Part shown: one piece after another, positions 1 to 64,000 of the stretch
Position numbering within the stretch: the stretch's first letter is position 1
How the letters are laid out: each line of letters starts with the position of its first letter
NCBI GenBank assembly: GCA_963701085.1
Contig: OY969561.1
Location: 929,858 to 993,857, forward strand
Source of the DNA: an uncultured bacterium
Lineage (GTDB): Bacteria; Babelota; Babeliae; Babelales; Vermiphilaceae
Direction: 5' to 3'
Length of the DNA: 64,000 nucleotides
Notes under the pieces: model-generated
Databases searched by the model: none
The model's input: only the letters and a program-made list of their open reading frames with translations
Told to the model about the DNA's origin: nothing
Translations under genes and position numbers: made by a program

Positions 1-156
1 CTCGTCTTAAACGGCAATATAGATTTCCAAACAGACTTTGCCCAATTTTATAATCACCTCTTTTATATCAAACGCTTACTCATGCAAATTCAGGAAAAAA
101 AAGATATAGCGCTGGGTATTTATAAAGAAAAATCACCCCAGCGTCATTGCTGTTAA
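1..156 (+). CDS. 3' end of an unidentified CDS entering from upstream of the window
   Basis: Frame 1 is open from base 1 to TAA at 154-156 (...LMQIQEKKDIALGIYKEKSPQRHCC*). No recognisable motif. Confidence 0.3.
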   Translation, partial: LVLNGNIDFQTDFAQFYNHLFYIKRLLMQIQEKKDIALGIYKEKSPQRHCC

Positions 157-168
157 TAACAACTCTTC

Positions 169-1518
169 TTATTTTTTAACCTGTTCTTTGTCAGCAATAA
201 TTTTTCTAAAAATTTCATCGAACTTTTGCTCATAGTTTCTTAACTGCGAATCAGTCGCTGCAGAATACCGGAATATTTTAACGCCTGATGACGGATTCAA
301 TAACACTGCTGGCGTAAAAATAAGACGCGCTTGAAAATTATTAATACCCTCAATTAACTCTGGATGATTGCGATAAAAATGGAGAAAGTAACGAAGACTA
401 AAATCCCCTGCCTTTACACGTTCCATCAAGTTTTTAAATATAGGATTGTTTTCCTGCTCATTTTTAAACAATGTTGAATAATAATCTAATGCAGAAGACG
501 TTTTAGGAAATACCGTCTTTTCTACACTATGCAACACCATATCCATAGTTTTTTTATGCGCAGGATTGCCGCGAATCCACGATATATAGCCAATCTCATC
601 AATGCGCTCTTTGGGAACAAAAACCTGCAATAGCATTTGCTCATTGGTTTTATACACATTAACAAGAGACATTAGTTCTTTAATATATTTATGTGGCAAC
701 TCAAACTTATCAAAAATTTTTTCATAGACTACACGGCTGGGAGCCAAATGCCCGCGTGATTTTATAAAATATTGCCAGGTACATTCCGGTTGCACCCCAA
801 CATTGCCAAATAACGCTACATTAGCTGCAAAAAGAAAAGAACCCAATTCATGATCATTAATTAAACCACCTGCTTTGAGCTTATCAATAAGAAAATTTTG
901 CACATTGGATGGCCCTCCAGATACATCTTCAAAACGCAAAAAAATAAAGCTTTTCAGTAACTCTGCTGGCAGATGCTTAAAATGAAAATATAATCGCGTG
1001 TAGAGATCTTGTGGAACACGCCACGCATTATCGGCACAATGATAAAAAACATAATAATCATCTTTATATTCCTTTTCACGCGCCAAAATTGTATCGATCA
1101 TCTTCTGGTATGGTTTTGTATCATAAGTAGATGAAATCAGTTTTTTTATATCCAGCAATGACATGTGCGCTTCAGATTGGGTAAACGTATCAGACGAACT
1201 GTAAGAAGCAGGAAAAACCTTGCCACCCCTTGTAACACCAGCACCCTGTCCATGCTCTGTTAATGCATGAATCTGCTCCAGTGATAATTTACCAGGTACG
1301 GCACTATCTGATCTCTTTTCTTCAACTACTTTTTCTGGAACATGTACCGCAATATTTTTTTCAGCAAGAGGCTTGGGGAGTGGAGATTGCTGCGGTGCTA
1401 TTTGATTTGTTTTAGTAAAAAGCGATTTTGAAACGGCAGTTTCCATAATCGTTAATAAAAACAGTGCCAACAAAATCACGCCTATTTTTTTATATACCGC
1501 ACGCAGATTAATCTTCAC
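169..1518 (-). CDS. secreted hypothetical protein, family A (only intact copy of three)
   Basis: 449-aa uninterrupted ORF with hydrophobic leader GVILLALFLLTIMET. Paralogous to decayed copies at 3260-4482 and 4475-5776 (LLQVFVPKERIDEIGYISWI vs LLQIFVPKNIVDDIAYLAWI; LLNPSSGVKIFRYS vs LLNPASGVKIFRYT). No catalytic motif recognised. Confidence 0.7.
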   Translation of the reverse strand: MKINLRAVYKKIGVILLALFLLTIMETAVSKSLFTKTNQIAPQQSPLPKPLAEKNIAVHVPEKVVEEKRSDSAVPGKLSLEQIHALTEHGQGAGVTRGGKVFPASYSSSDTFTQSEAHMSLLDIKKLISSTYDTKPYQKMIDTILAREKEYKDDYYVFYHCADNAWRVPQDLYTRLYFHFKHLPAELLKSFIFLRFEDVSGGPSNVQNFLIDKLKAGGLINDHELGSFLFAANVALFGNVGVQPECTWQYFIKSRGHLAPSRVVYEKIFDKFELPHKYIKELMSLVNVYKTNEQMLLQVFVPKERIDEIGYISWIRGNPAHKKTMDMVLHSVEKTVFPKTSSALDYYSTLFKNEQENNPIFKNLMERVKAGDFSLRYFLHFYRNHPELIEGINNFQARLIFTPAVLLNPSSGVKIFRYSAATDSQLRNYEQKFDEIFRKIIADKEQVKK

Positions 1519-1676
1519 ATGATCTCCTTTTTTGATACCTGCACCTCTTTGTATCTATCCTAATTGAAATTTCAATCACAAATCAATATTACCCAAACCC
1601 TTGTTATCAATTTTTAATTTCAATTAAAGTAACATAAGAGAATGGTTTTACATTTTTTCAAAAAAAGGGGGATGTT

Positions 1677-3190
1677 ATGACGAAAAATTTTCTAAAATCT
1701 CGTTATCTAAAACTATGTGTAGCTGCACTATCATGTGTTAGTCCCATTGAAAGTAAACAAATAACACCAGCAAACATACCGGTAAAAAAACAAACAATAT
1801 CTCCGGTGCAAGCACAGCCAATAACACCCCCTGTACAACCACAACCAAAGCCTATTTTAACCCCTCAGGGCAATGGTGTGCAGCCAACAAAAATGATCCT
1901 GAAATTTTAGATATTAATAAATCAGTCAAAGTAATTAATAATCAGCATGATTGTAATCCAGCCAAATAATAATAATCAGGAATCTGCATGCCAGTGCTGT
2001 TTAACCTATGGCAAAGGTCGCTTTGGAGAAGAACAAACAGCAGATCAAATTATTGATCATTGCACGAATAAATCAAAACAATGCAATACATCTTCTATAA
2101 GCAGTATCAAGAGAAAATATAATGCACAGAATATGTCTTCAGACGATTTTCTCAACACACTCTATAGCAACACTACCGTTGTACATAAAATGGCTATTAA
2201 TCCTGCATTAATAAAATCAAATGGGAACCTAACAGAAGATGGCTTGGCCAGCATATTGGCCCAGGCATACGATGAAGGAAAATTAAAAAATAAAGATTTT
2301 AATGCAAAACAATGCCTAGAGGTTAAATCTCTTGGTTCTGGAAGCGGCTATAATACCGTACAACTGTTTAGAGTAACTTCAACATGTACCCCATCAACAC
2401 CACCTCTTTTATACATTGTTAAAGAATCAAAAAAAGGACTCACCGAATCAACCCATCTTAAACAAATAGAAGAATATCCTGGGATGAAAGACCTCATTGC
2501 ACCAAAAATAGTCAAAGGCTTCCCAACTATATCATTGCCATTCTTTTATTTCTCCTATCATCCACACCACCAAAATATTCATTACATCGCAACAATGCCT
2601 GAGCAAAAGGCGATGTCTTATTTAAACTACTCACTCAATTCCGCGATAATAAATCAGGAGCAAATGCAGAAAGAATCAAAAAAGCATATGAAATTCTCGG
2701 AACAGAACTGGGTAATTTTCATAAAAATTTTATGACGCCAGTACCAGGAAAAAAAATTGGTACAACAGTCGCTCATGGAGACTTGCATGTTAATAATATG
2801 TTCTATGATGAAAAACAGGACATTTTACCTTTATTGATAATGAAACAATGGTGCGATGTTTCAAAAAACCAAAAGGCCCAAAAATTGATTTTATGCGATT
2901 AATATTCCCACCATTTTCAAGCAATGACACTATTTACCAATTTAAAGAAATCATTAAGGGTGTAAACCCTGGTACTTATCTTAATATAACACTCACGCCG
3001 TTTATTAAAGGATATATCTTTGCATACAATACCCAGGATAGACAACAATTGTTACATGATTTAAAAGAAGAATATTACGACCAATATTAAAGCTAAACCT
3101 TTAAATTTTCATCCTAGTTATATAGAAGAAATTAACACCAAATACATTAATCCAATATTTGATAACATTGAAAAAACATTGGGTAAATAA
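1677..3190 (+). pseudogene. secreted kinase-fold phosphotransferase (aminoglycoside/choline-kinase-like), several frame changes as sequenced
   Basis: Signal-like N-terminus plus P/Q-rich linker (1677-1910), then fragments in different frames (1947-2735, about 2735-2830, 2848-3090, about 3095-3190). Gly-rich loop LGSGSGYN, Lys in YIVKE, catalytic-loop motif HGDLHVNNMF followed by FTFIDNE. Tail ...NPIFDNIEKTLGK* ends at 3188-3190. Confidence 0.5.
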
Positions 3191-3199
3191 TTAATAAAA

Positions 3200-3247
3200 A
3201 TGAGAAAAAGAAAGCAATGCAGTCATGCTCTCTTTTTCTCATTTTTT
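3200..3247. terminator. bidirectional rho-independent terminator between convergent genes
   Basis: Perfect 12-bp stem ATGAGAAAAAGA (3200-3211) / TCTTTTTCTCAT (3231-3242), with an A-run before and a T-run after. Confidence 0.5.
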
Positions 3248-3259
3248 CATAAATGATTA

Positions 3260-4482
3260 TTATTTTTTTGATGCAACAATCTTCTGTATAATTTGATCTA
3301 AACGCTCTTCATATTTTTCCATTGATTTATGATCTACATCAGTATATCTAAATATTTTAACCCCAGACGCAGGATTTAATAAAATATCATCTGTTAAAAG
3401 CAAACGCGCCTGAGCATAATTAATACCATGTAAATCTTCTGGCTTATTACAATAAATCTTCAAATACGCATTGATACTATAATCACCCTTTTCAATATTC
3501 TGATCATTCTTTTAAATAAAGGATCTTTTTCCTGTTCTTTTTTAAATTTATCTTTTAATGCTGCCAATGCCATCATATTTCCCGATTTACCTGGTTCACC
3601 TTTATATTTTTTGCGTTTTACATTAGTACGAACCCAGTAGAAAATTCACCGTCAGCAGGAATACCGGTTATCCATGCTAAGTAAGCAATATCATCCACTA
3701 TGTTTTTGGGAACAAATATTTGCAAAAGAGACTCATGCTTTAAGAACACTCCATCAAATCCCATTAATTCATCAATATACGTATAAGATAGTCCAAACTC
3801 ATCCATTATAGCTTCATAATATGAGCGCTCCAGTTCCACATGAGACTTTTCTTCCATAAAATACGTCCATGTTGCTTCATTCTCAAAACCGGCATTTCCA
3901 AACGAGGTTATATTTGTTGACAACAACATCCCTGAGCTTCATTCTGATCATCAACAAGACCATGTGCTCTCAATTCTTTCACTAAAAACTCTTTTGCTTT
4001 GAGCTTACTCAACCCTTAGCCCTCAAAAGAACAAACTCTCCACTCTTTTGTGTTTTTGATCAATTAAAATGATGAGATAATCTTGTTAATGCATCTTGCC
4101 AAACCATCCATTTTTGAGAAGTCCCGTGATAAAACGCCCAATGGGTATTTTTAAATTCAGTCTCTTTTGTAATTACCCGAGAAATAATATCAAAATAAGG
4201 CACCACTTGCTTTGAATAATTTTCTTGAATAAATCTCTTTATTTTCTTCAACTGTAAATGCGCTTGTGTCGATTATATAAATCAGAGTAATTTGAGATTG
4301 AAGCTCTGTCAGATTTACCTCTTGAACTCCTGCATGCCGCGCTACCGTCTCTCGTTCTTTTTCTAATGCCATTTGCACAACAGGATTTTTAAGTTGTTTT
4401 GACAATACAGGTACAGTAGTCAAAAATGAGATAATAACAAAAAAAATTTTTATATACCAAATCTGTTATTTACGTTAAACAT
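3260..4482 (-). pseudogene. family A paralogue, decayed (at least 4 frame breaks)
   Basis: Fragments 3260-3463, 3618-3929, 4060-4251 and 4190-4423 are colinear with the 169-1518 protein (WAFYHGTSQKWMVWQDALTRL vs YVFYHCADNAWRVPQDLYTRL). The ATG at 4482-4480 overlaps the stop of the next copy (ATGTTTAA). Confidence 0.6.
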
Positions 4483-5776
4483 TTTCTTCTCCTTCTTTTT
4501 CAACGATTATTTCATCAATTATCTCATTTAACCGTTTATAGTATTCTTTTAATCTTTCCTTTGATACCGTTGAATAACGGTAAAACTGTACACCTGCTGC
4601 TGGATTCAATAAAACATCTGATAAAAAATAAGACGTACTTGTGTATTATTTATATCTGGCATTTCCCATGGTTTATTACGATAAGCTTTTAAATATCCAT
4701 TCACACTAAAATCACCCGCCTGAACACTTTCTATAAGATCTTTAAATAAAGGGTTTTTTTATGTTGCCTTTTTTAAATTGCTTCGCCAAGTCCTCCAGTT
4801 GCCATTCAGCAACGTGCTTACCCTCTTTATGTGTTAGTAGTTTTTTTTCATATACTTTTTTATCCAATCAATTGATTCTTCATGCAAAGGCATACCTTTT
4901 GACCATGACTGGTAACCAATATCATCAATTCTATTTTGCGGGACAAATATTTGAAGCAAGGTATTTTCTTTTGTGTCATACAATTCACAAGAGACAGTAA
5001 TTCATCAATATATTTATGAGTTAACCCAAATTTATCCATCATTTTTTCATAAATTTTGCGATCAGGAACTTTATGTCCTATATCTTTTAAAAAATAATAC
5101 CATCTACATGAAGTACATCTGTACCATTATTACCAAACAGTGATACGTTTACTGATAAAAGAATTCCCTTTAAATCTCCCATATCATTAACAATCCCATT
5201 TTTCTTTAATTCATCAATCAAAAATTCTTTGGCATTACGTTCAGGCAAATCCTAAATCTTAAAAAGGAAAAAGTCTTTCCAATTTTTTTTCCTGACGGAT
5301 TTTGCCGAATATATAACTGCGTATATACATCTGCGCAAGACGCCATTCATTATCAGTCGTATGATAAAAGGCATAATGATTGCTTTTCAATTCTTGTTCT
5401 TTTACCAAGCAATCAGAAATAATATTAAGATAAGGAATATATATCGGGAACTTGACTCTTCTGTAAGTAAATCTTTTATACGCGTAAGCTGTAAAAAGGC
5501 TTCTGTTTGCGTAAATTGATCTGATGTTCCTTGTGCCTGAACAACTCGCACTGGGGCTACCTGCGGTACTTTTGGTGCTATAGGAGCACCTATAAAAGGT
5601 TTTGATTCTATTTGAGGAATTTTTACAACAGGCTTTACTGCCCCCGACTGCACCTGTTTACCCTCAACCCCACCAAAAAACGATAGCAAGGCTACAAATA
5701 AACTTATCCGGCCCTGCCTTAACAAATTTTTAATTAACTGCTTCCGACTACCCTCTCCCCCTTTTAAATGCATCAC
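4475..5776 (-). pseudogene. family A paralogue, decayed
   Basis: N-terminal fragment 5402-5776 (leader LFVALLSFFGG; FTQTEAFLQLTRIKDLL vs FTQSEAHMSLLDIKKLI). Internal fragment 4860-5042 (MMDKFGLTHKYIDELLSLVN vs IFDKFELPHKYIKELMSLVN). C-terminal remnant ...NPAAGVQFYRYS...EIIVEKEGEENV* ends at 4475-4477. Confidence 0.55.
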
Positions 5777-5850
5777 TAAAATTTACTACCTGATATTATT
5801 CTAGTAGAATCAGAAAACAAATAGCAACAATTGCATTAAAAGTTAATCAA

Positions 5851-5886
5851 AAAAGCGCTCCAGGATTAACCCAGAGCGCTTTTTTT
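5851..5886 (-). terminator. rho-independent terminator downstream of truB (symmetrical, could act on both strands)
   Basis: 10-bp stem AAAAGCGCTC (5851-5860) / GAGCGCTTTT (5874-5883) with T-run 5880-5886. The minus-strand reading gives a hairpin plus T-run about 24 nt after the truB stop. Confidence 0.5.
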
Positions 5887-5909
5887 AAACTACAAAAAAA
5901 ACAAAGTCT

Positions 5910-6713
5910 TTATAAAAAATTTGTGGATATAACAAGCCGATTAATATCATCAACGGTTTTAATTGCCATCAAATCTGTCGCCTGAGACAGATCAAATGGC
6001 CCTATTGCGGTACGAGCGAGCTGATAGGTCGTCGCACAGCTGCCTGCCCTACTTTGCTCTCCGCTCATCCTGCGTGCCCGAAGAAGCCTTGGCGAAGTCG
6101 GGAGCTCTACGAGCTCCGAAGGGCAAGCGCGCACAGCAATATCATTAACCAGCGTACGAATGTACGTTCCATGAGAAACGCGTGCTTGAATAGTAAATTG
6201 CGGAGATTCATAGGATAAAAGCTGCAGTTCATATAATTGAACGGTCCTGCGCTTACTTTCAGCTATGCTTTGCAGCTCTTGCGTACTCATCACATTGTGA
6301 CGAGCCAATGCATATAATCGAGCGCCTTGATGCTTAAGGGCAGAATACAGCGGTGGAATTTGCTCATATGATGAGCCAAAAGACAGTATCGAAACTCTTA
6401 TTTCTTCTTCTGAAGGGATGTGTGCGCATGTTGCAACTATTGTACCTGTATGATCAAGCGTATCAGTTAACTCACCACACTTGCCGGTTGCAACGTACGT
6501 TTTTTCCATCACCATGATACGGGAAAGAAGCCGCGTTGCTTCTCGTCCCAAGGCAACAATAAGAAGTCCAGATGCAAAAGGATCCAGGGTTCCTGCATGA
6601 CCGATTTTAATTTTTTGCTTTAAAATACGTTTAAGATACCCAATGCATCCGTAGGAACTCATGCCGGTGGGTTTGTTGATGAGGAGAAAACCAGAAGAAA
6701 CAATATTATTCAT
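5910..6713 (-). CDS. truB: tRNA pseudouridine-55 synthase TruB, carrying an in-frame repeat-derived insert
   Basis: GHAGTLDPFASGLL catalytic-Asp motif, GTYIRTL motif, TruB-like length and order. The C-terminal third contains an extra GC-rich segment of about 32 aa (see repeat 6030-6136). Confidence 0.9.
   Translation of the reverse strand: MNNIVSSGFLLINKPTGMSSYGCIGYLKRILKQKIKIGHAGTLDPFASGLLIVALGREATRLLSRIMVMEKTYVATGKCGELTDTLDHTGTIVATCAHIPSEEEIRVSILSFGSSYEQIPPLYSALKHQGARLYALARHNVMSTQELQSIAESKRRTVQLYELQLLSYESPQFTIQARVSHGTYIRTLVNDIAVRACPSELVELPTSPRLLRARRMSGEQSRAGSCATTYQLARTAIGPFDLSQATDLMAIKTVDDINRLVISTNFL
6030..6136. repeat. half copy of palindromic repeat family RE-A embedded in frame in truB
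   Basis: CCGCTCATCCTGCGTGCCCGAAGAAGCCTTGGCGAAGTCGGGAGCTC...TCCGAAGGGCA aligns with the right arm of the intergenic element at 6821-6877 (CCGCTCGCCCTGAGTGTCCTACGAAGCCTTGACGTAGTAGGATGTATCGAAGGGTA). Local GC is far above the surrounding gene. Confidence 0.6.
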
Positions 6714-6730
6714 AATACAAGTTACAGTTA

Positions 6731-6883
6731 TTCCGCACCCTTCGATACACCCCTTCGGGGCACTCAGGGCGAGCGGAGGGGAAAATTTTTTGAATTTTTA
6801 AATTTGAAAACTATCTTCTCCCGCTCGCCCTGAGTGTCCTACGAAGCCTTGACGTAGTAGGATGTATCGAAGGGTATGCGGGA
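6731..6883. repeat. palindromic repeat RE-A, full copy (two inverted arms around an AT-rich centre)
   Basis: Left arm CCGCACCCTTCGATACACCCCTTCGGGGCACTCAGGGCGAGCGG. Right arm CCGCTCGCCCTGAGTGTCC...GTATCGAAGGGTATGCGGGA. Lies 9 nt 3' of the tyrS stop. Confidence 0.8.
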
Positions 6884-6891
6884 CAAATAAT

Positions 6892-8019
6892 TTATTTAAT
6901 TTTATAAATACGGTGCTTACCAACCTTAACAATCATTCCTGATTGCCATGTCACCACAGCCTTAAAATCAGTAACAGCCATATCATCCAAATGCACCGAG
7001 CCGGTTTCAATCAGCCGTTTTGCATCTGATGAGCTGTTTACCGCGCCTAAAACTTTAAGGAAATCAACAATCCAGACCGGATTTGCAAAATTATCAGGCA
7101 AAGCAACTTGCTCAGCTTTGGAATAATCATGTTTTTGGAATAAAGCTTCAAACTGCTGACGCGCTTGAACAGCATCATCAGCGGACCAAAAACGTGCAAT
7201 AATGTTTTGTGCCATATCTTTTTTGAGCTGCATTGGATGCAACTTGCCAGCACTAATTTCCTTTTTCATTTCCTCAACCTGTTGCGAAGTTTTACTGAGC
7301 AACAAAACATAATACTGCCACATAAGCTCATCAGACATAGACATCAATTTACCAAATGCATTACTTGCTGGCTCATTCAAACCAACAGCATTACCCAATG
7401 ATTTTGACATCTTATGTACACCATCAAGACCAACAAGAAGCGGCGTTGTTATAGCAACTTGCCCTTTTTGACCATATTGCTCCTGTAAAAACCGCCCCAT
7501 CAAAAGATTAAAGGTCTGATCTGTGCCACCCAATTCAACATCAGCTTCAAGAACTACAGAATCATATGCCTGAAAAACGGGATATAATAGCTCATGTAAG
7601 CTAATCGGTTCATTGTTTTTGATACGTTTTGCAAAATCATCACGCTCGGTGATACGTGCAAGCGTTACTTTGGCAAGAATGCCAACCAAATCATTACTCG
7701 TTAACGTACCAAGCCATGTAGAATTATATTTAATAATAAGCGTTTTTGGGTCTAATATTTTACTTGCCTGATCAAAATACGACTTCAAATTATGTTGAAT
7801 AACTTCAGGAGTTAAAGGCGGACGTGTTTTATCGCGGCCAGTAGGATCACCAATTTGTGCAGTAAAATCACCAATTAAAAAAATAACTTCATGTCCAAGA
7901 TCCTGAAACTGTTTTAATTTGGAAAAAACAACCATATGCCCCAAATGTAAATCAGAAGCCGTAGGATCAGCACCAAGTTTTACTTTAAGCTTTTTTCCAC
8001 TTTTAATTGCTGAAACCAA
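6892..8019 (-). CDS. tyrS: tyrosyl-tRNA synthetase (N-terminus probably extends to 8089 across a 1-nt frame change)
   Basis: HIGH-type motif DLHLGH, KMSKS motif, C-terminal S4-like domain. The ORF-track start is TTG. An ATG at 8089 (MDKIEK) joins ...TLELLRSGTVNIYSEDSLVSAIKSGKK if one base near 8072-8078 (A-run) is removed. Confidence 0.9.
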   Translation of the reverse strand: MVSAIKSGKKLKVKLGADPTASDLHLGHMVVFSKLKQFQDLGHEVIFLIGDFTAQIGDPTGRDKTRPPLTPEVIQHNLKSYFDQASKILDPKTLIIKYNSTWLGTLTSNDLVGILAKVTLARITERDDFAKRIKNNEPISLHELLYPVFQAYDSVVLEADVELGGTDQTFNLLMGRFLQEQYGQKGQVAITTPLLVGLDGVHKMSKSLGNAVGLNEPASNAFGKLMSMSDELMWQYYVLLLSKTSQQVEEMKKEISAGKLHPMQLKKDMAQNIIARFWSADDAVQARQQFEALFQKHDYSKAEQVALPDNFANPVWIVDFLKVLGAVNSSSDAKRLIETGSVHLDDMAVTDFKAVVTWQSGMIVKVGKHRIYKIK

Positions 8020-8105
8020 TGAATCTTCAGAATAAATATTTACCGTTCCTGAGCGTAAAAGCTCTAGCGTCTTTTTCTATTTTATCCATAATACTTTTTT
8101 ACCTA

Positions 8106-8819
8106 TCAAGCAATGCCGATAACATGAGCAATAATAAGACCTATATAAGAAATTAAATGTACTGATAACAACCGAAATAAAGGAGAAAAAAACAAAATAA
8201 GAAAAATCGGCAACCCGATTGTTATATACTGTGCATACTGAGCAATTTTATGATAATGATCTGCAAGGACAAAAAGAACATAATTACTGAAGTTAATAAT
8301 AAAATACAACACACCAAGCACCACGTTAAGATACACAAATGCAAACACGATAAAGCCAATAGATACTATCAATGATGAAACATCGGGATACATGTTTGCG
8401 ATAGGAAGATGTGATACATTATACGTCAAAACCATATACCGCATCACCCCGATAATATTTACATCAAAAATAGCAAGCAATGCTATGATGCCAATTACAC
8501 TCAACACAAAATGCATAAATGTATCACTTAAATATGCTGCTCCAAGTTTTAATGCGCGATGCGGCTCGGTAATCAGCAATGGATTAATGGGTACCATACG
8601 TCCCCATCCAAAATAGAAGCTAAAAAGAAAAAATAAACCAACAGGATCAATATGCACCATTGGATTCCAACTTGCATATCCCAAACGCATTCCCGTATCA
8701 TCGCCCATCTCATAGGCAACCCACGTGCGAAACACGTTCGATACGGTGATAACCACAAGATACGCAATAAAAAAACTAATAATGCCTATGAGCATTTCCG
8801 CAGTGTGTAATGTAATCAT
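8106..8819 (-). CDS. site-2-protease (peptidase M50)-like polytopic membrane protein lacking the HExxH motif
   Basis: ITVSNVFRTWVAYEMGDDTGMRLGYASWNPMVHIDPVGLFFLFSFYFGWGRMVPINP is colinear with the usual M50 core (..HE..HA.VA..LGD.TA...GRLTLNP..HIDP.G......FGWA.PVPVN). HExxH is replaced by SNVFR and no PLDG-type motif was found later. Confidence 0.7.
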   Translation of the reverse strand: MITLHTAEMLIGIISFFIAYLVVITVSNVFRTWVAYEMGDDTGMRLGYASWNPMVHIDPVGLFFLFSFYFGWGRMVPINPLLITEPHRALKLGAAYLSDTFMHFVLSVIGIIALLAIFDVNIIGVMRYMVLTYNVSHLPIANMYPDVSSLIVSIGFIVFAFVYLNVVLGVLYFIINFSNYVLFVLADHYHKIAQYAQYITIGLPIFLILFFSPLFRLLSVHLISYIGLIIAHVIGIA

Positions 8820-8905
8820 ATAATTATAAACTCATAAAAGTAGATAGGAGTAACATAAAAAGTTTACCCCTATTTGACGTATGGGTCAAATTAGCACCTA
8901 TTATC

Positions 8906-8941
8906 CAAAAAAATGAGCGCCTACTATAGTCAGTAGGCGCC
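8906..8941 (-). terminator. rho-independent terminator after the 8960-9316 gene
   Basis: 9-bp GC-rich stem GCGCCTACT (8917-8925) / AGTAGGCGC (8932-8940). A-run 8907-8913 gives a T-run on the minus strand. Confidence 0.45.
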
Positions 8942-8959
8942 CGTCATATGTACTATTGT

Positions 8960-9316
8960 TTATTGATTTTCTCTTGCCTTTATACGTCTATTCTCTTCTT
9001 TTGCAAGATCCCAATATTTATCAATAGTCTCGTCTATTTCCTGATAAGTATAAGGTTTATTCCCGTAATATACTTCTTCAAATCCTTTAAGTCTTGCACG
9101 TACTTTGTTTAAGTATTTCGTATCTGGAAAAAAATTTTGAGACTTTGGATCAAGAACGTCAGAAGTCATTTTGATTTCACGTTGTATCCATCTTTTAGTT
9201 TCTTCATTCAAATAAGGATTTACTGTTCGACGTTCCATTGCAGTTATTTGAACTGCTGCAAATAATGTGATTACCAGGGCTACGCCTGTGCTAAGATATT
9301 TTTTTGTGTTTTTCAT
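8960..9316 (-). CDS. small secreted hypothetical protein
   Basis: The ORF-track ORF runs to 9358, but AGAGGAG lies 8 nt before the ATG at 9316 (MKNTKKYL...). Leader ends ...AAVQITAMERRT. Confidence 0.55.
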   Translation of the reverse strand: MKNTKKYLSTGVALVITLFAAVQITAMERRTVNPYLNEETKRWIQREIKMTSDVLDPKSQNFFPDTKYLNKVRARLKGFEEVYYGNKPYTYQEIDETIDKYWDLAKEENRRIKARENQ

Positions 9317-9613
9317 AAAAAAGCTCCTCTTTTTTGAAAATGATACTATATCTATCACTTATAACACTATCTAATTCTGATTCAATTTGTCAATAAAAAT
9401 TAAATAAATGTTGGAACTCTATGAAAATGTCACCTCTGAACTATAGAAAAATATCACATTTGGATGGTGTAAATATAGGCAGTCGCCTTTTTATGGTAGG
9501 ATATGGTAGGATGGGTTAAAACCTTCAAAATTTAACCTATAAACCAAAAAAACTGGTAGAAAGAAATCACCTTCTTTACCCATTTTTCATATTTTTTAGG
9601 CAACAATAAGCTC

Positions 9614-9739
9614 TTAAATACCGAGTTTTTTAAAAAGTTCTTTAATATCTTTATATTCTGTAATACCCTTACCCTTTTCAGCATTTTTAATGGCCTTAAG
9701 AGTTTTTTTGTTAGGATACTTTCTTTTTTTTCTTTTCAT
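9614..9739 (-). pseudogene. DinJ-like antitoxin C-terminal remnant (41 codons)
   Basis: MKRKKRKYPNKKTLKAIKNAEKGKGITEYKDIKELFKKLGI* resembles the E. coli DinJ tail (...PNQLTIQSIKNSEAGIDVHKAKDADDLFDKLGI, recalled from memory). The ribbon-helix-helix N-terminal domain is missing. Downstream 9430-9610 holds only broken YafQ/RelE-like scraps (PVFLVYRL). Confidence 0.35.
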
Positions 9740-9822
9740 ACCTAAAATCCATCATCTTGTCGAAGAACACAAACACTATATACTTATACATAAATTACTA
9801 TGTTTTTTAAATCAGAGTCACC

Positions 9823-12321
9823 ATGGAAAAAAGATACGACCATCAATTATGTGAAGCGGCGGCGCAACAAAAATGGGAAACGGATAAAACCTATGCAATG
9901 GAAAACAATCCAGGACCATTATACAGCATAGATACCCCCCCTCCAACAGTTTCTGGGACACTGCACATTGGTCATATATTTTCTTATACACAAACCGATA
10001 TCATTGCCCGCTACAAACGCATAAACGGTTACTCTGTTTTTTATCCCTTTGGATTTGATGATAACGGCCTTCCAACAGAACGTTATGTGGAAAAAAAACG
10101 CAATGTTCGCGGGCATGAAATGTCCCGTTCAGAATTTATCAGCTCTATGCATCCAAGAATCTCATGAAGCCGCTGAAATATTTAAAAAATTATGGCAAAA
10201 AATGGGACTTTCTGCTGATTGGAGTGAGACATATTCAACCATATCAGATGATTCCCGCAAAATATCGCAAGAATCATTCATTGAACTGTTTAATAAAAAT
10301 TATATCTACCGCAAACAAGAACCAGCTTTATATTGCACAACCTGCCGCACATCCGTTGCACAAGCAGAACTTGATGATTTGCAAGACTTACCATCATTTT
10401 TCAACGGATATTATTTTTAAAGATAGTGATGGCAATGATCTGATTATCGCAACAACACGCCCTGAACTACTTCCTGCATGCGTTGCAGTACTCTATAACC
10501 CTGATGATGTTCGTTACACACATTTACATGGTAAAAAAGCAATTGTGCCTCTTTTTGGTCAAACTGTGCCTTTTATTACCTGATGATTTAGTTGCAATCG
10601 ATAAAGGCAGCGGCCTTGTGATGGTGTGTACCTTTGGTGATAAAACAGACATCATTTGGTACAAAAAACACAACTTACCCTATCGCCATGTTATTGGTCT
10701 TCGATGGCAAATGCACTGATAATGCTGGTTTTTTACAAGGTCTTAAAGTTGCAGATGCACGTGTAAAGGTTATTGAAACATTACGTGAACAAAATCTTTT
10801 ACCACGGCAACAACCAATTACGCATTCAGTTAACGTTCATGAACGGTGCAAAAAAGAAATTGAATACACTATTTTGCCACAATGGTTTAGTCAGTATTTT
10901 ACCATACAAAGACAAATTTTTAGAAATGGCTGACAGCATCAATTGGTACCCAACATTTATGAAATCTCGCTACAATGATTGGGTAGAAAATTTAGCATGG
11001 GATTGGGGAATATCTCGCCAACGCTTTTATGGCATTCCATTCCCTGCATGGCACTGCCAAGATTGCGGCAAAATCTTACTTGCGCATCCTTAATCAACTG
11101 CCTGTTGATCCACAAGAAACACCGCATTCCGGCCCTTGCCCTGATTGCGGTAAAAGCAATATCAAACCTGATACTGATGTTATGGATACATGGAATACAT
11201 CATCATTAACGCCGTACATTTGTTATGACGTCTTTCAAAAAATTAATAAAGTTCGTCTTACAAGTCCTTTCGAAGAAGACGCCCTGCGTAGCTGGGGCTC
11301 AAATGTCCATGCGCCCACAAGCACATGATATCATCCGCACCTGGGCATTCGATACCATCGTAAAATCATGGATGCACAACGGAATCGCTCCATGGAAAGA
11401 TATTGTTATTTCTGGTCACGTGCTCGCTGATAGTAAAGAGAAACTTTCAAAATCAAAAAGCAATGCGAGGCATGGATCCGGTGACTTATTACTCCAACAA
11501 TATCCTGCCGATGCAATTAGATACTGGACAACTTCAGGAAGACTTGGTCAAGACATGATGTTCTCAGAAGAACAACTTAAAATTGGCCAAAAATTAATCA
11601 CCAAGATGTGGAATGTTTTTCTTTTTGCACAACCACACTTGGTAAATTTTGTAAAACACCGCATACTACACCTAATCAAATTGGCGCGATTAACAAATGG
11701 CTCTTGCACACGATCTCTGCATGCTTTGAAAAATATCAGCAATACCTTGAACAACATGAATTTGGTTTAGCGCTCAACATGATCGAACAATTTTTCTGGA
11801 GCAACTTCTGCGACAATTACCTTGAACTGATTAAAAATCAATTATTTAATCCTGAACAATATAAAGCTGAATGGAAGTGGAAGCAACGCGTTGGACATTG
11901 TACCATGCAGGATTGCGCATACTGCAACTGTATTCACCATATTTGCCGCATATCACGGAAACAATCTATCATGAACTATATGCGCAACATGAAGCCCTAC
12001 AATCTATTCATCAAACACGTTACCAGGATGTACAAACTCCGTATGTATTTGCAGCTGAAGCAGAAATTATTAATGCCGTTATCGCAATTGCAACACAGGT
12101 ACGTAAATTAAAATCAGAAAAACAACTATCACTCAAAACACCGCTGACCACCATGAATGTTTTTACTCAAACACAATCAGTGACAATCAACAATTGAACA
12201 ACATGATCAGTTGATCCGTGGCATTACGCAGGCAGTGTCTGTTGTCGATGCAGCTCATAGTGGCCAAATTTCACGCTTCACCGAAAAAGATGGCGCATGG
12301 CATGCTGAGGTGGTGCTCTGA
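9823..12321 (+). pseudogene. valS: valyl-tRNA synthetase, 10 frame changes as sequenced
   Basis: Eleven colinear fragments: PPPTVSGTLHIGH (HIGH), [74 protein letters not shown] (KMSKS), ...AWHAEVVL* with TGA at 12319-12321. Frames (start mod 3) run 1,2,0,1,2,0,1,2,1,0,1. Confidence 0.85.
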
Positions 12322-12325
12322 GTAA

Positions 12326-12460
12326 TCCTTCGACACATCCTTCGCATAAAGCTTCGGGGACACTCAGGATGAGCGGCTAGAGAGTAAAATTCAATATTTT
12401 TATAAAATTTATTTACTCCTTCGCTCGTCCTGAGTGCCCCGCAGGGGTGTATCGAAGGAT
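12326..12460. repeat. palindromic repeat RE-A, full copy
   Basis: ATCCTTCGACACATCC...CGGGGACACTCAGGATGAGCGG, AT-rich centre, then TCGCTCGTCCTGAGTGCCCCGCAGGGGTGTATCGAAGGAT. Starts 5 nt after the valS stop. The ORF-track ORF 12255-12524 (-) is just this element. Confidence 0.8.
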
Positions 12461-12546
12461 AAAAAGCCTTTATATAGCTTGTTTTTTTTACAATTTCAGG
12501 CATACTAAAAAATAAAGTCCTCAATTAAAAATAGAGAGATTATGCA

Positions 12547-13038
12547 ATGGTTAATATAAACAATGAAGAATGCACCACAATCTAAAATAGAACAATCCGA
12601 GAAAGATGCCCAAAAAGTCTTATCTCATGGGATATGGGGATTTTGATTTGGGTATTTTATTAACCGATAATCAAGCAATTCAGTGTTTTAACCGTGATTT
12701 CCGCAGCAAAGATGAACCAACTGATATTTTATCATTCCCCTTTCATACAGACTTAAACCAGGAGAACAATGACTGTTGAAACTGAAGATGATAAAAATGT
12801 GGGCGATCTGATTATCTCACTTGAATATATTAAAGACCTCTGCGAACAAGAGAATAAAACAATTAATGAACATCTGCGCACATTGTTGTGCCACGGCATC
12901 TGCCATCTTCTTGGATATGACCACTACACAGAAAGTACTGACAAAGTCATGAAAGAAAAAGAAACATGGCTTGCTGCAAAATTGATAGAAGAAATGAATC
13001 CATCAATCAGTTTTTTATATTTCTATGTACGCTGTTAA
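12547..13038 (+). pseudogene. ybeY: rRNA maturation endoribonuclease YbeY, at least 3 frame changes in the 5' half
   Basis: HGICHLLGYDH (H..H.....H zinc motif) in the intact 3' half (12769-13038). Upstream fragments ...LGILLTDNQAIQCFNRDFRSKDEPTDILSFPF lie in other frames. Confidence 0.7.
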
Positions 13039-13090
13039 TGACAATAAGTTCACTTAGTTCTTTTGGTATAGAAATAGAGATTGTATATGA

Positions 13091-13426
13091 ATGGATTCTG
13101 GAGATATATCAATAAAAAATTTTGCCATAACTCCACCACAGTTAGATAACGATGACTCATTTTCTGATGTAGCATTATATGAAGCTGCCATTATAACAAA
13201 AGCAACAGCCAAACAAATAATGCTTGTTTCCAATAAAGATCCTGAAAAAATTGCTTTACTGAATAAACAACTTAATGCTCTTATCGATACAAACAATGTT
13301 ATTGATTTAAAAATCAATAAAGAAAAAGATAAAAAAAGGCAACTTGCCCTTGCAACTCATGAAGAAAAAACTATAGCAAAAAACAAATTATCCCAATTTT
13401 TACAAAAAAATAACAAGGAAATTTGA
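13091..13426 (+). CDS. hypothetical protein (111 aa)
   Basis: Uninterrupted ORF whose stop overlaps the next start (ATGA), suggesting an operon with 13423-13965. No motif recognised. Confidence 0.45.
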   Translation: MDSGDISIKNFAITPPQLDNDDSFSDVALYEAAIITKATAKQIMLVSNKDPEKIALLNKQLNALIDTNNVIDLKINKEKDKKRQLALATHEEKTIAKNKLSQFLQKNNKEI

Positions 13427-13965
13427 TGATCAAAAATATGCATAAAAAATCCTTAACTGTGTTGTGTTTATGTTTTTCTCTCTATCCTACTATCTTTTCT
13501 ATGAAAACAATGGATGATTTTAAAACTGCTCTTAACAAGTCCGATAAAAATTTAAATGAACTCATTAAATTAGCGGATGAATTATCAAAAGATAAAAAAA
13601 ATTATCACAAAATTGCTCTATTAGTTCATCCAGACAAAGCACAGCTAGAAGAAAAAAAGGTATTCGAAGAAATATGTAAGGCTGCAAATAATAGCAACGA
13701 ACAAGCAAATATAGCAATATCAATCACCAAGTCAGCAACTGCTGAAGATATAGAACGAGTCAAATTTCTTGATCAAGCAGATAATATTAAAAATGAAATC
13801 GAACAATTAAATACATTTCCTAGGAAAACGGTTCTACTAATAAATCTTGCAAGTCAAATAAAACAAGAAATATCTCATTCTTTTATTGATCAAACAGTTG
13901 ATGCATCATTCGGATTAATTTTAAAAAAACTAACTCCTGGCGCCATAAATAATATAGAATTTTAA
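13423..13965 (+). CDS. secreted J-domain-like protein
   Basis: Leader LTVLCLCFSLYPTIFSMK. Then KKNYHKIALLVHPDKAQLEEKKVFEEICKAANN, matching the J-domain helix II - HPD - helix III pattern (Y.K.AL..HPDK.....F..I..A). Confidence 0.55.
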   Translation: MMIKNMHKKSLTVLCLCFSLYPTIFSMKTMDDFKTALNKSDKNLNELIKLADELSKDKKNYHKIALLVHPDKAQLEEKKVFEEICKAANNSNEQANIAISITKSATAEDIERVKFLDQADNIKNEIEQLNTFPRKTVLLINLASQIKQEISHSFIDQTVDASFGLILKKLTPGAINNIEF

Positions 13966-14115
13966 AAATATTATATGATATAAAAGATCGATCTTCAAAA
14001 ATGGATGATGCACTCACCATGCATGCTGAACATAGAAAAGACTTACAAAAAACAACTGCTAAAAATTATACTAACGCTCAAAAGAAATTACAGTCCCATC
14101 TTAAGAAAGAAAAAA

Positions 14116-14694
14116 ATGATCACCAAAAAAAGACTTTATTCATTATCTATAATAGCTATTTTTTCAACTGCAGCTCTACATTCTATGGATCATCCCGAAG
14201 ATAATCAAAAACAACCTGCTCGAGAAAAAACTCCACAAGAAGAATTATATGAAGCACAAAAATATTTTTATGAACAAAAAGCGGCATCAAATAAAGCAAT
14301 GCAAGATCTTCAGGAAAAAATACATGGTATTCCTGGCCATACGCAAAGAGCAGTAATTACCAAAGCTATAGACCTAGCTGGTACATGGACTGATCGTGGT
14401 ATTACCACTGCATTCAATGAAATCAGAAAAAATAATGGATGGCTTACAGAAGAAGAAGAGATAGCTCTACAAATTCATAGAGAATTGCGTATAGCAAAAG
14501 AAAAAGAGAATATCTTAACGGAATCTACTACCGCAACTAAAAAAGCTGAAGAAATTTATTATAATAGTCAAACACTTAACGCAGAAATTGATGCTGCAAT
14601 AAAACTGTGCCAAGGTAGAGCCTCAAGCGATACCCAATGTCGCGAGCTTACTGAAGAGTTATTTAAAAAATTAAAAGAACAAACAAAAAAATAG
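14116..14694 (+). CDS. secreted coiled-coil hypothetical protein
   Basis: The ORF-track ORF begins at 14005. The internal ATG at 14116 (MITKKRLYSLSIIAIFSTAALHSMD) gives the leader shape shared by other secreted ORFs here. Confidence 0.5.
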   Translation: MITKKRLYSLSIIAIFSTAALHSMDHPEDNQKQPAREKTPQEELYEAQKYFYEQKAASNKAMQDLQEKIHGIPGHTQRAVITKAIDLAGTWTDRGITTAFNEIRKNNGWLTEEEEIALQIHRELRIAKEKENILTESTTATKKAEEIYYNSQTLNAEIDAAIKLCQGRASSDTQCRELTEELFKKLKEQTKK

Positions 14695-14772
14695 ATCCCT
14701 CCCAAAAATAATACAAAAAAAAGAGCTCAGAATAACTCTGGACTCTTTTTTTTTGTTTCCACCATTCGACGA

Positions 14773-15382
14773 TTACATCTGCTTTGATAAATAAGAAAGC
14801 GCTTGTCGCAACAAAAGATCAAACGTAACCAGCTCCCCTTTAATACTCTTTTTTAAATAATCCATTGCACGTCCAATTTCCGGCCGAGAGTAATTTAATG
14901 ATTGCAATGCAAGACTAACATCATGAAAGTGCGATACATCTTTTATATCACCAACATCAACAGTGCCAGACTCAATGAGTGTGGCAACTTTGTGTTTTAA
15001 TGAAACAATAATTTGCTCCGCCTTTTTTTTACCAATGCCATTAACTTTACTGAGCATCTGATCATCGCCGGTTGAAATTGCTTGCAAAAACCCCTGCGCC
15101 CCCCAGATCAGCCAAAATCGCCAAACCTATCTTAGGGCCAATGCCAGAACAGCTAATAATTACCTGAAAAATTGATCTATCCAACGGCTTTGCAAAACCA
15201 AAAAGACTCGGGCCATTTTCAGCATTCCAGTGCAGATAACTATACACTTTACTGGAAACACCTATCTCAAAACCCTGCACATTTGGCACCTGCAAAGAAA
15301 TGCCTATCATGCCCACATCAAGAATAATTGTCTGATCCTGAGCCTCTTTTACTACCCCTACAAAATAATCTACCATAATCAT
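14773..15382 (-). pseudogene. ruvA: Holliday junction helicase subunit RuvA, one frame change as sequenced
   Basis: N-terminal OB-fold half (15062-15382) and HhH half (NGIGKKKAEQI, 14773-15087). Removing one G from the G6 run at about 15100-15106 restores ...LADLGAQGFLQAISTGDDQML.... Confidence 0.8.
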
Positions 15383-15530
15383 TATTCCCTACGTAATACA
15401 ATAGAATCTTAAAGGTATCAAAAAAAGCGCTATCTAAGCAAATAAATACCATCATTTATTGTTGACAAAAACTACACTCATGGTACCTTATCAATGTACT
15501 CTTACATTTTTGTAAAAGTCAGTTCTACAA

Positions 15531-15605
15531 GCGGGAATAGCTTAGCGGTAGAGCGTTGCCTTGCCAAGGCAAAGGTCGCGGGTTCAAATCCCGTTTCCCG
15601 CTCCA
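15531..15605 (+). tRNA. tRNA-Gly (anticodon GCC), CCA encoded
   Basis: Hand-folded cloverleaf: acceptor GCGGGAA/TTCCCGC, D arm GCTT-AGCGGTA-GAGC, anticodon stem TTGCC/GGCAA with loop TTGCCAA, variable AGGTC, T arm GCGGG-TTCAAAT-CCCGT, discriminator T, CCA. Confidence 0.9.
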
Positions 15606-15648
15606 AAATTTTATCCTTTTTTTTATCTATCCACACAAGGTTACCTTC

Positions 15649-16372
15649 ATGAAATCGATCATTGAACAAGCATCATCAATAATAAAAGCTATTGAAAAAG
15701 CATGGAATCAAGCAGAAAAACCAAAAGAATTTTCAATCAAAGTCTTTGAACAAGAAGAAAGAAACTTTTTTGGCATGGCTACCAAGCCAGCCAAAATTGG
15801 TATTTTTTTTAGTGACAAGCCTGTTATTTATGAAAAACCTACATCAAGACCTCGTCAAGAGATAAAAGAATGTCGCCCCTCCTTTACTAAGACTGAAAAC
15901 AAACCTGTTGTAAAACCAGCACCACAACCTGCACACAAAGCGCAGCCAACTCAACATAAGCCTTCTGCACCGCAGACAAAACCTGATACAGTTCAACAAC
16001 GCACTTCCTCCTTCGCCAAGGCTACGGCGGACAGGTCAGACAAGGCAAAAACCCACGGAACAAACTCACGTAGCGGCTCCTCAAGCGGAAAAGGCACAGC
16101 GAATACCTACTACATGGAATGATACAATGATCGCTGCAACACACAATTGGCTCAAAAAAACATTATCCCTCATGGGTTTAGGATCTATTGATTTCAGCTC
16201 AGAAATTGCTGGCAAAAATTTAAAGCTTACCTTTAATACGCCATTAGTTGCTGACCCAATGCATGAAAAACAACTATTTCGCAGCTTTGCGCACTTGATT
16301 ATGTCTTCTTTGCGCAATCAATACAAACAAGAAATTAAGGATCTTAAAGTGATCCTGATTCGCCCCGAGTAA
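15649..16372 (+). pseudogene. jag: Jag/KhpB-like RNA-binding protein (Jag_N plus KH-like domain), frame change in the linker
   Basis: MKSIIEQASSIIKAIEKAWNQAEKPKEFSIKVFEQEERNFFGMATKPAKIGIFF fits the Jag_N pattern. 16127-16372 gives the KH-like part. Both frames are open across 16000-16120, where a GC-rich repeat-like segment sits. Located just upstream of mnmE, as is common. Confidence 0.6.
16002..16095. repeat. repeat family RE-C segment inside the jag linker
   Basis: CACTTCCTCCTTCGCCAAGGCTACGGCGGACAGGTCAG resembles the intergenic copy CACTTCCTCCGTCGCTAAAGCTATGGAGGACACAGCAG at 43184-43221. Further weak similarity continues downstream (..AGCGGAAAAGG vs ..AGCGGAAGAG). Confidence 0.5.
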
Positions 16373-16386
16373 ATTAAAAGTATCTC

Positions 16387-17766
16387 ATGCTATATTCTAC
16401 CTCAAATGATGTTATTATCGCGCAATGCACGCCACAAGGCAGTGGTGCTATTGCTTTATTACGATTATCCGGTGACAATGCTTTTGCAATTGCTGAAAAA
16501 ATAAGCAAACTCCCTGGCAACAAAACAATAAGTACCCAGCCAACACATACTATTCATTATGGATGGGTAGTTGATAACAATGGCACGCATATTGATCAAG
16601 TACTTTTTTTATTAATGCGCGCTCCGCATACATTTACCGGTGACGATACGGTGGAAATCACCTGCCACAACAACCCTTTTATTATCCAAAACATTATCCA
16701 AGTAGCCCTGCTTGCAGGCGCACGCCTTGCACAAGAAGGTGAATTTTCTCGCCGTGCTGTAGGGAACAATAAAATTGATATTGTTCAAGCAGAAGCCATA
16801 AATGATCTTATTCATGCAAATACACAGCTTGCTCTGAAACAATCACTATCACAACTTGAAGGCAGTTTTTCTCACTGGGTTACAACCATAGAAAAACAAC
16901 TTATTAAAGCTCTAGCTCTATCAGATGCAAGCTTTGAGTTTCTTGATGAAGAAAATATGGAATTCAATCTCCAAATCAAAGAAATTATTGATTCAGTAAT
17001 AACAACCATCAGTACACTCAAAAGTACATTTAATCAGCAACAACAGATTAGAAATGGTATCCGTATTGCTATTATCGGGTCAGTCAATGCAGGAAAATCA
17101 TCATTATTTAATGCACTACTCAATCAAGAACGGGCAATTGTCACCAATATTGCCGGCACCACGCGTGATGCCATTGAAGCTGGTCTTTATAAAAATGGTA
17201 ATTACTGGACCCTCATTGATACCGCCGGCCTGCGCACAACTGATAATATTATTGAACAAATGGGTATCACACGATCCCACGAGCAAGCTCATAAAGCTGA
17301 TATCATCCTACTCGTATTTGATGGGTCACAGCAGCTATCTGGTGCTGAATGCACCGTGTATCAGAATTTACTCGATACATACACAGATAAAATTATTATT
17401 GTCATTAACAAAACAGACCTACCTCAACAAGCTCATCAATTAATAAGCAATAGAACAACTTATTCCGCATGCACCACTGATAAAAACAGCATCAAGGCGA
17501 TTGAATCAGCGGTCCAAGACAAAATAAACTCATTGTTTGCATCTATTGGATCACCGTTCCTTCTTAATCAACGCCACTACAATAACTTACTTTCCCTTGA
17601 AAGCGGACTAACAGCAACTGTAAGCCTGCTTGGCGAAAAAACAAGCTATGAACTCGTCTCCTATCACCTCCAAGATGCTCTGACCTGCCTATCCGAACTA
17701 ACCGGCAAAACAATCAGCGAAGCGGGTATGGATGCTGTTTTCCGTGAATTCTGCGTTGGTAAATAA
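16387..17766 (+). CDS. mnmE: tRNA modification GTPase MnmE
   Basis: 459 aa with G1 motif GSVNAGKSSLFNAL, DTAGLR, NKTDL and the C-terminal CVGK tetrapeptide typical of MnmE. Confidence 0.92.
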   Translation: MLYSTSNDVIIAQCTPQGSGAIALLRLSGDNAFAIAEKISKLPGNKTISTQPTHTIHYGWVVDNNGTHIDQVLFLLMRAPHTFTGDDTVEITCHNNPFIIQNIIQVALLAGARLAQEGEFSRRAVGNNKIDIVQAEAINDLIHANTQLALKQSLSQLEGSFSHWVTTIEKQLIKALALSDASFEFLDEENMEFNLQIKEIIDSVITTISTLKSTFNQQQQIRNGIRIAIIGSVNAGKSSLFNALLNQERAIVTNIAGTTRDAIEAGLYKNGNYWTLIDTAGLRTTDNIIEQMGITRSHEQAHKADIILLVFDGSQQLSGAECTVYQNLLDTYTDKIIIVINKTDLPQQAHQLISNRTTYSACTTDKNSIKAIESAVQDKINSLFASIGSPFLLNQRHYNNLLSLESGLTATVSLLGEKTSYELVSYHLQDALTCLSELTGKTISEAGMDAVFREFCVGK

Positions 17767-17870
17767 CATATCCAAAAAGAAATTATTCATAAAACTATTT
17801 CAATTGCTTATGCCAATATGATATATTTTACATAGAGAGACAATATAGTTTAAAAACGAAGGATGATGAA

Positions 17871-18722
17871 ATGCTAAGTACAAAAAAGTTTTTTATACCA
17901 TTACTAATCGCACTCAATATAATATCCATACGCAATATAACGTGCATGGAGAGTATCCAGACTTTTGACCTGGATACATATCGTTGTAAATCAGCTTCAG
18001 TAACACCAGTCTATACCCATAAGGACAAGCTCTGTGTCATCCCAACAAGGGAAGCTGAAGGTAAAGATCAAAAAAAGGGTGGTAAAAAATATACCTACGA
18101 TGATTTTAGTGGTGGTAGCGAAAAAAAAGACACAAATCCATTAGCATCTGCTGCGCGAGAATTTTGGGAAGAAGCTATGTTACAAGAAACACTTGGATGG
18201 AACGTAGAAGACACAGAAAATTTTATAAAAGAAAATACATTATATGCTATTGCATATACAAAGGATCCAAATCCACATAACCCAAAAAGTAGAGACGTGA
18301 GAAACGTTACCTATATTGTCAATTTTGATAAATACGCGGACAAATTATTTGCCAATTTTTATGATGCACGAAAAAGTGAACAAGCACGTTATAAAAAACT
18401 CGGCACAAGAAGAAAGCACCAACATACTACGGAAAAAGATAAGATTGCTTCAATCTTGTGGGATGATTTAAAAGAAGCATCCATTACCAATAAAAAAACT
18501 ATATGGGCTGCTGTTAAAGATCCACAAACAAAACGTTTTAAAAAAGAACAAGTTACGTTGAGACCATTTTTCCCATCAAAGTTACGTCCATTCTTCCTTG
18601 ATATGCCATATGAACAAGGTGCAAATGATAACATAAGACATTATCATGCGCGTCTAAGAGAAGTATACACATTTTCTTCTTCTTCAGAGGAATGCACCTG
18701 TTCTTCATCAGAGGAAATATAA
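17871..18722 (+). CDS. secreted Nudix-box-containing protein (paralogue 1)
   Basis: Leader ...IRNITCME. FSGGSEKKDTNPLASAAREFWEEAML has Nudix-box spacing (GG, RE at +16/+17, EE at +20/+21), although the first Glu of the box is not conserved. Confidence 0.55.
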   Translation: MLSTKKFFIPLLIALNIISIRNITCMESIQTFDLDTYRCKSASVTPVYTHKDKLCVIPTREAEGKDQKKGGKKYTYDDFSGGSEKKDTNPLASAAREFWEEAMLQETLGWNVEDTENFIKENTLYAIAYTKDPNPHNPKSRDVRNVTYIVNFDKYADKLFANFYDARKSEQARYKKLGTRRKHQHTTEKDKIASILWDDLKEASITNKKTIWAAVKDPQTKRFKKEQVTLRPFFPSKLRPFFLDMPYEQGANDNIRHYHARLREVYTFSSSSEECTCSSSEEI

Positions 18723-18743
18723 AAAAACAAAAGGGAGTGTACC

Positions 18744-19517
18744 ATGATACTCAACAAAAAGTTTTTTACTCCATTAGTTATCGCATTAACAATAGTATCT
18801 AGTATCACTCCTCATACGTTTCACCTTGATCAATTTGATCATCTATCAGCTGCAGTGTTACCGACATTCACTCATCGCAATATAAAATGGGCGATTCTGA
18901 GTAGAGAAGGTTATGGTATCACCAAAAAGCATACGTATGACTCTTTTAGCGGTGGCAAAGATAAAGGTGAAACACATCCAATACAAACGGCTGCGCATGA
19001 GTTTCTCCAAGAAGCAATTTTAGAGCACGTACTCAACTGGAATCTTGAAGATGTAGAAAAATTTATTGATCCAGAAAATGAATACACATGGGTTGTTATA
19101 GCCTATGAAAAAGATACAGATCTTAATAATCCAAAAAATAGAGCTGTTCGCAACGTTACCTACATCGTCAATTTTAATAAATACAAAACCAAGCTCTTTA
19201 AACAATTTTATGCTGCTCGTGAGCAAGAAATGGCACGCTATGAAGCTGCAGGCATCCCTGGAAAACATCGCACCACCACAGAAAAAGATCGCCTTGCTAA
19301 AGTACGCTGGAGAGATCTTGGAAATGCAATTCTTAATCAAGAAAATAAAAATGACCCTGTAACAGTATCGGCCTATGTACTCGATCCTAAAACACAAAAA
19401 TTTAATAAAGAAATTATTACATTACGACCAATTTTAGTCATGACATTACGTCCGCTCTTCCTTGGCTCCGAATATGAGCACGGAGAGAATGAAAAAATAA
19501 AATATTATGATGAATAA
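18744..19517 (+). CDS. secreted Nudix-box-like protein (paralogue 2)
   Basis: Colinear with 17871-18722 (FSGGKDKGETHPIQTAAHEFLQEAIL; RNVTYIVNF; TTEKD; TLRP). The box Arg is replaced by His. Confidence 0.5.
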   Translation: MILNKKFFTPLVIALTIVSSITPHTFHLDQFDHLSAAVLPTFTHRNIKWAILSREGYGITKKHTYDSFSGGKDKGETHPIQTAAHEFLQEAILEHVLNWNLEDVEKFIDPENEYTWVVIAYEKDTDLNNPKNRAVRNVTYIVNFNKYKTKLFKQFYAAREQEMARYEAAGIPGKHRTTTEKDRLAKVRWRDLGNAILNQENKNDPVTVSAYVLDPKTQKFNKEIITLRPILVMTLRPLFLGSEYEHGENEKIKYYDE

Positions 19518-19581
19518 AAAAATCCACCCCTTTGATTTTTTTCAAAGAGGCGGACAATTTAATTTAAAACTAATGAATTGC

Positions 19582-20263
19582 TTACGTGTAAATTACACGA
19601 ACTTCAACACGACGGTTTGGTGCACGATGTTCACGTGATCCGTTAACCACTTTACCATTGATCAGCACTGGGCATTCTTGGCCACGACCAACAACTTTAA
19701 TAGCACTTCTATCAACACCAGCTGCTACAAAAAGATCTGCCACAACTTTTGCACGTTTTTCTGACAATGCCAAGTTATATGCAGGCGTACCTTCTTGACA
19801 AGCATGACCTTCAATTACCACGGTTGGTTGTGCTGCTCTGCCAGCTTCTGCTACCAACTGTTTTACTTGGTCAATATCATAGCTTAATGATTCTTTTTGA
19901 TCTGCTCTTACGCCATAGTGATTGAATGAGAAATAGAGTTTTTTGAATTCATCATCTGTTTGAGCATCTATCCATGAAAATTCTTCATTTTCCTCAATAG
20001 TCATCAGATCTTCATCCTCGTCTTCATCTTCCTCGTGCATAGGAAGATCTTCGTCTTCATCCAAATCAAAACTTGCAAGATCTTCTTCCGTCAACTTCGT
20101 CCATGTCGAGGTCATCTTCATCAAACTCTTCAACATCAACATCGATATCCATGTATTTTTCAACAGCATTTTTTCTTACTGATTGCTTAGATGATTCTTG
20201 TTTTTTACCACAACCAGGTAAACTTACCACCAAAGCGAGGACTAAAAGAGACAATTTCTTCAT
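19582..20263 (-). pseudogene. pal: OmpA-domain peptidoglycan-associated lipoprotein (Pal-like), one frame change as sequenced
   Basis: Lipobox LPGC (20066-20263 fragment), acidic D/E linker, OmpA_C core ...NLALSEKRAKVVADLF...NRRVEVRV. One extra G near 20085-20095 (GACGGAAG) separates the two fragments. Confidence 0.75.
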
Positions 20264-20500
20264 GTGTACTTCCTTAAAAAAAATAGATTTTACTTCAATT
20301 TACTCAATGCTGATGAGAATCTAACACATTTTTGACCATTTTTCTACCCAATATTGCACATAATCTGTATATTAGATAATAGGAACCTTATACATTATGA
20401 AAAATAAATAAAAAAACAACAAAAACCTCTATCCTAGGCCTTATGAAAAAAATTATTATAAACGATAATCCGTGGCAAGTGCGAATAGCCATTATTATGG

Positions 20501-21952
20501 ATGGCAAGCTACAAAACATCTACTTCTCTGCGCCAACCCACGAAGTCTCTAGAACGCGCCTACTTCAAGGGAACGGTAACCAAAGTGTTGCCTGGCATTC
20601 AAACAGCTTTTATTGAATTTGGCCAACAAAAGGCGGGATTCCTTCATATTTCAGAAATTGACCGAGAATTGGCCATGCAAAAACTGAGCAGCCAGTTGGA
20701 AGATGATGAAGATGAACCTAAAATAGAAAAAAAGGTCATCCAAAAGCGTGATATTAGCAAGATTCTCAATGAAAATGAGCCAATTCTTGTCCAGGTAAGC
20801 AAAGAGCCTGTCTATGAGAAAGGCGCAAAACTTACCACCTGCTTTACCCTGCCTGGCAGATTTATTGTACTCATGCCAAATATCCCCCGTATCGGCGTTT
20901 CAAAAAAAATTGAAAACCGCGATGAGCGCATTCGCCTCAAAACTATTATTCGTGCACATTTGCCAGAAGGTATGGGCGCAATTATCAGAACAACATCGGA
21001 AGATCGTGCAGAAAAAGACCTTATTCAAGATCTGAATTACCTCGTACAAGAATGGCATACCATAGAAAAAAGGTTTGCAACGGCAAAACCATCAGAAAAA
21101 ATACATGAAGATTTGCCACTCGTCTTGCAGATTGTGCGTGATCATTTGGATAGTGATGTGGAAGCAATCATTACTGATTCTAAACAAAGCCAAAATGAAC
21201 TCTATAAATTTGCCAAACAAATCGCTCCAGAATTTGCACACGTTATCCAATCCTACAATGATAACGTCAATATTTTTTCAGCCTATGGCATTGAAAAACA
21301 GATTGAACAAGCACTCAAGAAAAAAGTTTCCCTCAAATCTGGTGGATCTATTATCATTGAATCGACAGAAGCAATGACGGTTGTTGACGTTAATACCGGT
21401 CGCTTTATCGGAAAAACAAACCTGGAAGACACCATTCTAAAAACAAATCTAGAAGCTGCTGAAGAAGTTGTTCAGCAACTAAGATTACGCAACATAGGTG
21501 GCCTTATTGTTATTGATTTTATTGATATGGGATCAGCATCTAACCGTCAAAAAGTTTTTAGTTTTTTTGAAAAAATATTAAAAGAACGTGATAAATTCCA
21601 ATCAGTGGTACTCAAAATTTCTGAATTTGGTCTGGTGCAGATGACCCGCAAACGTTCTGGCAAAACATTGGTTCAACAACTGACCAATGATTGTTCAACG
21701 TGCCACGGCTTAGGATTTGTTAAATCATACCAAACTGAAAGCTATGAAATACTGCGCGCTGTTCATGATGAAATGATCACACTGCCAACTGGTAAAAAAA
21801 TTGAAATTCATCTCAACTCCCATATATTCAATTATATTACCTCAATTGAATATGATGCTATTTTGAAATTAGAAAACATCTACAATGTTAAAATTACCCT
21901 ATTAAGCTCCAAAGACCTTCCTGTTGATACATACAAAATCGAAAAAAAATAA
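20501..21952 (+). CDS. rng: ribonuclease G/E family (true start probably ATG 20443 across a 1-nt frame change near 20545)
   Basis: S1 domain (GTVTKVLPGIQTAFIEFG..KAGFLH) and catalytic core (VVDVNTGRF). The upstream frame gives MKKIIINDNPWQVRIAIIMDGKLQNIYFSAPTHE, the expected RNase G N-terminus. Confidence 0.85.
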   Translation: MASYKTSTSLRQPTKSLERAYFKGTVTKVLPGIQTAFIEFGQQKAGFLHISEIDRELAMQKLSSQLEDDEDEPKIEKKVIQKRDISKILNENEPILVQVSKEPVYEKGAKLTTCFTLPGRFIVLMPNIPRIGVSKKIENRDERIRLKTIIRAHLPEGMGAIIRTTSEDRAEKDLIQDLNYLVQEWHTIEKRFATAKPSEKIHEDLPLVLQIVRDHLDSDVEAIITDSKQSQNELYKFAKQIAPEFAHVIQSYNDNVNIFSAYGIEKQIEQALKKKVSLKSGGSIIIESTEAMTVVDVNTGRFIGKTNLEDTILKTNLEAAEEVVQQLRLRNIGGLIVIDFIDMGSASNRQKVFSFFEKILKERDKFQSVVLKISEFGLVQMTRKRSGKTLVQQLTNDCSTCHGLGFVKSYQTESYEILRAVHDEMITLPTGKKIEIHLNSHIFNYITSIEYDAILKLENIYNVKITLLSSKDLPVDTYKIEKK

Positions 21953-22003
21953 TAAACTAGTATCATTATATGCGCTCCCAAAGTCGTGAAAATCTTAATC
22001 TTT

Positions 22004-22148
22004 CCTGCGCTCGCCCTGAACTTGTTGAAGGGTCTCTTTGAGCGCTCGAGGATATCATTTATTCCCCAATTTCCACTTCGTTCCAATTGGGGTCCCCAGT
22101 CGAAAGGAAGTGAAGATGGGGTTAAACAAGCTCAGGACGAGCGCGGAG
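22004..22148. repeat. palindromic repeat RE-B with an inserted internal module
   Basis: Left arm CCTGCGCTCGCCCTGAACTTGTTGAAGGG (22004-22032), right arm CAAGCTCAGGACGAGCGCGG (22127-22146). The internal GGTCCCCAGTCGAAAGGAAGTGAAGATGGGGTTA recurs at 43236-43268. Confidence 0.7.
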
Positions 22149-22188
22149 AGTCGAAAAAAAAATAACATACTTTTTCAAGGACCATTTT

Positions 22189-23705
22189 ATGGCTGAACAT
22201 ACTACCTCTATACTCGATAAATACCCTGCTTATGAAACAACCATCGGCATTGAAGTTCACGTACAACTCATGACGAACACAAAAATATTTTGCACATGCC
22301 AAAACACCGTAGCAAAAGATCCCAATTCACACATATGCCAGATTTGTGCTGGATATCCCGGCGCAATGCCAATGCTCAATAAAAAAGTGGTTGATTTTGC
22401 AATTTTAGCAGGACTTGGAACCAACTGCACCATCAACCAACAATCAACCTTTGATCGTAAACATTATTTTTATCCTGATTTACCAAAAAACTTCCAAATC
22501 ACGCAACAAGCTGAACCAATTTGTACCGATGGCTATGTGCCAATTAGACTGGAAGATGGCAGCATAAAAAAAATTAATTTAATTCGCATTCATATCGAAG
22601 AAGATGCGGGTAAAAATATTCACTCAAGCTATAGCAACGAAAGCTTTGTTGATTTAAACCGTGCCGGCACACCGCTGTTGGAAATTGTCAGTCACCCTGA
22701 TATTTCATCAACGTATGAAGTTCGCACGTACTTAAAAACATTGCGCTCAATTGTGCAATATTTGGGCATCTGCACGGGTAATATGGATGAGGGTTCATTC
22801 CGTGCGGATACCAATATCTCCGTGCGCAAAAAAGGACAAAAAGAGTTGGGCACCAAATGTGAACTCAAAAACATCAACTCATTCAAATTTATTTCCGATG
22901 CAACGGAACATGAATTGGAACGTCAAATTAAAATTCTTGAAGCTGGCGGAAAAGTACGCTCAGAAACGCGCCTCTGGGATTCAAAAGAAAAAACTACTAT
23001 CATGATGCGCTCAAAAGAAGAAACTGCGGATTATCGTTTTTTCCAGGAGCCCGATTTACCAATTATTTTTATTGATGATGCACGCCTTGAAAAGGCGAAA
23101 TAAAATATGCCAGAGCTTCCACTCGCCAAATTTGAACGCTTTACCAAAGAACTTGGCCTCAGTGAATACGAAGCGGATATTTTAATAGAAGATATTGATC
23201 TTGCAAACTATTTTGATGCAGCAAAAAAATATACCGCGAGCAAAAATCTTATTCATTGGATTTTACGTGATTTGATGGGTTACTTCAAAGAACAAAAAAT
23301 CTCATTATCAGAATGTAAAGTAACGCCAGAACGTCTTGGCAAAATAGTTGATTTGATTGATCAGGTGTTATCAACAGCCCTACCGCAAAAGAAGTTCTTG
23401 TTTTTGTTGCACAAGAAAATAAAGATCCGATGATTATTATTGAAGAAAAAGGCCTCAAGCAAATTGGTTCTGTTGATGAGCTTGAAGCTATGGTCAAAGA
23501 AATTATTGCGGCAAATCCTGGTCAAACGGCAGAATATCGCTCAGGAAAAGAAAAATTATTTGGTTTCTTTGTTGGGCAAATGATGCAGAAGACAAAAGGC
23601 AAAGGCAACCCGCAACTTATTAATGATCTTGATCAAGAAGCATTTGAATACCCCGCGCTCGTCCTGAACTTGTTGAAGGATGTCTTCGAGCGCAATAAAT
23701 TATAA
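22189..23705 (+). pseudogene. gatB: Asp/Glu-tRNA amidotransferase subunit B, one in-frame TAA plus at least one frame change as sequenced
   Basis: GatB N-terminal core (YETTIGIEVHVQL, CQICAGYPGAMP, RIHIEEDAGK, NRAGTPLLEIV). TAA at 23101-23103 is in frame with 23107-23433 (..LEKAK*NMPELPLAKFERF). A missing G at about 23368 (GATCAGGTG) restores ..LIDQGVINSPTAKEVLVFVAQENKDPMIIIEEKGL.. into 23430-23705. Confidence 0.85.
23653..23692. repeat. half copy of RE-B forming the last codons of gatB
   Basis: CCGCGCTCGTCCTGAACTTGTTGAAGGATGTCTTCGAGCGC, translated as ..YPALVLNLLKDVFERNKL* in the gatB frame as sequenced. Confidence 0.6.
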
Positions 23706-23710
23706 CAGTT

Positions 23711-23741
23711 AAATCCCATGGAATTCGTCAGGGATTTTTTA
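23711..23741 (+). terminator. rho-independent terminator after gatB
   Basis: Stem AAATCCC / GGGATTT around a 13-nt loop, followed by TTTTAT. The same hairpin design recurs at 24882 and 25882. Confidence 0.5.
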
Positions 23742-23812
23742 TTTATAACATCTTTTGATATAGTCATCCTTATGCTATTAACATCAATAATCAATAATCG
23801 AAAGTAGTATGT

Positions 23813-24875
23813 ATGAAAAAATTATGCGTTTCGCTTGTATGCGCAATTATAATTACTACCCCAATCCACTCAAACAAGCCAATATCAAACAGTAGAAAAC
23901 CTTCTATGTCTCTTAGGTAAAAAATGCTCACGATATAATTTACAAATCTTTACCCCAATGGGAAACTCCTGCCAAAAGGAAAATTATAACTGTATTAGTA
24001 GCATCAATCGTAATTTATATAAAGCTCTCGAAAGGAAACGAAATGACCCTATCACTACACGTGCTCATGATTAAACTCATTGCACTCAACATTCTACCAA
24101 CTGAATGGCCATGTTGCGAACTAAGTTGCAACACTGAAAAGCTCCTGGGGCAAAAAGATGTATTCACCTCACAATGAATTATATCGTGAAGAGCTTACCG
24201 CAGAAAAGGTTGAAGAATTATATACAATGAGGGAGTTCTTAACTACGATGCTTGCCCTCATTCTACATAATGATAAAGACCAATTGGCATTTCAAGACAT
24301 ATCCCATTTCTTACTGGGTTCCAAAGCCGTATTACAGAATATGGCCATAATACGAAAAACTTCCGCAATTAGGCGCAAACCACGATATGTATCATAAAAT
24401 TAGCCAAGACTACTACCCATGGCAACATGCAATATATACTGGAAATATTTAAAAAATTAAACTATTATTAACTACAAAGCAAAAAAAATGTTGACGATTT
24501 ATGTGCTATTTGGACTTGCAATAAAGAGTAAAAAATCACCAATATATAGATCTCCTTATTGCCAATTCCACCATGAGGAACTTAATGATGGACTAATCTG
24601 CCTGTATATGAGCCTATTAACATCAACCAAATTATGCAAAAGTTAATTGATAATGAAGCAGACCCTAGTATTGCGCTTTTCATGTCTTAGAAAAGATACA
24701 ATATAAAAGAATTAAAGATAGAAAAAAGATTGATATTAATAAAAGTTCATATTCCTTTGTGATCAACGGAGCATATGATGCAACAACACTCAGTCAAGTA
24801 GAAAACATACACATTTTTAGCTCTCTTGCCATAAACTCGAAAATAATACCCAAAATAAAAATATCTCACAATTAA
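23813..24875 (+). pseudogene. decayed paralogue of the ankyrin-like genes at 24979-27058
   Basis: MKKLCVSLVCAIIITTPIHS leader. Scraps NRNLYKALERKRNDPITTRA (vs NKDLYQELDKQRNDPITARS), ELTAEKVEELY, and LIDNEADPSIALF (vs FIDNGANPSIALH). Many stops and frame changes. Confidence 0.5.
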
Positions 24876-24881
24876 CAACAA

Positions 24882-24910
24882 AAATCCCTGGCGAAAGCTG
24901 GGGATTTTTT
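24882..24910 (+). terminator. rho-independent terminator-like hairpin
   Basis: AAATCCCTGG-CGAAAG-CTGGGGATTT followed by TTTTAT. Confidence 0.5.
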
Positions 24911-24978
24911 ATTGAACAAATAATAAATTAATACTATAGTAACAGCCGTAATAATATTGCCTAAAAAAAAGGATATCC

Positions 24979-25860
24979 ATGAACAAGCTTTATATATCAT
25001 TATTATCAGCAATGCTCTGCGTTCAACAAACACAAAGCATGGAAAAACAACTAATAACAAACCCCGTTAACGAGACATTTTATGATAGCAGCAGCAATAC
25101 AAACAAAAAAAGATTTGTAGAATATACAACATGTGATGAATATGGCGATTTAAACACAAAAACAGTAGATGTTTTGAGTTTAAAACTCTATAACCACAAA
25201 CTTAATGAAAATGAGATAGAAAAATTAGTACTGCAAGGTGCTGATGTTAATTATAAAATTCCTCATCGCCTTCGCGATCACCCATACCAAACGACAACAG
25301 TACCTGCTTTTTTTGCTGGTAATGAAACTGAACAGGGTATAAAAAATATGCAAAAACTTATTGCGCTTGGTGCGCATCTGCACCATACTCCTCAGCAAAC
25401 AGAGACCCCTCTATTTATAGCAACCGACCTCAACAACACTCCTATGATGCTACTATTACTCCCTTATGAAAAAATTGAAACTCCTACATCAAAAGAAAAA
25501 GAAACAAGATCTATGGTTATAAACCATTCCTTACGCAATCAAAAATTTGAAGTAATAAAATTATTGCTCCAACTAAAATTAATAACAGCCAACGAAGGAT
25601 TACACAGATTGATTCACTTTAATATACCTAATCGGGAAATTTTTAATTATTTAATTGATAATGGTGCCGATAATTATAAAGATAATTGTAATACAATGAA
25701 CTTGGCAAATAAAGTATTTTCAATCGATAGTTCTATCATATTCCTTGAGCTCATTTGCGCGCGCGGAGTCTTTGATGAAAAAATATTAACGAACATGCAG
25801 ACCCTCAAAACACACATCGATAATACAATACAAAACCTAGAAAATAACCGTCCAAAATAA
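24979..25860 (+). CDS. secreted ankyrin-repeat-like protein
   Basis: Leader ..CVQQTQSME. ANK-like segments LVLQGADVNYK, LIALGAHLHH, TPLFIATDLNNTPMMLLLL, LIDNGADNYKD. Confidence 0.65.
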   Translation: MNKLYISLLSAMLCVQQTQSMEKQLITNPVNETFYDSSSNTNKKRFVEYTTCDEYGDLNTKTVDVLSLKLYNHKLNENEIEKLVLQGADVNYKIPHRLRDHPYQTTTVPAFFAGNETEQGIKNMQKLIALGAHLHHTPQQTETPLFIATDLNNTPMMLLLLPYEKIETPTSKEKETRSMVINHSLRNQKFEVIKLLLQLKLITANEGLHRLIHFNIPNREIFNYLIDNGADNYKDNCNTMNLANKVFSIDSSIIFLELICARGVFDEKILTNMQTLKTHIDNTIQNLENNRPK

Positions 25861-25881
25861 AAAACAGCTCATTACTAATAA

Positions 25882-25911
25882 AAATCCTCGGCTAAATACC
25901 GGGGATTTTTT
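25882..25911 (+). terminator. rho-independent terminator-like hairpin
   Basis: AAATCCTCGG-CTAAATA-CCGGGGATTT followed by TTTAT. Confidence 0.5.
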
Positions 25912-25984
25912 ATTTACCACATTATTTGTTATAGTGGTGCCAACAAACCACATAACCAACAATAATCGAAAGTAATAAAATCGA

Positions 25985-27058
25985 ATGAATAAATTATTAA
26001 TTACACTCGTATGCGCCATTACCTTCACACCTCACATTTTTAGCATGGAAGAAAATTCACTTCAACAAGTGTCTCAAGCACTTCCATACAAATGCTCAAA
26101 AAAAATTCTCCTCGAACTATCTCAAAACTGTCATAGATATGCTGATAATTATGAATGGAACTGTACAAAATCCGCATTAGTATCTCGCATTATTTTCAAC
26201 GTGAGCCTGGTAAACAAGGATTTATATCAAGAACTTGATAAACAAAGAAATGACCCTATTACTGCACGTAGTATAATCATAAATACTAGACACCAATATC
26301 TCGATGATTCTTTTGCCTCAGATGACGTAGAAAACTTTGTCTTTCCTGGTGCAAAAAAGTGTCGTGAACTCACTGCTCAATTATATGATGACAACCTCAC
26401 TGAAGACATGGTCGAAAAATTATTCCACCAAGGAGCCACTATTGATTACGATGTCAACGCATCCCGACATACGGTCCTACACTACCCCCCACTATTTTAT
26501 TGGGGTTGCATATCACATAAAAATGAAGAGCAAAGCAAAGCAATAATAAAAAAACTGCTTGATCTTGGAGCAAACCCTGATAAATGCGATGTTTTAACTT
26601 ATGTTATAGATACTGAAAATATTGATTTAACTAAAATGATACTTAACTATAAACCAGTAATAAAATTTAATACATGGAGAGCTGTATCAGTTGTATCACG
26701 AAACATGCAAGAATATATTGATCTATTGCTACCATGTGCCACCCAAGATGAACTTAATGATGGATTATACTGCTTTGCTTGTAATAGCTTGGTCTATAAA
26801 CCGGAAATTATGCAAAAATTTATTGATAATGGAGCAAACCCTAGTATCGCACTACATCAACTTATAACAAGGCTAACAAATTTCACACTTCTCGATGCCA
26901 ATCATGACTTTATCAAAATTTTTAACTTTCTTTGTAGTAAAGGAGCATTTGATAAAAAAGCGCTCACCCACTTACAACATTTACAAGATATTCTTGGCTC
27001 TCTTATAAATGAACTAGACAGGAATCAACCATCAGACCCATTCGGTATGGAACAATAA
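25985..27058 (+). CDS. secreted ankyrin-repeat-like protein with a possible F-box-like N-terminal segment
   Basis: Leader ..TPHIFSME. LFHQGATIDYD, LLDLGANPDKCDVLTYVI, FIDNGANPSIALHQLI. N-terminal LPYKCSKKILLELS...VSLVNKDLYQEL loosely fits the F-box pattern. Confidence 0.6.
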   Translation: MNKLLITLVCAITFTPHIFSMEENSLQQVSQALPYKCSKKILLELSQNCHRYADNYEWNCTKSALVSRIIFNVSLVNKDLYQELDKQRNDPITARSIIINTRHQYLDDSFASDDVENFVFPGAKKCRELTAQLYDDNLTEDMVEKLFHQGATIDYDVNASRHTVLHYPPLFYWGCISHKNEEQSKAIIKKLLDLGANPDKCDVLTYVIDTENIDLTKMILNYKPVIKFNTWRAVSVVSRNMQEYIDLLLPCATQDELNDGLYCFACNSLVYKPEIMQKFIDNGANPSIALHQLITRLTNFTLLDANHDFIKIFNFLCSKGAFDKKALTHLQHLQDILGSLINELDRNQPSDPFGMEQ

Positions 27059-27060
27059 AT

Positions 27061-27783
27061 TTAACGCCCAAACAAAAACTTTAACCATTTTAGGAAAGTA
27101 GAGCTTTGCTTTGCATCTGCAACTTGTTGATGCGCATTGGCCAGTTGTTGCTGTGCAATTGTTTGTTGCTCTTTGGCTAAACTTTCTTTATAAATACTCA
27201 ACTGAGTCAAATAATCTTTATGGTCTCTAATACGTTTAATTGCCTCCGATATATTCCCAAACAATGTCTTAGCTCGAGACAATGATGCATCACACTCTTC
27301 TTGCAACAAAACATTCTTGCCAACTTCTGCTGATGCTTTATTAATTAAACTCAGTGTGTAATGCATTGTTGGCACCAACGCAATCAAATGATTATATGCG
27401 CTAATTAACGGTAAATCATCAGTCAAATACACATCCTGCACCGTATCAAAAAATGCCCTGTCACTATCAAAACATGTTCGCGCTAGGGTATGACGTGCAA
27501 TATCATTAAGCAATGCATTCGCCCGTTTAATACGTCCGGCTGGCGTTGATTTATGCAAAACATAATATGACATTGCAGTTATTACACAACCAGCACCAAC
27601 TAAAATACCAGGATTAATTTTCTGCTGCGTATCCGACCAGAGTTTGTAACCACCACCAGCACACAAAGATGCTATCAACACCGAACCTATATTTGCTGTT
27701 GAATCTTGAATGCCATGCAATGGAACATTGCATAACGATAATGCTACGACGAGAGATGTTATTGTTTTTATATTCTTAATCAT
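27061..27783 (-). CDS. membrane-anchored coiled-coil hypothetical protein
   Basis: Signal-like N-terminus, two hydrophobic segments, Q-rich C-terminal coiled coil (QQTIAQQQLANAHQQVADAKQ). Confidence 0.5.
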   Translation of the reverse strand: MIKNIKTITSLVVALSLCNVPLHGIQDSTANIGSVLIASLCAGGGYKLWSDTQQKINPGILVGAGCVITAMSYYVLHKSTPAGRIKRANALLNDIARHTLARTCFDSDRAFFDTVQDVYLTDDLPLISAYNHLIALVPTMHYTLSLINKASAEVGKNVLLQEECDASLSRAKTLFGNISEAIKRIRDHKDYLTQLSIYKESLAKEQQTIAQQQLANAHQQVADAKQSSTFLKWLKFLFGR

Positions 27784-27840
27784 TAATAATTCTTTCTATG
27801 AATAATCTATATTTATAATCTATCCCTAAACTAATTTTTT

Positions 27841-27921
27841 CCTGCGCTCGCCCTGAACGTGTTGAAGGGTTTTCTTCGAGCGCTCGAGGATATTCTTCAA
27901 CAAGTTCAGAACGAGCGCGGG
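27841..27921. repeat. palindromic repeat RE-B, full copy
   Basis: CCTGCGCTCGCCCTGAACGTGTTGAAGGG...CTTCAACAAGTTCAGAACGAGCGCGGG. Lies 40 nt 3' of the glycosylase stop. Confidence 0.75.
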
Positions 27922-27960
27922 AGACCAAAACGTTTTTACAACTCTAGAAATAAACTCTAT

Positions 27961-28782
27961 TTATGTAATTGAGTATACACCATTTACCGATTTTTTAATA
28001 AAATCTTCACCAATAAGTTTATCTATAATTTTTTCAACACGTGCCACATCTTTATTAACTGCACTCAAAATTTCATGATGCGATAGCTCTTCTTTTTCTG
28101 CAATAAGCTTTACTATCCGTGCCCGTATCTGCCGATCAGAACCTTCAAACTTAGATTGTTTGGTATGATGCGCACTTTTGCGACTCGGATTTATGTGCTG
28201 TGATTTGCACCACACACCATAATCCATCAATGCATAATACCATTCTCGTGGATTATCATGATCAACGCTTGCGGCAATCAATGGTAACAACTCTTTATCA
28301 GTAACACCAACTGTATCTTTAAAAAAACAGTGGATAAATACGGTTCTGATATTAGTTTCAATAAACACGGTAGGCTTATTAAATGCGAATGCACCAATCG
28401 ATCCTGCCGTTCCCGGCCCAATCCCTGGTAACGTTTCTAATAAGTGTTGATCTTGTGGCAAAACACCACCATGCTCATTAACAACAATCTGTGCTAACTG
28501 ATGCAAGTAGCGCGCACGCCGGTAATAACCAAGGCCCTGCCATACCGAAAGAACATCACGCAACGAACTTACAGCTAGTGATTCAAATGTAGGAAATTCT
28601 GCAATAAACTGTTCATATTTATGTATCACGCGATGCGTTTGTGTCTGCTGCAACATCAATTCTGAAACTACAACATAATACGGGTTATCAACATGCCTCC
28701 ATGCAAACTCACGCTTATTCTGATGATAAAAATTCCAGATAAATTCTTTAAATGCTGCTATTTGATTCATAGTTGTGCTCAA
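27961..28782 (-). CDS. HhH-GPD DNA glycosylase, MutY-like, without the Fe-S cluster cysteines
   Basis: VSELMLQQTQT (catalytic Glu context), WQGLGYYRRARYL, HhH LPGIGPGTAGSI. After ALMDYGVWC only one Cys is present instead of C-x6-C-x2-C-x5-C. The C-terminus is FEGSDRQIRARIVKL... rather than a Nudix-like domain. Confidence 0.75.
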   Translation of the reverse strand: MSTTMNQIAAFKEFIWNFYHQNKREFAWRHVDNPYYVVVSELMLQQTQTHRVIHKYEQFIAEFPTFESLAVSSLRDVLSVWQGLGYYRRARYLHQLAQIVVNEHGGVLPQDQHLLETLPGIGPGTAGSIGAFAFNKPTVFIETNIRTVFIHCFFKDTVGVTDKELLPLIAASVDHDNPREWYYALMDYGVWCKSQHINPSRKSAHHTKQSKFEGSDRQIRARIVKLIAEKEELSHHEILSAVNKDVARVEKIIDKLIGEDFIKKSVNGVYSIT

Positions 28783-28856
28783 ACAAACAAATGGGGTATG
28801 AAAATTTACTCTTCATACCCCATTTTATCTTAATATCAACTTAACTGCACATGCAA

Positions 28857-30566
28857 TTATCTGCCTGGCTCAAACTCAACTTGAATTCTTCTGCCTTTAA
28901 ACGTTGTATCTTTTAACGTTTTAACAATAGCTTGCGCTTTTTTGTTATCATCAACGGTAAAGAATGAACGTGTATTTTGCATTGAAACACGTGATACACA
29001 TGATCCATCAACAGCAGATGTTGTAGTGATAAACTTAATCAACGCTTCTTTGTTCATGTAGTCAATTTTTCCTACATTAATAAAGAGTCGCGATTCATCT
29101 CTGCCATTACTGCTAAATCGGCTGCCTGATGAATAATTATCAGCACTACCATTACTTCCTCTGCCTCTGACTTCTCCTCTATTCCATCCCGCTCGTCCTG
29201 CTGAGCTTGCTGAAGAATCTCTATCTCTATACGCATCATAGCTACTTGCAGATGTGTTTAGATTTGGCGATTTTTTGTAATGAAGCAACATTTCACTACA
29301 CTGTAATGAAAATATACGTTCAATAATTTCTTCTTTAGTCAGCGCTTGCAATGATTGCTGAACTGCTGGTAAATAAGGTTTAATAACATCATTAACCGGA
29401 GTTTCAATCAATTTTTGTGCAAAATGATCTAACTGTTTTTGACACAATTGATCACCAGTTGGAACCTGGATAGGTTTAATAACAAGATTCAATTGCTGTT
29501 CTATCATTTTAATTTTACGCAATGATGAACCAATAATAATGGATACACCAGATTTACCCGCACGTGCTGTACGACCACTTCTATGAGTGTAGTTTTCAAT
29601 ATCATCTGGTAAATTGCAATGCAATACATGAGTAACGCCTTCAACGTCAATACCACGCGCCGCAACGTCGGTTGCAACGAGCACTTGTATTTTCTTGTCT
29701 CTGAACTTTTTCATAACTGCATCACGTTGTGGCTGAGACAAATCTCCGTGCAATGCATCGGAAATATAACCAGCGCTAATCAACTGTGAACTCATTTCTT
29801 GTGCATCACGCTTAGTACGACAAAATACGATACCAAACATATCAGGATAAAGATCAATAAAACGTCTTACCGCGCCATAAATATCAGCACTTCTGACGAT
29901 ACAATATTGATGTTCAATATTAGTTGCACCACTATTACGTGAACCTACCGTAATTTGTAACGGATTGCTCATGTATGTATGTGCTATTTTTTCAATTTTA
30001 GGTTGCATGGTTGCAGAAAACAACCATATTTTCTTTTCTTTTGGCGTAGACTTTAAAATTTCATCGATATCTTCTTGGAAGCCCATATCCAACATTTGGT
30101 CAGCTTCATCAAGAACAACACGACCAATATTACTTAAATTAATGGTTCCACGATTAATGTGATCAATCAATCTACCCGGTGTTCCAACAATAATATGCGC
30201 ACCGCGCCTAATTGCTGTTACCTGAGTTCTGATATCCGCACCACCATAGACCGCAACAACGTTAACACCACTGACATATTTTGCGTAGGATGTTAACTCT
30301 TTTGTAATTTGCAAACAAAGCTCACGCGTTGGGCAGATCACGAGTCCCTGAGTTTTACCATCCATAACAGCCGAAATCAATGGCAATCCAAACGCAGCCG
30401 TTTTACCGGTACCTGTTTGTGCCAAACCTATAAGATCCCTGTCTCCCTTTAAAAGAAGAGGAATCGCTTTTTCCTGAATTGCTGTTGGTTGGGTAAAACC
30501 TAATTCAGAAACCGCTTTCACTAAACGTTCATCAACACCCAATGCTTGTATACTCATACGTCTCAC
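28857..30566 (-). CDS. DEAD-box ATP-dependent RNA helicase with a DbpA-type C-terminal RNA-binding domain
   Basis: Q motif GFTQPTAIQ, AQTGTGKT, DEAD (VLDEADQM), SAT, HRSGRTARAG. R/G/S-rich linker, then LFINVGKIDYMNKEALIKFI...GRRIQVE. Confidence 0.9.
   Translation of the reverse strand: MRRMSIQALGVDERLVKAVSELGFTQPTAIQEKAIPLLLKGDRDLIGLAQTGTGKTAAFGLPLISAVMDGKTQGLVICPTRELCLQITKELTSYAKYVSGVNVVAVYGGADIRTQVTAIRRGAHIIVGTPGRLIDHINRGTINLSNIGRVVLDEADQMLDMGFQEDIDEILKSTPKEKKIWLFSATMQPKIEKIAHTYMSNPLQITVGSRNSGATNIEHQYCIVRSADIYGAVRRFIDLYPDMFGIVFCRTKRDAQEMSSQLISAGYISDALHGDLSQPQRDAVMKKFRDKKIQVLVATDVAARGIDVEGVTHVLHCNLPDDIENYTHRSGRTARAGKSGVSIIIGSSLRKIKMIEQQLNLVIKPIQVPTGDQLCQKQLDHFAQKLIETPVNDVIKPYLPAVQQSLQALTKEEIIERIFSLQCSEMLLHYKKSPNLNTSASSYDAYRDRDSSASSAGRAGWNRGEVRGRGSNGSADNYSSGSRFSSNGRDESRLFINVGKIDYMNKEALIKFITTTSAVDGSCVSRVSMQNTRSFFTVDDNKKAQAIVKTLKDTTFKGRRIQVEFEPGR
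29188..29217. repeat. diverged RE-B-like segment inside the helicase linker
   Basis: CCGCTCGTCCTGCTGAGCTTGCTGAAGAAT vs RE-B core GCGCTCGTCCTGAACTTGTTGAAGGAT. Encodes ..DSSASSAGRAGW.. on the minus strand. Confidence 0.4.
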
Positions 30567-30682
30567 ATATAAAAAAATGTATAAAAAGATAAGAAACTCG
30601 ATATGGAGGAAAAACCTCTCATATCGTCTCCTTTAAACTACCACTTTTTTTACAAACTGTCAAATCAATGATTCAACCAGCT

Positions 30683-31282
30683 TTATTCCACGCTCTTTAA
30701 TAAAAAATTTCCAGCTGTTTCAGAATCCTGATCCATAGAATCTTTAATTTCCTGCAATTGGCCCAAAATCTCTTTATCTAATGCCAACGCTTCGATCAAC
30801 GCTGATCTATTCTTCCATGCATCATGGATATTTAACGCAGCAAATACTTTACCTACAGTAACCAGGCCCAGTAAATCATTAACAATAAAAGCATCCATCA
30901 CTGCTAAACGTATCGGGTGAAATAAATCAAAGATACTATCATTATAGTTGGACAAATAACCATCTCTAAGATTATTAAGCCCTACTAAAGAAAAATTTTG
31001 AGCTAACAAAATTCCACCGAGTACGGCCGCATTTTTCCATAAAGTCTTTTTAAAGCTCTTATTCGCTGCAGCCAGCCTTACTTCAGTCAATTGAATATTC
31101 ATTGCAGTAATACCCATGAACATATCAATATTCTCAGTAATCATCGGCACATCAGCAATATTTTGCCCAAGCTCATGTAAAGTGTATAAAATCTCTCTTT
31201 CTTGCGTACCCATTGCAAATGTGCTGTTTGCGCCAAAAAACATCAATCCTGCCAATACTAACATATTCATCTTGTTCATCAT
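30683..31282 (-). CDS. small membrane/secreted protein, family B member 1
   Basis: Leader ..GANSTFAMG, central hydrophobic segment, C-terminal ALDKEILGQLQEIK motif shared with the next three genes. Confidence 0.55.
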   Translation of the reverse strand: MMNKMNMLVLAGLMFFGANSTFAMGTQEREILYTLHELGQNIADVPMITENIDMFMGITAMNIQLTEVRLAAANKSFKKTLWKNAAVLGGILLAQNFSLVGLNNLRDGYLSNYNDSIFDLFHPIRLAVMDAFIVNDLLGLVTVGKVFAALNIHDAWKNRSALIEALALDKEILGQLQEIKDSMDQDSETAGNFLLKSVE

Positions 31283-31309
31283 CGTCCTTACATTATTGTT
31301 ATAATTTTC

Positions 31310-32041
31310 TTAAAAACCTGCGTCATATTTAATCTGTTTTAATTGTGCTATCGCAATTGAATTACGATCACATCTTTCTTGCATTTCTTGAATAAATGCC
31401 GCATTTCTATTGCGGTAATTCGATAATTTACTTGAAGAATATTTAGCAACACTCACTAACATCAGTGTCGCAACAAAAGTGAATGGTAAAAGTGGAGCAA
31501 TTGTTAAAATAGAACGATTATAATCACTCTGCTGCATTAAATACTGAGCACGTGCATCATAATATCTTAAAGAAGTATCAATATAATCAGGCAAATTAGT
31601 ACATGTAGAGTTAATCACTCTAGAACCAATTTTATCACAGAAATTAGCAGCAGAAGAACTATTCCAAATATTGTAAGTAAGAACAAAACCAACAGTAGTA
31701 GCTATACCTGCTGCCAACGCACCAAGCCCTGAACCAATTGCTACTGATTTAACAGAACCAGGAATCATCCAAGAATACCAATAACCTTCAGCCCAGCTTT
31801 TATTTTTCATAGCTTGTTGGCTATCTTTTTCTAAAATCGCAATATCACGATCAATAAGCGCACGGCTAAATTGACCATTTTCAAGATACTGCGCAATTCC
31901 CAAAGCATTCGCTTTGCTCAAATGACAAATATGATCACGCCTTGCCTGTTCTTCCTGAGTAGTAAGTTGCTGCATTGGCAACATAGACGCCGTACTAAAC
32001 ACCATTAAATTCATCGCCAAAACTATAGTCTTCTTATTCAT
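31310..32041 (-). CDS. small membrane/secreted protein, family B member 2
   Basis: Leader ..STASMLPMQ. IDRDIAILEKD, Gly-rich TM region, C-terminal CDRNSIAIAQLKQIK. Confidence 0.55.
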   Translation of the reverse strand: MNKKTIVLAMNLMVFSTASMLPMQQLTTQEEQARRDHICHLSKANALGIAQYLENGQFSRALIDRDIAILEKDSQQAMKNKSWAEGYWYSWMIPGSVKSVAIGSGLGALAAGIATTVGFVLTYNIWNSSSAANFCDKIGSRVINSTCTNLPDYIDTSLRYYDARAQYLMQQSDYNRSILTIAPLLPFTFVATLMLVSVAKYSSSKLSNYRNRNAAFIQEMQERCDRNSIAIAQLKQIKYDAGF

Positions 32042-32113
32042 GATCGTCCCTCCTAATAAGTATAACCATTATATTCTACACACTTATGAGTATATATTTT
32101 CTATACACTTATA

Positions 32114-32141
32114 AGTATATGTTTTTGTTTCAATTTGTCAA
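32114..32141 (-). promoter_or_regulatory. candidate sigma-70-type promoter for 31310-32041
   Basis: Minus strand reads TTGACA (32141-32136) - 16 nt - TATACT (32119-32114), about 70 nt upstream of the ATG. The homologous spacer at 32949-33121 has TTGACT at 33020-33015 but a poorer -10. Confidence 0.35.
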
Positions 32142-32270
32142 AAGCCCCATTCTGACAAGTAAAATAGCAGCTCTTTACGTAAAGAACATATGTACGTTAT
32201 ACAGACGGGTTGTTCTATTAAAGTCATTTAAAGTTTACGTTTTTTCAGTTCAGAAGGATAAGCTCTTATT

Positions 32271-32948
32271 TTAAATTATTTCTTTAATTGCTGCTAACAG
32301 ATCAATAATTGCTTGATCACGTTCAACATGCTTTTGAGTTTTTTGGATATATCTATACAATGTTCTTGCATAACCACAAACATTACAGAGTTTATTTAAA
32401 AACAGCAACGCACATATAACGGTAACTGCAGCAGTTATACATGTTGTATCAATAAATGCGTTTATCTTAGGATCACATTTAGCAATAGCACTCAAATTCT
32501 TTTTTACAAATTCTTCATAATCCATAGGTGAAAGTAAGTTATATGCAACTTTATCAACAAACGATACTACTGTTTTTACTGATGCATAATCATTCTGAAT
32601 AAGATCTTTTATTTTTCCAAAAGAAGAACTACAAATAAGAGCTGAAAGAATAGAGGACCCCCCCCAAAAACCACCTACAAATAGATCGCTCTTAACGGCC
32701 CCTTTACAAAAAGTGATTCTACGTTGTAGTGAGTATTTATGCTGAGATAAAATAGTAATATCACGATCAATAACTTCTGACAAAGTTAACGCATCTTCAG
32801 CTAAAGTAAACGTATTAATTTGATGATTTTGATAATTTAAATACAAATCTTTACGAATTGCACGTTCTTCACTATCACTCATGGGCAACATTGAACTTGT
32901 AGCTAAAGCTATCATCATGGTCATAAAAAACATATTTTTCTTATTCAT
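32271..32948 (-). CDS. small membrane/secreted protein, family B member 3
   Basis: Leader ..ATSSMLPMS. IDRDITILSQH, hydrophobic segments, C-terminal ERDQAIIDLLAAIK. Confidence 0.55.
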   Translation of the reverse strand: MNKKNMFFMTMMIALATSSMLPMSDSEERAIRKDLYLNYQNHQINTFTLAEDALTLSEVIDRDITILSQHKYSLQRRITFCKGAVKSDLFVGGFWGGSSILSALICSSSFGKIKDLIQNDYASVKTVVSFVDKVAYNLLSPMDYEEFVKKNLSAIAKCDPKINAFIDTTCITAAVTVICALLFLNKLCNVCGYARTLYRYIQKTQKHVERDQAIIDLLAAIKEII

Positions 32949-33121
32949 AATAGCACCTAATAGTTATAATTATCATTATTCCACCTACTTATAACTTTAA
33001 ATTTTATTTCAATTAGTCAATAGCCCCATCAAATGTTTAAAGCACAGCTCTTACGTAAACAACCCATCTGTACGTTCATACAGACGGGTCATTCCTATTA
33101 AAGTCGTTTTTATCTAAAAAA

Positions 33122-33817
33122 TTAGTCTCTGGATACGGCAACCATGCTCAATGGCTGAACAAGGCTATTAAGAGCGCCAATGACGCTATTAACCATATTA
33201 AGCGATGATGCAGCTACAGTACCCACACTACCATCCCGCGAAGCTTTGATCTTTTCTAAAGCAGCCAAAATCTGCTTATCTCTTTCTAATCGCCCTACCA
33301 AACGTTCATCATGACGATATACCTTATGAAACTGACTTCCTGCAATTGCTGCCAATAATGTTGTAGCTGCTCCCAAGATTACCGTTGAAATGACTGCACC
33401 TTGAGGATCTGCACTGCTGGCTCTTTTTATATAAGAATCATACGCACAATATCCCCATAAAGTTGCAAAGCTTGAAAGTGCCGTTCCGCGTAACATTGCA
33501 TTGCTATATAATCCACTTTCTTTCTCTACAATCTTAATCTCCAGAGTTTTTATGTGCTCAGCTAAAACGGTTATAAAGTAATCGATAGGGAAATTAATCA
33601 ACTCCAAACAGTGAGGATTATATCTATACAACCAATAAAGTTGTCTTCTTAAACATCTCTCACTTGGCAAAAAACGATCAGAACAATAATGATTTTGATC
33701 TCCATAACACTGATGAACATCCTGATCAAAACTAACAGCAAGATGACTGCTATGATAATGCGCTGAAACAGAACCAACCATTGATGTTAACAACAAAGCT
33801 AAAAACTTATTCTTCAT
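33122..33817 (-). CDS. small membrane/secreted protein, family B member 4
   Basis: Signal-like N-terminus, hydrophobic segments, C-terminal ERDKQILAALEKIK. Confidence 0.5.
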   Translation of the reverse strand: MKNKFLALLLTSMVGSVSAHYHSSHLAVSFDQDVHQCYGDQNHYCSDRFLPSERCLRRQLYWLYRYNPHCLELINFPIDYFITVLAEHIKTLEIKIVEKESGLYSNAMLRGTALSSFATLWGYCAYDSYIKRASSADPQGAVISTVILGAATTLLAAIAGSQFHKVYRHDERLVGRLERDKQILAALEKIKASRDGSVGTVAASSLNMVNSVIGALNSLVQPLSMVAVSRD

Positions 33818-34069
33818 ATCTGCTCTCCTACATGGAATGTTTTGTAATGTTTTTAAACTGCTCTTACTTATATAACAAATAATTTTAAATCACTCAATTT
33901 TTACATAATCAATTATATTCATCAGGACGCATATATCATTAAAATTTCATTTCTTTAACAGAAAATATTTCTTAAAAACTTAACAAATCACTTCAATAAT
34001 AAACTCAAAAATTGTATGATGCTTTCTTAATAAACAATTTTATCATTTTACACCTTTTGGAGTAATCAC

Positions 34070-35273
34070 ATGTCATGCACTCACCACATTATTTTCTCAA
34101 TTCTCTGCGCTTCTAATGTTGTATTATCAATTGACTTCACAGAAAAATGGTAACCCGCGTCCACCTATAAACATAAACCCCCACTACTAATCCAATAGAA
34201 ACAATCAGTGAAACTGAAATTGAAGAGATGGAACTGGTTTTTAAATATTCTCCTCTAGAAGCACAGCTAATTGTTAATCACTTACAAGACACCACCTATT
34301 TCCCTGATGATAAAGACTATAGGTCAGCAATATTTTTTGGTGCACCTGGATCAGGAAAAACAATGATGGCTAAAGCTATTGCCTACAAAATGGCACAAAA
34401 AGGTTGGGATTGTAAATTTGTATCAAGCACCTCTCTTTTTGGAGGGCATCGCGATCAAACAGCTATGCGCGTTACACAAGAATTGGAATCAATTGTCGCA
34501 TCAAAAAAACCTACTATCATAATAATTGACGAACTACACCGACTCCTTGAAAATGCAGACAGCAAACATCACGATACTGATTCAACATCAACAGCATTAT
34601 GGACATTTCTTGATAGTCAAGAAAGCAATGAAAACTTCTTTCTCATTGGGACTATGAATCGCATTGATAAGCTACCTCAACCGTTCAAAAGTAGAATTAT
34701 TTCTGACTATATACATTTTCCGCTCGCAACAGATCCTAAAATTAAAAACATGCTCGTTCGCATTTATTTAACAACCAAAAATAGCGTTTTTCATGAAGAA
34801 GTGAATGATGATTTTTTAAATAAAGAATTGGAAAAAATAAATGATTGAGCTGGAAGATGTTTAAAAAAAATATGCCGAGCAATAGGTAAAACAAATATAA
34901 GAAATGAATGAAAAAAACGTTCTAAATCTGTGATTAAAAAAGCCGTCATAACACAAGTTGTAGACGAGCATATAAAAAGAAAGGCTGCAATAAAATACGA
35001 TTGGGTAGATGAAACTGATGATGAGCGGCAAAATCGTCATCATAAAGAAAATAAGTAGAAGCACAAGAAAGACATTTCGTTGAACAACTAATAATACAAA
35101 TTACTTCGAGCTATGAACACAACCCTCTACTTAATCTTAGACAGCTTATACATGGAGACGAATCAGGACTCGTGTCTTTAATTTCAGACGAGCAACAACA
35201 AATCTATGCCGACATTATGGCAAAAACCCGGGCAAGAAGAGAAAACGCAAAAAAAAACAATACATATAAATGA
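34070..35273 (+). pseudogene. AAA+ ATPase with hydrophobic N-terminus, copy 1 (in-frame TGA plus several frame changes as sequenced)
   Basis: GGAG 8 nt before ATG 34070 (MSCTHHIIFSILCASNVVLS). Walker A GAPGSGKT, Walker B IIIIDELH, sensor region LIGTMNRIDKLPQPFKSRI (34228-34848). TGA at 34846-34848 is in frame with ..AGRCLKKICRAIGKTNIRNE. Further fragments run to TGA 35271-35273. Confidence 0.6.
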
Positions 35274-35291
35274 TTTTATTGGAAAACAATA

Positions 35292-36505
35292 ATGAACAAA
35301 TTTATATTCATTACCCTAATGCTTTAATCGAATACCTTATTGTCAGATCAAGATAGCTCAGAAAAACCTATAGAAAAAGAGCCTCGCATTAAAATCACAC
35401 CACTATACACGCCTGATTTGGAAAATCGGCAACAGGCTCAAACTCCTTCAGAAGATATAAATCAAGCAAACAACACTCAAGAAAATCCTCCTCAAAAGCC
35501 AACAGCTAGGGCATTAATACTACCTGCTGAATGGATCTTAGAATCATCAATGGAAAGTGCACCGGAATTATTAAAAGGTATTTTTTGCTACTTACAATCA
35601 CGTTCACATTGCATGGATGAATCACAACTCTCTGTAGCTATACCATCTTGCCATCGATTTATTTTAGTGGGGCCGCCTGGATCAGGAAAAACAACCTTAG
35701 CCCATGCAATGGCACATATGCTTGGCTATTCTATAGTATTTGTTCCAGCAACAGGTCTTTTGGGGCGCTTTAGAAATGAAACAGCTAAGAATATACAAAA
35801 TTTGTTAAGAGAACAAAATAATGATGAAAAAACAATATCAGTGAGAACCATAAATAATGAACAATCACAAACAACAGACATTCTCAAACGGCTGCCGCTT
35901 TTTGGCTTGCCCTTGATGACATAGAAAAGCGTAACCCCAATGTTATTTTTATTGGTACAGCCAATAACGTTGATAAATTACCACCGGAAATAAAAAGTCG
36001 CTTTTCTGGAAAAGTTATTACCATGCCATTGCCTGATAAAAATCAAAAAATCAAGGCGTTCAAAAATAGCATAGATCATGATCTATCAATAGCATTAGAC
36101 AATTCAATTAATGATGTATTTATTGCAAAAATGATACAGCAAATAAAAAATTGCTCAATGCGTGATGTACAATTAATTATCGATATAGCAAAAATGTTTC
36201 GCTATGCTGAAGGGCCTGTAACCGAGCCTTTTATTATTTTAACAAAAGCTCACTTTCAGCGAGTACTTGATGAGCTACAAGCTGAATCTGAAGTATTACA
36301 AAAAAGCTTTTCTGATAGACTTTGTGAAAAATTACAACCTTGGGGAGTAGTTTTTGGTATAGCTGCTAATGCTTGTGTTTTAGCAAGAGCTTCATCTGAC
36401 TTATTAAGAAGCAATCCTGAAGTTTTGCAAAAAATACAATCATTATGGTCAAAAATTTTATTCAACAACAATAGCATTCCGGGCACATTACAATGCTTCA
36501 TTTAA
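35292..36505 (+). pseudogene. AAA+ ATPase with hydrophobic N-terminus, copy 2 (about 2 frame changes as sequenced)
   Basis: MNKFIFITLML leader scrap, Walker A GPPGSGKT (35340-35924). The frame switches near 35865-35880 into ..AAAFWLALDDIEKRNPNVIFIGTANNVDKLPPEIKSRF.., continuing as 36023-36505. Confidence 0.6.
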
Positions 36506-37044
36506 ACAAAAGTGCACTAAGCATAATTATTACTCTTTTTATTTACTGTAATACTTATACAATAACACCTCTGACACCTGAGGTATGGATTGCTTCAAAA
36601 ATTGATACTAGTCCTTATAATTGCACTATAGAAACGTCTATAGAAACAATTACATCTTATACGATTACTCATGAAAATCGTATTATGCTTGAGCAAGATT
36701 ACTTTAATCGTGAAACAGGAGAGATAGGTCATAGAAGCATGCAGATTTACCCTGATGATTCTCTTTCGAACAACTTTAATTCTTTTGATACAAACCTATC
36801 TCATAATCATTCAGATTCACCGCTACATTCAAATAATACTGACTCTTCTGGCAAATCAACCATGCCATCATATGCAACTGATTGGCAAGATGCTCATTCG
36901 AAACAGTCTAGAGAAGAATCTTGTAAACAAGAAGCTCTAGAAAGAGAAATACACAATATGGAAAATAATCAAACAATACGAACATATAATACAAGCAATA
37001 TACTTAATTATTTGAACAATTTGAATCAGCCGACAGCCTTATAA
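36493..37044 (+). CDS. secreted S/N/T-rich hypothetical protein
   Basis: Start overlaps the preceding stop. Hydrophobic leader LSIIITLFIYC. Low-complexity C-terminal half. Confidence 0.45.
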   Translation: MLHLNKSALSIIITLFIYCNTYTITPLTPEVWIASKIDTSPYNCTIETSIETITSYTITHENRIMLEQDYFNRETGEIGHRSMQIYPDDSLSNNFNSFDTNLSHNHSDSPLHSNNTDSSGKSTMPSYATDWQDAHSKQSREESCKQEALEREIHNMENNQTIRTYNTSNILNYLNNLNQPTAL

Positions 37045-37189
37045 CAGCATTATCATCCCCAATAATTAGCACACACATTCAGAAAACTAAATATCTATTG
37101 CGGATAAATGTATAGAAAAAGGTAAGGTTTAGAAAAAAACAGTATGAAGTGATCAACTAACTTTTCTTGATCTATTAATATCAGGAGAG

Positions 37190-39279
37190 ATGACACGACT
37201 GCTCACGCACATACAACATCCTAATTTAGCTATTGCCGAAATTGCTTTTCACATATTAAAAGATTGCTGGCCTTGGAAACGAAATTATACATTTTTAATC
37301 CCTAGCTTGGCTAATGATACTGAAGAGTCAGATTATATTACAAATTTAGGCATCGACATAATGAAAATCGTTGAAAGAGATTATATAACGCGTGAAGACT
37401 ATATTGCAAAATATACTAATGCACAATCCCTCAAAATAGTACGAGGATATAAAGAAAAATGCATTCTGTTACAAAAAAAAGGTTCTCTCGATGGTCTTTC
37501 TAGTGAAACACATCGTTTATATAATCATGTTATTAAAAATGGCGAAAAGAATAACCTTACAGACAACATATGTCTCGCAATAGCTGAAAAAACCTATCTT
37601 AATCCAGTAACCACTTTTTTACATACAATTGTACATGCTCCATCTCTTGAAGAAGCACACAATGCACTAATTTAGAAACGAAAATATTAAATCAAGCAAA
37701 CAAAGAGAATATTAATCTTGATTCCACAATTAAAGATTGGATCATTAAAAAATATGAATATGATGTACTCGCAGCAGCCTGTAATTGTCATAGATCACAT
37801 GCTGATTATAGTAATAAATCTCCTTTTATTAATCTTTTTTCTTCTACTTTACACAACAACGACTCTATTCTTTCCAGTCCTCTGTATACTGTGATGCATA
37901 ATGTACAACAAAAACCTTTACCCATATCGCATGAAAACTTAACTCATCTTGTAAACCAAATTTCAGAACAGTTCAAATCTCTTAATATTACCGATCCTAT
38001 TGAACAAAAACAGGTCCTGATCGAAGACTTTGGTGTGGATATTATAGAGCTTGTCAACAACACCTATAAAAATCGGCCAGATCACAAAGATTTGGTTAAT
38101 TCTTTTACCTCTATTGATGTACACGCTCAATCCATAAACATACTCAATAATTGTCATGATTATACATCAGTAGGGCAACAATTTGATATAATGGCAGAAC
38201 ACGTTTTTCATAATGCAAAATTATGCAAACTCGATTTTGTACCAGAAGTAGAAAACCACATACTTGATTCAATACATATCATAAAAGCGCCACAAAATGA
38301 TGCTGAATTCGTGTTTAATATAACAGTGGTTGATCACCTACTAACTGACATTCAACATAAAGTGGATAATATTGTTGAAGGAAAATCAACGTCATATATA
38401 GAGCGAGGGTCAGAACTCTTCACGCGGGCAATAGTAAAATTTATTAAAGGACTCAATCCTGTTACACAAGCAAAAAGTGTAGGTGAGCTTCTCCAAGGTG
38501 CAGGACATCTTGCAAAGCACGTAATACAACACCCTATCAACTCATTACATACCCTACGTGAAATAGACATAAAAACATGTGAATTTTTAGTCGAAACCGC
38601 AATGTTTACATCAGATACTATTTTTGGACAAAATTACTTAACACCAGAAGAATATCAACAACGATGTGATCTGTTTTGGAAAGTTACTGAATCTGTATCA
38701 GCAGAACATGTTGTTGATTTAGTAGCCCAAATAACAGCAGATTTTGCTTTTGGTAAAGGATTTGCTAAGGCATTTATTTATCTTAAAGAAATAGATGCAG
38801 CAAGCAAATTAGAAAATTATGCTGCAAAAATAGCAGATAAATTGAAACAAGCAGTTGATACTCATCTTGCAGATAACCCTATTCTCGTCACGGCTGAAGG
38901 TATCGTACTCAAAACTTCTAATGATCTTAAAAAGTTTGGTGAAAAAATAAAAAATGGTTCAATAGGTCAAAAGGTAATCTTACATGTAAACAATATGAAA
39001 GAGTTTTTTGAACTACCATTCGGTCAGACGTTACATCCACATTCTTTAAAAACTTCTTATCAATACCAAAAGTTTTCGATCTACAAGCTAACAAAAAATA
39101 TACCTGAAACACGCTTAAAGAAAGGATACTTCTATTATTTAGATCGTTTACACGGCGATCATCTAGAAGTATTTGATAAGCAACTAAGAGTAGCAGCTGT
39201 TTATAATTTAGATGGGACTTTTAATATGGCAAAATTTGAGGCGGCACAGCAGGCTGGCCGCACTATTAAATTAACTTGA
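37190..39279 (+). CDS. large (about 695 aa) protein with a colicin-E3-like C-terminal toxin motif; one frame change near 37665-37675 as sequenced
   Basis: AGGAGAG before ATG 37190. The frame of 37891-39279 is open back to 37651 and overlaps the end of 37190-37675 (..EEAHNAL / NLETKILNQ..), so one gene is likely. C-terminus KKGYFYYLDRLHGDHLEVFDKQLRVAAVYNLDGTFNMAKFEAAQQAGRTIKLT*. Confidence 0.55.
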
Positions 39280-39286
39280 GATAAAA

Positions 39287-39589
39287 ATGGAAAATGAATT
39301 CAAAAAAATATTAACCTTCTTAGAAAAATTAAATAACAACGCTCCAAAAAAAATTATTCTCTCTTCTGAACTACAAGAAGAATACGATAATATAAAAGAT
39401 TTAAATAGGCTAAATAATGAAACCTTAAAACATCTTAACTTACTAAAAAAAGTTAACCCTTCTTCTATTGATGAAGTTATGGAACAAATTTGTTACTTCA
39501 ACGTTAATTTAAACACATATATCTGGCATATCGAAAGCATAAGAGACATAACTGAAAAATTTATCATGAAAGATTCAAAAAATGATTAA
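39287..39589 (+). CDS. small acidic helical protein, candidate immunity protein
   Basis: Starts 8 nt after the toxin stop. 100 aa, no signal peptide. Confidence 0.45.
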   Translation: MENEFKKILTFLEKLNNNAPKKIILSSELQEEYDNIKDLNRLNNETLKHLNLLKKVNPSSIDEVMEQICYFNVNLNTYIWHIESIRDITEKFIMKDSKND

Positions 39590-39908
39590 GGAAATACAAC
39601 AAATTTCACAAGAAATGCTTACATTAAATTCTCAAGTTTATGGTGCAATACTTTCAGAAAAAGATCTAACCACATTAGAAGAAGCTTTAATTAAAATAAA
39701 ACTTATTCAGGAAGGTATTAATAATCTACTAGATAAAACATTTTTAATTTCTTCAGCAAACACTAAAGAATCAACTGAAATAGTAACGAAAATATACGAA
39801 TTACTCGCTGAACTAGGCACAATCATTGAAACAATTAAGGAATTTTCAAGAAAATTTGTATGCAATTATCGAGAAGAATGGAATATCATCAACACAAATC
39901 AGGCATGA
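39582..39908 (+). CDS. small helical protein, candidate (orphan) immunity protein
   Basis: ATG overlaps the previous stop by 8 nt. 108 aa. Confidence 0.4.
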   Translation: MIKEIQQISQEMLTLNSQVYGAILSEKDLTTLEEALIKIKLIQEGINNLLDKTFLISSANTKESTEIVTKIYELLAELGTIIETIKEFSRKFVCNYREEWNIINTNQA

Positions 39909-39936
39909 TATGAATTACACAAATAATATAAATATA

Positions 39937-40171
39937 ATGAGCTGCCCTGGTATGTGAACAACAAGGAAATATTTATAATGCAAAGATACTTGATTTGGGA
40001 ATTATGATAAAGATATGTGATGAATGTGAAGCTTGTTGGCCTCAAGATCAAACAATCAGCATTAGCAATTTTAAAGGATTAACCACATTTTTTAAAGACC
40101 ATGGCTTAACTTACAAAGATGCCAAAATAGAAAATTTGGAATACGTAAAAGATCAAGATGTTCATTGTTAA
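39937..40171 (+). pseudogene. small zinc-ribbon protein (CxxC...CxxC), one extra base as sequenced
   Basis: Removing one G from CCTGGTATG (about 39950) gives MSCPVCEQQGNIYNAKILDLGIMIKICDECEACWPQDQTISISNFKGLTTFFKDHGLTYKDAKIENLEYVKDQDVHC*. Confidence 0.4.
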
Positions 40172-40172
40172 A

Positions 40173-40551
40173 ATGGAATTCGTTAAATTCATCAATTCAC
40201 CTCATGGAGGTTATATTTGCAAAAACGCATCTAATATAGAAATGACTATTTTAGGACGTTTTTTAACCAGCGATGTTGGAGGCGGGTTCTTCAGGATTTA
40301 AAAAATGGGGACTTACTGATAGTTGGGGCGATGCATGTAGTGGTAATCTTACCGCGCTGGAAAAAGATAACGATTATATACTACTTACTGACTTGTATTC
40401 AGAAGAAGAAACTCCAACAGAATTAAAAATGACTCAGGAACAATTTGTACAAATACTTACTAATTGGGAAGAAAAAGTCCTCAAATTAAAACCCAAAGAA
40501 GTAATCATTAAACATGAACATAACCAATTTATTATGGAAACAAAAGATTAA
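40173..40551 (+). pseudogene. small cytoplasmic hypothetical protein (about 125 aa), one frame change as sequenced
   Basis: ATG 40173 lies one base after the previous stop (TAAAATG). MEFVKFINSPHGGYICKNASNIEMTILGRFLTSDVGG.. joins ..SSGFKKWGLTDSWGDACSGNLTALEKDNDYILLTDLY.. (40273-40551) across a G-rich run near 40280. Confidence 0.4.
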
Positions 40552-40755
40552 TTGCTCTTCATTTTTTAAACAAATCAACACAATACTAAAAATTAAATTT
40601 TAAATAGCAGATTTCAATAGTCTCAAATATTCTTTAGAACTTTCATACACCATCTCTGAAATAAAATGCAGAAATGGTGTATTGTTATTTTTATATGCTT
40701 TTTTGACCTACTTCAAAAAAACAATTACCATTAAAATAAAGAATAAAGCGCTTAA

Positions 40756-40840
40756 CCCTTCAACAAGTTCAGGGTGAGCGCAACAAAGAACTGAATTTGT
40801 GTTTACTACTGATCCTGTCGAAGTATCAGAGTGAGCACAA
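40756..40840. repeat. RE-B half copy followed by a degenerate RE-A-like arm
   Basis: CCCTTCAACAAGTTCAGGGTGAGCGC (40756-40781), then ATCCTGTCGAAGTATCAGAGTGAGCAC (about 40812-40838). Confidence 0.5.
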
Positions 40841-40858
40841 TGAAAAAAGAAAGCCCCC

Positions 40859-41632
40859 ATGAATAAGACATCATTATATATTGCCACAGTAATCATTTTA
40901 GCAACCTCCGGAATAATTTGGTACCGAGCAGCAAAAACAATAATTACTGCCACAGAACTTGATACCGTTATTGTAGGCACTAACGCTGAATTTCCGCCAT
41001 TTTCATTCAAAGAAAATGATATCATGACCGGTTTTGATATCGATGTTATTACTGAAGTTCTTACACGGCTTAATAAAAAATTTATTTTCAAAGATATGCC
41101 TTTTGAGGCACTCCTTCCAGAAATTCAACTCGGCAACATTCACGTTATTGCAGCAGGAATCACACCAACCAAGGAACGTGGGAAACGAACACTATTCACT
41201 CGACCGCATTTAGCGGCCGGTAATCCATTAATTATTATTTCTTTATCTAGCCTACCTTTAACAGCTCTCGATGATCTTACAGGAAAAACCATCGTGGTGA
41301 ATGAAGGCTATGTGGCAGATTCTTATATATCAGAGCAATCAGGAATACATATTATTCGTCTTTCTTCTGCCGCAGTGAGCGATGGTATGTTAGCACTAGA
41401 AAGCGGTAGAGCTGATGCATTTGTTACCGCAGCATTTTCCATGAAGCCATATTTCGATAAATATAGTGCTAAAAATTTTTCTGTAACACCAATCCCAGGA
41501 ACAGAAGAAACAAGCGCATTCGCCGTATCAAAACATTACCGAGAACTACGCGATTACATGCAAGTTACGCTCGATCGTATGCAAGAAGATGGCACGCTCG
41601 ATACCTTAAAAAGAAAATGGAATCTTTTATGA
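40859..41632 (+). CDS. polar amino-acid ABC transporter substrate-binding protein (family 3)
   Basis: Signal anchor, then VIVGTNAEFPPFSF..., GFDIDV, AAGITPTKER, typical SBP_bac_3 order. Confidence 0.8.
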   Translation: MNKTSLYIATVIILATSGIIWYRAAKTIITATELDTVIVGTNAEFPPFSFKENDIMTGFDIDVITEVLTRLNKKFIFKDMPFEALLPEIQLGNIHVIAAGITPTKERGKRTLFTRPHLAAGNPLIIISLSSLPLTALDDLTGKTIVVNEGYVADSYISEQSGIHIIRLSSAAVSDGMLALESGRADAFVTAAFSMKPYFDKYSAKNFSVTPIPGTEETSAFAVSKHYRELRDYMQVTLDRMQEDGTLDTLKRKWNLL

Positions 41633-42291
41633 TTATTGACTTTAATCTTATCATTGAATATTTGCCAGTACTGCTCCAAGGACTCGTTGTTACGCTCCAG
41701 ATAGCAGGTTTTGGCTGCTGCATTGGTCTTATACTGGGTACCATACTTGCGCTCATGCAAACAAGTAAAAATTCTTTATTGCGCATGATCGTAACCGGTT
41801 ACGTTGTCATTATTCGTGGCACACCAATGCTTATTCAGATTTTTAGTGCCTATTTTTTATTACCGCAAATTGGTATACACATCTCTGCATTATGGACGGC
41901 AATTATTGCTATCGGATTAAACAGTGCTGCCTATATCAGTCAAATTATGAGATCAGGAATTTCATCAATTGGCATTGGGCAACTGGAAGCTGCAAAAGTG
42001 CTTGGTTTTTCTACTGCCGATACTATTTACTACATTGTATTACCCCAAGCATTACGCACAACATTGCCTGCTCTTGGTAATGAATTTGTAACACTCATAA
42101 AAGATTCATCACTTGCATCACTCATTGGCGTGGAAGAACTGACCAAGCAAGGAAATATTGTAAAAAGTAAAACATTCGATGCAATCACCGTTTATTTTGC
42201 TATCGCTGTTCTCTATCTTATTGTCACCTCAACAATCTCTTTCTTTGTTGCACGCCTAGAAAAAAGGATGGATCTTCATGCTCAAGATTGA
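41617..42291 (+). CDS. polar amino-acid ABC transporter permease
   Basis: HisM/GlnP-type permease: IIRGTPMLIQIF, EAAKVLGFS (EAA loop), LPALGNEFVTLIKDSSLAS. Overlaps both neighbours. Confidence 0.85.
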   Translation: MESFMIIDFNLIIEYLPVLLQGLVVTLQIAGFGCCIGLILGTILALMQTSKNSLLRMIVTGYVVIIRGTPMLIQIFSAYFLLPQIGIHISALWTAIIAIGLNSAAYISQIMRSGISSIGIGQLEAAKVLGFSTADTIYYIVLPQALRTTLPALGNEFVTLIKDSSLASLIGVEELTKQGNIVKSKTFDAITVYFAIAVLYLIVTSTISFFVARLEKRMDLHAQD

Positions 42292-42994
42292 TAATGTAAC
42301 CAAATCATTTAACAAAAAAAAAATTCTCAACAACGTATCTTTTACCGTGCAAAAAGGTGAAATTGCACTGTTTTTAGGTTCATCCGGCGTGGGTAAATCA
42401 ACACTGCTGCGTATTTTAAACAACCTAGAAACAGTCAATAGCGGAACTATTTCTTTGAATGGCACGCCAATTAATCTTACAACTATTAATACAACACACA
42501 CCGTTGGTATGGTATTCCAACATTTTAATCTTTTTGATCACCTGACTGTTGAACAAAATATCACGCTACCACTGGAACGTGTACTCAAAAAAAGTTCTCT
42601 TGAAGCACAAAAAATTACACACACATTATTAGAGCGTTATGGATTATTAGACAAAAAAAATAAATATGCCGCACAACTTTCTGGTGGGCAAAAACAACGT
42701 CTTGCTATTGCGCGTGCATTGGCAATGGAACCAAAAATAATCTGCTTAGACGAACCAACTTCAGCCCTTGATCCGGTACTTACTTCATATGTTGCTAACA
42801 ATATTCAGCACCTTGCAAACGATGGTTACATTGTTCTTGTTGCAACACATGATACCGATTTACTCAAAAAACTTAATTGCACCATTTACTTGATGAGTGA
42901 AGGATCAATCATTGAAACAGCGCAATCACAACAATTACATAATAACCCTGATACATTCCCACGTATAAAAAAATTTATTGCTGGTCATGAATAA
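42278..42994 (+). CDS. polar amino-acid ABC transporter ATP-binding protein
   Basis: Walker A GSSGVGKST, Q-loop, signature LSGGQKQR, Walker B IICLDEPTSALD, H-loop ATHD. Confidence 0.9.
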   Translation: MLKIDNVTKSFNKKKILNNVSFTVQKGEIALFLGSSGVGKSTLLRILNNLETVNSGTISLNGTPINLTTINTTHTVGMVFQHFNLFDHLTVEQNITLPLERVLKKSSLEAQKITHTLLERYGLLDKKNKYAAQLSGGQKQRLAIARALAMEPKIICLDEPTSALDPVLTSYVANNIQHLANDGYIVLVATHDTDLLKKLNCTIYLMSEGSIIETAQSQQLHNNPDTFPRIKKFIAGHE

Positions 42995-43115
42995 AGTTCA
43001 TTGTGCGATGCTTGACAAAGCACTGAGCGATTGTTAGCATTAGGCAAATATTAAAGAAATATAAAAAACGTCCCTAACTGAACAATGTATAAAAAAGCAT
43101 TGTTCACCCCCCTAA

Positions 43116-43149
43116 CCCTTCAGCTTATTCAAAGTTGAAGGGATTTTTT
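43116..43149 (+). terminator. rho-independent terminator of the ABC transporter operon
   Basis: Stem CCCTTCAGCTT / AAGTTGAAGGG (one mismatch), 5-nt loop, then ATTTTTT. Confidence 0.55.
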
Positions 43150-43154
43150 ATGAC

Positions 43155-43362
43155 CTCCTTCGATACATTTTTGCAAGCAAAAACACTTCCTCCGTCGCTA
43201 AAGCTATGGAGGACACAGCAGGATGATTCTTTTGGGTACCCATCGAAAGGAACTGAAGATGGGTTTAATGAGCGGAAGAGAAAAGACGTTTGAGAATTTC
43301 CCCCACCCGCTCGCCCTGAGTGTTCTACGGAGTATAACGTAGTAGAATGTATCGAAGGGTGC
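43155..43362. repeat. composite repeat: RE-A termini enclosing RE-C and the module shared with 22098-22125
   Basis: CCTCCTTCGATACAT (left end) ... CACTTCCTCCGTCGCTAAAGCTATGGAGGACACAGCAGG ... GGTACCCATCGAAAGGAACTGAAGATGGGTTTAATGAGCGG ... CCGCTCGCCCTGAGTGTTCTACGGAGTATAACGTAGTAGAATGTATCGAAGGGTGCG (right end, 11 nt from the stop at 43373). Confidence 0.7.
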
Positions 43363-43372
43363 GAAATAAAAA

Positions 43373-43948
43373 TTACTTCCTCACCACAACCAACCCAGCA
43401 TCAAAACTCATCTGAAAGTTATCATCAGCAACACGGGTAAAACTAACGTGAGAAATGGTAATCATAGAACGAGAATTTTTTATTGTTTCCAAAAACGTCA
43501 TTAATTTTTGCATTGAACCAGCAACATCAAAATGCGCTAAATCTTTGGAGTACCATGTTTTATCTTTGGTATTGCATGATCCATACACATTCAATGTAAG
43601 ACCGGCCTTTGCAATGCTATCCAACACAAATAACATGCGTTGATGGCAATGCTCTTCTCTTTTGTCAGAAGCTATTGCACGATCATCTATATTTTTTTTA
43701 CTTGATTCAACAACCGTTAATAATTCCTTACCACTTTTGTGTAACTGAACACTGTCATCAGATTTTTTTTGCAATGTCATACACTCAGATTGCAACAACG
43801 CAATATGCCCAAGCAGCGGATAATAAACCCCATAGATACCAACAACAACAAATGCACTGAATGAAAAAAGCATCGCTAAATAACAACGCTTTAAACTTGT
43901 ATGTGCAATATAATTATAGATCGCATTATTACGCGCAATAAAATACAT
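43373..43948 (-). CDS. PilO-like pilus/secretion assembly protein (bitopic)
   Basis: Short cytoplasmic N-terminus, one TM (AMLFSFSAFVVVGIYGVYY), a coiled coil, then a C-terminal core with PilO-like pattern (..IAKAGLTLN......FDVAGSMQKLMTFLETIKNSRSMITISHVSF..). Assignment is by architecture only. Confidence 0.4.
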   Translation of the reverse strand: MYFIARNNAIYNYIAHTSLKRCYLAMLFSFSAFVVVGIYGVYYPLLGHIALLQSECMTLQKKSDDSVQLHKSGKELLTVVESSKKNIDDRAIASDKREEHCHQRMLFVLDSIAKAGLTLNVYGSCNTKDKTWYSKDLAHFDVAGSMQKLMTFLETIKNSRSMITISHVSFTRVADDNFQMSFDAGLVVVRK

Positions 43949-43975
43949 TACATGTCTCCTTTTTATTACAATAAC

Positions 43976-44022
43976 TTCCTCCGCTCATCCTGAGTGCCCC
44001 GTTAGGGGTGTATCGAAGGACT
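43976..44022. repeat. RE-A half copy
   Basis: CTTCCTCCGCTCATCCTGAGTGCCCCGTTAGGGGTGTATCGAAGGACTCC, 9 nt 3' of the stop at 44031. Confidence 0.65.
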
Positions 44023-44030
44023 CCTTATCT

Positions 44031-44765
44031 TTACAATTTTACTGTTTTAAGATACTCAGACTGAAGACCCGCTAACCGATTACATACAATAAATATCACC
44101 ATGCTTACAAAAGATTCAAATATAAAAAACGCCTCAATTTTTTTTCCATATTTAAAATTCAATGTCACTAACAAACAAAACATTCCAGAAAATGTGCTCA
44201 GTAGACTAGTAACCAATATACGATACAACGTAGAATTCATATGATTTACACATAAACAAAGTCCTTTTTTTATATTTTCACTAGCCATTTCAGCAATTAT
44301 TTTATAATCATCAGCACAAATATCACCTTCATAAAATAATGAATGATCCGCTATCCTAATAAGCACATCTCGTTGTTTACGTGGCAAAACAAACAATTCT
44401 TGCGCTAAAAATCTCTTATTACCAATTTTATGCTGGCACATCTTTTGCAACTGATAAAATTCTTGAGCACATTTGACTCCCAAGAATACTGGCACATGTA
44501 AAGTATGTTCTTCCAATTGTCGCTGATCAGTACATTTTTTTGATTTTTTATCTTCAGAAATAATAAGATTAAAAAAATCTTTAATTATTTTACCTTGCAG
44601 TTCCAATGGCAGCTCATCAATATAATTTTCTTGAGAACGCCGTAAAACTATTGGTTCTTCACAATCATCACATAGAGCACTGCTCACAAGAGACAATGTT
44701 GGCAAATCCATTGCATGTGAATAAAATGCAAAAAATATAAATACTGTATATCGTAATGTTTTCAT
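44031..44765 (-). CDS. membrane protein with signal-like leader and a possible F-box-like segment
   Basis: Leader ..FFAFYSHAMD. IDELPLELQGKIIKDFFNLI. Two C-terminal TM segments. Start shares base 44765 with the stop of the M23 gene. Confidence 0.45.
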   Translation of the reverse strand: MKTLRYTVFIFFAFYSHAMDLPTLSLVSSALCDDCEEPIVLRRSQENYIDELPLELQGKIIKDFFNLIISEDKKSKKCTDQRQLEEHTLHVPVFLGVKCAQEFYQLQKMCQHKIGNKRFLAQELFVLPRKQRDVLIRIADHSLFYEGDICADDYKIIAEMASENIKKGLCLCVNHMNSTLYRILVTSLLSTFSGMFCLLVTLNFKYGKKIEAFFIFESFVSMVIFIVCNRLAGLQSEYLKTVKL

Positions 44766-45958
44766 TACAGCGTCGCTTTAATCCACTGCAACGGATCAAC
44801 CGGTGTATTATTTATGCGCATTTCCCAATGCAAATGATATCCGGTAGCGTATCCTGTTTTGCCGATAGTACCAAGCGGGTTACCTTGTGAAATTTTTTGC
44901 CCAACTTCAATATCAGCAAAATCATCTAAGTGATAAAAAAGTGACAAAATACCAAGACCATGATCAATAATTACGGTATTACCGCTCGGTGCAAATCTAT
45001 CTTTCATCACCACAATGCCATCCTGCGGAGCCCAAACAACACTGCGGGGCATATTAATCACATCAACAGCTTTATGCGCATAGCGCCCCTTGTGTTGCGT
45101 TGTACGAATGGTGCCATAATCACACGTAACGCGTTGAATTTCTATCGGTGAACAAAACGTACCGCGCCATAATTTTTCACGCGGTGACTGCGTTGATAAT
45201 TGTGCAATATCATCCTCTAAATTTTTACCGTCACGCCCCAAAGACTTTTCTTCTTGAACTTTATCAGCAGTCACGGTAATAACTTCTTTTTTAAATGGAT
45301 AGACAACAATCTGGAACTTATTATCAAGATGTAAAGTGTTACCAACCTTATCTTCTATATCAACGGAGAAAAGATATTCATTTGGTTGATCTTCACATTC
45401 GATTGGAATAAAACATTCATATATTTTTGAATTTTTAGCTTCTGGAAAACATTCAAACGTACGAGACAGCGTATTAATAAACGCATGCTTTATCTCTTTA
45501 TTTGCCTGAAATTGAATATGCAATGTTCTTCCCTGAAACACTTTATATGGCGCTCCAGTTTTTACAAACACCGCTTGCAATGGTAAATTATCCACATAAA
45601 ATTCACGACTTAAAGCTGTCTTATTACGATTAAAGGTACTATCAGCAAATTCAACTTTCAGAAGATGTTTTCCATTGCTCAATGTTTTGGTTGGAATGGT
45701 AAATAATTGACCATCGTGGTTCGCTTTAACTCGTACACCATTAGCCAAATTTTGCGCATCAAGCCACAATGAAATATCACCCGTTTTATCTGCCTGCACC
45801 GCACAACGCACATCGCCTGCATAACAACAATTTTCATTAATACCATTTATTCCAACGCACGCAACTGTTGTATCTAAAAAATAAGCGTACATCTGCCAAC
45901 CAATCCACGATGCAATAATTAATGCAATAACTTTAGGAGCATGTTTCAAAAGAATCAT
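44765..45958 (-). CDS. M23 (LytM-type) metallopeptidase, membrane anchored
   Basis: N-terminal TM. C-terminal HKAVDV...GNTVIIDHGLGILSLFYHL...TGYATGYHLHWEMR (HxxxD and HxH zinc motifs of M23). Confidence 0.85.
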   Translation of the reverse strand: MILLKHAPKVIALIIASWIGWQMYAYFLDTTVACVGINGINENCCYAGDVRCAVQADKTGDISLWLDAQNLANGVRVKANHDGQLFTIPTKTLSNGKHLLKVEFADSTFNRNKTALSREFYVDNLPLQAVFVKTGAPYKVFQGRTLHIQFQANKEIKHAFINTLSRTFECFPEAKNSKIYECFIPIECEDQPNEYLFSVDIEDKVGNTLHLDNKFQIVVYPFKKEVITVTADKVQEEKSLGRDGKNLEDDIAQLSTQSPREKLWRGTFCSPIEIQRVTCDYGTIRTTQHKGRYAHKAVDVINMPRSVVWAPQDGIVVMKDRFAPSGNTVIIDHGLGILSLFYHLDDFADIEVGQKISQGNPLGTIGKTGYATGYHLHWEMRINNTPVDPLQWIKATL

Positions 45959-46106
45959 AATAATAAAAGTTCAGAATTGAAAAAATTGTCATAATTTTAA
46001 TAAATGTTAAAGTTAGTATAATTACTTTTCACCGGAAGGTAAAAACTAAAAAAACTTACCTACAATAAGCGATTCTCAAAACACTCTTACCCATCATTTA
46101 TATAGA

Positions 46107-46163
46107 TTTTTGATGGTAAAAGCATCATATTTCATAATTTTTGATGGTTTGACCATCATATTT
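46107..46163 (+). promoter_or_regulatory. two direct 26-bp repeats containing palindromes upstream of uvrC (candidate operator)
   Basis: TTTTTGATGGTAAAAGCATCATATTT (46107-46132) and TTTTTGATGGTTTGACCATCATATTT (46138-46163). The second holds the perfect 7-3-7 palindrome TGATGGT-TTG-ACCATCA (46142-46158), about 65 nt before the uvrC ATG. Confidence 0.3.
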
Positions 46164-46225
46164 ACTACTTTTTACGCCAAAGATTCCTACATTATAATTA
46201 TACCATTTGTGTTAGACTTAAAAAT

Positions 46226-47511
46226 ATGAAAGTATCAATAAAGAAACTGGAAAAATCAATCCCGAAGCTGACCGGCGTCTATCTTTTTAAAGACGCAGAG
46301 GATACTTTTATCTATATTGGCAAGGCGAAAAACTTGCATCACCGCGTCAATTCCTACTTCCAAAAATACAACACAGACTGGAAAATCAAGCAACTTATTG
46401 ATGGATATGCTGATATAGACTATATTCTTACTCCAACGGAAACAGAAAGCTTGCTCCTGGAGGCTGAATTGGTACAAAAATATAAGCCAAAATTCAATGT
46501 GCTTCTCAAAGAAGGTCAACCCTTTCTTTATATCCTTTATTTACTCCTACTGAAACTCCCAACCATAGAGCTTGTTCGCAATAAAAAGAAAAAAGGAACC
46601 TATTTTGGTCCCTTTCTGCAAAAAAGTCCTGCCCGCAAAACATTCCACTTTTTAATGCAGACCTTCAACCTGAAGCTCTGTAATAAAAAAATAGAACTGG
46701 GATGCCTTGACTACCACATTGGCAACTGCGCGGGCAACTGCAAACCAAATTTTGATCTTACTGATTACTGCTTCCGGATTACTCTTGCACGAGAAGCATT
46801 AAAAAATAATCAGGATGGTTTTATACAAAACATTAAAGATCAAATGAAAAAATACAGTACAGAATTTGCTTTTGAAAAAGCACAACGCTTGCATGAATAT
46901 TTGCAAAATGTTGATACCATTTTTAACACACTCAACACACATTTCAGCGCAGATAAATTTGCAACTGATATCTTTGTTGCAAGCACACCAACGTCCCTAC
47001 TTCGCCAGACGAAAAAAACAGTATCAATACTGAACTGCAAAAATTTTTGGGCTTTGCCCTCCCGGTGCGCACCATTGACTGTTTTGACATTTCACATTTT
47101 CAAAGCAGTTATCTTGTTGGATCATGCGTGCGATTTACTGATGGGCAACCAGAGAAAAGTATGTTCCGTCATTTTAAAATTAAAACATTAACCGAACAAA
47201 ATGATTATGCTGCTTTACAAGAAATTATAAGTAGACGTTATAAAAACAAAACAGATCTTCCTGATCTTATTGTTATTGATGGCGGCAAAGGGCAACTGAG
47301 TGCTGCATACCACGTATTACCTGATGCTCCGATTGTCAGCTTGGCCAAACGTGAAGAAACAATGTATGGTCCACAGTTTCCTGATGGTATTATCCTTGAT
47401 ATCAAAACTAATGTTGGAAAATTGCTCATTGCGCTCCGTGATTATGCACATCATTTTGCGATTAGCTATCATCGATTAAAAAGAAAAAAAGGATTAACCT
47501 ATTCAAAATAA
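46226..47511 (+). pseudogene. uvrC: excinuclease ABC subunit C (short form without the HhH tail), at least 2 frame changes as sequenced
   Basis: GIY-YIG domain (GVYLFKD...IYIGKAKNLHHRVNSYF...YKPKFN). Local scramble at about 46525-46560. Switch near 47010-47030 (A7 run) into ELQKFLGLPLPVRTIDCFDISHFQ...VIDGGKGQL...LAKREE (47047-47511). Confidence 0.85.
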
Positions 47512-47528
47512 ACATCTATATTTTTAGA

Positions 47529-48022
47529 CTAACCTGTTAATACACAGCACGCGCCAATTATGCAGCCAACGCATGTGCAGATGGGTAATCCATACCACAT
47601 CATATCATTCATAACTCTCACTGGTGTAAAAATATCACACCAGAAGCACATACACCCATCTAATATAGTATATGCACACATTCCATTAGCACCACTCATC
47701 AAACCAAAACAACTCCCACGTCCTGCTCCTTTGAGTACACGAGCACATCTATCAGAAGTTGCGGCATTTTTCTTTGTATTTCGGTACCATAGAACGAGTT
47801 ATCTCGTGTGTTTTTATAGGTTACCCATAAATCAACTTCCACCAATTCTTCATCCTGCTTACATAGCCTCTGTATACATTTAATAGTTCTATCCTGAGCT
47901 TCTTTTGGCAATGATGTTATGACATAATGCATCAATGGAATCTTTGAAGGAACGATGTCCATAGAATGCAACATAGATGATATACATAATAAGATAGTAT
48001 AAAAAACCCTATAAATTAACAT
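47529..48022 (-). pseudogene. small secreted protein with a Cys-rich hydrophobic tail, one frame change as sequenced
   Basis: Leader ..CISSMLHSMD (47699-48022). A second frame continues ..GAGRGSCFGLMSGANGMCAYTILDGCMCFWCDIFTPV...GLPICTCVGCIIGACCVLTG* to TAG 47531-47529. The span is not a multiple of 3. Confidence 0.4.
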
Positions 48023-48122
48023 TTTTATAACAATGAAGAGAAAGATTTATCGGTTTGTTTTGAACTAAATAAATTCAACAAACGAGGACAACAACGACCA
48101 TACCTAAATTCTTCACCATCAC

Positions 48123-49224
48123 CTAAAGGATGCGTGTTAAAGAAGGCTTTGGAACTACTGCTTGCTCACCTGATAAAGAACTTGTAAGAGATGATTCACT
48201 TGATGAAGAGCTCGTGAGGTCTTGAGATTTACTTTCTATACCCATAGTATATTTTTTAGTAATGATATGATTATTACAACAATCTTTCTTTTTATCAAAA
48301 TCTTTCTTATTTTCTGCAAAATACTTATTCAACATAAAATAACAACAGCGAGCTTTTGCTGAATTTTCTGGGCGTACAGAATCTAAGGTTGTATCTTGTG
48401 TAAATGTTCTAAATTTATTGAATGCAAGCTTATAAACGGTCAATTTATCACTATTTTCCGCCTCTTTTGATATATAATTTTTCTTCATAAGTTTATATAA
48501 CTCATCAGCATCATGTTGATCTACAATAATATGAGCCAACGTATTACCTCTTAGCGTCTACTATTTTTTGATACATATCAGACAACCCACTAGAACTATT
48601 AGATTGATCTTGATTTAAAAAGGGAGTTAATAACTCTTCTTCAATGATAAATTGCGTGTTCTGTGCTCTATGTTGTAGTTGTAGCATTATCATTTTTTCC
48701 AAATAAGACTCTTTACATGAGTTAAAAATAGTATTTGTTTTATAATGCTCAATAATAGATTTCAGTATAGCATACGCAGTGTCTCTTTTTTCTAGATCTA
48801 TCCTTGGTGATAATTGTTCAGCGCAAAATGTAACAAAATCAGCACATTCTTTTTCTGAATGATATTTTATATTTCCTTTTGCTATAAGCCATAGCGTAAT
48901 TGGTAAATCTATTTTTTTTATCGCATATTGAAAAAATCCATTTTGTTCATCATCTTTTGCCAAATGTATATAGTCAGCACTATTTTCACATCCGGTTATA
49001 AAAGAAATCACCTCAAGTATATTATTCATATCTTGAGGCGTAAATTCATCACTTGTTTTATATTTTTCTAAACAATTTTTTAGCTGATTATTGCAATCAT
49101 CATTAAGATATTTCTCTGTTTCTTTATAATCTATACTACTATCTTGTTGAGGTTGTTCCATGCAATACAACGTAACATGAGTGATAAAGAAACAGAGAAA
49201 TAATATTACTGGTACATTCTTCAT
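48123..49224 (-). pseudogene. family C secreted protein (ankyrin-like DxxGNT.AH repeats), one frame change as sequenced
   Basis: 48544-49224 plus 48123-48539 are colinear with the single 49341-50348 protein. The junction ..IVDAKR*/..GNTLAHIIVDQHD is restored by a 1-nt change near 48540. Shared C-terminal CCYFML...CC..HII motif. Confidence 0.5.
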
Positions 49225-49340
49225 TTGGTGCCTTTTTTTTAATGAAAAGATAAAAAATAGTTGGCTTATTTTAACAATTTAGAATGAAAAAACAAGCATT
49301 AGCTCATCTATAGGCACCAAATAATGATGTGTTTATTTTT

Positions 49341-50348
49341 TTAAATAATATGTTTATCACAACATTGTTTAAAATCTGTGTTGTTATCCTGCTTTCTTTG
49401 AAAATTCAAGAGCATAAAATAACAACATTTCTTTCTACTATCTTCCTGAGAAACTGTTGAAATAGTAAAATCTTTGCTGGGAGCACATTGCTCAAAAAGC
49501 CTGTGTGCTACCTCAAGAAAGATTTTTTGTGCTAACGCAAGAGGATTTAATGTGTCTTTATTTTTTGCAAATGTAATGTAATTTTTTCCTATAAAAGTAT
49601 ACAACATATCAGACAAGTGGCGTGATACAAGCATATGAGTGAATGTATTCTCTTCTGCGTCCCGTATTTCCTGATAAATTTCTGATAACACAATAGGCTT
49701 TTCTATAAGGTCTTGTTGCGATACTACACCTTGTCCTGAAAAATATTTTGATGCATCCTCTTTTATAAAATTAGTACCATGCTTTATATGCTCAAACTCT
49801 AATGTCACTATTTTCTTTAAAAAACATCTTCGATGATTATAGTTAAAACCAACCTTGTCATAGCCAGCAATTAATTTAGTAAATATCTTATAAGATTCCT
49901 CTCTATTGCCTTCCTCTGCATTCGGCATTAATTGATCAATACAAAGATCAATGGGTTCTTTACCAGCATTATTTGGCATACTCAATGAATATTTCATACA
50001 ATCAATCACCCATTCTGTCATTTTTAAATCTCTATGTTTTACTACAATGTGTGCAAAAGTATTCCCTTCTGCATCATATACATCTCTATGTAAACACTTA
50101 CTGAGAAAAGATAAATTTTCCTTGTTTGTCATCTTAGCATAGGTATTCTTTATGTTCTGCATATCATCATAGCTAAAAGATTCTTTTTTATATTCCGTTA
50201 AACGATTACCTAAATATTTTTTAAAATCATTTTTTATTATTTCTTTAGCATCTCCATCACTCTCATAATTAAAAGCTGTATCAAACTCCATAGAATGCAG
50301 TGTAACACTACTCAAAAGTAAGCAAGAAAGTAATTGTATATTCTTCAT
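49341..50348 (-). CDS. family C secreted protein (intact copy)
   Basis: Leader ..SSVTLHSME. Two DAEGNTFAHIVV / DAEENTFTHMLV segments. C-terminal KCCYFMLLNF...QCCDKHII. Confidence 0.6.
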   Translation of the reverse strand: MKNIQLLSCLLLSSVTLHSMEFDTAFNYESDGDAKEIIKNDFKKYLGNRLTEYKKESFSYDDMQNIKNTYAKMTNKENLSFLSKCLHRDVYDAEGNTFAHIVVKHRDLKMTEWVIDCMKYSLSMPNNAGKEPIDLCIDQLMPNAEEGNREESYKIFTKLIAGYDKVGFNYNHRRCFLKKIVTLEFEHIKHGTNFIKEDASKYFSGQGVVSQQDLIEKPIVLSEIYQEIRDAEENTFTHMLVSRHLSDMLYTFIGKNYITFAKNKDTLNPLALAQKIFLEVAHRLFEQCAPSKDFTISTVSQEDSRKKCCYFMLLNFQRKQDNNTDFKQCCDKHII

Positions 50349-50448
50349 ATGAACCCTTTTTTAATAAGAAGGTGAAAAACAGTTGGCCCATCCTAAATAA
50401 TTTAAAGTTTAAAAAACAAGTAATTTTTTTTAACAAAATGAGTTGTTT

Positions 50449-51066
50449 CTAAAACAGTGACTCTTCAGCATTAAACTTAAGCCAAAAGAGCAATTTTCCT
50501 ATATAATTTTTTAACTCTTTTGATATCTCTAACGCAAAATATGCATAACAGATGGGATATATTTCCTTTATGATGGATGGTGCGCATTCTTTAAATTTTG
50601 TAAAAAATACCACTTCCCTGTCTTGTGCTGTTGGCTTAAAATCATAGCTCAATAATGTTTGTATACACTCTTTTTTTACTGCAAAGGGTGCCGTTGCCAT
50701 TGTTATTATACCCAAAGCAGAACATTCTTTTATTCGTTCATTACAATAAAGTTGTATATAAAATTCCCCTTTCTGCATAAGCCCTCTCTCAAAATCATCA
50801 TAAGTTTTTGCAGTATAAATAGAATACAAAAAAAGAGATGCTGCTGGAGACCATCCTCTGACAACATGCCCATTATGACGCTCATATAGCTCATTTTTTA
50901 TTGTTAATATAACATTTTCGCATTTTAATTTTTTAACGAACAAAGACTCAGAAATTTGTTTTAAGTCGGATTTTTTCTTCAGCACTACCATTTCCATACA
51001 TCCTGTTATAGTGGAAAATAAAAAGAATAGTAACACCATCAAAAAATGAGTTTTTTTATGTATCAT
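50449..51066 (-). CDS. secreted hypothetical protein
   Basis: Leader ..FSTITGCME. No motif recognised. Confidence 0.5.
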   Translation of the reverse strand: MIHKKTHFLMVLLFFLFSTITGCMEMVVLKKKSDLKQISESLFVKKLKCENVILTIKNELYERHNGHVVRGWSPAASLFLYSIYTAKTYDDFERGLMQKGEFYIQLYCNERIKECSALGIITMATAPFAVKKECIQTLLSYDFKPTAQDREVVFFTKFKECAPSIIKEIYPICYAYFALEISKELKNYIGKLLFWLKFNAEESLF

Positions 51067-51158
51067 ATTGAGATTCCTCTTTTATTAATAAACTCTAGCT
51101 CTTATAAAAAACTTCATGGTAGTATCAGGAAAATTATTCCCTACTATCAAGGAAACCT

Positions 51159-52073
51159 ATGCTCCGTAAACATACCATCAATAAAAAATTTTTCCTCATA
51201 ATAATAACTACACTTTTTTTCACCAACATAATCGCCAAAAATTTACCTATCGTGCTTGTTCATGGAATATTTTCGGATGAATATACCATGGTTCCTGCAG
51301 AAAAACATATCCAAGAATATCTTCCTGATGTATACGTTAAAAATATCAGGCTTGGTGAAGGAAGAATAACATCACTCTTTAACATGCATGATCAAGTTGA
51401 ATGGCTCAAACAAGAAATGGAAGCTGATGAACAACTGCAAGATGGTTGCATAATAGTTGCACATTCTCAAGGCGGTCTTGTTGCCCGTTACTTTATTGAA
51501 AAATACAACAACCCGCGTGTGTATATCTATATTGCATGGGGAACTCCTCAAGCAGGAATATTTGGAGCACCAGACAAAATTGATACGTATATTCCATGGT
51601 TAAAAATATTACAACAAATTTCTTATAAATTTGCATACTCCTCATTAATGCAACGACTTATCAGCTTTGCCGGCTACTGGAAACATCCTTTGCATTATGA
51701 AAAATATTTACAAGGCTGCACCTTCTTACCCTTTGTAAACAATGAAATAGATCATGCGGATGCCGCATTATTTAAAGAGAACATCTGCAATCTTGCATGC
51801 ATGGTACTTGTGCTATCAACACAAGATGAAGTTGTTGTTCCTGTTTCATCATGTCATTTTGGATTTCATCCAATAGGATTCCCACAAGAAATTGAAGATC
51901 TCTTTGATTCTCAATGGTACAATGATGATGCCCTGGGACTCAAAACACTTGCTGAAAGTGGTCGATTACACCTCAAATTTGCTCACTGTCCTCATTCAGA
52001 ATTACAATCAGACGAGTACAACTTTGTAGAAAACACATTGCCTTATTTAATATATGAGGTGCCAGTAACATAA
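51159..52073 (+). CDS. secreted palmitoyl-protein-thioesterase-like alpha/beta hydrolase
   Basis: Signal peptide. LPIVLVHGIFSD, nucleophile elbow AHSQGG, GTPQAGIFG, C-terminal WYNDDALGLKTLAESGRLHLKFAHCPH. Order and spacing recall eukaryotic PPT1 (..WHG..., FSQGG, GGQHQGV, ..D.LGLK.....G.L......H). Confidence 0.6.
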   Translation: MLRKHTINKKFFLIIITTLFFTNIIAKNLPIVLVHGIFSDEYTMVPAEKHIQEYLPDVYVKNIRLGEGRITSLFNMHDQVEWLKQEMEADEQLQDGCIIVAHSQGGLVARYFIEKYNNPRVYIYIAWGTPQAGIFGAPDKIDTYIPWLKILQQISYKFAYSSLMQRLISFAGYWKHPLHYEKYLQGCTFLPFVNNEIDHADAALFKENICNLACMVLVLSTQDEVVVPVSSCHFGFHPIGFPQEIEDLFDSQWYNDDALGLKTLAESGRLHLKFAHCPHSELQSDEYNFVENTLPYLIYEVPVT

Positions 52074-52097
52074 ATATAGTTTAATTCATAAAGATTT

Positions 52098-52173
52098 TCT
52101 GCGCTCGTCCTGAACTTGTTGAAGGATGTCCTCGAGCGCTCGAAGACATCCTTCAACAAGTTCAGGACGAGCG
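52098..52173. repeat. palindromic repeat RE-B, near-perfect 76-bp palindrome
   Basis: GCGCTCGTCCTGAACTTGTTGAAGGATGTC - CTCGAGCGCTCGAA - GACATCCTTCAACAAGTTCAGGACGAGCGC (30-bp perfect arms), 25 nt after the stop at 52073. Confidence 0.85.
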
Positions 52174-52223
52174 CGATAAGATATTTTAAAAAAAATTTAA
52201 TGAATATTTCTATAGGAATTACT

Positions 52224-52973
52224 ATGCCCTACCTCTATGTAGCCAACTGGAAAATGAATCTCTCTTTTACTCAAAGCATCAACTTCTGCAAAAATAATCT
52301 TGATGCATTACAACAATTATCAAGTGACACCACTGATATTGTGCTCTGCCCTTCTTTTATTGCACTTGCACCAATTGCTGAAATTTTTAAAAATCATTCT
52401 ATTGCCATTGGCGCACAAGATTGTTCAGAACATGAATCTGGAGCCTATACGGGCGAAGTTTCTGCTGTATCACTTGCAGAAATTGGTATCAAATATTGCA
52501 TAGTTGGCCACAGCGAACGACGCATGTACCATCATGAAACGACTGAAAAAATTGTTAAAAAAATAAAACTTTTGTATGCAGACACTATTATACCCATTAT
52601 CTGTATTGGTGAAGCACAAGAATATTTTGAATATAAAAAAACATATACCATACTAACTGAGCAACTAGAACCAATACTTACTACAATAGCTCAGCAACAG
52701 GAACACTCAAAACATCTTATTATCGCCTATGAACCCATCTGGTCAATTGGCACTGGTATTATTCCAACGCCACAACAACTTACTGCTGTATGTGCATGGA
52801 TTACGGAGCACATAAAACTGCACCTACCTGACCATACCATGCAACTTCTGTATGGGGGCAGCGTTAATCAAAACAATATCGCAACATTAAAAAAAATACC
52901 GCCAATCAATGGTTTTTTGATTGGCGGTGCAAGTACTGATTTTGAGCAGTTTAAAAAAATAATTACCTTATAA
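52224..52973 (+). CDS. tpiA: triosephosphate isomerase
   Basis: ANWKMN, GHSERR, YEPIWSIGTG, YGGSV. The ORF-track start 52116 lies inside the RE-B palindrome, so ATG 52224 (MPYLYVANWKMN) is preferred. Confidence 0.9.
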   Translation: MPYLYVANWKMNLSFTQSINFCKNNLDALQQLSSDTTDIVLCPSFIALAPIAEIFKNHSIAIGAQDCSEHESGAYTGEVSAVSLAEIGIKYCIVGHSERRMYHHETTEKIVKKIKLLYADTIIPIICIGEAQEYFEYKKTYTILTEQLEPILTTIAQQQEHSKHLIIAYEPIWSIGTGIIPTPQQLTAVCAWITEHIKLHLPDHTMQLLYGGSVNQNNIATLKKIPPINGFLIGGASTDFEQFKKIITL

Positions 52974-54062
52974 ATCTTTTTTTATTAATTGACCAATACG
53001 ATTACCAATAATTCTCTCAAGATTCTTTCGTGGAAAACCTTCAATAGCTTTAAACGCTTTTGAATCTGATAAATTAACCAATTCAGCAACCCTTATGTAA
53101 CTATTATCAAAAGCTTTTTGGCAAAGGTATGATGCTACTTCTGGTCTTTTGAATAACACTATCGCTTTACGATTATGAGCAACGTCTATCGGAAAAAATT
53201 CTGAATCAATAGGCATATAAGAATTAGTTACCATAGCACAATAATTATCATGCTTATCACTAACTCTATACCTCTCTTCAAATATGCAAGAATAACCTCC
53301 TAGTAAAGCATTATTCTTATGTTCATAATCAACATAGTTATGCCCATTAACCCATTCTATACTTTCAATTTGTAGAGAATTGATTATCTCCCCTGTTTTC
53401 ATATCCCATATTGAATGAATATTATTATCATCAGTTGCTCGCAAATATTTACCATTAGCAGACATACCTAAAGAAGATGGTTCTATATTTCCATGAGGAC
53501 CATATAAAACAGTAAAATGTATATCCGATAACAACGTTGGCATAATAGCTGTTAATTTCTTATTAATGTCCTTACCAAAAAATAATTTAGAAGCACCATT
53601 AGAAGCAATTCTTTGTGCGCCATTGTCATCACTATCAACATGCAACTCATCATCATACAGCTTATCGATAGTAAGACCTGTGATATCGTCTAATTCCTCA
53701 GTCTTTTTATACACCAAAGCCTGCATTAAATAATTCACGTACCAATGCTGCGCAACAAGCTTTTGCAATACACTCTTTTTATCCATATCTTTTGTAATAT
53801 AGGACTCTATCTTATTCATCTCATCTGTAGCTTTTTGATACGTTAACAATTTATTTTTATACCAACTTACACATACACCAATCAATTTCCTAAAACAGAC
53901 ATCCTCATTAATTCCTAAATGATCTCTATCAATTATATCACGAATATCCGCCGCATATATATCAGAATTAAGCTTGTTAACATCTTCATATTTCATTGCA
54001 AACAAACAAAAAGAGTTAAGCATTACAATATACAAAAAAGAACGTTGTAGTCTTACCATCAA
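52968..54062 (-). CDS. secreted hypothetical protein (364 aa)
   Basis: Leader ..NSFCLFAMK. Stop overlaps the tpiA stop by 6 nt (convergent). No motif recognised. Confidence 0.55.
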   Translation of the reverse strand: MMVRLQRSFLYIVMLNSFCLFAMKYEDVNKLNSDIYAADIRDIIDRDHLGINEDVCFRKLIGVCVSWYKNKLLTYQKATDEMNKIESYITKDMDKKSVLQKLVAQHWYVNYLMQALVYKKTEELDDITGLTIDKLYDDELHVDSDDNGAQRIASNGASKLFFGKDINKKLTAIMPTLLSDIHFTVLYGPHGNIEPSSLGMSANGKYLRATDDNNIHSIWDMKTGEIINSLQIESIEWVNGHNYVDYEHKNNALLGGYSCIFEERYRVSDKHDNYCAMVTNSYMPIDSEFFPIDVAHNRKAIVLFKRPEVASYLCQKAFDNSYIRVAELVNLSDSKAFKAIEGFPRKNLERIIGNRIGQLIKKDL

Positions 54063-54086
54063 AATATCCTTGAAAAAATTAATAAG

Positions 54087-54899
54087 TTAATCCACTTTTT
54101 CTTTTCCAACATCAACAATACTACTTTCCATTTCTGTCAATGAGATAAAATCCTTTGCTCTAAACCCATGTCGCTGATCTTCTTCTTCATCTGTTTCTCT
54201 TAAATAATCATTAATTTTTGAGCTCAAACCAAGATAACAACCCAACGGTATTAAAAGTGGAATAGGTATACATTCACTGGGAGGATTCAACATAAACCAA
54301 AGATAACATTGTAAAAAACAGCAACTATACATTCCGCAACATGCCACATTATGTCTTACATGGTCTTTATTATCCCATAAAGCATTCATGAAAACATCTT
54401 TCATATCCGATGGTTGTCCATAACATACATTGCGCGTCATACTTGTACCATATTTTTCAGCAATTTTTTGTCTTACCTTCAGCGGCAAACCTATAACACG
54501 TTCTGCCATTTTATGTGCAAAATATCTATCTCCCCCTTCTATTCTCAATTTTTCACTATTTTTTACCGTTTTCAATACATACCATAATGTTTGTTTATTC
54601 TCTTCATTTAAAAACGAAATATCACAAACACTCTCAAAAATTTTACTATATTTTGTTGTTATTTTTTGTTCAGATATTTTTACATTATTATTGTTTTTTT
54701 CAGACAAAAAATAGGGATATGCTCGGTCATCCTTTTTACCAAAACAACAGAGACTTTTTTCATCTCTTCTCTTATATTCCCAATCTTGCTCTATCTGTCC
54801 AACTTGTTCCATAGCCTGCAGAGAAAAAGAATAGCTTAACAACATTACATTGAACGTAAAAAGATATAAAAAAGATTGCTTAATACATTTCACCATCAA
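54087..54899 (-). CDS. family D membrane-anchored secreted protein (distant member)
   Basis: Leader ..YSFSLQAME. DWEY...YPYF, LWYVLKTV, IEGGDRYFAHKMAERVIGLPLKVRQKIAEKYG are colinear with the two following paralogues. C-terminal TM region. Confidence 0.55.
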   Translation of the reverse strand: MMVKCIKQSFLYLFTFNVMLLSYSFSLQAMEQVGQIEQDWEYKRRDEKSLCCFGKKDDRAYPYFLSEKNNNNVKISEQKITTKYSKIFESVCDISFLNEENKQTLWYVLKTVKNSEKLRIEGGDRYFAHKMAERVIGLPLKVRQKIAEKYGTSMTRNVCYGQPSDMKDVFMNALWDNKDHVRHNVACCGMYSCCFLQCYLWFMLNPPSECIPIPLLIPLGCYLGLSSKINDYLRETDEEEDQRHGFRAKDFISLTEMESSIVDVGKEKVD

Positions 54900-54977
54900 A
54901 AACTCCTTTGGAAAAAATTAAAATGTTATCATTTTATAGCATAGGTATTGGAAAAAGTCATCGTTAAAAACACAAAA

Positions 54978-54996
54978 ATCCAACAGATTGTTGGAT
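54978..54996 (-). terminator. hairpin terminator after 55039-55944
   Basis: ATCCAACAGATTGTTGGAT palindrome. On the minus strand it is followed by TTTTGTGTTTTT. Confidence 0.45.
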
Positions 54997-55038
54997 TCTT
55001 AACCATGCTCTCAATGGACTTTTTTTTATCAAATACTT

Positions 55039-55944
55039 CTATTTTTGAACAATCTCATATTCCATTTCTTGCAACAAAGGAATTTTCACTAACTCAGTTC
55101 GATATTTTTTGTCTTCAGGTGTTTCATATAACCAATAAAGAACACTTTTTTTCAGACCAAAATAAAACAATATAGTTGTCACCACCATAGTTGTCACCTC
55201 TGAAAAATCTGGTACTGGCCCACCACCTAAAATCTCCCATAAAATAGCTTGAGGTGGAATTGAAAGAAGAGATGCCATGCTTGCCGAGGAATATGCAAAA
55301 AAATTCTTAGCCTCTTCATCATCCAAGCTCCACCTAGCCCCGCATATTGGTTGATTATGTAGACTACTTTCCATTGTTTCACCATACTTTTGAACAATTT
55401 TTTTTCTTATTGATAAAGGCAAATTCAAAATATTTTGAGACATTTTTTGTGAGAAATCTTTATCTAATCCTTCTATTATGATCCGCTCTCTACCTTCTAC
55501 ATCATGCAACACATACCATAATCCTTGTTTCTGTTCTTTTTTTAAATACAAAATATCAAATGTAGTAAGATTAAAAACTTGTTGGCTTTCCTGTATTAAT
55601 AGTTCATCAGGCGAAATCATTTCTGCATAACCTGCATAACAATACTCTAATATTTTATTTGTTACATCGCGTGGAATGCCTACATCTTGCATTGTTTTTG
55701 CCCAAAGCAATTCATCACAAAAAGAACGCTTTAATTGATCCCTATCTTTTTTGGGTATAAAATATGGATATTGAGGCCTATTTCCTCCAGAAATGATTTT
55801 ATCCAAACAACCTGTACGATATTCCCAATCCCCATAAACTTCCATATCCTGCATTTCTTTTGGATCCCTCGCCCTTTTCATCGCTTGTAAAGAAATGGAA
55901 ATAGTCACCAAGCCTATTATTAAAAAATTAACATGATGCATCAT
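55039..55944 (-). CDS. family D membrane-anchored secreted protein
   Basis: Leader MMHHVNFLIIGLVTISISLQAMK. GDWEYRTG, YPYFIPKKDRDQ, GLWYVLHDV, IIEGLDKDFSQKMSQNILNLPLSIRKKIVQKYG. C-terminal YWLYETPEDKKYRTELVKIPLLQEMEYEIVQK. Confidence 0.6.
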   Translation of the reverse strand: MMHHVNFLIIGLVTISISLQAMKRARDPKEMQDMEVYGDWEYRTGCLDKIISGGNRPQYPYFIPKKDRDQLKRSFCDELLWAKTMQDVGIPRDVTNKILEYCYAGYAEMISPDELLIQESQQVFNLTTFDILYLKKEQKQGLWYVLHDVEGRERIIIEGLDKDFSQKMSQNILNLPLSIRKKIVQKYGETMESSLHNQPICGARWSLDDEEAKNFFAYSSASMASLLSIPPQAILWEILGGGPVPDFSEVTTMVVTTILFYFGLKKSVLYWLYETPEDKKYRTELVKIPLLQEMEYEIVQK

Positions 55945-56018
55945 AAAAAACCTTACATCCTAAACTGTTGCATATAATGTAAAATGTTCCCAATGGACTT
56001 TTTTTTTATCAAATACTT

Positions 56019-56900
56019 CTATTTTTGAACAATCTCACATTCCATTTCTTGCAACAAAGGAATTTTCACTAAATTAGTTCGATATCTTTTTTCTTCAGGT
56101 GTTTCATATAACCAATACAGAATACTTTTGTTCAGGCAACAATAAAACAATATAATTGCAGAACAACGTTGTTCTGCCCCAAAACCTAAAGCATCCCATA
56201 AACAACTTTGAAGTGGAATTGAAAAAAAAGATACCGCTTTTGCCAAGCAAGATGCAAAAGAAGCCTTATTTTCTTCATCATCCAAGCACCCCCTAGCCCC
56301 GAATCTTGGCGTATTATGTAGACTACTCTCCATTGTTTTACCATACTTATGAACAATTTTTTTTCTTATTGATAAAGGCAAACTCAAAATATTTTGAGAC
56401 ATTTTTTGTGAAAAATCTTTATCTAATCCTTCTATTGTAATCTGATTTCTATCCCCTACATCATGCAACACATACCATAATGCTTGTTTCTGCTCTTTTT
56501 TTAAACACAAAACATCAAGTGTAGTAAGATTAAAAACTTGTTGGCTTTTCTGTATTAATGGTTCATTAGACAAAATCATTTCTACATAACAATACTCTAG
56601 TATTTTATTTGTTACATCGCGTGGAATACCTACATCTTGCATTTTTTTTGCCAAAAGCAATTCATTGCAAAAAGAACGCTTTGATTGATCCCTATCTTTT
56701 TCGGGTACAAAATATGGATATCGAGGCCTATTTCTTCCAACAGTAAATTGATCCAAAACACCTGTATGATATTCCCAATCCCCATAAGATAGTCTTCTTG
56801 CTTCTATAGCCAGCATTTCTTCTCTCGTTCTTTTCATCGCTTGCAAAGAAGTGGAAATAGTCACTAAGCCTATTATTAAAAAATTAACATGTTGCATCAT
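56019..56900 (-). CDS. family D membrane-anchored secreted protein (recent duplicate of 55039-55944)
   Basis: Same architecture. By analogy with its twin the start is MMQHVNFLIIG (56900), not the ORF-track start at 56927. Confidence 0.6.
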   Translation of the reverse strand: MMQHVNFLIIGLVTISTSLQAMKRTREEMLAIEARRLSYGDWEYHTGVLDQFTVGRNRPRYPYFVPEKDRDQSKRSFCNELLLAKKMQDVGIPRDVTNKILEYCYVEMILSNEPLIQKSQQVFNLTTLDVLCLKKEQKQALWYVLHDVGDRNQITIEGLDKDFSQKMSQNILSLPLSIRKKIVHKYGKTMESSLHNTPRFGARGCLDDEENKASFASCLAKAVSFFSIPLQSCLWDALGFGAEQRCSAIILFYCCLNKSILYWLYETPEEKRYRTNLVKIPLLQEMECEIVQK

Positions 56901-56957
56901 AAAGAACCTCAAAAATATAGTAACCATTCTATTAATATCACGAATTATATCATATTT

Positions 56958-57049
56958 TAGTAAACATTAAAAAATTACACATCAATGGCTTTTTAATTGG
57001 CAGTGCCAGTACTAATTTTGAGAGCTTTGCGGAAATTATCACACAATAA
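56958..57049 (+). pseudogene. relic 3' end of tpiA
   Basis: 56978-57049 reads HINGFLIGSASTNFESFAEIITQ* vs the tpiA end PINGFLIGGASTDFEQFKKIITL* (17 of 23 identical). Nucleotide similarity extends back to about 56958 (AACATTAAAAAATTACACATCAATGG vs AACATTAAAAAAAATACCGCCAATCAATGG). Confidence 0.7.
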
Positions 57050-57290
57050 TCCAACAGCCTGTTGAATTATTAAACATTCTCCCAATCGTTTTTTTTAAGC
57101 ATATTTTATGCAAAAAGTCTCACAAACTGTGAGACTTTTAAACATGCTGTTAATCGCTACTTTTGATAATATTTATATATAGAGTCCCACAAGCTGTGGG
57201 ACTCTTAAATATGCTTCCAATCATTATTTTAAACATATTTATTCAATTATCCCACAGCTTGTAGGACAAATAAATATTCTCCCAATCGTT
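57050..57290 (+). repeat. four tandem units of about 66 bp, each a hairpin plus a conserved tail
   Basis: Unit starts are about 57050, 57117, 57182 and 57249. Hairpins are TCCAACAGCCTGTTGA, GTCTCACAAACTGTGAGAC, AGTCCCACAAGCTGTGGGACT, ATCCCACAGCTTGTAGGAC. Tails are TTAAACATTCTCCCAATCG, TTAAACATGCTGTTAATCG, TTAAATATGCTTCCAATCA, TAAATATTCTCCCAATCG. Related single copies at 54978-55020 and about 55985-56000. Confidence 0.7.
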
Positions 57291-57468
57291 ATTGACATAT
57301 GCTATGATAATAAAAAAATTTCATTCTAAGGACACCGCTAATAATCACCAAAAAAGAAACCTGCACCAGCAAAAAAACCAACCAAAAAAACTAAAAAACC
57401 CTAATTTTATAAAAATTTTAAACATGCTATACTCACACTAATCACTACAATAATAAGAAGGAAAATAT

Positions 57469-57792
57469 ATGTTATACGGACTCTTACTAACACTGTACCT
57501 CACTAATTGCTTTTTTCTCGTCCTCATTATTCTCATGCAAAAAGGAAAAAGTGGCTTAGGCTTGGGCGGCCTTGGTGGCGGTGCTCAAATGCTTTTTGGT
57601 GGTAGCGGCGGACAAGATCTTTTTCAAAAAATTACCTGGGTGCTTGGTACAATTTTTATATCTGGTGCAATGTTACTTTCTCTCATGAAATCATCAGAAC
57701 ATAAAAAATTCAGATATCTTGCTTCTAACAAAACAATAACTCAGCAAGTTGCTCAACAAAATACGCCTACATCAACAGAAGAGTCTGAATAA
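57469..57792 (+). CDS. secG: preprotein translocase subunit SecG
   Basis: Two TM segments flanking a Gly-rich loop (LMQKGKSGLGLGGLGGGAQMLFGGSGGQDLF), the typical SecG signature. Confidence 0.85.
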   Translation: MLYGLLLTLYLTNCFFLVLIILMQKGKSGLGLGGLGGGAQMLFGGSGGQDLFQKITWVLGTIFISGAMLLSLMKSSEHKKFRYLASNKTITQQVAQQNTPTSTEESE

Positions 57793-57830
57793 AAAACTAC
57801 AATCTTTGTTAATGAAAAAAAAGGTGTCGA

Positions 57831-58610
57831 GTGATAATTCACTTTATTAATTTTTTGGGTAGATTCACCTTGGACATATGTGCTTCAACGGGTCAATTTA
57901 CCCTTTTTCTTGTGGAAGCAGTAAAAACATCTGTTACCTCAAAACTCAAGGTTTCCAAAACATTTGCCCAAATGAATCGTATTGGTGTTGAGTCTCTCAG
58001 CATTGTCCTTTTGACCGGTTTATTCACCGGGATGGTTCTTGCTCTCCAAACATACATTGGCTTTCAGCGTGTTGGTGGAGAGCAGTTTATTGGCGCAATC
58101 GTAGCGCTGGGACTTATTCGCGAACTTGGGCCAGTTTTAACCGCTCTGATGGTAACAGGCCGTGCAGGATCAGCTATTACCGCTGAAATTGGCACCATGA
58201 TAATTACTGAACAAGTTGATGCATTAACAACACTGCGCATTAATGTGTTTCAATATTTAGTTGTACCACGCATCATTGCAAGCACATTTATTTTGCCGTT
58301 TCTAACACTTTTTTCTATGTTTTTTGGCATCATAGGCGGCTACATAGTATGCGTGCATGTATTGGAATTAAGCCCAGAAGATTATGAAAGTAGCATTCGC
58401 AACTATGTTGAATTGGCCGATATAAAAGGTGGTCTTAAAAAAGCCGCTGTATTTGGTTTAATTCTTTCATGGGTTGGCACCTACAAAGGAATGTATACCC
58501 ATGGTGGTGCGCGTGGCGTTGGTATTGCAACCACACAAAGCGTTGTTGCTAGTTCAATATTAATTTTAATCACCAACTACTTCTTAACCAAACTCCTTGA
58601 ACATCTCTAA
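57831..58610 (+). CDS. mlaE: MlaE-family ABC transporter permease
   Basis: GVESLSIVLLTGLFTGMVLALQ, RELGPVLTALMVTGRAGSAITAEIGTM.ITEQVDAL. GTG start as given by the ORF track. Confidence 0.85.
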   Translation: MIIHFINFLGRFTLDICASTGQFTLFLVEAVKTSVTSKLKVSKTFAQMNRIGVESLSIVLLTGLFTGMVLALQTYIGFQRVGGEQFIGAIVALGLIRELGPVLTALMVTGRAGSAITAEIGTMIITEQVDALTTLRINVFQYLVVPRIIASTFILPFLTLFSMFFGIIGGYIVCVHVLELSPEDYESSIRNYVELADIKGGLKKAAVFGLILSWVGTYKGMYTHGGARGVGIATTQSVVASSILILITNYFLTKLLEHL

Positions 58611-58624
58611 AAAAGAACTTCGCC

Positions 58625-59420
58625 ATGAAAAAAGAGAACTCCAGCAAAACCAAAATTAAAATTATCGATTTACAAAAAGAATTTGAGGGCCATTGGGTTA
58701 CTCGAGGAGTCAATCTCGATATCCCTGAAGGATTAATGACGGTGATCATTGGTCGATCAGGCGAAGGTAAATCAGTATTACTCAAGCAAGTTATTGGGCT
58801 CATTAAGCCAACATCAGGAACTATTATTGTTGATGGCATGGATATCACCAAACTGTCTGGTGATGAATTAAATGAATGCTACAAAAAATTTGGCTATGTA
58901 TTCCAGTTTGCAGCACTTCTTGATTCACTTCAATGTTTTTGAAAATATTGGCATAACGCTTATTGAACAAGGCATATCACATGCGCAAATTTTGCCTATT
59001 GTTAAAGAAAAATTAAAATTAGTACAATTATCAGAAGACACCTTAGAAAAATATCCCTCAGAACTATCTGGTGGTATGAGAAAACGTGTTGGATTAGCGC
59101 GCACACTAGTCGCTAATCCTGAAATTATTTTATACGACGAACCTACAACCGGCCTTGACCCTATCACTTCTCGCGTTATTCACGAACTCATGTTTGATAT
59201 GCAAAAACGTCTCAAAATAACCTCTGTTATTATTTCTCATGATGTGGAAACATTTAAATATGCAGATAAAGTTGCGCTGCTGCATGATGGAGAAATTAGA
59301 TATTTTGGTGATGCAAAAACAATATGGGAATCAGATAATCCATATATCTATCAATTTATCCGTGGATTAACTGAGGGTCCCATTACTAAAGAAATTACTT
59401 ATTTTAAAGATAAAGAGTAG
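58625..59420 (+). pseudogene. mlaF: MlaF-family ABC transporter ATP-binding protein, one frame change as sequenced
   Basis: Walker A GRSGEGKS (58625-58942). [23 protein letters not shown] (58872-59420). The junction ..[18 protein letters not shown] is restored by removing one base near 58930. Confidence 0.85.
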
Positions 59421-59443
59421 CCGATATACCATTTTTCTTTAAA

Positions 59444-60379
59444 TTACTGTCTAATTTTACCACCATGCTTTTCAAACAAACTAATGATGGCAGTAAGTGT
59501 GTCTTTTTCATAAGACATTACGTGATCACGATCTAATCTTTTGCATGCTGAACTAAGAGGAGTATCTCCATTCTCATTTGTCGCATTAATTAATTCAGGA
59601 GCAGCTTTAAGTAATAACTTACCAATTCTTACATAATCAACACTGCTTACTGAATAGCTCCATCCACAACAAACAAGCTTATGCAATACACAATCCCCAG
59701 TTAGAGTTTTTCTTTTTTTTGCATCAACATTGTGAGTCAGATAAAACTCTATCAATTCGGGCGAACAATGATGTAAGATAGTGTACCATAAAACATTTGG
59801 CTCATGATAGCCTTCTGCATTCACATCAACACGATCAATAAACATTTCTAATATATCAACATTTTTTATAACAAACCAATCTGGATCTTCATATAAACCT
59901 TGCTGATTTGGATTAGCATTATTCTCAAATAACGCAGCAATCATCTCTTTATCTTTTCGATATATTGCTCGCTGAAGTAAAGAATCCCTGCTGCATACAG
60001 CATTATCAGCACCTGCATACACTAATAAGAATGCCGCACGGCGTTTATTCCAATACGTTATATCATTCATACTTTGTAACAATTTTTTCATAACTTTATT
60101 TTTTTCTGCAATATTGTAGTTTTTACAGAATTTACCGACCATAGCAGGTGATATCAGTTCATTAAAATGCTTGCAGGTAGTGCTTAACGCTAAAGTAGTT
60201 TTAACAGTATCTTCTAAGAATTTTCCATTACAGATAATTGGTATTACCATCTCATGAGGCAAGTCTGGCAATGTAAGTGTCCTTTCCATGCCAGATATAT
60301 GCATAGAAGTCATTAAAAAAGTCATTGCTAATAATGCAGTAACAGTAATAGTCTTGCTCGTCATGTAAAAATCTTTCAT
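59444..60379 (-). CDS. secreted F-box-like plus ankyrin-repeat protein
   Basis: Leader ..TSMHISGME. LTLPDLPHEMVIPII....LALSTTCKHFNELI fits the F-box pattern (LP.E....I......L.L..V.K.w..L). ANK-like LVYAGADN, LFENNANPNQ, TPLSSACK. Confidence 0.6.
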   Translation of the reverse strand: MKDFYMTSKTITVTALLAMTFLMTSMHISGMERTLTLPDLPHEMVIPIICNGKFLEDTVKTTLALSTTCKHFNELISPAMVGKFCKNYNIAEKNKVMKKLLQSMNDITYWNKRRAAFLLVYAGADNAVCSRDSLLQRAIYRKDKEMIAALFENNANPNQQGLYEDPDWFVIKNVDILEMFIDRVDVNAEGYHEPNVLWYTILHHCSPELIEFYLTHNVDAKKRKTLTGDCVLHKLVCCGWSYSVSSVDYVRIGKLLLKAAPELINATNENGDTPLSSACKRLDRDHVMSYEKDTLTAIISLFEKHGGKIRQ

Positions 60380-60460
60380 TAATTATGATACAAATATTAT
60401 GTGGATTAACTGAAAGCTCATTACTACAGAAATTTCTTATTTTAGAGATAAAAAATAGTT

Positions 60461-60982
60461 TTACTTTTGAAAATCTTTGTATAACATACTCGGCTGGATG
60501 CCACGATTATTTTGGTATTTATTGCTGGAATATGTTACATAATCACCTTCAATGGTGTGATAAAAAATTTGGCATATTTCAACGCCAGCATAAATACGCA
60601 CTGGTCTTACGCAGAATATTTCTAGTGTCCAATAACCGCGAAACCCAACATCACCAAAACCAGCAGTAACATGAATAAAGAGACCCAAGCGGCCAATTGA
60701 CGAACGTCCCTCAATCATAGGAACTAATGTATTTGTTTTGGTGTATTCAACAGTTCTACCCAAATAAAGTTGGCCAGCTTCTAATAACAATCCTTCTTCA
60801 GGAATAGTAATTGTCTTAATTTGATGCTCTTTTTTCATATCAAGATGTGGCTCATCATACACCAATAATTCATTATGCAAGCGTAAATTATAACTGTTTG
60901 GACCAAGCTGAGACAGATTAAATGGCTCTATAAAAAGTTCTTTTCCCAAGCGCCGTCTAATTTCATTTCCTGAAAGAATCAT
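60461..60982 (-). CDS. dcd: dCTP deaminase
   Basis: MILSGNEI.., GPNSYNLRL, GRSSIGRLGLFIH, GYWTLEI. AAGGAG 5 nt before ATG 60982 favours this start over the ORF-track start at 61003. Confidence 0.9.
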   Translation of the reverse strand: MILSGNEIRRRLGKELFIEPFNLSQLGPNSYNLRLHNELLVYDEPHLDMKKEHQIKTITIPEEGLLLEAGQLYLGRTVEYTKTNTLVPMIEGRSSIGRLGLFIHVTAGFGDVGFRGYWTLEIFCVRPVRIYAGVEICQIFYHTIEGDYVTYSSNKYQNNRGIQPSMLYKDFQK

Positions 60983-61071
60983 AACTCTCCTTGTTGAACT
61001 CATTAAAAGATCATGTTAACGTATATAATAAGTTAGCAGGATTATTTTTTTAAGTAAAAAAGATACTGATT

Positions 61072-62064
61072 ATGATACATAGCTCAGTTCCAACACAAGC
61101 AGTTATTGACCAGATAAAATTAGAAAGTAATCGATTTAATGATCTACCAACAGAAATTAGTAAAGTTATTGTTGGGCAAAATCATATCATTGATTTAATT
61201 GTTAATGCAATTTTGTGCAAAGGCCACATTCTCCTAGAAGGTGTTCCTGGCGTTGCAAAAACAACTATGATTAAAGCGGTTGCATCTGCACTTGGTCTAA
61301 CATTTAATAGAATTCAATTTACGCCAGATTTATTACCATCAGATCTTATTGGCACCTTAATTTTTAATCCAAAAACACATGATTTTGAAACAAAAAAAGG
61401 TCCTATTTTTGCAAACCTCATTCTTGCGGATGAAATTAACCGTGCTCCTGCAAAAGTTCAAGCTGCACTTCTTGAAGCAATGCAAGAACAACAAGTCACC
61501 ATTGGTTCCCAAACATATAAGCTTGATGCGCCATTTTTAGTATTTGCAACACAAAATCCTGTTGAACAAGAAGGCACTTACCGTTTGCCTGAAGCGCAAC
61601 TCGATCGATTTTTGTTTAAAATTCATGTTGATTACCCTACTATATTTGAAGAACTTGAAATTTTAAATCGCTCAAATGCTACCAATGCTCTTACGCAAGT
61701 ATTAACCAAAAATGATATTCTTGAGTCACAACAATTAACACAAGCTATTTATGTTGATGAAAAAATAAAACAATACATTCTTGCGATTGTATTTGCAACA
61801 CGTAAACCAGCTGATTATAAATTACAAGATCTTAGTTCATATATTAGTTATGGCGTTTCACCACGAGCAACTCTTGCTCTGTATCATGCGGCAAAAACAC
61901 ATGCTTTCTTGGCTAAACGGCATTATGTAACACCAGATGATGTTAAAGCTGTCTGCTATCCAGCCCTCAGACATAGAATGCATTTGACCTATGAAGCTGA
62001 AGCAGACAATATTACCGCGGATGCAATTATCAAAAAAATCATCAATACCATTCCAGCACCATAA
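61072..62064 (+). CDS. MoxR-family AAA+ ATPase
   Basis: GVPGVAKT, FNRIQFTPDLLPSDLIGT, LADEINRAPAKVQAALLEAMQE.QVTIG, ATQNP.EQEGTY.LPEAQLDRF. Confidence 0.9.
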   Translation: MIHSSVPTQAVIDQIKLESNRFNDLPTEISKVIVGQNHIIDLIVNAILCKGHILLEGVPGVAKTTMIKAVASALGLTFNRIQFTPDLLPSDLIGTLIFNPKTHDFETKKGPIFANLILADEINRAPAKVQAALLEAMQEQQVTIGSQTYKLDAPFLVFATQNPVEQEGTYRLPEAQLDRFLFKIHVDYPTIFEELEILNRSNATNALTQVLTKNDILESQQLTQAIYVDEKIKQYILAIVFATRKPADYKLQDLSSYISYGVSPRATLALYHAAKTHAFLAKRHYVTPDDVKAVCYPALRHRMHLTYEAEADNITADAIIKKIINTIPAP

Positions 62065-62070
62065 CTCTTT

Positions 62071-62138
62071 GCGCTCATCCTGAACTTGTTGAAGGATTAA
62101 GCGCGCTTTAATTCTTCAACAAGTTCAGAATGAGCGCG
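62071..62138. repeat. palindromic repeat RE-B, full copy
   Basis: GCGCTCATCCTGAACTTGTTGAAGGATT...AATTCTTCAACAAGTTCAGAATGAGCGC, 7 nt after the moxR stop. Confidence 0.8.
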
Positions 62139-62247
62139 GTAGGAATTTTTAATCTTAGTAAAAAATTCATCTGTTGGTATACTTGACAACGATAAGACAA
62201 GAGCGTTATTGTGAAAAAAGTAAAAAAAATAATGCAAGGAATTCTCA

Positions 62248-63354
62248 ATGAAACATCCATTTTGGATTATAAATCTTGGACTACTTTCTCTGGTCCTGGC
62301 TGTCTTTGCATTTGTTTATATATCGAATATCAAAATTCCTCAACGAGAAGATATTGAGCCTGCGCAAGTATCACCAAGAAAAGAGCTAAAAGTTGCTATC
62401 AATATAAAAAAAATCTACGAAGATGATCTTTTTGGAACATACACCCAAGAACTTCCACGCTTAAAACAACTTGAATCAACCATTCCTTTTCCAGAACCTC
62501 CTGCTCAACAAAAAATCACCATACCGGCAATCATTGAGCCTGAATTTCTTGATCCCTTACAAGTAACCCTTAAAGGTATTATCGTGGTAAGTTCTAATGA
62601 TTCAAAAAACAGAGCAATGATTCAGGATAATAAAACAATGCAAGAAGGTACGTATAAAGTAGGTGATCTTATCCAAGATGCTCAATTAATACGAATTTTT
62701 AAAAATAAAATAATCTTCTTACGTCTCAATGGGCAACAAGAAGTTCTTTACTTACGTGAACAAGATGCAAAAGTTGATCCAGCATATTCACTATCACATG
62801 AATGGGATACGGTCGTTAAAAAAACAGGAAATAATAATTATCTGATCAATCCAAAAGCATTCGTTGAACATGTTAAAAATTTAACTGAATGTATTGATCT
62901 CCTCAATGCAACAACTGCATACCAACAAGGAAAAAGTTTAGGACTGCGCGTAGGAAATCTTTCAAAATCACCATTTGGTGGCCTTATTGGATTGCAAAAT
63001 GGCGACATTGTACTATCAATAAATAATATCCCTGCTCAAACAACACAGGAACGTCTTGCTATCTACAAAAATATTACCTCATTAAAAGCAGGTAACACGA
63101 TAACCATAAAACTCATTCGTAAAAATAAAGAAATGGATATTATCTATACATTAGAAGATTTCACTACTGGAGTAGAAAAAGAAAAAAATAGCCCAGACAT
63201 ACAACAAGAAACAGCCTTTTTTCCACCTAAAAAAAATGATGCTTCCATTAAACAACAACATTATGCATTTACCCCTACAATTGATAAAATAAAAAAAGCG
63301 GATCATCAAATGATGTTTCAAAAAGGCAGCTCTTTAATGCATAGTAGCAGTTGA
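62248..63354 (+). CDS. GspC-like secretion-system protein (N-terminal TM plus C-terminal PDZ)
   Basis: TM FWIINLGLLSLVLAVFAFVYI. PDZ-like LGLRVGNLSKSPFGGLIGLQNGDIVLSINNIP. Located directly upstream of a secretin gene. Confidence 0.5.
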   Translation: MKHPFWIINLGLLSLVLAVFAFVYISNIKIPQREDIEPAQVSPRKELKVAINIKKIYEDDLFGTYTQELPRLKQLESTIPFPEPPAQQKITIPAIIEPEFLDPLQVTLKGIIVVSSNDSKNRAMIQDNKTMQEGTYKVGDLIQDAQLIRIFKNKIIFLRLNGQQEVLYLREQDAKVDPAYSLSHEWDTVVKKTGNNNYLINPKAFVEHVKNLTECIDLLNATTAYQQGKSLGLRVGNLSKSPFGGLIGLQNGDIVLSINNIPAQTTQERLAIYKNITSLKAGNTITIKLIRKNKEMDIIYTLEDFTTGVEKEKNSPDIQQETAFFPPKKNDASIKQQHYAFTPTIDKIKKADHQMMFQKGSSLMHSSS

Positions 63355-63368
63355 ACTGAGTAAAAATT

Positions 63369-64000
63369 ATGAATAAATATAGCGTTAATTTTTGTTTTGT
63401 TTTTATGCTTGCCTCCGTTATGTGCACAACAGAAACGGGAAGCAGAAAACGTTATCGCAATAAAAAACAGGCTTCAACTAAAAATGTTAACACGCATATG
63501 AATGTTGAAGCTTATCAACCTCAAACCAACAACACTCCCTCCTTCGCCACTGCGCCAGGCACGGCATCCCTGAAAACAAAAGCTCCAGCAGGTACTACTG
63601 GTATGCCTCAAATTCAACAAAAAATAGAAAAATCTGCTCATCAATACAGTGATCCTCTTGTTGAGCCTCAAATCCCAGCCACTGAAAATAAAGCGACCAA
63701 GCCAGTAGAAATGCCTATTTCTGTTAATGAAGATGAAGATGAAGACAGTATAGAACTTAATTTTGAAAATGCCGGTCTTGAGAATTTTGCTAAACAGATC
63801 GAAGACATATTTGAAATAACCTTAATTAGCGATGATGCTCTTTCTCCACTACCACAAGGTAAGAAGGCTATAAAAAGCAATAAAATATCATTTAAAACAA
63901 ATCAGCCTCTTTCCAAAAAAGAAACGTGGAATCTTTTTGTTACATTTCTTGATATAGCTGGTTTTGCTGTTATTCCTCAAGCCGATCCAAAAGTTTTCCA
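63369..64000 (+). CDS. secretin (GspD/PilQ family), 5' part; runs off the window
   Basis: Not in the ORF track because no stop is reached. Hand translation from ATG 63369 is open to 64000. Signal peptide, linker, then an N0-like segment IELNFENAGLENFAKQIEDIFEITLISDD...ISFKTNQPLSKKETWNLFVTFLDIAGFAVIP. Confidence 0.6.
   Translation, partial: MNKYSVNFCFVFMLASVMCTTETGSRKRYRNKKQASTKNVNTHMNVEAYQPQTNNTPSFATAPGTASLKTKAPAGTTGMPQIQQKIEKSAHQYSDPLVEPQIPATENKATKPVEMPISVNEDEDEDSIELNFENAGLENFAKQIEDIFEITLISDDALSPLPQGKKAIKSNKISFKTNQPLSKKETWNLFVTFLDIAGFAVIPQADPKVF
63533..63575. repeat. RE-C-like segment in the secretin N-terminal linker
   Basis: CACTCCCTCCTTCGCCACTGCGCCAGGCACGGC vs CACTTCCTCCTTCGCCAAGGCTACGGCGGACAGG (jag) and the intergenic copy at 43184. 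Encodes ..NTPSFATAPGTAS... Confidence 0.4.

Follow-up and report, generated by a model that had tools for sequence, protein, structure and literature searches.

Met junction in the ORFs of the window

The window, i.e. the whole stretch of 64,000 nucleotides that was analysed, belongs to the genome (about 1.2 Mb) of a parasitic bacterium of Candidatus Babeliales (Dependentiae/TM6). A preliminary description had listed 20 of its ORFs as beginning with a hydrophobic leader that ends in a small residue followed by Met. When checked in the sequence, leader and junction were present in all the 20 ORFs listed, and three entries (169-1518, 31310/32271 and 50449) were corrected. The 20 leaders have 18–28 amino acids, with K/R in the n-region and a hydrophobic core. 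In what follows, the junction is marked by ↓.

On the forward strand, the DnaJ-like ORF 13423..13965 (leader 13426-13500; Met codon 13501-13503; ...LYPTIFS↓MKTMDDFK) has a homologue in locus L005 (6793-7494) that retains ILS↓MDE. ORF 14005..14694, with a likely start at 14116 (leader 14116-14184; Met codon 14185-14187; ...STAALHS↓MDHPEDNQ), is followed by the NUDIX-like ORF 17871..18722 (leader 17871-17945; Met codon 17946-17948; ...IRNITC↓MESIQTFD), whose adjoining paralogue, ORF 18744-19517, has a signal peptide without the Met. Further along are the ankyrin-repeat ORF 24979..25860 (leader 24979-25038; Met codon 25039-25041; ...CVQQTQS↓MEKQLITN) and its paralogue 25985..27058 (leader 25985-26044; Met codon 26045-26047; ...FTPHIFS↓MEENSLQQ). 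A gene for type II secretion (T2SS) protein C (T2SSC + PDZ; 62248..63354, forward strand), considered only as context, was the sole post-Sec export component seen within the window.

On the reverse strand, ORF 169..1518 (leader 1447-1518; Met codon 1444-1446; MKINLRAVYKKIGVILLALFLLTI↓METAVSKS), with no match in a Pfam search, is the weakest member of the set because its residue −1 is Ile (LLTI↓ME), a misfit for signal peptidase I. In ORF 8960..9358 (leader 9239-9316; Met codon 9236-9238; ...AAVQITA↓MERRTVNP), GAGGAG is found 5′ of the leader ATG. The membrane-protein-like ORF 30683..31282 (leader 31214-31282; Met codon 31211-31213; ...GANSTFA↓MGTQEREI) is followed by ORF 31310..32041 (leader 31985-32041; Met codon 31982-31984; ...VFSTAS↓MLPMQQLT) and ORF 32271..32948 (leader 32892-32948; Met codon 32889-32891; ...IALATSS↓MLPMSDSE); in these two, the MLP-M junction initially proposed lay three residues too late, whereas STAS↓MLPM and ATSS↓MLPM fit better and still have Met at +1. 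ORF 44031..44765 (leader 44712-44765; Met codon 44709-44711; ...FAFYSHA↓MDLPTLSL), whose LPLELQ motif is F-box-like, encodes a protein with an identical copy on the independent contig L001. It is followed by the short ORF 47699..48022 (leader 47963-48022; Met codon 47960-47962; ...CISSMLHS↓MDIVPSKI), ORF 48544..49224 (leader 49162-49224; Met codon 49159-49161; ...THVTLYC↓MEQPQQDS), ORF 49341..50348 (leader 50292-50348; Met codon 50289-50291; ...SSVTLHS↓MEFDTAFN) and ORF 50449..51066 (leader 50998-51066; Met codon 50995-50997; ...FSTITGC↓MEMVVLKK), the latter being alternatively readable as a lipobox with Cys at +1 (ITG↓C-ME). Then come ORF 52968..54062 (leader 53997-54059; Met codon 53994-53996; ...NSFCLFA↓MKYEDVNK) and ORF 54087..54899 (leader 54813-54896; Met codon 54810-54812; ...YSFSLQA↓MEQVGQIE), which is about 30% identical to both ORF 55039..55944 (leader 55882-55944; Met codon 55879-55881; ...TISISLQA↓MKRARDPK) and its recent duplicate 56019..56927 (leader 56838-56900; Met codon 56835-56837; ...TISTSLQA↓MKRTREEM). 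Finally, the ankyrin-repeat ORF 59444..60379 (leader 60290-60364; Met codon 60287-60289; ...TSMHISG↓MERTLTLP) has homologues in locus L012 that retain A↓MQ and A↓MD.

The ORFs had been said to come from unrelated families, which held for at least 16 BLAST-distinct families, but not for the related sets 24979/25985 and 54087/55039/56019. The leaders are not copies of one duplicated DNA segment, as already noted from the sequence, with DNA likeness only between the recent duplicates 55039/56019 and in a 13-nt match of 47699/49341. Some carriers (30683-32948, 44031 and 54087-56927) contain C-terminal or internal hydrophobic segments, and may never be soluble in the host cytosol.

Enrichment of Met at +1 and anatomy of the motif

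Signal peptides were predicted in the window and in 80 other Dependentiae loci with a home-made (−3,−1) rule, not SignalP, that is blind to the residue at +1. Against a background of 1.9% Met, this residue occupied +1 in 14 of the 26 signal peptides of the window (binomial p 8e-18), in 76/344 (22%) of those predicted in the other loci and in 90/370 (24.3%) of the pooled set (p 2e-69), where Met did not exceed 5.4% at any of the remaining positions between −8 and +12. The enrichment also held against other hydrophobic segments, since Met followed only 3.7% of the internal ones. The pattern [ASGC]M[EDNQK] occurred at residues 13–40 of 135 out of 605 signal-peptide-like N-termini, versus 26.5 ± 4.4 in shuffles and 14 in the control region (residues 61–88) of the same proteins. 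In the sole outgroup control, 150 kb of E. coli K-12 run with the identical script, known sites were recovered (SurA, LptD, DegP, BtuF, ThiB and Yad fimbrial proteins) and Met at +1 was found in 0/20 (upper 95% bound 14%), in agreement with the earlier view that a Met at +1 paired with a charged residue at +2 (here extended to amide residues) is foreign to the generic signal. The junction is confirmed as real, far above chance, and extending beyond one genome.

Carrier leaders have 13–31 residues (mode 20), K/R in the n-region and an uncharged hydrophobic core whose Kyte-Doolittle hydropathy averages 2 or more. The consensus at the predicted signal peptidase I site is [L/V/I]-[H/F/Y]-[A/S/G/C]↓M-[E/D/N/Q]-x-P. 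When sites were picked solely as the Met before the first charged residue, using neither −1 nor −3 for the choice, residue −1 was A/S/G/C in 75/89 cases (84%), with L/S/I/V/T/A at −3. Position +2 was E/D/N/Q/K in 85% (E.37, D.16, N.14, K.09, Q.09), with a depletion of both hydrophobic and small residues; at +4 there was a 4.3-fold excess of Pro, and the start of the mature protein is acidic and disordered. The small residue at −1 fits signal peptidase I as had been proposed, and the leaders, by the anatomy of their n-region, core and −1/−3 positions, look like Sec-type signal peptides, with the predicted signal peptidase I site directly before the Met.

Conservation and distribution of the motif

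Among the 40 members of the ankyrin family of ORF 25985 for which a leader was called, 32 have the Met directly after it, at identities as low as about 25%. In the family of ORF 49341, LH[SGC]↓M is kept in 17/17 homologues called with a full leader (34–92% identity), with positions +2 to +10 free to vary. Thus, two families hold the Met down to about 25–35% identity while the leader and the post-Met residues diverge, and substitution at the Met appears, in a qualitative view, far below that at neighbouring sites. Synonymous codons at −1 and +2 match genome-wide usage. This codon usage, together with the retention of Met in two diverged families, indicates that selection acts on the protein and not on the DNA, i.e. 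that Met at +1 plus a bulky acidic or amide residue (sometimes Lys) at +2 are under purifying selection. The 90 carriers fall into 61 BLAST families, which therefore points to many independent origins.

Of the 80 related loci, 49 contained the motif. Its share of signal peptides was 38% in the window, 28–29% in loci with MnmE at least 60% identical to that of the window, and 13–15% in loci with MnmE 52–59% identical. Ank_2 matches were more frequent in carriers (28/123) than in non-carriers (3/123; p 1e-6), and the opposite was true for OmpA matches (at most 1 versus 20). No carrier had homologues in at least 20 of the 80 loci, compared to 17% of the other signal-peptide proteins, and the conserved envelope proteins of Dependentiae lack the Met. 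The motif occurs throughout the sampled Dependentiae and is confined to an accessory, ankyrin-rich secretome, in line with the suggestion that it marks an effector-like repertoire; a role as a sorting or processing tag, suggested along with it, would fit these data. In Babela, 79/126 ankyrin proteins have signal peptides (PMC4378268), and in Chromulinavorax 44% of CDS do (PMC6561590).

Start codon and alternative explanations

An SD core precedes the leader ATG in 44% of M-class genes (53% of other signal-peptide genes) and was found at −18..−5 of 0/90 internal (junction) ATGs; hence, the leader ATG is the true start, and translation begins there. The preliminary description had also raised the possibility of a conserved internal AUG that would allow a leaderless isoform. 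This product would be cytoplasmic and have the same sequence as the mature form of the secreted protein. Met alone among the residues can also serve as a start codon, the position would make both products the same, and about half of the genes of the lineage have no SD core anyway. Nevertheless, a dual start is highly improbable: besides the 0/90 count, the upstream purine content was 0.40 for internal ATGs versus 0.64 for real starts, and local mRNA folding at internal ATGs (−9.4 kcal/mol) was like that at random internal ATGs (−9.2) and non-Met junctions (−9.0) rather than at true starts (−5.5). Also, the +2 residues at the junction (E/D/N/Q in 76%) are not those usual in second position at native starts of the lineage (K.28, I.15, N.08, also L/S), and cytoplasmic ankyrin proteins would have no obvious bacterial use. 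On the other hand, the junction Met misleads gene callers, which often take it as the start (P0005, P0141, P0144, P0145); this, and the Ile at −1 in ORF 169, would suit leaders that stay as uncleaved signal anchors, or a Met that is the sole start. It is the least probable explanation, as SD cores precede the leader ATG and not the Met, and frame, n-region and h-region are conserved across homologues at 25–90% identity, while the short hydrophobic cores and the length peak at 20 residues are typical of cleaved signals, and the small −1 residue, which was no criterion in picking the sites, points to cleavage.

If the proteins had formerly begun at the junction ATG, with the signal peptide added later by 5′ extension or fusion, the Met would be a relic. 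The carriers are young, lineage-restricted genes, AT-rich upstream DNA easily codes for hydrophobic residues, and the mature protein equals an ATG-started ORF. This origin seems very unlikely, however, considering that the Met is kept where its neighbours diverge, that the +2 spectrum is not the native one, that such an exact placement at the (−3,−1) site would be unexpected, and that in the DNA of all four database homologues called from the Met the leader is intact. It is unlikely, though to a lesser degree, that small↓M-[E/D] is a tag recognized after Sec with no role in stability, either for cargo selection by T2SS or vesicles or as the target of a dedicated paralogue of signal peptidase that cleaves there. 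[quoted passage not shown] Against it, the motif spans just two residues and no partner gene was identified. Furthermore, T2SS is not known to use a linear N-terminal signal in any bacterium.

Proposed meaning

The best reading, which we hold with moderate confidence, is that the leaders are genuine Sec/signal peptidase I signals and that, on proteins directed to the host, selection keeps a mature N-terminus of Met-acidic type. In Legionella, T2SS substrates get into the host cytosol (PMC5478897). The predicted cleavage would yield a mature protein opening with Met-Glu or Met-Asp, resembling an ordinary unprocessed cytosolic N-terminus. Such a start would be neither a Met-hydrophobic degron nor a destabilising N-terminal residue, and the Met should stay because methionine aminopeptidase acts only where the second residue is small. 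On the basis of the known rules of N-terminal processing, we infer that a native-looking N-terminus may protect Sec-processed effectors inside the host; alternatively, the Met-acidic start could identify effectors for a later step. The choice of Met is not fully explained by this, because Ala, Ser, Gly or Thr at +1 would be stabilising too. No published description of such a lineage-specific Met-first processing signature was found in the literature.

Comparison with known systems

The carriers are like generic Sec/signal peptidase I substrates (von Heijne) in n-, h- and c-regions, length (18–28 residues) and small −1/−3 residues, but generic Sec signals show no preference for Met at +1. In lipoproteins, too, the residues straight after the cleavage site, often acidic as here, set protein fate, according to the +2 sorting rules that go with the lipobox or, in Bacteroidetes, through the lipoprotein export signal; both depend on signal peptidase II and a Cys at +1, whereas here +1 is Met and only ORF 50449 is lipobox-readable. 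Plasmodium PEXEL and oomycete RxLR are host-targeting motifs of eukaryotic parasites located just after the signal peptide. They are also short and mark otherwise unrelated effectors, and what counts in PEXEL is the N-terminus created by processing (x-E/Q/D); however, they contain no Met, sit 15–30 residues past the signal peptide instead of at +1/+2, and belong to the secretory pathways of eukaryotes, which have proteases of their own. The phytoplasma SVM signal (Pfam PF12113), a conserved signal-peptide family, is likewise a recognisable leader feature common to many unrelated secreted effectors of a reduced intracellular bacterium. There the entire leader is conserved, while in Dependentiae the leaders diverge and the junction alone is conserved; no window protein matched a Pfam signal family.

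The closest analogue is the Q-rule of Bacteroidetes, in which the +1 Gln of signal peptidase I substrates is cyclised to pyroglutamate, an N-terminus shown to stabilise extracytoplasmic proteins (PMC5837995, PMC10653852). In both cases, a phylum-specific single residue at +1 of an ordinary Sec/signal peptidase I leader sets the mature N-terminus. The residue of Dependentiae is Met, coupled to E/D/N/Q at +2, instead of Gln; it affects 13–38% of signal peptides, only accessory and ankyrin-rich, whereas the Q-rule covers the majority, housekeeping proteins included; and the Q-rule has a glutaminyl cyclase, while no such enzyme was identified for the Met motif, which is read from the sequence. With these differences, the pattern amounts, by analogy, to an 'M-rule'.

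The Met junctions of the window

All twenty ORFs listed in the preliminary description, in which a hydrophobic leader ends before a Met that is followed mostly by E, D, N, Q or K, were present in the sequence as described. Judged by Sec signal anatomy (a positively charged n-region, then a core of roughly 8–15 uncharged hydrophobic residues, and about 15–30 amino acids in all), all twenty leaders fitted. The placing of Met at +1 stood, but ORFs 31310 and 32271 (window ORFs are named by their first coordinate) read better as S↓MLPM, the arrow marking the junction, than with Pro at −1 as first proposed. The leader of 50449 (ITG-C) was the only one alternatively readable as a lipobox. As had been claimed, the families are unrelated, the twenty mature proteins forming at least 16 BLAST-distinct families, and the leaders are not alike at the DNA level. 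Leader DNA was similar only in the duplicates 55039/56019, plus a 13-nt match between 47699 and 49341, which rules out a single duplicated leader cassette. Most of the twenty proteins were orphans, with a few weak ankyrin, DnaJ-like or NUDIX-like matches.

Two observations concern individual members of this set. The protein of 169–1518 (449 aa) is partly resembled by the short ORFs 3618–3929 and 5402–5776, with SDxFTQxEA and FVPK…IxYxxWI stretches in common; the short ORFs are probably decayed paralogues. Near-identical hairpin plus T-run terminators (…CCGGGGATTTTTTAT) occur at 24900–24915 and 25888–25912, ahead of the ankyrin paralogues 24979 and 25985, and therefore each of these genes seems to be transcribed separately, together with its leader.

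Source, sampled relatives and state of the assembly

The window has a G+C content of 31–38% and islands of orphan genes that alternate with housekeeping genes; from the ORF translations, the latter include tyrS, truB, mnmE, RNase G/E, a DEAD-box helicase, tpiA, secG, mlaEF, dCTP deaminase and moxR. A gene for protein C of a type II secretion system (T2SS) was confirmed by Pfam, and the sole RNA gene found with Rfam and ARAGORN was tRNA-Gly(GCC) at 15531–15605. Relatives of the window MnmE were 63–96% identical, several of them being labeled 'Candidatus Babeliales'. Scanning species-representative genomes with an MnmE profile yielded 80 comparison loci, every named one belonging to Dependentiae/TM6/Babeliales, each sampled over about 20 kb around mnmE; a scan of genome contigs with the window TpiA found no relative, and the exact MnmE sequence of the window was not on record. 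The source organism therefore belongs to the Dependentiae, whose members live as obligate parasites inside protist cells (PMC4378268, PMC6561590).

Several housekeeping genes were broken into overlapping ORF pieces: leuS (9823–12197, in at least six pieces), ruvA (14773–15382), gatB (22189–23433), uvrC (46226–47511) and mlaF (58625–59420). Most of the switch zones contained A/T homopolymers of 5–8 bases. The splits fit long-read assembly errors, although that of leuS may be a real pseudogenisation. The apparent frameshifts hit housekeeping genes and affected none of the leaders.

Enrichment of Met at +1

All signal-peptide calls were made with a crude home-made ORF caller and two home-made scans. 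Using only the n-region, the hydrophobic core and the first charged residue as criteria, the first scan found Met directly before the first charge in 15/33 N-termini of the window and in 89/572 from the other loci. The second scan, which takes the best (−3,−1) site and is blind to +1, gave Met at +1 in 14/26 window sites and 76/344 sites of other loci, compared to a background Met frequency of 1.9%. The pattern [ASGC]M[EDNQK] occurred at residues 13–40 in 135 of 605 N-termini (26.5 ± 4.4 in shuffles) and at residues 61–88 of the same 605 proteins in 14. Met amounted to 24.3% at +1 and to no more than 5.4% at each other position from −8 to +12. The comparison with other hydrophobic segments, proposed in the preliminary description as a test, came out in its favor, as Met followed internal segments in only 3.7% of cases. 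This value, together with the Met-free housekeeping signal peptides of the same genomes, rules out an artefact of AT-rich hydrophobic composition. An artefact of the script is ruled out by a small control with 150 kb of E. coli K-12, where the same script recovered known sites and gave 0/20 Met at +1.

The small residue at −1 had been considered to fit signal peptidase I. This was so for most sites, since −1 was A, S, G or C in 75/89 and −3 was L, S, I, V, T or A, neither position having been selected for; 169–1518, however, has Ile at −1. The signal peptidase I site predicted from the residues before the junction directly precedes Met. The extended logo read [L/V/I]-[H/F/Y]-[A/S/G/C]↓M-[E/D/N/Q]-x-P, and the mature start after Met was acidic and rich in Pro, Gln and Ser. 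Among the 123 carriers (signal-peptide proteins with the junction) of the motif-defined set, leader length was 13–31 aa, with a mode of 20.

Translation start and gene calls

Either the leader ATG or the junction ATG could be the start of translation, and an internal AUG giving a leaderless isoform had been suggested. In the predictor-defined set of 90 carriers, none of the junction ATGs had a Shine-Dalgarno core at −18 to −5, versus 44–53% of leader ATGs (44% for carriers) and 4% of random internal ATGs. Local mRNA folding energy was −9.4 kcal/mol at the junction ATG, similar to random internal AUGs (−9.2) and non-Met junctions (−9.0), and −5.5 kcal/mol at real starts. The residue at +2 was E, D, N or Q in 76% of carriers, which is unlike the second residues of native starts (K.28, I.15, N.08). 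These three observations speak against the leaderless isoform; translation begins at the leader ATG, and the leaders are of the ordinary Sec type. The +2 spectrum, the long-term conservation of Met and the exact match to the (−3,−1) site also contradict the idea that Met is the relic of an old start codon.

Homologues called as starting at Met might have been taken as evidence for a modular origin of the leaders, but for each of the four at issue (P0005, P0141, P0144 and P0145) the DNA still encodes an intact leader in frame. Database proteins beginning at this Met are choices of the gene caller. Public calls begin ankyrin-family genes at the conserved +1 Met in the related loci L082 (8995–11014), L086 (401), L088 (158) and L089 (401), with the in-frame signal peptide intact upstream, and in L082 both adjoining paralogues are so called. 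As gene callers start some of these genes at the +1 Met, with the leader intact in the 4/4 cases checked, secreted effectors are therefore mis-annotated as leaderless cytoplasmic proteins.

Spread and conservation

The motif was present in 49 of the 80 related loci, one of them from strain Noda2021, and its share of signal peptides dropped with distance from the window, as measured by MnmE identity: 38% in the window, 28–29% in loci with MnmE at least 60% identical to that of the window and 13–15% in loci with 52–59% identity. The 90 carriers formed 61 BLAST families, and many independent origins are assigned to the motif. For the ankyrin family of 25985, a search of 1.84 billion cluster representatives showed Met directly after the leader in 32/40 of the members that had one called, at identities as low as about 25%; where Met was lost, Ile mostly took its place. 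In the family of 49341, LH[S/G/C]↓M was kept in 17/17 members of 34–92% identity, while positions +2 to +10 varied freely. Syntenic copies adjoining mnmE showed the same pattern of Met conservation. A DNA-level motif was ruled out, as conservation was no more than the amino acids dictate and synonymous codons at −1 and +2 followed genome-wide usage; a −10-like pattern sought upstream of the ATG was not found. At the protein level, purifying selection maintains Met and its acidic or amide neighbor.

Proteins that carry the junction

Homologues in at least 20 of the 80 syntenic loci were found for none of the carriers and for 17% of the other signal-peptide proteins, and the mean number of other loci with a homologue was 0.9 and 10.1, respectively. 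Pfam detected ankyrin repeats in 28/123 carriers, compared to 3/123 of the other signal-peptide proteins (p 1e-6), with the reverse trend for OmpA domains (at most one carrier versus 20 others). In the sampled Dependentiae, only accessory, ankyrin-rich exported proteins carry the motif.

Signal peptides without Met in the window include those of 51159 (IIA↓KNLP), the substrate-binding protein 40859, 33122 and 27061. ORF 51159–52073, with Lys at +1 after its signal peptide, encodes a eukaryote-type palmitoyl-protein thioesterase (PF02089, E 3e-56), an enzyme whose eukaryotic homologues act in the lysosome lumen; by this analogy, the absence of Met would fit a need for it only in cytosol-directed proteins. 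At 30683–33817 lie four tandem minus-strand genes for signal-peptide proteins of about 200–240 aa; as 31310 illustrates, these proteins contain long hydrophobic segments internally. Three have the Met junction and 33122 does not, and the layout recalls, by analogy, vacuole-membrane (Inc-like) proteins.

Other genes of the window may be mentioned here. An F-box-like LP.E… motif lies shortly past the Met junction in 44031–44765 and 59444–60379 (LPLELQGKIIKDF, LPHEMVIPIICNG), neither of which gave a Pfam F-box match. At 37891–39908, a 462-aa orphan that lacks a signal peptide precedes two overlapping ORFs, each about 100 aa long (39287–39589 and 39582–39908); none of the three had a Pfam match, and their arrangement is reminiscent of a toxin accompanied by small partner proteins. 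Two AAA-ATPase ORFs (PF00004), the second seemingly truncated, and then a small ORF occupy 34228–36505. Babela has an expanded family in which AAA is fused to an Ulp1-like peptidase (PMC4378268).

Possible meaning of the junction

Cleavage by signal peptidase would generate a mature Met-Glu or Met-Asp N-terminus. According to what is established on N-terminal processing, such a terminus retains its Met, as methionine aminopeptidase acts only where the second residue is small, and it counts neither as a Met-hydrophobic degron nor as a destabilising residue. At +2, hydrophobic and small residues were both depleted, which fits a retained-Met, non-degron N-terminus. An end of this kind would suit proteins that need to survive in the host cytosol after Sec/T2SS export. 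T2SS substrates of Legionella arrive in the host cytosol (PMC5478897). Eukaryotic NatB substrates begin with Met-Asp, Met-Glu, Met-Asn or Met-Gln. One reading, which we put forward as an unlikely proposal, is that Small↓Met-[Glu/Asp/Asn/Gln] serves Dependentiae throughout the phylum as an effector code: cleavage would make a NatB-type N-terminus, and the Sec/T2SS-exported effectors would be N-acetylated by the host in its cytosol or would at least evade N-degron pathways. The main rival to the reading of a stable N-terminus that survives in the host cytosol is that the junction serves as a tag for sorting after Sec, or is where a dedicated peptidase acts.

Dependentiae are widespread parasites of protists for which we know of no dedicated effector injection system. 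If the junction marks the host-directed secretome apart from housekeeping exports, it would make effectors predictable in hundreds of metagenome-assembled genomes and give a handle on the action of Sec-exported proteins in the host. If the NatB reading were true, the motif would by itself be enough to recognise the host-cytosol effectors of a nearly uncultured phylum.

Comparison with known systems

The junction differs from several known N-terminal signals. In the lipobox of signal peptidase II substrates, [LVI][ASTVI][GAS]-C, Cys is at +1, whereas the junction has Met there and Cys only at −1, in 12–14 carriers. None of the twenty window leaders has the RR of a Tat signal in its n-region. 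Type IV prepilins have a short charged leader ending in Gly and are cut before F or M, with a hydrophobic stretch with Glu+5 following; in the carriers, on the contrary, the hydrophobic segment precedes Met and a polar or acidic, Pro-rich sequence follows. Regarding the phytoplasma SVM signal (PF12113), 0/20 window proteins matched the Pfam model at E ≤ 0.01, and the leaders are mutually dissimilar. The Babela and Chromulinavorax papers describe signal peptides as abundant among ankyrin proteins and are silent on the junction (PMC4378268, PMC6561590), and no description of it in Dependentiae was found in the freely accessible literature.

The closest analogue, being also a phylum-specific +1 rule, is the Q-rule of Bacteroidetes, by which most signal peptidase I substrates have Gln at +1, which is cyclised by glutaminyl cyclase and stabilises the exported proteins (PMC5837995, PMC10653852). 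The differences are that +1 is Met (24%) and Gln is not enriched there, that the Met junction is limited to the accessory secretome while the Q-rule takes in housekeeping exported proteins, and that the Met junction has no known partner enzyme, as glutaminyl cyclase is for the Q-rule. After the Q-rule, the Met junction would be the second case of a +1 rule specific to one phylum, which would suggest that tailoring of the mature N-terminus is a recurrent adaptation.

Follow-up and report, generated by a model that had tools for sequence, protein, structure and literature searches.

How has the truB gene of an uncultured Babelales bacterium come to carry a GC-rich segment resembling a dispersed repeat, and is this segment part of a working enzyme? 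Selfish palindromic repeats that lie in frame within working genes are best documented in Rickettsia. The Rickettsia palindromic elements (RPEs) are dispersed palindromic repeats of approximately 100–150 bp, which are found in frame inside genes without destroying them (Ogata et al. 2000, summarised in PMC10969869). An initial annotation of the 64,000-nucleotide stretch analyzed here (the window) proposed that truB contains an RPE-like, repeat-derived insert of 30–35 residues encoded at 6030–6136. Our preferred reading, to which we assign a probability of about 80%, is that the truB insert is a real RPE-like in-frame insertion, involving a mobile repeat, a tolerated loop, selection acting as a filter and, possibly, mobilization by GIY-YIG nucleases. 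The host gene and the insert are as follows.

5910–6713, minus strand: truB (tRNA pseudouridine-55 synthase), 267 aa, the insert's host gene, identified from the ORF list, Pfam TruB_N (E = 6.7e-41) and PDB TruB matches (1e-30).
6048–6128, minus strand: truB insert, 81 nt, codons 196–222, ACPSELVELPTSPRLLRARRMSGEQSR, codon phase 0; edges placed by comparison with the empty L204 site and with the junctions common to L001, L002 and L003.

The host gene encodes a TruB_N domain with the catalytic Asp44 in GTLDP and the GTYIR motif, and its AlphaFold model confirmed the TruB fold (TM of 0.74–0.76 to 1r3e and 1k8w). Around the insert, the translated ORF reads GTYIRTLVNDIAV-RACPSELVELPTSPRLLRARRMSGEQS-RAGSCATTYQLARTAIGPF, exactly as first quoted. 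The homologue alignment revealed that every position invariant among TruB homologues, Asp44 included, is kept, in agreement with the earlier claim that the reading frame is preserved and the TruB motifs are intact. The dN/dS of truB was 0.07–0.18 overall, with pairs of insert-bearing lineages included, and 0.135 against the insert-bearing L001; dS between the compared lineages was about 1. truB is still under purifying selection.

Within the TruB motif NDIAV-R/AG-SCATT, the insert separates the Arg codon from the Ala codon, and a predicted junction-spanning peptide is NDIAVRACPSELVELPTSPR. Its edges, for which the empty site of L204 served as the reference, can be placed to within 2–5 nt because of microhomology. 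The presence of an in-frame repeat insert was thus upheld, while its extent, measured against this empty site, had to be corrected to 27 residues. The longest GC-rich stretch of the window (62%, compared with a window GC of 30–40%) holds the insert. The canonical repeat orientation is on the plus strand, that is, antisense to truB, and the parts of the copy in this orientation are as follows.

6061–6076, plus strand: left core box, CCGCTCATCCTGCGTG (family consensus CCGCTCRYCCTGAGTG), inside the type-A HMM match at 6057–6097.
6077–6102, plus strand: hairpin module, CCCGA-AGAAGCCTTGGCGAAG-TCGGG, with a variable stem and a conserved loop, inside the module HMM match at 6071–6104 (E = 3.5e-8).
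6102–6123, plus strand: GAGCTC-TAC-GAGCTC mini-palindrome and right box CGAAGGG, with a predicted hairpin and without the TGTAT box of the family.

The likeness to one arm of an intergenic element 600 bp away, which had been noticed by eye, was borne out by alignment and profile searches. In a local alignment of 6048–6128 with the intergenic arm at 6815–6882, 35 of 45 bases were identical, and the score was 24, compared with a mean of 7.7 and a maximum of 16 in shuffles (0/2000). The motif GAAGCCTTGNCGNAGT occurred three times, against 0.2 expected. With the truB copy left out, an nhmmer profile built from six intergenic units matched 6057–6097 (E = 2.8e-4), and the 6071–6104 match of a hairpin-module profile was the best in the window. 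The truB inserts of relatives spell the canonical repeat CCTTCGACGAGCTCAGGATGAGCGG, and the 21-mer GAAGCCTTGGCGAAGTCGGGA of the truB hairpin module has an identical copy in the truB insert of L006. Judged by nucleotide similarity, these results showed that the truB segment is one copy of a modular, GC-rich hairpin repeat that occurs dispersed. The truB copy has no TGTAT box, which is otherwise invariant, C replaces the invariant A of GAGTG, and its fold is not in excess of shuffles of the same sequence in stability (z about 0); we therefore regard the copy as degenerate or hybrid. On the same fold result, we rejected the idea that a strong hairpin is retained in truB.

In the AlphaFold model (mean pLDDT of 89.1), residues 204–207 and 210–222 had values below 50, and the flanks had values above 90. 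The insert was modeled as a low-confidence loop between a confident helix (185–195) and a confident strand (227–237); whether the segment forms a surface loop had been raised as a check in the initial annotation. Most likely, it adds a floppy 27-residue loop to the TruB surface.

Three parts make up the repeat: a box on the left (CGCTC..CCTG.GTG), a hairpin module whose loop, GAAGCCTTGGCGAAG, is conserved, and a box on the right (CGAAGG). Single intergenic units are ~50–75 nt long. About 20 units are present in the window, three of which are genic and in frame. In addition to the truB copy, we found the following.

6729–6880 (6729–6788 minus, 6809–6880 plus): intergenic doublet between tyrS and truB, two inverted type-A units around an AT-rich spacer (nhmmer E = 6.9e-16 and 1.6e-19).
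12318–12466 (12318–12385 minus, 12410–12466 plus): two further intergenic type-A units (nhmmer E = 1e-17 and 6.8e-15).
43154–44028 (43154–43290 minus, with a nested 39-nt module; 43296–43368 plus; 43970–44028 plus): three type-A units around ORF 43373–43948 (nhmmer).
22001–22151 (22001–22044 plus, 22113–22151 minus): type-B units, GCGCTCGYCCTGAACTTGTTGAAGGRT (type-B E from 8e-16 to 4e-8).
23648–23692, 27838–27924 (pair), 40749–40787, 52094–52181 (pair) and 62064–62143 (pair): other intergenic type-B units (E from 8e-16 to 4e-8).
16004–16035, minus strand: second genic copy, a hairpin module in the Jag/KhpB linker, read as TSSFAKATADR (module HMM E = 1.1e-5; Jag_N domain present).
29190–29222, plus strand: third genic copy, a type-B unit lying in a DEAD-box helicase linker and read as DSSASSAGRAG (type-B HMM E = 9.9e-5, the sole non-training match).

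Across 30 repeat units, 92.7% of cells paired, compared with 75.9% in shuffles (0/500) and 41–62% in slid controls. Compensatory changes were found in all five P2 pairs, which are flanked by the invariant unpaired GAGTG and TGTATCGA. The 6729–6880 doublet gave a cruciform fold with z = −10.5. In the helicase ORF (28857–30566, minus strand), the core spans residues 5–409, and the repeat copy lies at about residue 450. Jag linkers of Babeliales contain SFAKATxDK-type peptides at varying positions, and two other TruB sites in relatives carry repeat-type peptides, identified at the peptide level: ALPFDKLRVNS... after residue 169 in P0102 and DFAKATSDT after residue 33 in P0077.

A nearly invariant core (CGCTC..CCTGAGTG / TGTATCGAAGG) is also present in Dehalococcoidia MAGs (67% GC) and Alphaproteobacteria MAGs. 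A scan of genome contigs with a 16-base pattern returned mostly chance matches in GC-rich genomes, and loci among the matches listed were re-screened by HMM. The 2.9 million viral contigs scanned contained one convincing repeat copy, with no sign of a viral vector. Rfam gave a single match above the gathering threshold in the window, a tRNA, and the E-value mode gave generic miRNA-precursor hairpins on the doublet only. The repeats thus matched no known RNA family, and Rfam contains no RPE model. In the literature searched, nothing relevant emerged on comparable repeats in Dependentiae or Babela, on the repeat strings or on a GIY-YIG–RPE link.

The alignment of orthologues proposed in the initial annotation demonstrated that the segment is not ancestral. 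Among 120 Babeliales TruB homologues, 11 have an insert at this site and 109 have none, and no solved TruB structure in the PDB contains it. L204, the closest relative found (98% protein and about 92–96% nucleotide identity), is collinear with the window on both flanks of the insert and has an empty truB site (CGC ATA GGC); the whole 176-nt tyrS–truB doublet is also absent from it. Both truB site and spacer are empty in so similar a genome; the repeat family is mobile over the short divergence times that separate close Babeliales relatives. No target-site duplication was detected relative to L204 either at truB (GTGCGC/insert/(GC)AGGC vs GTGCGC-AT-AGGC) or at the spacer (TAAA/176 nt/ATGA vs TAAA/ATGA). 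In L002, L003, L004 and L006, the spacer has a 2–5 nt junction.

Insert-bearing relatives have identical truB junctions and insert lengths of 33, 51, 81 or 87 nt. The differences between these variants correspond either to complete internal modules or to the loss of 48 nt between direct repeats of GAGC. L006 has a separate 30-nt truB insert in the opposite orientation, one codon away. On a weakly resolved neighbour-joining tree (231 columns), the distribution of the insert is patchy, which fits repeated site-specific gain, repeated precise loss or allelic recombination. Among metagenome contigs, the exact junction pattern had no match, and the TruB profile gave only distant relatives (≤48% identity).

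These comparisons bear directly on other explanations of the segment. It is extremely unlikely that it is an ancestral part of TruB or an ordinary loop expansion with a chance likeness to the repeats. The site is a variable loop, given that the residue after Arg in insert-free homologues is A, V, M, T, L or I; however, the absence of the segment from most homologues, all PDB TruBs and L204 argues against this explanation, as do the two profile matches and the CCTTCGACGAGCTCAGGATGAGCGG spelled by relatives. An assembly artefact, with a repeat mis-joined into truB, is scarcely credible. Although the source is apparently a single-contig MAG with indel errors, and frameshifts in tyrS, jag and gatB indicate imperfect single-base accuracy, the insert itself was confirmed in independent assemblies: same-junction inserts occur in at least 10 of them (ENA, JGI, Logan), and the L204 flanks are collinear. 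Those three apparently broken housekeeping genes could also be taken to mean that truB is a decaying pseudogene, or that the segment is taken out of the RNA in the manner of an intervening sequence, and in either case is not translated. We consider this very unlikely, since dN/dS is low and the invariant columns are kept, no Rfam intron or ribozyme matched, and the other gene breaks are located within or close to A-rich runs or otherwise fit assembly error. In addition, all six length classes are stop-free and multiples of three, in a sample that is biased toward such lengths by being drawn from intact predicted proteins.

Exaptation of the insert, now kept for a nucleotide or peptide role such as a regulatory mRNA or DNA hairpin or a new TruB interaction loop, is unlikely. 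In its favor, codons for identical amino acids differed less often within the insert than elsewhere in truB in 6/6 pairs (0–21% vs 19–47%, Fisher p 0.01–0.10) despite the dS of about 1, and several diverged lineages still have the 11-residue form RACPSELVERS. However, recent acquisition, or conversion by copies elsewhere in the genome, would also give low codon divergence, L204 manages without the insert, and the length and content of the insert vary freely. The fold no better than shuffles and the peptide modeled as disordered likewise speak against a retained role.

A possible source of mobility lies in the relatives, where four GIY-YIG-only ORFs (92–97 aa) are directly flanked by repeats in L002, L005 and L065, compared with none in about 100 control loci. 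Both L065 genes and the L005 gene have repeats on either side, and the L002 gene has them on one side. The encoded proteins have the PF01541 domain, plus one marginal overlapping T5orf172 match; their nearest solved relatives are UPF0213 proteins (1zg2, E = 3e-17), and an NCBIfam search gave no match. The 64-kb window contains no GIY-YIG gene or other candidate mobilizing enzyme, and its 6729–6880 doublet shares the minus/plus arm arrangement with the arms around the L065 GIY-YIG gene.

This organization recalls the NTS/Ssn system of Neisseria, in which a single-domain GIY-YIG ssDNA nuclease of ~94 aa is encoded in a repeat-gene-repeat arrangement (Chenal et al. 2025, PMC11893778). Nucleases of this system are assigned to cd10448 and cleave their motif solely in single-stranded form. 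Both systems have repeats around a GIY-YIG-only protein (here in relatives only), are enriched in host-associated bacteria, and comprise many intergenic copies of a hairpin with conserved oriented unpaired flanks, represented here by GAGTG, TGTATCGA and the covarying stem. Unlike NTS, of which 2% are genic (PMC11893778), 3 of about 20 units in the window lie in genes, and UPF0213 proteins are the nearest solved relatives. Furthermore, the published SRM (Ssn-related motif) string HGTCWYN(0-2)YYVSBRHN(0-5)WNVSBRGN(0-2)RNCYNB had no match on either strand of the window (0.11 expected in shuffles).

The comparison with RPEs proposed at the outset holds for the way of working and fails for the unit length; the likeness established is one of mode. 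As with RPEs, the host is an obligate intracellular bacterium whose dispersed palindromic repeat occurs both between genes and, in frame, in unrelated housekeeping genes that are not destroyed, and the protein fold is predicted to accommodate the added peptide. The 81-nt phase-0 truB insert, with the dN/dS of its host gene and its low-pLDDT loop, agrees with in-frame insertion encoding a surface peptide. Unlike RPEs, the repeats belong to Dependentiae, not Alphaproteobacteria, their genic inserts are 30–87 nt long, they are modular or nested, and in relatives they flank small GIY-YIG genes, which the RPE description does not include. Judging from length, modularity and GIY-YIG flanking, the Babeliales repeat is probably a different and new family, in another phylum.

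REPs are extragenic by definition. Our repeats resemble REP/REPIN sequences in being short GC-rich palindromes, in forming inverted pairs around a spacer (the 6729–6880 doublet is REPIN-like), in lacking target-site duplications and in the single-strand hairpin being the likely recognized form. In contrast to REP/REPIN-RAYT systems, in which Y1 (RAYT) transposases mobilize the repeats, our family has no constant GTAG head, and only some left-box variants contain CGTC. The ORFs examined beside the window repeats were housekeeping genes or had no Pfam match, and no Y1 transposase gene was among these. Classical MITEs have terminal inverted repeats and target-site duplications made by a DDE transposase, whereas our two clean junctions show no duplication. 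Bacterial MITEs found in frame inside genes include ERIC, QMITE1 of Coxiella, Anabaena MITEs and Correia (review PMC10969869), and our repeats are similarly small, non-autonomous and occasionally fused to or inserted in genes in frame.

For the RPE-like in-frame insertion that we prefer, the following course seems plausible. The insert would be transcribed and translated within truB as a disordered surface loop that the enzyme tolerates. Selection would act as a filter, leaving only stop-free, multiple-of-three copies in permissive loops and linkers, which would account for the copies in the Jag and helicase linkers and in the two other TruB loops. More tentatively, the repeats may move as single-strand hairpin elements that leave no target-site duplication, and, by analogy with Ssn/NTS, the small single-domain GIY-YIG nucleases might mobilize or process them in trans. 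The copies might later have been remodeled when modules inserted into them, by slippage across hairpins or by conversion from copies elsewhere.

A broader possibility, which we put forward as speculative and rather doubtful, is that these repeats represent undescribed single-strand hairpin mobile elements serviced by Ssn/UPF0213-type GIY-YIG nucleases. Through clean insertion and excision at the same phosphodiester bond, they would make loops of many Babeliales proteins reversibly polymorphic in frame (at three TruB sites and in the Jag and helicase linkers), and RPEs would be one instance of a general process by which hairpin repeats associated with nucleases remodel proteins. The core common to Dehalococcoidia and Alphaproteobacteria MAGs would point to such cross-phylum spread.

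That an apparently unrelated and much shorter modular repeat in uncultured Dependentiae has led to the same outcome as RPEs suggests that such inserts generally follow when hairpin repeats expand in the small, AT-rich genomes of intracellular bacteria. With its empty, 33-, 51-, 81- and 87-nt alleles, some among close relatives, the truB site offers a natural experiment, and these alleles make the mechanism of insertion and excision, as well as the suspected GIY-YIG role, directly testable. In the annotation of MAGs, the repeats yield spurious-looking peptides (FDKLR, SFAKAT, VRPELVEG) in real proteins as well as in hypothetical ORFs.

The truB gene of this AT-rich window (30–40% GC) carries an 81-nt segment (27 codons, 6048..6128), which falls within the longest GC-rich stretch of the window and is an RPE-like in-frame repeat insertion (RPE, Rickettsia palindromic elements). 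The names of the nearest TruB and Jag homologues suggest that the window belongs to Candidatus Babeliales (Dependentiae/TM6). The product reads NDIAV-RACPSELVELPTSPRLLRARRMSGEQS-RAGSCATTYQL around the insert, and Thermotoga TruB has DIGYKLGCGATAVEL at the equivalent site. The initial annotation derived this segment from the intergenic palindromic repeats nearby, and three comparisons bore out their homology. Local alignment with the intergenic arm at 6815-6882 gave 35 identical bases out of 45, a score reached by none of 2000 shuffles. An nhmmer profile made from six intergenic type-A units only returned the truB copy (6057-6097) as its top non-training match (E=2.8e-4), and a hairpin-module profile trained on seven copies from relatives and one intergenic copy from the window, but not on the truB copy, had its top match in the window at 6071-6104 in truB (E=3.5e-8). 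In addition, the motif GAAGCCTTGNCGNAGT occurs three times in the window against 0.2 expected. The host gene, the parts of its repeat copy, and two further genic copies are as follows.

5910..6713, minus strand: truB, ORF of 267 aa (Pfam TruB_N, E=6.7e-41; solved TruB structures matched at 1e-30)
6061-6076, read on the plus strand, antisense to truB: left box of the truB repeat copy
6077-6102, read on the plus strand: hairpin module of the truB repeat copy
6102-6116, read on the plus strand: GAGCTC mini-palindrome of the truB repeat copy
6117-6123, read on the plus strand: CGAAGGG of the truB repeat copy
16004-16035: copy in the Jag/KhpB linker, read as TSSFAKATADR (hairpin-module profile, E=1.1e-5)
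29190-29222: copy in the DEAD-box helicase linker, read as DSSASSAGRAG (type-B profile, E=9.9e-5)

The repeat family takes three related forms in the window. Type A reads CCGCTC-R-N-CCT GAGTG (variable hairpin) TGTATCGA AGG-N; type B reads GCGCTCGYCCTGAACTTGTTGAAGGRT in the window and GTTCGTCCTGAGCTTGTCGAAGGATACGAAC in relatives; and the hairpin module, a variable stem with the conserved loop GAAGCCTTGGCGAAG, can form the type-A hairpin, be nested within type B, or stand by itself beside tRNA genes. When 30 type-A units from the window and other genomes were fitted to a two-helix model, 92.7% of cells were paired, versus 75.9% in shuffled units (0/500) and 41–62% in slid ones. Compensatory changes were seen at each of the five inner-helix pairs, and the unpaired GAGTG and TGTATCGA boxes were invariant or nearly so. 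This pattern is the hallmark of a hairpin that a protein recognises in single-stranded form. Lone units fold modestly better than their shuffles (z −2 to −2.8), and the doublet of two inverted type-A units between tyrS and truB forms a strong cruciform (6733-6880, z=−10.5). In the truB copy the TGTAT box is missing and the fold does not outscore those of its own shuffles; it is thus a degenerate or hybrid copy, and an intergenic repeat of its subtype is present in another Babeliales genome (L063, 2811-2878). An extra 39-nt module, TTGGGGTCCCCAGTCGAAAGGAAGTGAAGATGGGGTTAA, is nested in repeat units at 22086-22125 and 43231-43269 (35/39 identical), and at 43225 it interrupts the junction of CAGGATGA and ATGAGCGG.

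Type-A units with this core, marked by the invariant boxes in CCCGCTCACCCTGAGTG-hairpin-TGTATCGAAGGG, were also found repeatedly in two Dehalococcoidia MAGs with a GC content of 67% (L011, L014, L044, L114, and L117–L119 among the loci listed) and in several proteobacterial or unclassified MAGs (L047, L064, L075, L018), so the core is common to several phyla. Type-A units are very rare in viral contigs.

The insert is lineage-specific. Among the best 120 TruB homologues, all Babeliales-like, 109 lack it and read NDIAx-RAGSCATT, and 11 have an insert at the site. Empty sites read GTT CGT GCG GGT AGT (L004) or ATG CGT GCA AAT AGC (L005) in the DNA, and filled sites start with GCT TGC CCT TCG and end with AGT AGG in every case. 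The inserts form an allelic series of 33 nt (L002), 51 nt (L001), 81 nt (the window), and 87 nt (L003): the 51-nt form matches the canonical unit TCCTTCGACGAGCTCAGGATGAGCGG, to which the 87-nt form adds a hairpin module, and the 33-nt form is the window form less the 48 nt that lie between two direct repeats of GAGC. Another locus, L006 (protein P0019), has a distinct 30-nt insert one codon downstream, a lone hairpin module in the opposite orientation, with a 21-mer (GAAGCCTTGGCGAAGTCGGGA) identical to that of the window. Given its different position, orientation, and content, it arose independently in this loop.

The boundaries of the insert were set by L204, whose TruB (P0242) belongs to the 90% protein cluster of the window TruB and whose DNA is 95.7% (tyrS) and 92.6% (truB) identical. 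L204 reads CGC ATA GGC at the site without the 81-nt insert, which places the boundaries at 6048..6128, in codon phase 0, within a few bases. Comparison with L204 revealed no target-site duplication at truB or at the tyrS-truB junction.

The reading frame and the TruB motifs are preserved, in agreement with the initial annotation: all columns invariant among 58 aligned TruBs are kept in the window protein. The dN/dS value between the window and L001 truB, both with an insert, is 0.135, and other pairs gave 0.07–0.18. Of the six possible reading frames through the 81 nt, four contain no stop codon. An AlphaFold model based on the 58-sequence alignment (mean pLDDT 89.1, pTM 0.85) superposed on TruB-RNA complex structures with TM 0.74–0.76. 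It places the insert between a helix (185-195) and a strand (227-237), with pLDDT below 50 at residues 204-207 and 210-222 and averages of 95–98 in the flanking ten-residue blocks (181-190; 231 onward). On the best reading, the insert would be translated and tolerated as a disordered surface loop.

L204 is the closest relative of the window by pairwise identity, the more distant L001 has an insert, and proteins with and without one are interspersed in a neighbour-joining tree. Any scenario requires several events, which may have been insertions recurring at one bond, clean losses that happened more than once, or allelic recombination. Where the amino acids are identical, codon differences were rarer within the insert than elsewhere in truB in six of six pairs, a pattern consistent with recent acquisition, with conversion by other copies, or with constraint on the nucleotide sequence.

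Three of the approximately 20 repeat units in the window are genic. Besides the truB copy, HMM search of the window recovered two copies in frame, in the Jag and helicase linkers. Linkers of Babeliales Jag homologues contain peptides of the SFAKATEDR, SFAKASEDK, and SDFAKASS types, whose position varies, and two other TruBs have ALPFDKLRVNSALATCPPKPCAKEEVG after residue 169 (P0102) and DFAKATSDT after residue 33 (P0077), both on peptide evidence only. The genic cases differ in module orientation and reading frame. Where hypothetical proteins contain peptides such as VRPELVEG, FDKLRTNG, or SFAKATADK, these derive from translated repeats of this family.

The tyrS-truB gap measures 2–5 nt in four relatives, and in L204 only one base lies between the tyrS stop and the truB start, versus approximately 176 nt of repeats, the doublet, in the window; L204 therefore lacks the doublet as well as the truB insert. 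The gap holds different repeats in L001 (approximately 175 nt), and repeats plus a 92-aa GIY-YIG gene in L005. Four small GIY-YIG ORFs (92–97 aa) were found in the fetched Babeliales loci, with GIY-YIG as the sole substantive Pfam domain and a marginal overlapping T5orf172 in three. Repeats directly flank all four, with inverted copies on both sides in two, and approximately 100 unrelated control loci contained no such ORF. The doublet has the arm arrangement found around the GIY-YIG gene of L065, with a 20-nt AT-rich spacer replacing the ORF. A matching repeat-gene-repeat layout has been described for the Ssn family, ssDNA nucleases with a single GIY-YIG domain, and its NTS/SRM hairpin repeats (PMC11893778). 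However, the published SRM string had no match in the window, the closest solved relatives of the GIY-YIG proteins are UPF0213 proteins, and no GIY-YIG gene was found in the window; a mechanistic link between such nucleases and the repeats is therefore only inferred. In L065, an ORF call upstream of the GIY-YIG gene (7116-7463) reads MLRIFYTVRPELVEGYERS... because it crosses the flanking repeat, and in L002 a DDE_Tnp_1/DUF4096 transposase gene (642-1718) lies immediately upstream of a small GIY-YIG gene and tyrS-truB.

RPEs are dispersed palindromic repeats found in frame within housekeeping genes of an intracellular bacterium (PMC10969869). The truB insert is functionally the same phenomenon, and the RPE-like interpretation of the initial annotation is supported. 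Compared by description rather than sequence, however, the Babeliales repeats occur in another phylum, have units of 30–87 nt, are modular and nested, and are associated with GIY-YIG genes. They resemble REP/REPIN elements in forming doublets without target duplications but have no constant GTAG or CGTC head motif, and no RAYT was seen among the ORFs checked next to the repeats. Unlike a classical MITE, they show no target-site duplication. Our literature search found no paper on such repeats in Dependentiae; they are of further interest for the clean series of alleles that share a single codon boundary and for a nuclease that may be their partner.

The truB insert is corroborated by independent assemblies, whereas tyrS, jag, and gatB in the window contain frameshifts or a premature stop, so the single-base accuracy of the assembly is imperfect. 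Near the tyrS 5' end (~8060-8075), one extra A relative to L204 in the run after ATGGATAAAATAG breaks the start MDKIEK..., and the ORF finder therefore uses TTG at 8019 (375 versus 398 aa). The jag/khpB gene (15646-16372) is split into 15646-16122 (Jag_N and linker) and 16127-16372 (KH part), whereas all homologues are single proteins of 225–270 aa. Its second frame is open from ~15860, relatives match from ...RQKPTEQTHVAAPQAEKAQRIPTTWNDTM, and the shift lies near an A-run (~16030-16050) immediately 3' of the repeat module. A truncated product of 157 aa is likewise called in the public annotation, and the split reflects either an assembly error in the homopolymer or a genuine frameshift. In gatB (22189-23650), the ORF stops in frame after the GatB_N domain (304 aa), and the remainder continues in the same frame and then in a different one to ~23650. 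Together, the three breaks suggest assembly indel or substitution errors, or gene decay.

Elsewhere in the window, 169-1518, 3340-3820, and 4570-5050 are three diverged copies of one coding sequence (blocks 61–81% identical, spaced ~3079 and ~1230 nt), with the look of a paralogous gene family in which two members are shorter or fragmentary. A gene of ~300 aa is tandemly duplicated at 55020-55950 and 56000-56910 (ORFs 55039-55944 and 56019-56927; 83–92% nucleotide identity), with short AT-rich hairpins of the form AATCCAACAG..CTGTTGGATT flanking the pair (54970-57296).

Follow-up and report, generated by a model that had tools for sequence, protein, structure and literature searches.

A probable polymorphic toxin locus with an Ntox29-like C-terminal domain and cognate and orphan immunity genes

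The plus-strand locus at 37190-40551 of the window (the whole 64,000-nucleotide stretch of DNA analysed) most probably encodes a polymorphic toxin and, downstream of it, cognate and orphan immunity proteins, with the toxin ending in an Ntox29-like C-terminal domain (CT) that is likely a nuclease. This locus type had been proposed in an earlier note, and the modularity of the CT and the immunity families encoded downstream bear the proposal out. Four hallmarks of polymorphic toxin systems in the sense of Zhang and Aravind are present: variable C-terminal toxin domains occur on one conserved N-terminal scaffold, one toxin domain occurs on unrelated trafficking modules, an immunity gene directly downstream co-varies with the toxin domain, and orphan immunity genes or cassettes lie further downstream, ORF4 occurring in the window without an EndoU toxin.

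The toxin gene and its scaffold

The locus belongs to a bacterium with a small genome, for which the closest relatives found are Dependentiae. The features of the locus are collected in Table 1.

Table 1. Features of the locus, in window coordinates
Feature	Position	Strand	Basis
N-terminal toxin-gene fragment, 161-aa ORF, frame 2	37190..37675	+	homology to L038; DNA match to L088
Frameshift zone between the two toxin ORFs	37645..37680	+	stop TAG at 37673-37675; downstream frame open from 37651
Main toxin reading frame, 542 codons stop-to-stop	37651..39279	+	homologs P0001-P0008
Conserved scaffold, predicted all-helical	38101..38937	+	common to EndoU-ended P0001/P0002 and L038
T-A-E-G-I motif joining the scaffold to the variable toxin domain	38890..38904	+	scaffold-protein alignment
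CT, modelled as 106 aa, with its conserved core beginning at about 38992	38959..39276	+	family alignments, AF2 model
Putative active-site stretch D62-R-L-H65-G-D67-H68-L-E70	39142..39168	+	conservation over 113 sequences
ORF1, predicted cognate-type immunity protein, 100 aa, pI 5.4	39287..39589	+	homologs directly after the same CT
ORF2, divergent ORF1 paralog, 108 aa, pI 4.8	39582..39908	+	L004 ortholog, family profile
ORF3, small CxxC...CxxC protein, 86 aa if unbroken	39910..40171	+	L087 alignment; as given 39995-40171
ORF4, candidate orphan immunity gene of EndoU type, 125-130 aa if unbroken	40158..40551	+	homolog after EndoU toxin

The earlier note had treated 37190-39279 as a single ORF encoding a large protein, which does not hold, as 37190-37675 and 37651-39279 lie in different frames. 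Both fragments are colinear with L038, a full-length homolog of 963 aa from Dependentiae (residues 244-340 and 471-959; the fragment 37190..37675 is homologous to 256-340), and were therefore once one gene. The first starts in the main frame are GTG 37891 and ATG 37894, giving 462 and 461 aa, and the 46-aa C-terminus on which the note had built (LDRLHGDHLEVFDK...GRTIKLT) is indeed the end of the plus-strand ORF that stops at 39279.

The closest homologs of the scaffold come from Dependentiae MAGs. It is 35-41% identical to P0001 and P0002 (41% over P0001 residues 122-414, E=1e-63, tblastn), both of which end in EndoU (PF14436) in place of the window CT. Similarity to these EndoU-ended proteins ends just past the TAEGI motif, in which T334, E336 and I338 are invariant (8/8 aligned scaffold proteins). 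An AF2 model of the scaffold consists, at low confidence, entirely of helices. On visual inspection of their N-termini, intact relatives of the scaffold are apparently Sec-exported, and the 37190..37675 region shares >99% DNA identity with L088, where the ORF reaches upstream to a signal-peptide-like N-terminus; in the window, no signal peptide was found in frame with the toxin ORF.

The C-terminal domain and the immunity genes

The CT is a compact basic domain (pI 9.6) that makes up the last ~95 aa of the main frame. Its profile matches 610 cluster representatives (clusters at 50% identity), and in all 150 of the representatives listed among them the domain sits at the very C-terminus. The long proteins that bear it carry TPS + Fil_haemagg + PT-VENN, DUF637, RHS, PT-HINT or LXG, it is carried by signal-peptide proteins of Dependentiae as well, and its taxa include Streptococcus, Clostridium, Pseudomonas, Enterobacterales and Dependentiae MAGs. 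The window CT itself is shared with P0003-P0007, which have other N-termini, and with the LXG protein P0008. Across 113 distinct members, H68, E70 and R101 are conserved at 100%, D62, H65 and D67 at 99%, K92 at 98%, N83 at 96%, and D85 and N89 at 95%; from this pattern D62, H65, D67, H68 and E70 are putative catalytic residues.

The AF2 model of the CT (pLDDT 93.8) has a helix, five strands and a helix, with strands at residues 68-72 and 77-83 and a helix at 90-98. Foldseek returned no significant neighbour of this fold in the PDB or BFVD, so the CT is called a nuclease on the grounds of its residue chemistry, its charge and analogy. No toxin Pfam match was obtained for the window protein or for 36 CT family members, the family profiles matched no PDB sequence at E<=10, and no Pfam or NCBIfam model or solved structure was found for the family. 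It is conceivable, if rather improbable, that a large family has in this CT its first recognised member from Dependentiae, and that the family could stand for a nuclease fold or catalytic arrangement not seen before, along with an immunity family dedicated to it.

The small ORFs downstream are translationally coupled. The starts of ORF1 (39287) and ORF2 (39582) are as the earlier note gave them, ORF1 beginning 7 nt past the toxin stop at 39279 (8 nt in the note) and ORF2 overlapping it by 8 nt; ATGs are also present at 39937 and 40173, but the ORFs described from them are not, the frames ending after 6 codons and at 40301, respectively. The encoded proteins are acidic (pI 4.7-5.4), one with a CxxC...CxxC pattern, again as described, and their acidity stands against the basic charge of the CT, which speaks for the toxin-immunity reading.

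The CT is directly followed by an ORF1 homolog in L004 (E=1e-28), Paenibacillus L006 (6e-13), Clostridium L005 and L011, Bacillus L024 and others, and in 9 loci besides L004 the first ORF downstream of the toxin matches ORF1 directly. A member of the ORF1/ORF2 family was found downstream of the CT in 61 of 80 genome loci (as the first ORF in 55), and a profile of this family gave 59 matches among 13,771 six-frame ORFs, 43 of them immediately after the toxin stop. The ORF2 ortholog follows the ORF1 ortholog in L004 (E=1e-26), this L004 copy matches L006_d1 at 5e-5, and ORF2 itself matches the family profile at 2.4e-20. From gene order and family membership, ORF1 and ORF2 are predicted cognate-type immunity genes. 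The ORF1 family matched no Pfam immunity family, and the usual partner of the CT is this non-Pfam family of ~100-135 aa; the related CTs of L038 and of a second toxin in L004 are paired with DUF6980-like proteins, and the CT-immunity pairing is thus not one-to-one.

ORF3 and ORF4 (39910-40551) form what appears to be an orphan module, in which ORF4 is a candidate EndoU-type immunity gene. The window contains no EndoU domain; in L003, the window-type scaffold carries an EndoU CT (P0001) and is followed by an ORF4 homolog (E=1e-35), and in L098 an ORF3 homolog lies directly upstream of an ORF4 homolog, beside orphan EndoU fragments. ORF3 has no Pfam family. ORF4 is split in the window as given (40158-40301 and 40273-40551), and its intact 130-aa version is P0116 on L087. 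Co-variation of the CT with the downstream small ORFs had been set beforehand as a test of the proposal, and it is present: L004 has the CT on another N-terminus with homologs of ORF1 and ORF2 behind it, and the EndoU CT of L003 precedes the ORF4 homolog.

We infer a toxic, metal-dependent nuclease that is directed at other bacteria and neutralised in the producer, working in the following way. The toxin would consist of a lineage-specific helical scaffold, a short T[AP]EGI junction and the ~95-aa basic CT, which, once inside a neighbouring bacterium, would cut nucleic acid (RNA or DNA). Cleavage would draw on the clustered His, Asp and Glu residues, probably assisted by a metal ion, with K92 and R101 gripping the phosphate backbone. 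In the producer cell acidic ORF1 would block the toxin, ORF2, as a diverged paralog, may protect against variant toxins, and the ORF3-ORF4 module may protect against EndoU-ended toxins of relatives.

Alternative readings of the toxin domain and the locus

The earlier note had assigned the CT to 16S rRNases of the colicin E3 / CdiA-CT(ECL) type, and we reject E3 homology after negative results from Pfam, a PDB profile search, hhalign and Foldseek. As a PF09000-homologous 16S rRNase, the CT would cut near A1493, with D62, H65, E70 and R101 corresponding to E3 D510, H513, E517 and R545, which we regard as highly improbable. The likeness is one of appearance: the CT string KKGYFYYLDRLHGDHLEVF...GRTIK resembles KGRKIYEWDSQHGELEGY...KRNIKKYL of E3 by eye (the E3 sequence was verified), the four CT residues are 99-100% conserved, and both domains are small and basic, with the E3 cytotoxic domain, like the CT, running from a helix into an antiparallel sheet. 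True E3 relatives all carry PF09000, which was matched neither by the 462-aa window protein or 36 family members (E<=1) nor by 7 members at E<=10, and the CT family profiles matched none of the E3 chains present among the PDB sequences (E<=10). An hhalign comparison of the CT family alignment (A2) with a 22-sequence E3 family alignment (A3) gave a probability of 0.1-0.4% and P=0.17 with a best piece of 9 columns, so the E3-like pattern is not above chance. A Foldseek search of 350,542 PDB chains with the CT model, a kind of search that is weak on ~100-aa domains, returned nothing at E<=1e-3, and its 50 best matches include no E3 chain. Nor do the residues fall into place: the best hhalign register pairs H68 with E3 H71, whereas the register of the note has no CT His opposite H71 (invariant in A3), leaving the universal second His of Tox-ColE3 (conserved residues R, Dxx+[HK], E and that His; PMC3482391) without a counterpart. 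Spacings are off by one residue at several points, and the Gly of the supposed His-Gly core motif occurs in 8/113 distinct members, with Lys in 86/113. A real E3 locus has an annotated Cloacin_immun-type immunity gene, and ORF1-ORF4 gave no Pfam match to Cloacin_immun (Im3) or Imm45-type immunity (E<=1).

Two other enzyme classes can be weighed against the metal-dependent, Ntox29-like nuclease that we prefer. The canonical HNH motif, DHIxP..GG..NL..H/N..K, is paralleled by DH-I-x7-G-x6-NL-x4-N-x2-K in the CT, with an H-to-N spacing of 15 as in colicin E9, a compatible order of strand 68-72, strand 77-83 and helix 90-98, and well-conserved N83 (96%), N89 (95%) and K92 (98%). A derived HNH/His-Me-finger DNase, with a D67-H68 strand dyad, N83 as structural Asn, and N89 and K92 on the helix, is nonetheless improbable: no member searched has an HNH-type Pfam match, Foldseek gave no HNH match, hhalign against a colicin E9/pyocin DNase alignment (P=0.018, probability 2.5%) leaves the catalytic residues unpaired, and H68 in the model would lie where a tight hairpin opens, an unusual geometry. 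Slightly better placed, though still unlikely, is a metal-independent RNase of barnase/RNase T1/BECR type acting on tRNA or rRNA, with H68/E70 as acid-base pair and K92/R101 as transition-state stabilisers. It would suit the modelled helix and five-stranded antiparallel meander, many small CTs of polymorphic toxins are RNases (PMC3482391), and RNase T1 is the only recurring Foldseek PDB match of known enzymatic function, albeit an insignificant one at noise level (E~0.7, TM~0.25). The dense D62/H65/D67/H68/E70/N83/D85/N89 cluster looks more like a metal site, and Ntox29 has been singled out as potentially metal-dependent (PMC3482391).

A different question is whether the window copy is a working gene, as an interrupted toxin frame without an in-frame signal peptide means that it may be inactive. 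We consider it possible, though doubtful, that the toxin gene is a decaying pseudogene and that only the immunity genes function, kept against toxins of relatives. At the frame break near 37670 (within 37645..37680) the window is 4 nt short of L088, which plain homopolymer slippage does not account for, and compared with L088 it has 33 additional nt at 37118-37150 that contain two in-frame stops. A related strain (L088) lacks the whole cassette, and ORF1 and ORF2 are intact. Decay sits less well with a 542-codon scaffold and CT frame free of internal stops, with the retention of every conserved CT residue, or with the state of the assembly. ORF3 is broken by an extra G at 39949/39950 and ORF4 by an extra T at 40287/40288, both 1-nt homopolymer insertions relative to a short-read contig (L087) that is otherwise 100% identical; the window's housekeeping genes for UvrC and for a class I aminoacyl-tRNA synthetase are fragmented too, so these homopolymer indels are probably assembly errors. 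Overall, at least two of the frameshifts in the toxin gene, ORF3 and ORF4 look like assembly indel errors. As to the target, Dependentiae are obligate intracellular parasites of protists, and the closest scaffold homologs come from their MAGs. Amoeba symbionts have host-directed toxin-like effectors (PMC3482391), and the toxin could have the eukaryotic host or host organelles as its target instead of competing bacteria. This is quite unlikely, as host-directed effectors typically lack immunity genes, cognate and orphan immunity genes are taken as a mark of interbacterial use (PMC3482391), and CdiA, LXG and Rhs systems, whose targets are bacteria, employ this CT too. Should the CT family represent a new nuclease arrangement, the rather improbable case raised above, an obligate intracellular parasite of protists would deploy it on a Sec-dependent, lineage-specific scaffold against co-infecting relatives inside the host cell; an attack on host or organellar nucleic acids would be the less likely use.

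Comparison with known systems

Ntox29 is a predicted metal-dependent nuclease, so classified from conserved His and Asp residues (Zhang, de Souza, Anantharaman, Iyer & Aravind 2012, PMC3482391). Set beside the published description, the CT signature as read from the alignment (D62, H65, D67, H68xE70, D85, K92, R101) and the distribution of the domain match this family. The residues listed for Ntox29 (D, D, HxE, D, K, R) correspond to D62, D67, H68xE70, D85, K92 and R101, both domains occur in proteobacteria and firmicutes, and both are fused to FilH (T5SS), LXG (T7SS), RHS, HINT and signal-peptide ("T2SS") proteins. Whereas Ntox29 is described as all-beta, the CT model is mostly beta, with a five-stranded sheet and flanking helices; Dependentiae, in which the CT is present, are absent from the listed distribution; and in place of Imm41 (alpha+beta), reported only for beta-proteobacterial Ntox29 members (PMC3482391), the partners of the CT are the non-Pfam family or DUF6980-like proteins.

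With colicin E3 and cloacin DF13 (PF09000; PDB 1E44, 2B5U) the locus shares a small basic C-terminal toxin domain followed by an immunity gene and, superficially, a D-x-x-H...E...R-x-I string, but the immunity family differs and the His/Asp cluster of the CT is denser. CdiA-CT/CdiI, LXG and Rhs systems use the same CT family (in CdiA after the VENN motif), with an immunity gene directly downstream, often at an ATGA overlap, and with orphan modules. Unlike theirs, the window scaffold is helical, restricted to Dependentiae, devoid of their delivery domains and apparently only Sec-dependent, and its junction is T[AP]EGI instead of VENN or PxxxxDPxGL. The earlier note held that the combination was not a described system, a claim that fails because polymorphic toxin-immunity systems of intracellular amoeba symbionts (Odyssella) were already described in PMC3482391 and the CT signature also matches Ntox29 of the same work. 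The toxin and immunity sets of Odyssella have been read as intraspecific conflict inside the host niche (PMC3482391), and although phylum, scaffold and toxin domain differ, the present locus resembles them in that an intracellular bacterium of protists carries full toxin and immunity sets.

Modularity of the C-terminal domain

Judged by its defining behaviour in sequence comparison, the 106-aa segment that closes the main toxin frame (CT; residue numbers refer to this segment) is a polymorphic-toxin C-terminal domain, being C-terminal and carried on varied architectures. A profile search with the CT family recovered 610 representatives of clusters formed at 50% identity, of which 457 score E<=1e-10, and the domain ends at the last residues in 150/150 of the representatives listed (of 610), with protein lengths of 91-2697 aa. 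Long members also carry TPS, haemagglutinin repeats and PT-VENN (CdiA), DUF637, RHS repeats, PT-HINT or LXG. A scan of species-representative genomes places CT in Streptococcus, Enterococcus, Clostridium, Bacillus, Pseudomonas, Enterobacterales and two Dependentiae MAGs.

A homology search with the large protein returns two classes of relatives. Two proteins (P0001 and P0002) have the central ~280 aa in common with the window protein (35-41% identity) and end in an EndoU nuclease (PF14436); five others (P0003-P0007) have only the last ~95 aa in common and bear other, signal-peptide-bearing N-termini. In a further homolog (P0008) the window-type C-terminus is borne on an LXG (type VII secretion) domain. 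The nearest scaffold homologs come from Dependentiae MAGs. In an 8-sequence scaffold alignment a T-x-E-x-I motif, TAEGI in the window, is invariant, and there the window and EndoU-ended proteins part ways. This comparison shows the CT that follows the TAEGI junction to behave as an exchangeable warhead. At the scaffold/toxin boundary all eight Dependentiae-type toxins carry T[AP]EG[IV], a predicted small beta-hairpin, which may be the counterpart of the VENN or PxxxxDPxGL junction motifs. Elsewhere in the 64-kb window, no further CT or immunity copies were found.

Features of the toxin/immunity locus and of genes discussed with it
Feature	Position in window	Strand	Remarks
Class I aminoacyl-tRNA synthetase	9823-12111		at least 4 overlapping ORF pieces
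Tandem AAA+ ATPase genes	34228-36505		34228-34848; 35340-35924; 36023-36505 possibly a broken continuation of 35340-35924
183-aa ORF	36493-37044		directly upstream of toxin gene
Insert relative to L088	37118-37150		33 nt, two in-frame stops
N-terminal toxin ORF	37190-37675	+	161 aa; ORF translation
Main toxin frame	open 37651, stop 39279	+	other frame than the 161-aa ORF; first start GTG 37891 / ATG 37894 gives 462 aa
TAEGI junction	38890-38904		
CT	38959-39276		106 aa
ORF1	39287-39589	+	100 aa
ORF2	39582-39908	+	108 aa; 8-nt overlap with ORF1
ORF3, interrupted	ATGs 39910/39937 reach stop 39955; remainder open 39941-40171	+	CxxC...CxxC; ORF translation
ORF4, interrupted	40158-40301 and 40273-40551	+	two pieces; ORF translation
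ABC transporter operon	40859-42994		intact
UvrC	46226-47511		broken in two

Structure, conserved residues and family membership

The AlphaFold2 model of CT (36 sequences) is confident (pLDDT 93.8, pTM 0.86) and predicts a helix at 20-28, strands at 29-36, 39-44, 58-61, 68-72 and 77-83, and a helix at 90-98; that of the full 462-aa protein (pLDDT 55) is too poor for a fold search. Among 113 distinct family members, Y60, H68, E70, F72 and R101 are 100% conserved, D62, H65 and D67 99%, G86 and K92 98%, N83 96%, and D85 and N89 95%. This His/Asp/Glu cluster, together with Lys and Arg on a small basic domain (pI 9.6), suggests that CT is a nuclease, probably metal-dependent.

The earlier note had assigned the C-terminus to the colicin E3-like 16S rRNases. 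The 46 residues that it cited match the window exactly; the assignment itself is rejected on the features tested (profile, profile-profile, fold and residues). Neither the window protein nor 36 CT family members match PF09000 or another toxin Pfam family, and CT family profiles run against all PDB sequences return no E3 chain at E<=10. The E3 reference set comprised a verified E3 sequence and 53 relatives, all with PF09000, of which 22 sequences (the E3 query domain and 21 relatives) were aligned; against this family hhalign gives CT a probability of 0.1-0.4% (P=0.17), and in its best local segment GDHLEVFDK aligns with E3 GQHLGSFDP, in a register different from that of the note. Foldseek searches of the PDB and of BFVD viral structures return no match for the CT model at E<=1e-3, its best PDB matches (polo-box domains and RNase T1) lie at noise level (E~0.6-0.7, TM~0.25), and no E3 chain appears among the top 50 PDB matches. 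The Gly of the proposed His-Gly pair occurs in 8/113 distinct family members, Lys being usual there, and the second His of the E3 fold, reported as the universally conserved one (H72 in 2XFZ numbering; Zhang et al., 2012, PMC3482391), has no counterpart in CT under the proposed register. Because Pfam, PDB profile, hhalign, Foldseek and residue conservation are all negative, E3 membership falls on these tests, with a slight probability left for E3-like chemistry in CT.

That CT is instead a derived HNH/His-Me finger is a weak, low-probability reading: the pattern DH...G...NL...N..K and the strand-strand-helix order speak for it, but no CT member has an HNH Pfam match, and hhalign against a colicin E9/pyocin/klebicin DNase alignment, built from plasmid records, reaches only P=0.018 in a register without catalytic pairing. 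For the probably metal-dependent nuclease that we favor, D62/H65/D67/H68/E70/K92/R101 form the candidate active site.

Immunity and orphan genes downstream

The proteins encoded by the four small genes are all acidic (pI 4.7-5.4). ORF1 directly matches the first post-CT ORF in Paenibacillus (6e-13), two Clostridium species, Paraliobacillus, Bacillus and others, and 61/80 loci have downstream ORFs that an iterated profile places together with ORF1 and ORF2; in 55 of those loci the match is the first downstream ORF. In a control, all six-frame ORFs of the 80 loci (13,771) were searched with the immunity profile, which gave 59 matches, 43 directly past the toxin stop, 10 farther downstream and 6 elsewhere. 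The comparison locus L004 has a toxin with a different N-terminus and the same CT (60% identity), followed by homologs of ORF1 (E=1e-28) and ORF2 (E=1e-26) and by a second ORF1 paralog. Because the family sits downstream of CT across loci, ORF1 is, on this comparative evidence, a cognate-type immunity protein and ORF2 a diverged paralog. The earlier note's guess at the type of locus, a toxin with immunity genes, was borne out by the modularity of CT on varied scaffolds and by this family's place directly downstream across loci.

ORF4 has a homolog (E=1e-35) in another locus (L003), where it comes immediately after an EndoU-ended toxin; since there is no EndoU domain in the window, ORF4 is an orphan immunity candidate. 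In the metagenomic locus L098, a homolog of ORF3 immediately precedes one of ORF4. The region L098:1283-5523, which looks like an orphan toxin/immunity array, holds the ORF3 and ORF4 homolog pair and a fusion in which an ORF3-like Zn-ribbon domain is joined to a C-terminal piece resembling EndoU; the locus also has a further ORF4-like gene, an orphan C-terminal fragment of EndoU and, close by, a transposase-like ORF.

NCBIfam returned no match for the toxin, for the small ORFs or for three CT family members, and Pfam none for ORF1, ORF2, intact ORF3, intact ORF4 or six immunity homologs. In the region L004:3679-5905 (- strand) a shorter version of the CT motif, DALHGDHLEVFDK...NFDGT, closes a PT-HINT toxin, and behind this toxin come DUF6980 (PF22400) proteins and an orphan fragment whose CT motif is mutated; a DUF6980-like protein (L038:5312-5635) also follows the full-length Dependentiae homolog of locus L038. 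The CT toxins may have a second immunity family in DUF6980.

Frame breaks, strain variation and proposed role

The window is part of a 1,198,634-bp contig (GC ~35%) in which the locus is not intact as read: the single large protein of the earlier note is two ORFs in different frames, and its ORFs at 39937 and 40173 are broken. The 963-aa L038 homolog is colinear with both toxin ORFs (residues 244-340 with 37157-37447, 471-959 with 37882-39270), and these were therefore once one gene. L087, a contig built from the short reads of another run, matches window 39636-40565 at 100% identity apart from two bases that only the window has: the G at 39949/50 in CCTGG and the T at 40287/88 in GGGTT. Without these two bases, ORF3 reads as an 86-aa Zn-ribbon-like protein (39910-40171) and ORF4 as one of 130 aa. 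UvrC (a GIY-YIG part and an RNase H-domain part) and a class I aminoacyl-tRNA synthetase are also fragmented, which points to frequent assembly indel errors or else unusual genome decay. Given that L087 is otherwise identical and that essential genes are broken too, assembly indel errors are the likeliest cause of the ORF3 and ORF4 breaks. For the toxin gene the cause appears less clear. Relative to contig L088, which comes from another sample, the window has 4 nt fewer near ~37670 and an insert that severs the signal-peptide-like N-terminus; that this copy is a genuine pseudogene strikes us as rather unlikely. L088:1-1028 is near-identical to window 37153-37665 and then jumps directly to ~40590-40780, and therefore represents a related strain without the whole ~2.9-kb toxin/immunity cassette.

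The toxin N-terminal ORF of L088 starts signal-peptide-like (MSCTHHIIFSILCASNVVLS). The protein of the 183-aa ORF upstream in the window opens with a hydrophobic stretch resembling a signal peptide and closes with a low-complexity tail rich in Ser, Asn and His; no similarity between it and the toxin homologs' N-termini could be detected, and it was rejected as part of the toxin gene. Just upstream, the peptide NNDEK..RTINNEQSQ near the C-terminus of the AAA+ ORF 35340-35924 recurs at the N-terminus of P0109/L088. The operon immediately downstream encodes an arginine/lysine/histidine-type ABC transporter (binding protein, permease and ATPase).

Intact relatives begin with what looks by eye, without a predictor, like a signal peptide, followed by a scaffold that a low-confidence model predicts to be helical. 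CT would pass into a neighbouring bacterium and cleave nucleic acid via a site formed by H68/E70 with D62/H65/D67. In the producer, ORF1 would bind and block CT, while ORF2, ORF3 and ORF4 would widen protection to variant toxins and the EndoU-type toxins of relatives. The polymorphic toxin survey takes the presence of immunity genes as a sign of interbacterial rather than host-directed use (PMC3482391). In Dependentiae-like bacteria the sets of toxin, immunity and orphan-immunity genes are complete and differ from strain to strain, which suggests bacterial competition inside protist hosts.

What can be reused is a sharply delimited toxin/immunity family pair missing from curated libraries: a CT family of 610 cluster representatives, with a confident AF2 model that has no structural neighbour, and a partner family adjoining it in most genomes. 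The literature searched contained no literal CT motif strings (DHIEVF etc.), nothing on 'Dependentiae' together with 'polymorphic toxin', and no mention of Ntox29 beyond PMC3482391; Streptococcus suis LXG papers give CT types without sequence detail, onto which the window CT could not be mapped. A tempting but unsupported E3-like rRNase annotation is corrected, and the locus now stands within a well-known toxin class. The closest described entity to CT is Ntox29, listed in Table 2 of the polymorphic toxin survey (Zhang et al., 2012; PMC3482391), whose residue list and architectures agree with those of CT. With CT likened to Ntox29 by this published description, the earlier note's claim of an undescribed system is not supported, and the locus adds a member to the already known class of polymorphic toxins.

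Follow-up and report, generated by a model that had tools for sequence, protein, structure and literature searches.

A displaced copy of the tpiA 3′ end in a probably old, variable tpiA-secG junction of a Babeliales bacterium

In a 64,000-nucleotide stretch of DNA (the window) from an uncultured bacterium, the genes tpiA and secG are separated by four minus-strand genes and a displaced copy, or relic, of the tpiA 3′ end. The source is a bacterium of the order Babeliales and is amoeba-parasite-like. The reading that we favor, at a probability of roughly 0.6, is that this junction is an old variable region rather than a fresh insertion, in which a small array of fast-evolving genes for membrane proteins grew in place and was partly deleted in some lineages, the genes having likely entered by copy-paste. 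The relic itself is genuine, though fairly ordinary as a trace of genome rearrangement, and the locus shows no new molecular machine. Members of Dependentiae/Babeliales parasitize protists and are uncultured or barely cultured, and we know of no established account of how they gain or lose such genes without obvious mobile elements. Chromulinavorax destructans, a cultured member, has signal sequences on about 44% of its predicted proteins, with ORFans overrepresented among these (PMC6561590). The features of the junction are as follows.

52224-52973, plus strand: tpiA, encoding triosephosphate isomerase (Pfam TIM, E = 2e-74; alignment with 13 relatives).
52889-52928, minus strand: intrinsic-terminator-like hairpin and T8 tract within the tpiA tail, about 40 nt 3′ of the g364 stop.
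52968-54062, minus strand: g364, a leader-bearing gene of a small, Babeliales-only family.
54087-54899, minus strand: g270, a distant paralogue (26-28% amino acid identity) of g301 and g302.
54970-55028, plus strand: hairpin unit u0, a fragment of a YhcG/DUF1016 gene (unit profile E = 8e-14).
55039-55944, minus strand: g301, positional orthologue of the single 30x gene in the related locus L058.
56019-56927, minus strand: g302, a tandem duplicate of g301, missing from L058.
56957-57049, plus strand: relic of the tpiA 3′ end (core 56978-57049; own TAA stop codon included), situated upstream of g302 at a distance of 30-120 nt.
57044-57298, plus strand: four tandem copies of a YhcG/DUF1016 hairpin fragment with a 65-68-nt period (source region RIQQAVGLDNMLPIV).
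57406-57792, plus strand: promoter-like box (TTTTAAACATGCTATACT; promoter scan) and secG (Pfam SecG).

The initial annotation described tpiA-secG synteny interrupted by a four-gene block, with the tpiA terminus duplicated and a relic left on the secG side, and this description holds, as do its coordinates: tpiA ends at 52973, secG (Pfam SecG) starts at 57469, and four minus-strand ORFs with hydrophobic N-terminal leaders occupy 52968-56927. The likely start of tpiA is 52224, where relatives begin (MPYLYVANWKMN); the listed ORF starts at 52116. The relic core is identical to tpiA positions 52902-52973 at 53 of 72 nt with no internal indels, and translates as HINGFLIGSASTNFESFAEIITQ followed by a stop. 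When two small indels are allowed the similarity reaches about 56957, the whole copy being 72-92 nt, and the insert is flanked by direct repeats (tail 52883-52973, relic 56957-57049), one of which completes tpiA. The relic is the single copy in the window, with a local alignment score of 39 against 19 for the next best on both strands. A blastn search with the last 100 nt of tpiA finds it at E = 4e-11, tblastn at E = 1e-6, and nhmmer with a profile of 14 tpiA tails at E = 6.2e-14 (50.8 bits); alignment and profile statistics thus exclude the possibility, raised at the outset, that the 72-bp similarity is non-significant.

No canonical in-frame start codon lies upstream of the relic, and for this reason it is regarded as non-coding. 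Its hairpin has decayed (-7.8 kcal/mol, z = 0.2), and on the minus strand a TGATATAAT motif (56952-56944) adjoins the relic. Its similarity to all living tails is about equal (41-49 of 66 positions, or 62-74%, against each functional tail). Of the 17 positions at which it departs from the current tail, 14 carry states found in other functional tails, often the deep-branching ones (H, GGC, TTA, SF[A/S]E), as an early split predicts, and three are unique. Being equidistant from living tails and carrying ancestral codon states, it looks like an old fossil of the tpiA end, left when an early insertion duplicated the terminus. Some points tell against this reading. That an old, non-coding sequence shows just three unique changes requires some constraint. 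A relic is kept in two of about 17 occupied tpiA loci, the window and L018, and both begin at one point of tpiA (46 and 48 in the tail profile); since they differ in sequence type, more than one event, or gene conversion, is needed. A promoter role might be inferred for this relic and for the one at mlaF described below; consensus scans gave no more matches than chance, with 11 near the former (54850-57500) against 13 expected from shuffles, and none near the latter (59300-60600) against eight expected. An Rfam scan of 52000-58000 (E <= 1) gave no match to the relic or the hairpin units. Two sub-threshold matches to miRNA families fell on a palindromic repeat at 52095-52181.

The stop codons of tpiA and g364 overlap in the palindrome TTATAA, and the live tpiA tail appears to double as an antisense terminator of the convergent g364. 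The putative terminator has 12 pairs (six GC) and a T8 tract, and is the sole terminator-like site in 52600-53200, with 0.3 expected by chance. Folding of the tail hairpin gives -18.7 kcal/mol (z = -3.5), and the hairpin is kept in most ingroup loci and missing from outgroups. The tail contains perfect 11-bp inverted arms with a 7-bp spacer; an integron or att-site reading of this inverted repeat was dropped in favor of an antisense terminator because the T8 tract trails the stem on the minus strand.

Pfam searches with the four array proteins gave no significant match and no integrase or transposase family, as the initial annotation had stated. Among 5.8e9 proteins g364 has 23 homologues, all unnamed and without Pfam domains. 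Its AF2 model (pLDDT 81) gave no fold match in a Foldseek search of the PDB (best E 0.09), with a faint WD40-blade likeness only; the g302 model (pLDDT 48) was unusable. The g270/30x family has 36 representatives among 1.84e9 proteins, and g270 carries a leader, a Cys-rich hydrophobic C-terminal region and an ...EME..IV tail. Both families are tiny and found solely in the tpiA neighborhood. The likely true start of g302 is at 56900 (MMQHVNF). The g301 and g302 segments (55005-55953 and 55984-56909) are adjacent head-to-tail and 83.5% identical at the nucleotide level, and g301 aligns collinearly with the L058 30x gene at 72.6% amino acid identity. A three-way comparison of these genes is a near-trichotomy (46/58/47 sites), leaving the duplication and the lineage split unordered. 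In-situ tandem duplication explains the growth of the array, not the position of the relic. Neither between g364 and g270, which are 24 nt apart, nor between g301 and g302 was a shared or tail-like element found. The GC content of the block is 30-33%, against 35-37% in neighboring genes, with no sharp break and with skew that tracks the coding strand.

In at least 17 outgroup Babeliales loci tpiA is followed directly by secG-mlaE-mlaF, and contigs of metagenome-assembled genomes labeled Acidobacteria also show tpiA-secG adjacency; this adjacency, found in every outgroup Babeliales locus, is the ancestral state. Across the clade the junction holds zero to four genes, drawn from the two array families or from other small Cys-rich genes (L025, L004), without mobility genes. 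Precomputed Pfam lists for the junction gene calls of L058, L059, L061-L064 and the P0007 contig contain no recombinase. The closest relative with the full locus is L058 (87% nucleotide identity over 52230-55988, three array genes), in which window positions 55989-57412 are missing and the flanks are collinear. Array orthologues in the same order are also present in L001 (three genes) and in L061 and L062 (two each), and none of these four relatives has a relic. Insertion of the four-gene block, as the initial annotation proposed, is not borne out as a single event, nor as a recent one: same-order orthologues occur in all four, gene number at the junction varies, g301 and g302 arose in situ, empty ingroup sites are at least partly secondary, and the relic is old. 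The same annotation had named relatives with the same four genes and no relic as a finding that would speak against it; such loci were nearly found, with the genes in the same order and no relic, and with two or three genes instead of four.

The gene order and divergence of the array fit vertical descent. The empty site that was expected, with tpiA directly before secG, is seen in the outgroups, whereas the empty ingroup sites look, at least in part, like secondary deletions. In the empty L016, the minus strand carries IEGFPQNNLEQLITEQ directly beside the tpiA stop (25.4 bits; the highest of 200 shuffles scored 22.3), and both L014 and L016 keep the antisense hairpin and T-run that outgroups lack; as a point against such deletions, L014/L060 and L023 hold no array remnant. 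Gains and losses are not rigorously countable, because the TpiA tree is weakly resolved. The locus with the closest TpiA (L065, 83%) shifts abruptly inside g364 to high-GC DNA coding for a type IV secretion system (T4SS); it is a probable chimeric contig, and the idea that these T4SS genes mark a conjugative element at tpiA was set aside.

Three features were absent from the initial annotation, namely the nuclease-gene remnants after the relic, the antisense terminator in the live tail and a second relic at mlaF. The hairpin fragments kept in the window match the unit profile at E = 1e-12 to 1e-14, and the stem is 93.8% paired with two covarying pairs. Tandem Repeats Finder did not detect these 65-68-nt units because the copies are too divergent. 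An intact nuclease gene is present in L003 (DUF1016_N and YhcG_C, Pfam E = 2e-67 and 2e-41), and L004 has a fragment from the N-terminal part (Pfam); the window has no intact YhcG/DUF1016 ORF, only fragments of about 50 nt (RVPQAVGLLNMLPII). The fifth unit, u0, lies with a partial tail end between g270 and g301, is preceded by ACACAA as at the end of the relic, is 81% identical to 57041-57097 and is kept in L058 and L059; on the minus strand (55001-54973) it is terminator-like for g301. The box ahead of secG is kept in all ingroup loci and has TG ahead of the -10.

The proposed search for relic gene ends beside other arrays yielded both a second case in the window, at mlaF (59362-60458), and copies of the uvrC tail in L017.

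59362-59420, plus strand: mlaF tail.
59444-60379, minus strand: inserted leader-bearing gene with ankyrin repeats.
60401-60458, plus strand: relic of the mlaF tail, abutting the dcd stop.

The mlaF relic is orthologous in L058 (95% identical, with a common 1-nt deletion), and the gene between tail and relic is just 75% identical at the nucleotide level between the two. On the 3′ side of the relic lie dcd in the window, APH in L058 and an amidohydrolase gene in L062. In L062 the mlaF stop has received a 91% identical nucleotide copy of a gene from 4.3 kb away, which brought with it about 18 nt of the dcd end from the source locus; this insert is flanked by a 74-nt, 96% identical duplication of the tail, with 2-3 nt of microhomology at the junctions. 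This fresh case of local copy-paste shows no recombinase gene, and no integrase is needed. In L017, 52-nt uvrC tail copies (2264-2315 and 3137-3188) lie between 873-bp tandem paralogues. The terminus duplications are 59-92 nt long.

A history consistent with these observations would begin early in the clade, when a leader-bearing gene may have landed in convergent orientation within the final 80-90 nt or so of tpiA. The terminus would have been duplicated, leaving tpiA intact and a displaced copy toward secG, adjacent to a YhcG/DUF1016 nuclease gene located at that time ahead of secG. The array would have evolved in place, with g270 and the 30x genes as old paralogues and g301/g302 as a later tandem duplication, while the nuclease gene degenerated until a hairpin-bearing fragment was left, and this was copied five times. 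Later, L058 would have lost g302, the relic and the units, L016 all but about 17 codons of g364, and L014/L060 and L023 would also have been emptied. The likely mechanism, extrapolated to tpiA from the mlaF case of L062, would be illegitimate copy-paste at microhomologies, or template switching, in which the target is duplicated and no dedicated recombinase is required. Recurrence at gene termini probably reflects a survival filter rather than a site preference: where convergent genes have no spare DNA between them, just those events that duplicate a gene end would persist.

Other explanations account for parts of these data. Unequal crossing-over could have duplicated the tpiA tail together with the adjacent convergent gene or genes, the distal gene copy being later deleted or replaced, and the uvrC array of L017 shows exactly such tail copies between paralogues; g301 and g302 are tandem duplicates, and a partial tail end (ACACAA) with a hairpin unit sits between g270 and g301. 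Such a duplication is nonetheless expected to leave the relic 3′ of the gene copy, whereas the relics seen here (tpiA in the window, mlaF in three genomes) are distal, 5′ of the last insert. The sequence beyond the relics is unrelated (nuclease remnants; APH, amidohydrolase, dcd), so an extra deletion would be needed each time, and the L062 copy did not come from a tandem neighbor; we judge this origin unlikely. Still less probable is site-specific integration at the tpiA 3′ end by a tyrosine or serine recombinase since lost or acting in trans, with the new terminus as attL and the relic as attR. Direct repeats and a reconstituted target are the classical mark of integrases that target tRNA genes and gene 3′ ends, and both are seen here; the inverted arms of the tail resemble a recombinase core site, and the common start of the window and L018 relics would also fit. 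The four block proteins and the junction Pfam lists of L058-L064 contain no recombinase domain, however, and the tail inverted repeat with its T8 is better read as an antisense terminator. The same architecture recurs at mlaF and uvrC with unrelated tails, so that several site specificities would be needed, and the L062 event copied a neighboring chromosomal gene along with a piece of dcd.

Recent lateral acquisition is likewise given little credence. It would have the lineage start out empty like L014 and receive the tail, g364, g270 and 30x from a donor like L001 or L019, with the relic as the native tail. The window and L014 do group in the TpiA tree (82% bootstrap), the relic and the L014 tail share the ending ...IITQ, and the window tpiA is 94% identical to L001 in the tail against 72% in the body, with an informative-site switch from L014-like to L001-like near 52890 (p = 0.002) that is confounded by general tail conservation. 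The same pattern appears with the empty L016 as comparator, and the L014 tail, rather than that of the window, is the odd one out. An imported tail was set aside because the tail is the best-conserved tpiA segment in every pairwise comparison, even with the empty L016 (89%). Nearer relatives (L058 and L065, TpiA 80-83%) already carry tpiA-g364, array proteins are just 35-50% identical to their L001 counterparts, the relic is no nearer to L014 than to the window tail or L023 (49/66 each), and L016 shows secondary loss and L014 a ghost terminator. A chance or low-complexity match, conceivable for a short segment in a genome of about 32% GC, has a negligible probability given the profile E value (6e-14), a score twice the next best in a 128 kb search space, and a preserved frame and stop codon.

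An old variable junction with array growth in place thus remains the preferred reading, and it makes the locus a concrete, datable case that combines an ancestral junction, a fossil gene end, local duplication and deletion, and a coding tail that apparently terminates its neighbor. Given that the pattern recurs at mlaF and uvrC and that L062 holds a fresh event, the process can be tested with more genomes. A wider proposal is tentative, and we would not expect it to hold in full: in Babeliales, and perhaps in other gene-dense intracellular bacteria, recombinase-free copy-paste would add effector-like genes at convergent junctions, duplicating the last 60-90 nt of a gene, and the ends would be reused. 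If so, the live tail would become the newcomer's antisense terminator, the displaced copy would serve as upstream control of the distal gene or be kept tail-like by gene conversion, and the two direct repeats would permit clean excision. Effector arrays would then have a self-contained and general way to grow and shrink.

Among known systems, an integron cassette array would have an IntI integrase, attI and an attC at each cassette boundary; the four block proteins include no integrase, and no shared element lies between g364 and g270 or between g301 and g302. As for transposons and IS elements, no transposase domain is present in the four proteins, and the duplications are 59-92 nt against the 2-15 bp expected. 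Integrative elements and islands at gene 3′ ends are similar in that a live terminus and a displaced copy flank the insert, the target stays intact and relatives vary in presence. They differ in that here there is no integrase or excisionase, the cargo is one to four small chromosomal-type genes, the tpiA block lacks a distinct composition, three unrelated gene ends (tpiA, mlaF, uvrC) are involved, and the fresh case is a neighbor-gene copy with microhomology. The minimal mobile elements of Neisseria (Saunders and Snyder 2002, cited in PMC1797815) are varied small gene sets between conserved flanks without mobility genes of their own, as at this junction, and are described as passing between genomes when transformation is followed by homologous recombination in the flanking genes. 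Most of the content here is instead orthologous and has come down vertically, with deletions, and the termini are duplicated. To our knowledge, duplicated gene ends have not been described for minimal mobile elements. The tandem effector arrays of intracellular bacteria share with this locus leader-bearing, fast-evolving ORFan or ankyrin genes in the reduced genome of a protist parasite, and a large secretome and ankyrin families are known from Dependentiae (PMC6561590); the families here differ in being tiny (23 homologues; 36 representatives) and confined to the tpiA neighborhood. FoSTeS/MMBIR-type template switching resembles the L062 event, in that a nearby segment was copied with a short target duplication and 2-3 nt of microhomology, a likeness that is drawn from the DNA sequence only.

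The DNA between tpiA and secG is an old insertion scar with gene-end duplication at a long-lived variable site, and this scar has some interesting secondary uses. The initial annotation had proposed that a block of four genes was inserted into, or recombined at, the end of tpiA. What it observed is confirmed, and its interpretation is supported in part: the insertion scar and its duplicated gene end stand, and a recent arrival of the block does not. The locus, in a window of about 32% GC, is organized as follows.

50449-51066, minus strand: lipoprotein-like gene
51159-52073, plus strand: palmitoyl-protein thioesterase gene (PPT)
52224-52973, plus strand: tpiA
52889-52928, minus strand: predicted antisense terminator in the tpiA coding tail (12-bp stem, T8)
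52968-54062, minus strand: g364, hydrophobic N-terminal leader
54087-54899, minus strand: g270, hydrophobic N-terminal leader
54970-55028: hairpin-bearing nuclease-gene fragment (fifth unit) between g270 and g301, preceded by ACACAA as at the end of the tpiA relic
55039-55944, minus strand: g301, hydrophobic N-terminal leader
56019-56927, minus strand: g302, hydrophobic N-terminal leader
57469-57792: secG, followed by mlaE and mlaF

Within the palindrome TTATAA, the tpiA and g364 stop codons overlap, and 541 nt of non-coding DNA lie between the array (g302) and secG. A nearly perfect palindromic repeat of about 75-80 nt, which resembles a MITE or REP element, is dispersed in the window (52095-52181, 21999-22059, 23652-23693, 27835-27923, 40739-40789 and 62069-62152), and its copy at 52101-52174 is 97% self-complementary. 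The copy between PPT and tpiA creates a spurious N-terminal extension of the tpiA ORF, and the peptide-like string of the repeat is also found in the related locus L021 (ORF 2431-2796).

The closest relatives of the window are metagenome-assembled genomes (MAGs) labelled Candidatus Babeliales. The interruption of tpiA-secG synteny noted in the initial annotation is real, as in every outgroup Babeliales locus fetched (L005, L006, L027-L037, L040 and L057) tpiA is followed by secG-mlaE-mlaF within 40-110 nt; the adjacency is also seen in loci of MAGs labelled Acidobacteria. Within the ingroup, defined by linkage of PPT and tpiA, the junction holds from zero to four minus-strand genes.

Minus-strand genes at the tpiA-secG junction of ingroup loci
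None: L014/L060, L016/L026, L023
One: L017, L021
At least one (contig ends): L018, L059
Two: L003, L004, L061-L064, contig carrying protein P0007
At least two (contig ends): L019
Three: L001, L002, L025, L058
Four: the window

The nearest relative having the whole locus is L058 (identity to the window of 80% for TpiA, 92% for PPT and 98% for MlaE), which is collinear with window positions 52230-55988 at 87% nucleotide identity. It carries orthologues of g364 (80% amino acid identity) and g270 (78.5%) and one gene of the g301/g302 type, directly followed by the secG promoter, and window positions 55989-57412 (g302, the relic and the repeats) have no counterpart there. Gene order as in the window is also found in L001, L061 and L062 at 35-57% amino acid identity. 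Since these four relatives keep orthologous genes in unchanged order, the four genes did not enter as a recent insertion. The g301 and g302 genes are tandem duplicates (83.5% nucleotide identity) that form a near-trichotomy with the corresponding L058 gene. In L002, L003 and L064, PPT is replaced upstream of tpiA by the closest g364 orthologue, and a second, more distant paralogue is found downstream, so array genes have switched sides of tpiA during the history of the clade. The locus with the closest TpiA (L065, 83%; 1-9990 in locus orientation) has a g364 gene cut off after about 295 codons, where the sequence changes abruptly to high-GC DNA encoding the T4SS proteins VirD4/TraG, VirB11, TrbI, CagX and LPD7; this switch is probably an assembly chimera and less probably a real foreign insertion.

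An empty junction in the ingroup carries a trace of the array. In L016/L026, the minus strand abutting the tpiA stop (L016 1559-1620) encodes IEGFPQNNLEQLITEQ, a C-terminal motif that the g364 family conserves; it represents about 17 codons of the g364 C-terminus and scores 25.4 bits, compared with a maximum of 22.3 in 200 shuffles. This remnant indicates deletion of the array there, and at least some of the ingroup empty sites are secondary deletions.

None of the four array proteins has a significant Pfam match. The predicted model of g364 is confident (pLDDT 81) and has no fold match in the PDB; that of g302 is unreliable. Both families are tiny and have been seen only around tpiA, with 23 homologues of g364 among 5.8e9 proteins and 36 members of the g270/g301/g302 family in a profile search of 1.84e9 cluster representatives. 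Members of the latter family have in common a leader with LQAM(E/K) at its end, a hydrophobic segment rich in Cys and an acidic motif conserved at the C-terminus, ...L(Q/T)EME(Y/C/S)(E/S)IV, within which a YxxI/V pattern might, speculatively, recall eukaryotic sorting signals. A large ORFan secretome has been described for the Dependentiae (PMC6561590), and the leaders and rapid divergence of the array proteins agree with it.

The 3′ end of tpiA in most ingroup members contains an A8 run followed by 11-bp inverted arms, which on the minus strand has the canonical shape of an intrinsic terminator (ACCGCCAATCAAAAAACCATTGATTGGCGGT then ATTTTTTTT). In the window, about 40 nt separate the g364 stop from the predicted terminator downstream, which is placed to terminate this convergent gene; it is the sole terminator-like site in 52600-53200 (0.3 expected by chance) and folds at -18.7 kcal/mol (z = -3.5). 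On the antisense strand, most ingroup tails fold at -17 to -23 kcal/mol and most outgroup tails at 0 to -11 kcal/mol; the outgroups do not combine an A-run with a strong inverted repeat. The empty loci L014/L060 and L016 retain the hairpin structure with no convergent gene to terminate. Such double service, as coding sequence and as the predicted antisense terminator, would also explain why every pairwise comparison shows higher nucleotide conservation in the tail than in any other part of tpiA (94% for the tail and 72% for the body between the window and L001).

The copy of the tpiA 3′ end beside the array is genuine, as the initial annotation had proposed. Its core (56978-57049) encodes HINGFLIGSASTNFESFAEIITQ* and matches the tpiA end at 53/72 nt with no internal indel, and the similarity extends back to about 56957 if two small indels are allowed. 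The local alignment scores 39, the second-best in the whole window on both strands being 19; E is 4e-11 in a blastn comparison with the final 100 nt of tpiA and 6.2e-14 with a profile made from 14 tpiA tails. Over 66 codon-aligned nt, the relic is about equally similar to each of 20 functional tpiA tails (41-49 identities), the L002 and L004 rows, which were out of register, being disregarded. Of the 17 sites that separate it from the live tail in the window, 14 carry, in the relic, a base also seen in another functional tail; only three changes are unique to it. The shared states (His for Pro, GGC, TTA and an SF(A/S)E motif) often match the deep-branching loci L017, L022, L023 and L025. Such a pattern would be expected if the relic had split early from the live tail within the clade and changed little since. 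The hairpin of the relic is degraded (-7.8 kcal/mol, z = 0.2). A second tpiA relic occurs in L018 (2084-2154, E = 2.8e-6), upstream of a single gene of the g301/g302 type; it starts at the same position of tpiA (profile position 48, compared with 46 for the window relic) and its hairpin is intact (-23.4 kcal/mol). Its sequence type differs from that of the window relic, so the account has to make room for a second event or for gene conversion.

From the stop codon of the relic onwards, four copies of a hairpin plus TTAAACATGCT...CCAATCGTT are spaced 65-68 nt apart (57044-57298). These units derive from a YhcG/DUF1016 PD-(D/E)XK nuclease gene, being pieces of its RIQQAVGLDNMLPIV-coding region, and the window holds five non-coding copies of about 50 nt each. 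The fifth, conserved in L058 and L059, looks on its minus strand (54973-55001) like a terminator of g301. Single copies are present in relatives.

L003 15168-15225
L004 12476-12531
L021 11770-11826
L058 6890-6947
L059 4988-5028

L003 has an intact YhcG/DUF1016 gene downstream of mlaF, L004 an N-terminal fragment immediately ahead of secG, and L021 an N-terminal scrap and one unit, likewise ahead of secG; nuclease fragments at the junction indicate that a nuclease gene was formerly located between tpiA and secG. Across ten copies, 93.8% of the stem is paired and two pairs covary. Where the copy is still part of an ORF, the covariation changes the encoded residues, which are Gln/Gly in L003 (intact gene) and Ser/Arg in L004 (gene fragment). 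The hairpin-bearing piece has been retained and multiplied, possibly for use as a terminator or insulator.

Duplicated gene ends recur at mlaF. A copy of the final 59 nt of mlaF (59362-59420) occurs at 60401-60458 (84.7% identity, one 1-nt deletion), adjoining the dcd stop and just past an inserted, leader-bearing ankyrin-repeat gene (59444-60379, minus strand). The orthologous relic in L058 is 95% identical and has the same deletion, whereas the inserted genes are only 75% (nucleotide) and 55% (amino acid) identical, so the relic region is conserved. The mlaF relic of L062 (74 nt) matches the live mlaF tail of that locus at 96% identity and carries the tail-specific codons of that lineage, which indicates a recent event or gene conversion. 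The inserted gene at the L062 mlaF stop (G1, 14779-15702) is a 91% nucleotide copy of G2 (19112-20143), which adjoins dcd 4.3 kb away. The event (14779-15804 and 19112-20174) also copied, at the end of the segment, some 18 nt from the 3′ terminus of dcd (TTATTCCTGAAAATCT); the mlaF tail copy adjoins them immediately, and 2-3 nt of microhomology are shared where the two meet. This case is the clearest, and judged from sequence it would be a fresh, local copy-paste event in which illegitimate recombination or template switching duplicated 74 nt of the target; no recombinase gene accompanies it.

The three kinds of relic have two features in common: the duplicated stretch runs precisely to the stop codon, and the inserted gene directly adjoins the live one. 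Convergent genes at these loci abut or overlap at their stop codons, and an imprecise insertion there would leave both neighbours intact only if the gene end were duplicated. We infer that a survival filter, rather than a site-specific enzyme, is the preferred reason for the gene-end pattern. An integrase acting at gene ends would have to account for three unrelated targets, and no recombinase was found. A rival explanation is tandem duplication with later loss of the distal copy, a mechanism that can be seen at work in L017 (1343-4847), where four paralogous genes (273-279 amino acids, ending ...VTL) stand in tandem on the minus strand after uvrC and a 52-nt copy of the uvrC 3′ end is present at two of three inter-paralogue junctions, because the duplication unit overlaps the uvrC tail. 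Apart from these uvrC tails, a systematic scan with the final 100 nt of each long ORF, covering the window and every locus above 6 kb, gave no other non-paralogous gene-end copies. A further rival, recent lateral replacement of the tpiA terminus, would fit a switch in informative sites at about 52890 (p = 0.002), but this signal is confounded by the general conservation of the tail.

The old scar with its duplicated gene end resembles the outcome of integrative elements that target gene ends, whose attL/attR repeats are comparable to the tail and relic seen here; the recombinase that defines such elements is, however, absent. Variable content between conserved flanks is shared with the minimal mobile elements of Neisseria (PMC1797815), yet the tpiA-secG junction differs from these in that its content is largely orthologous and duplicated termini are present.
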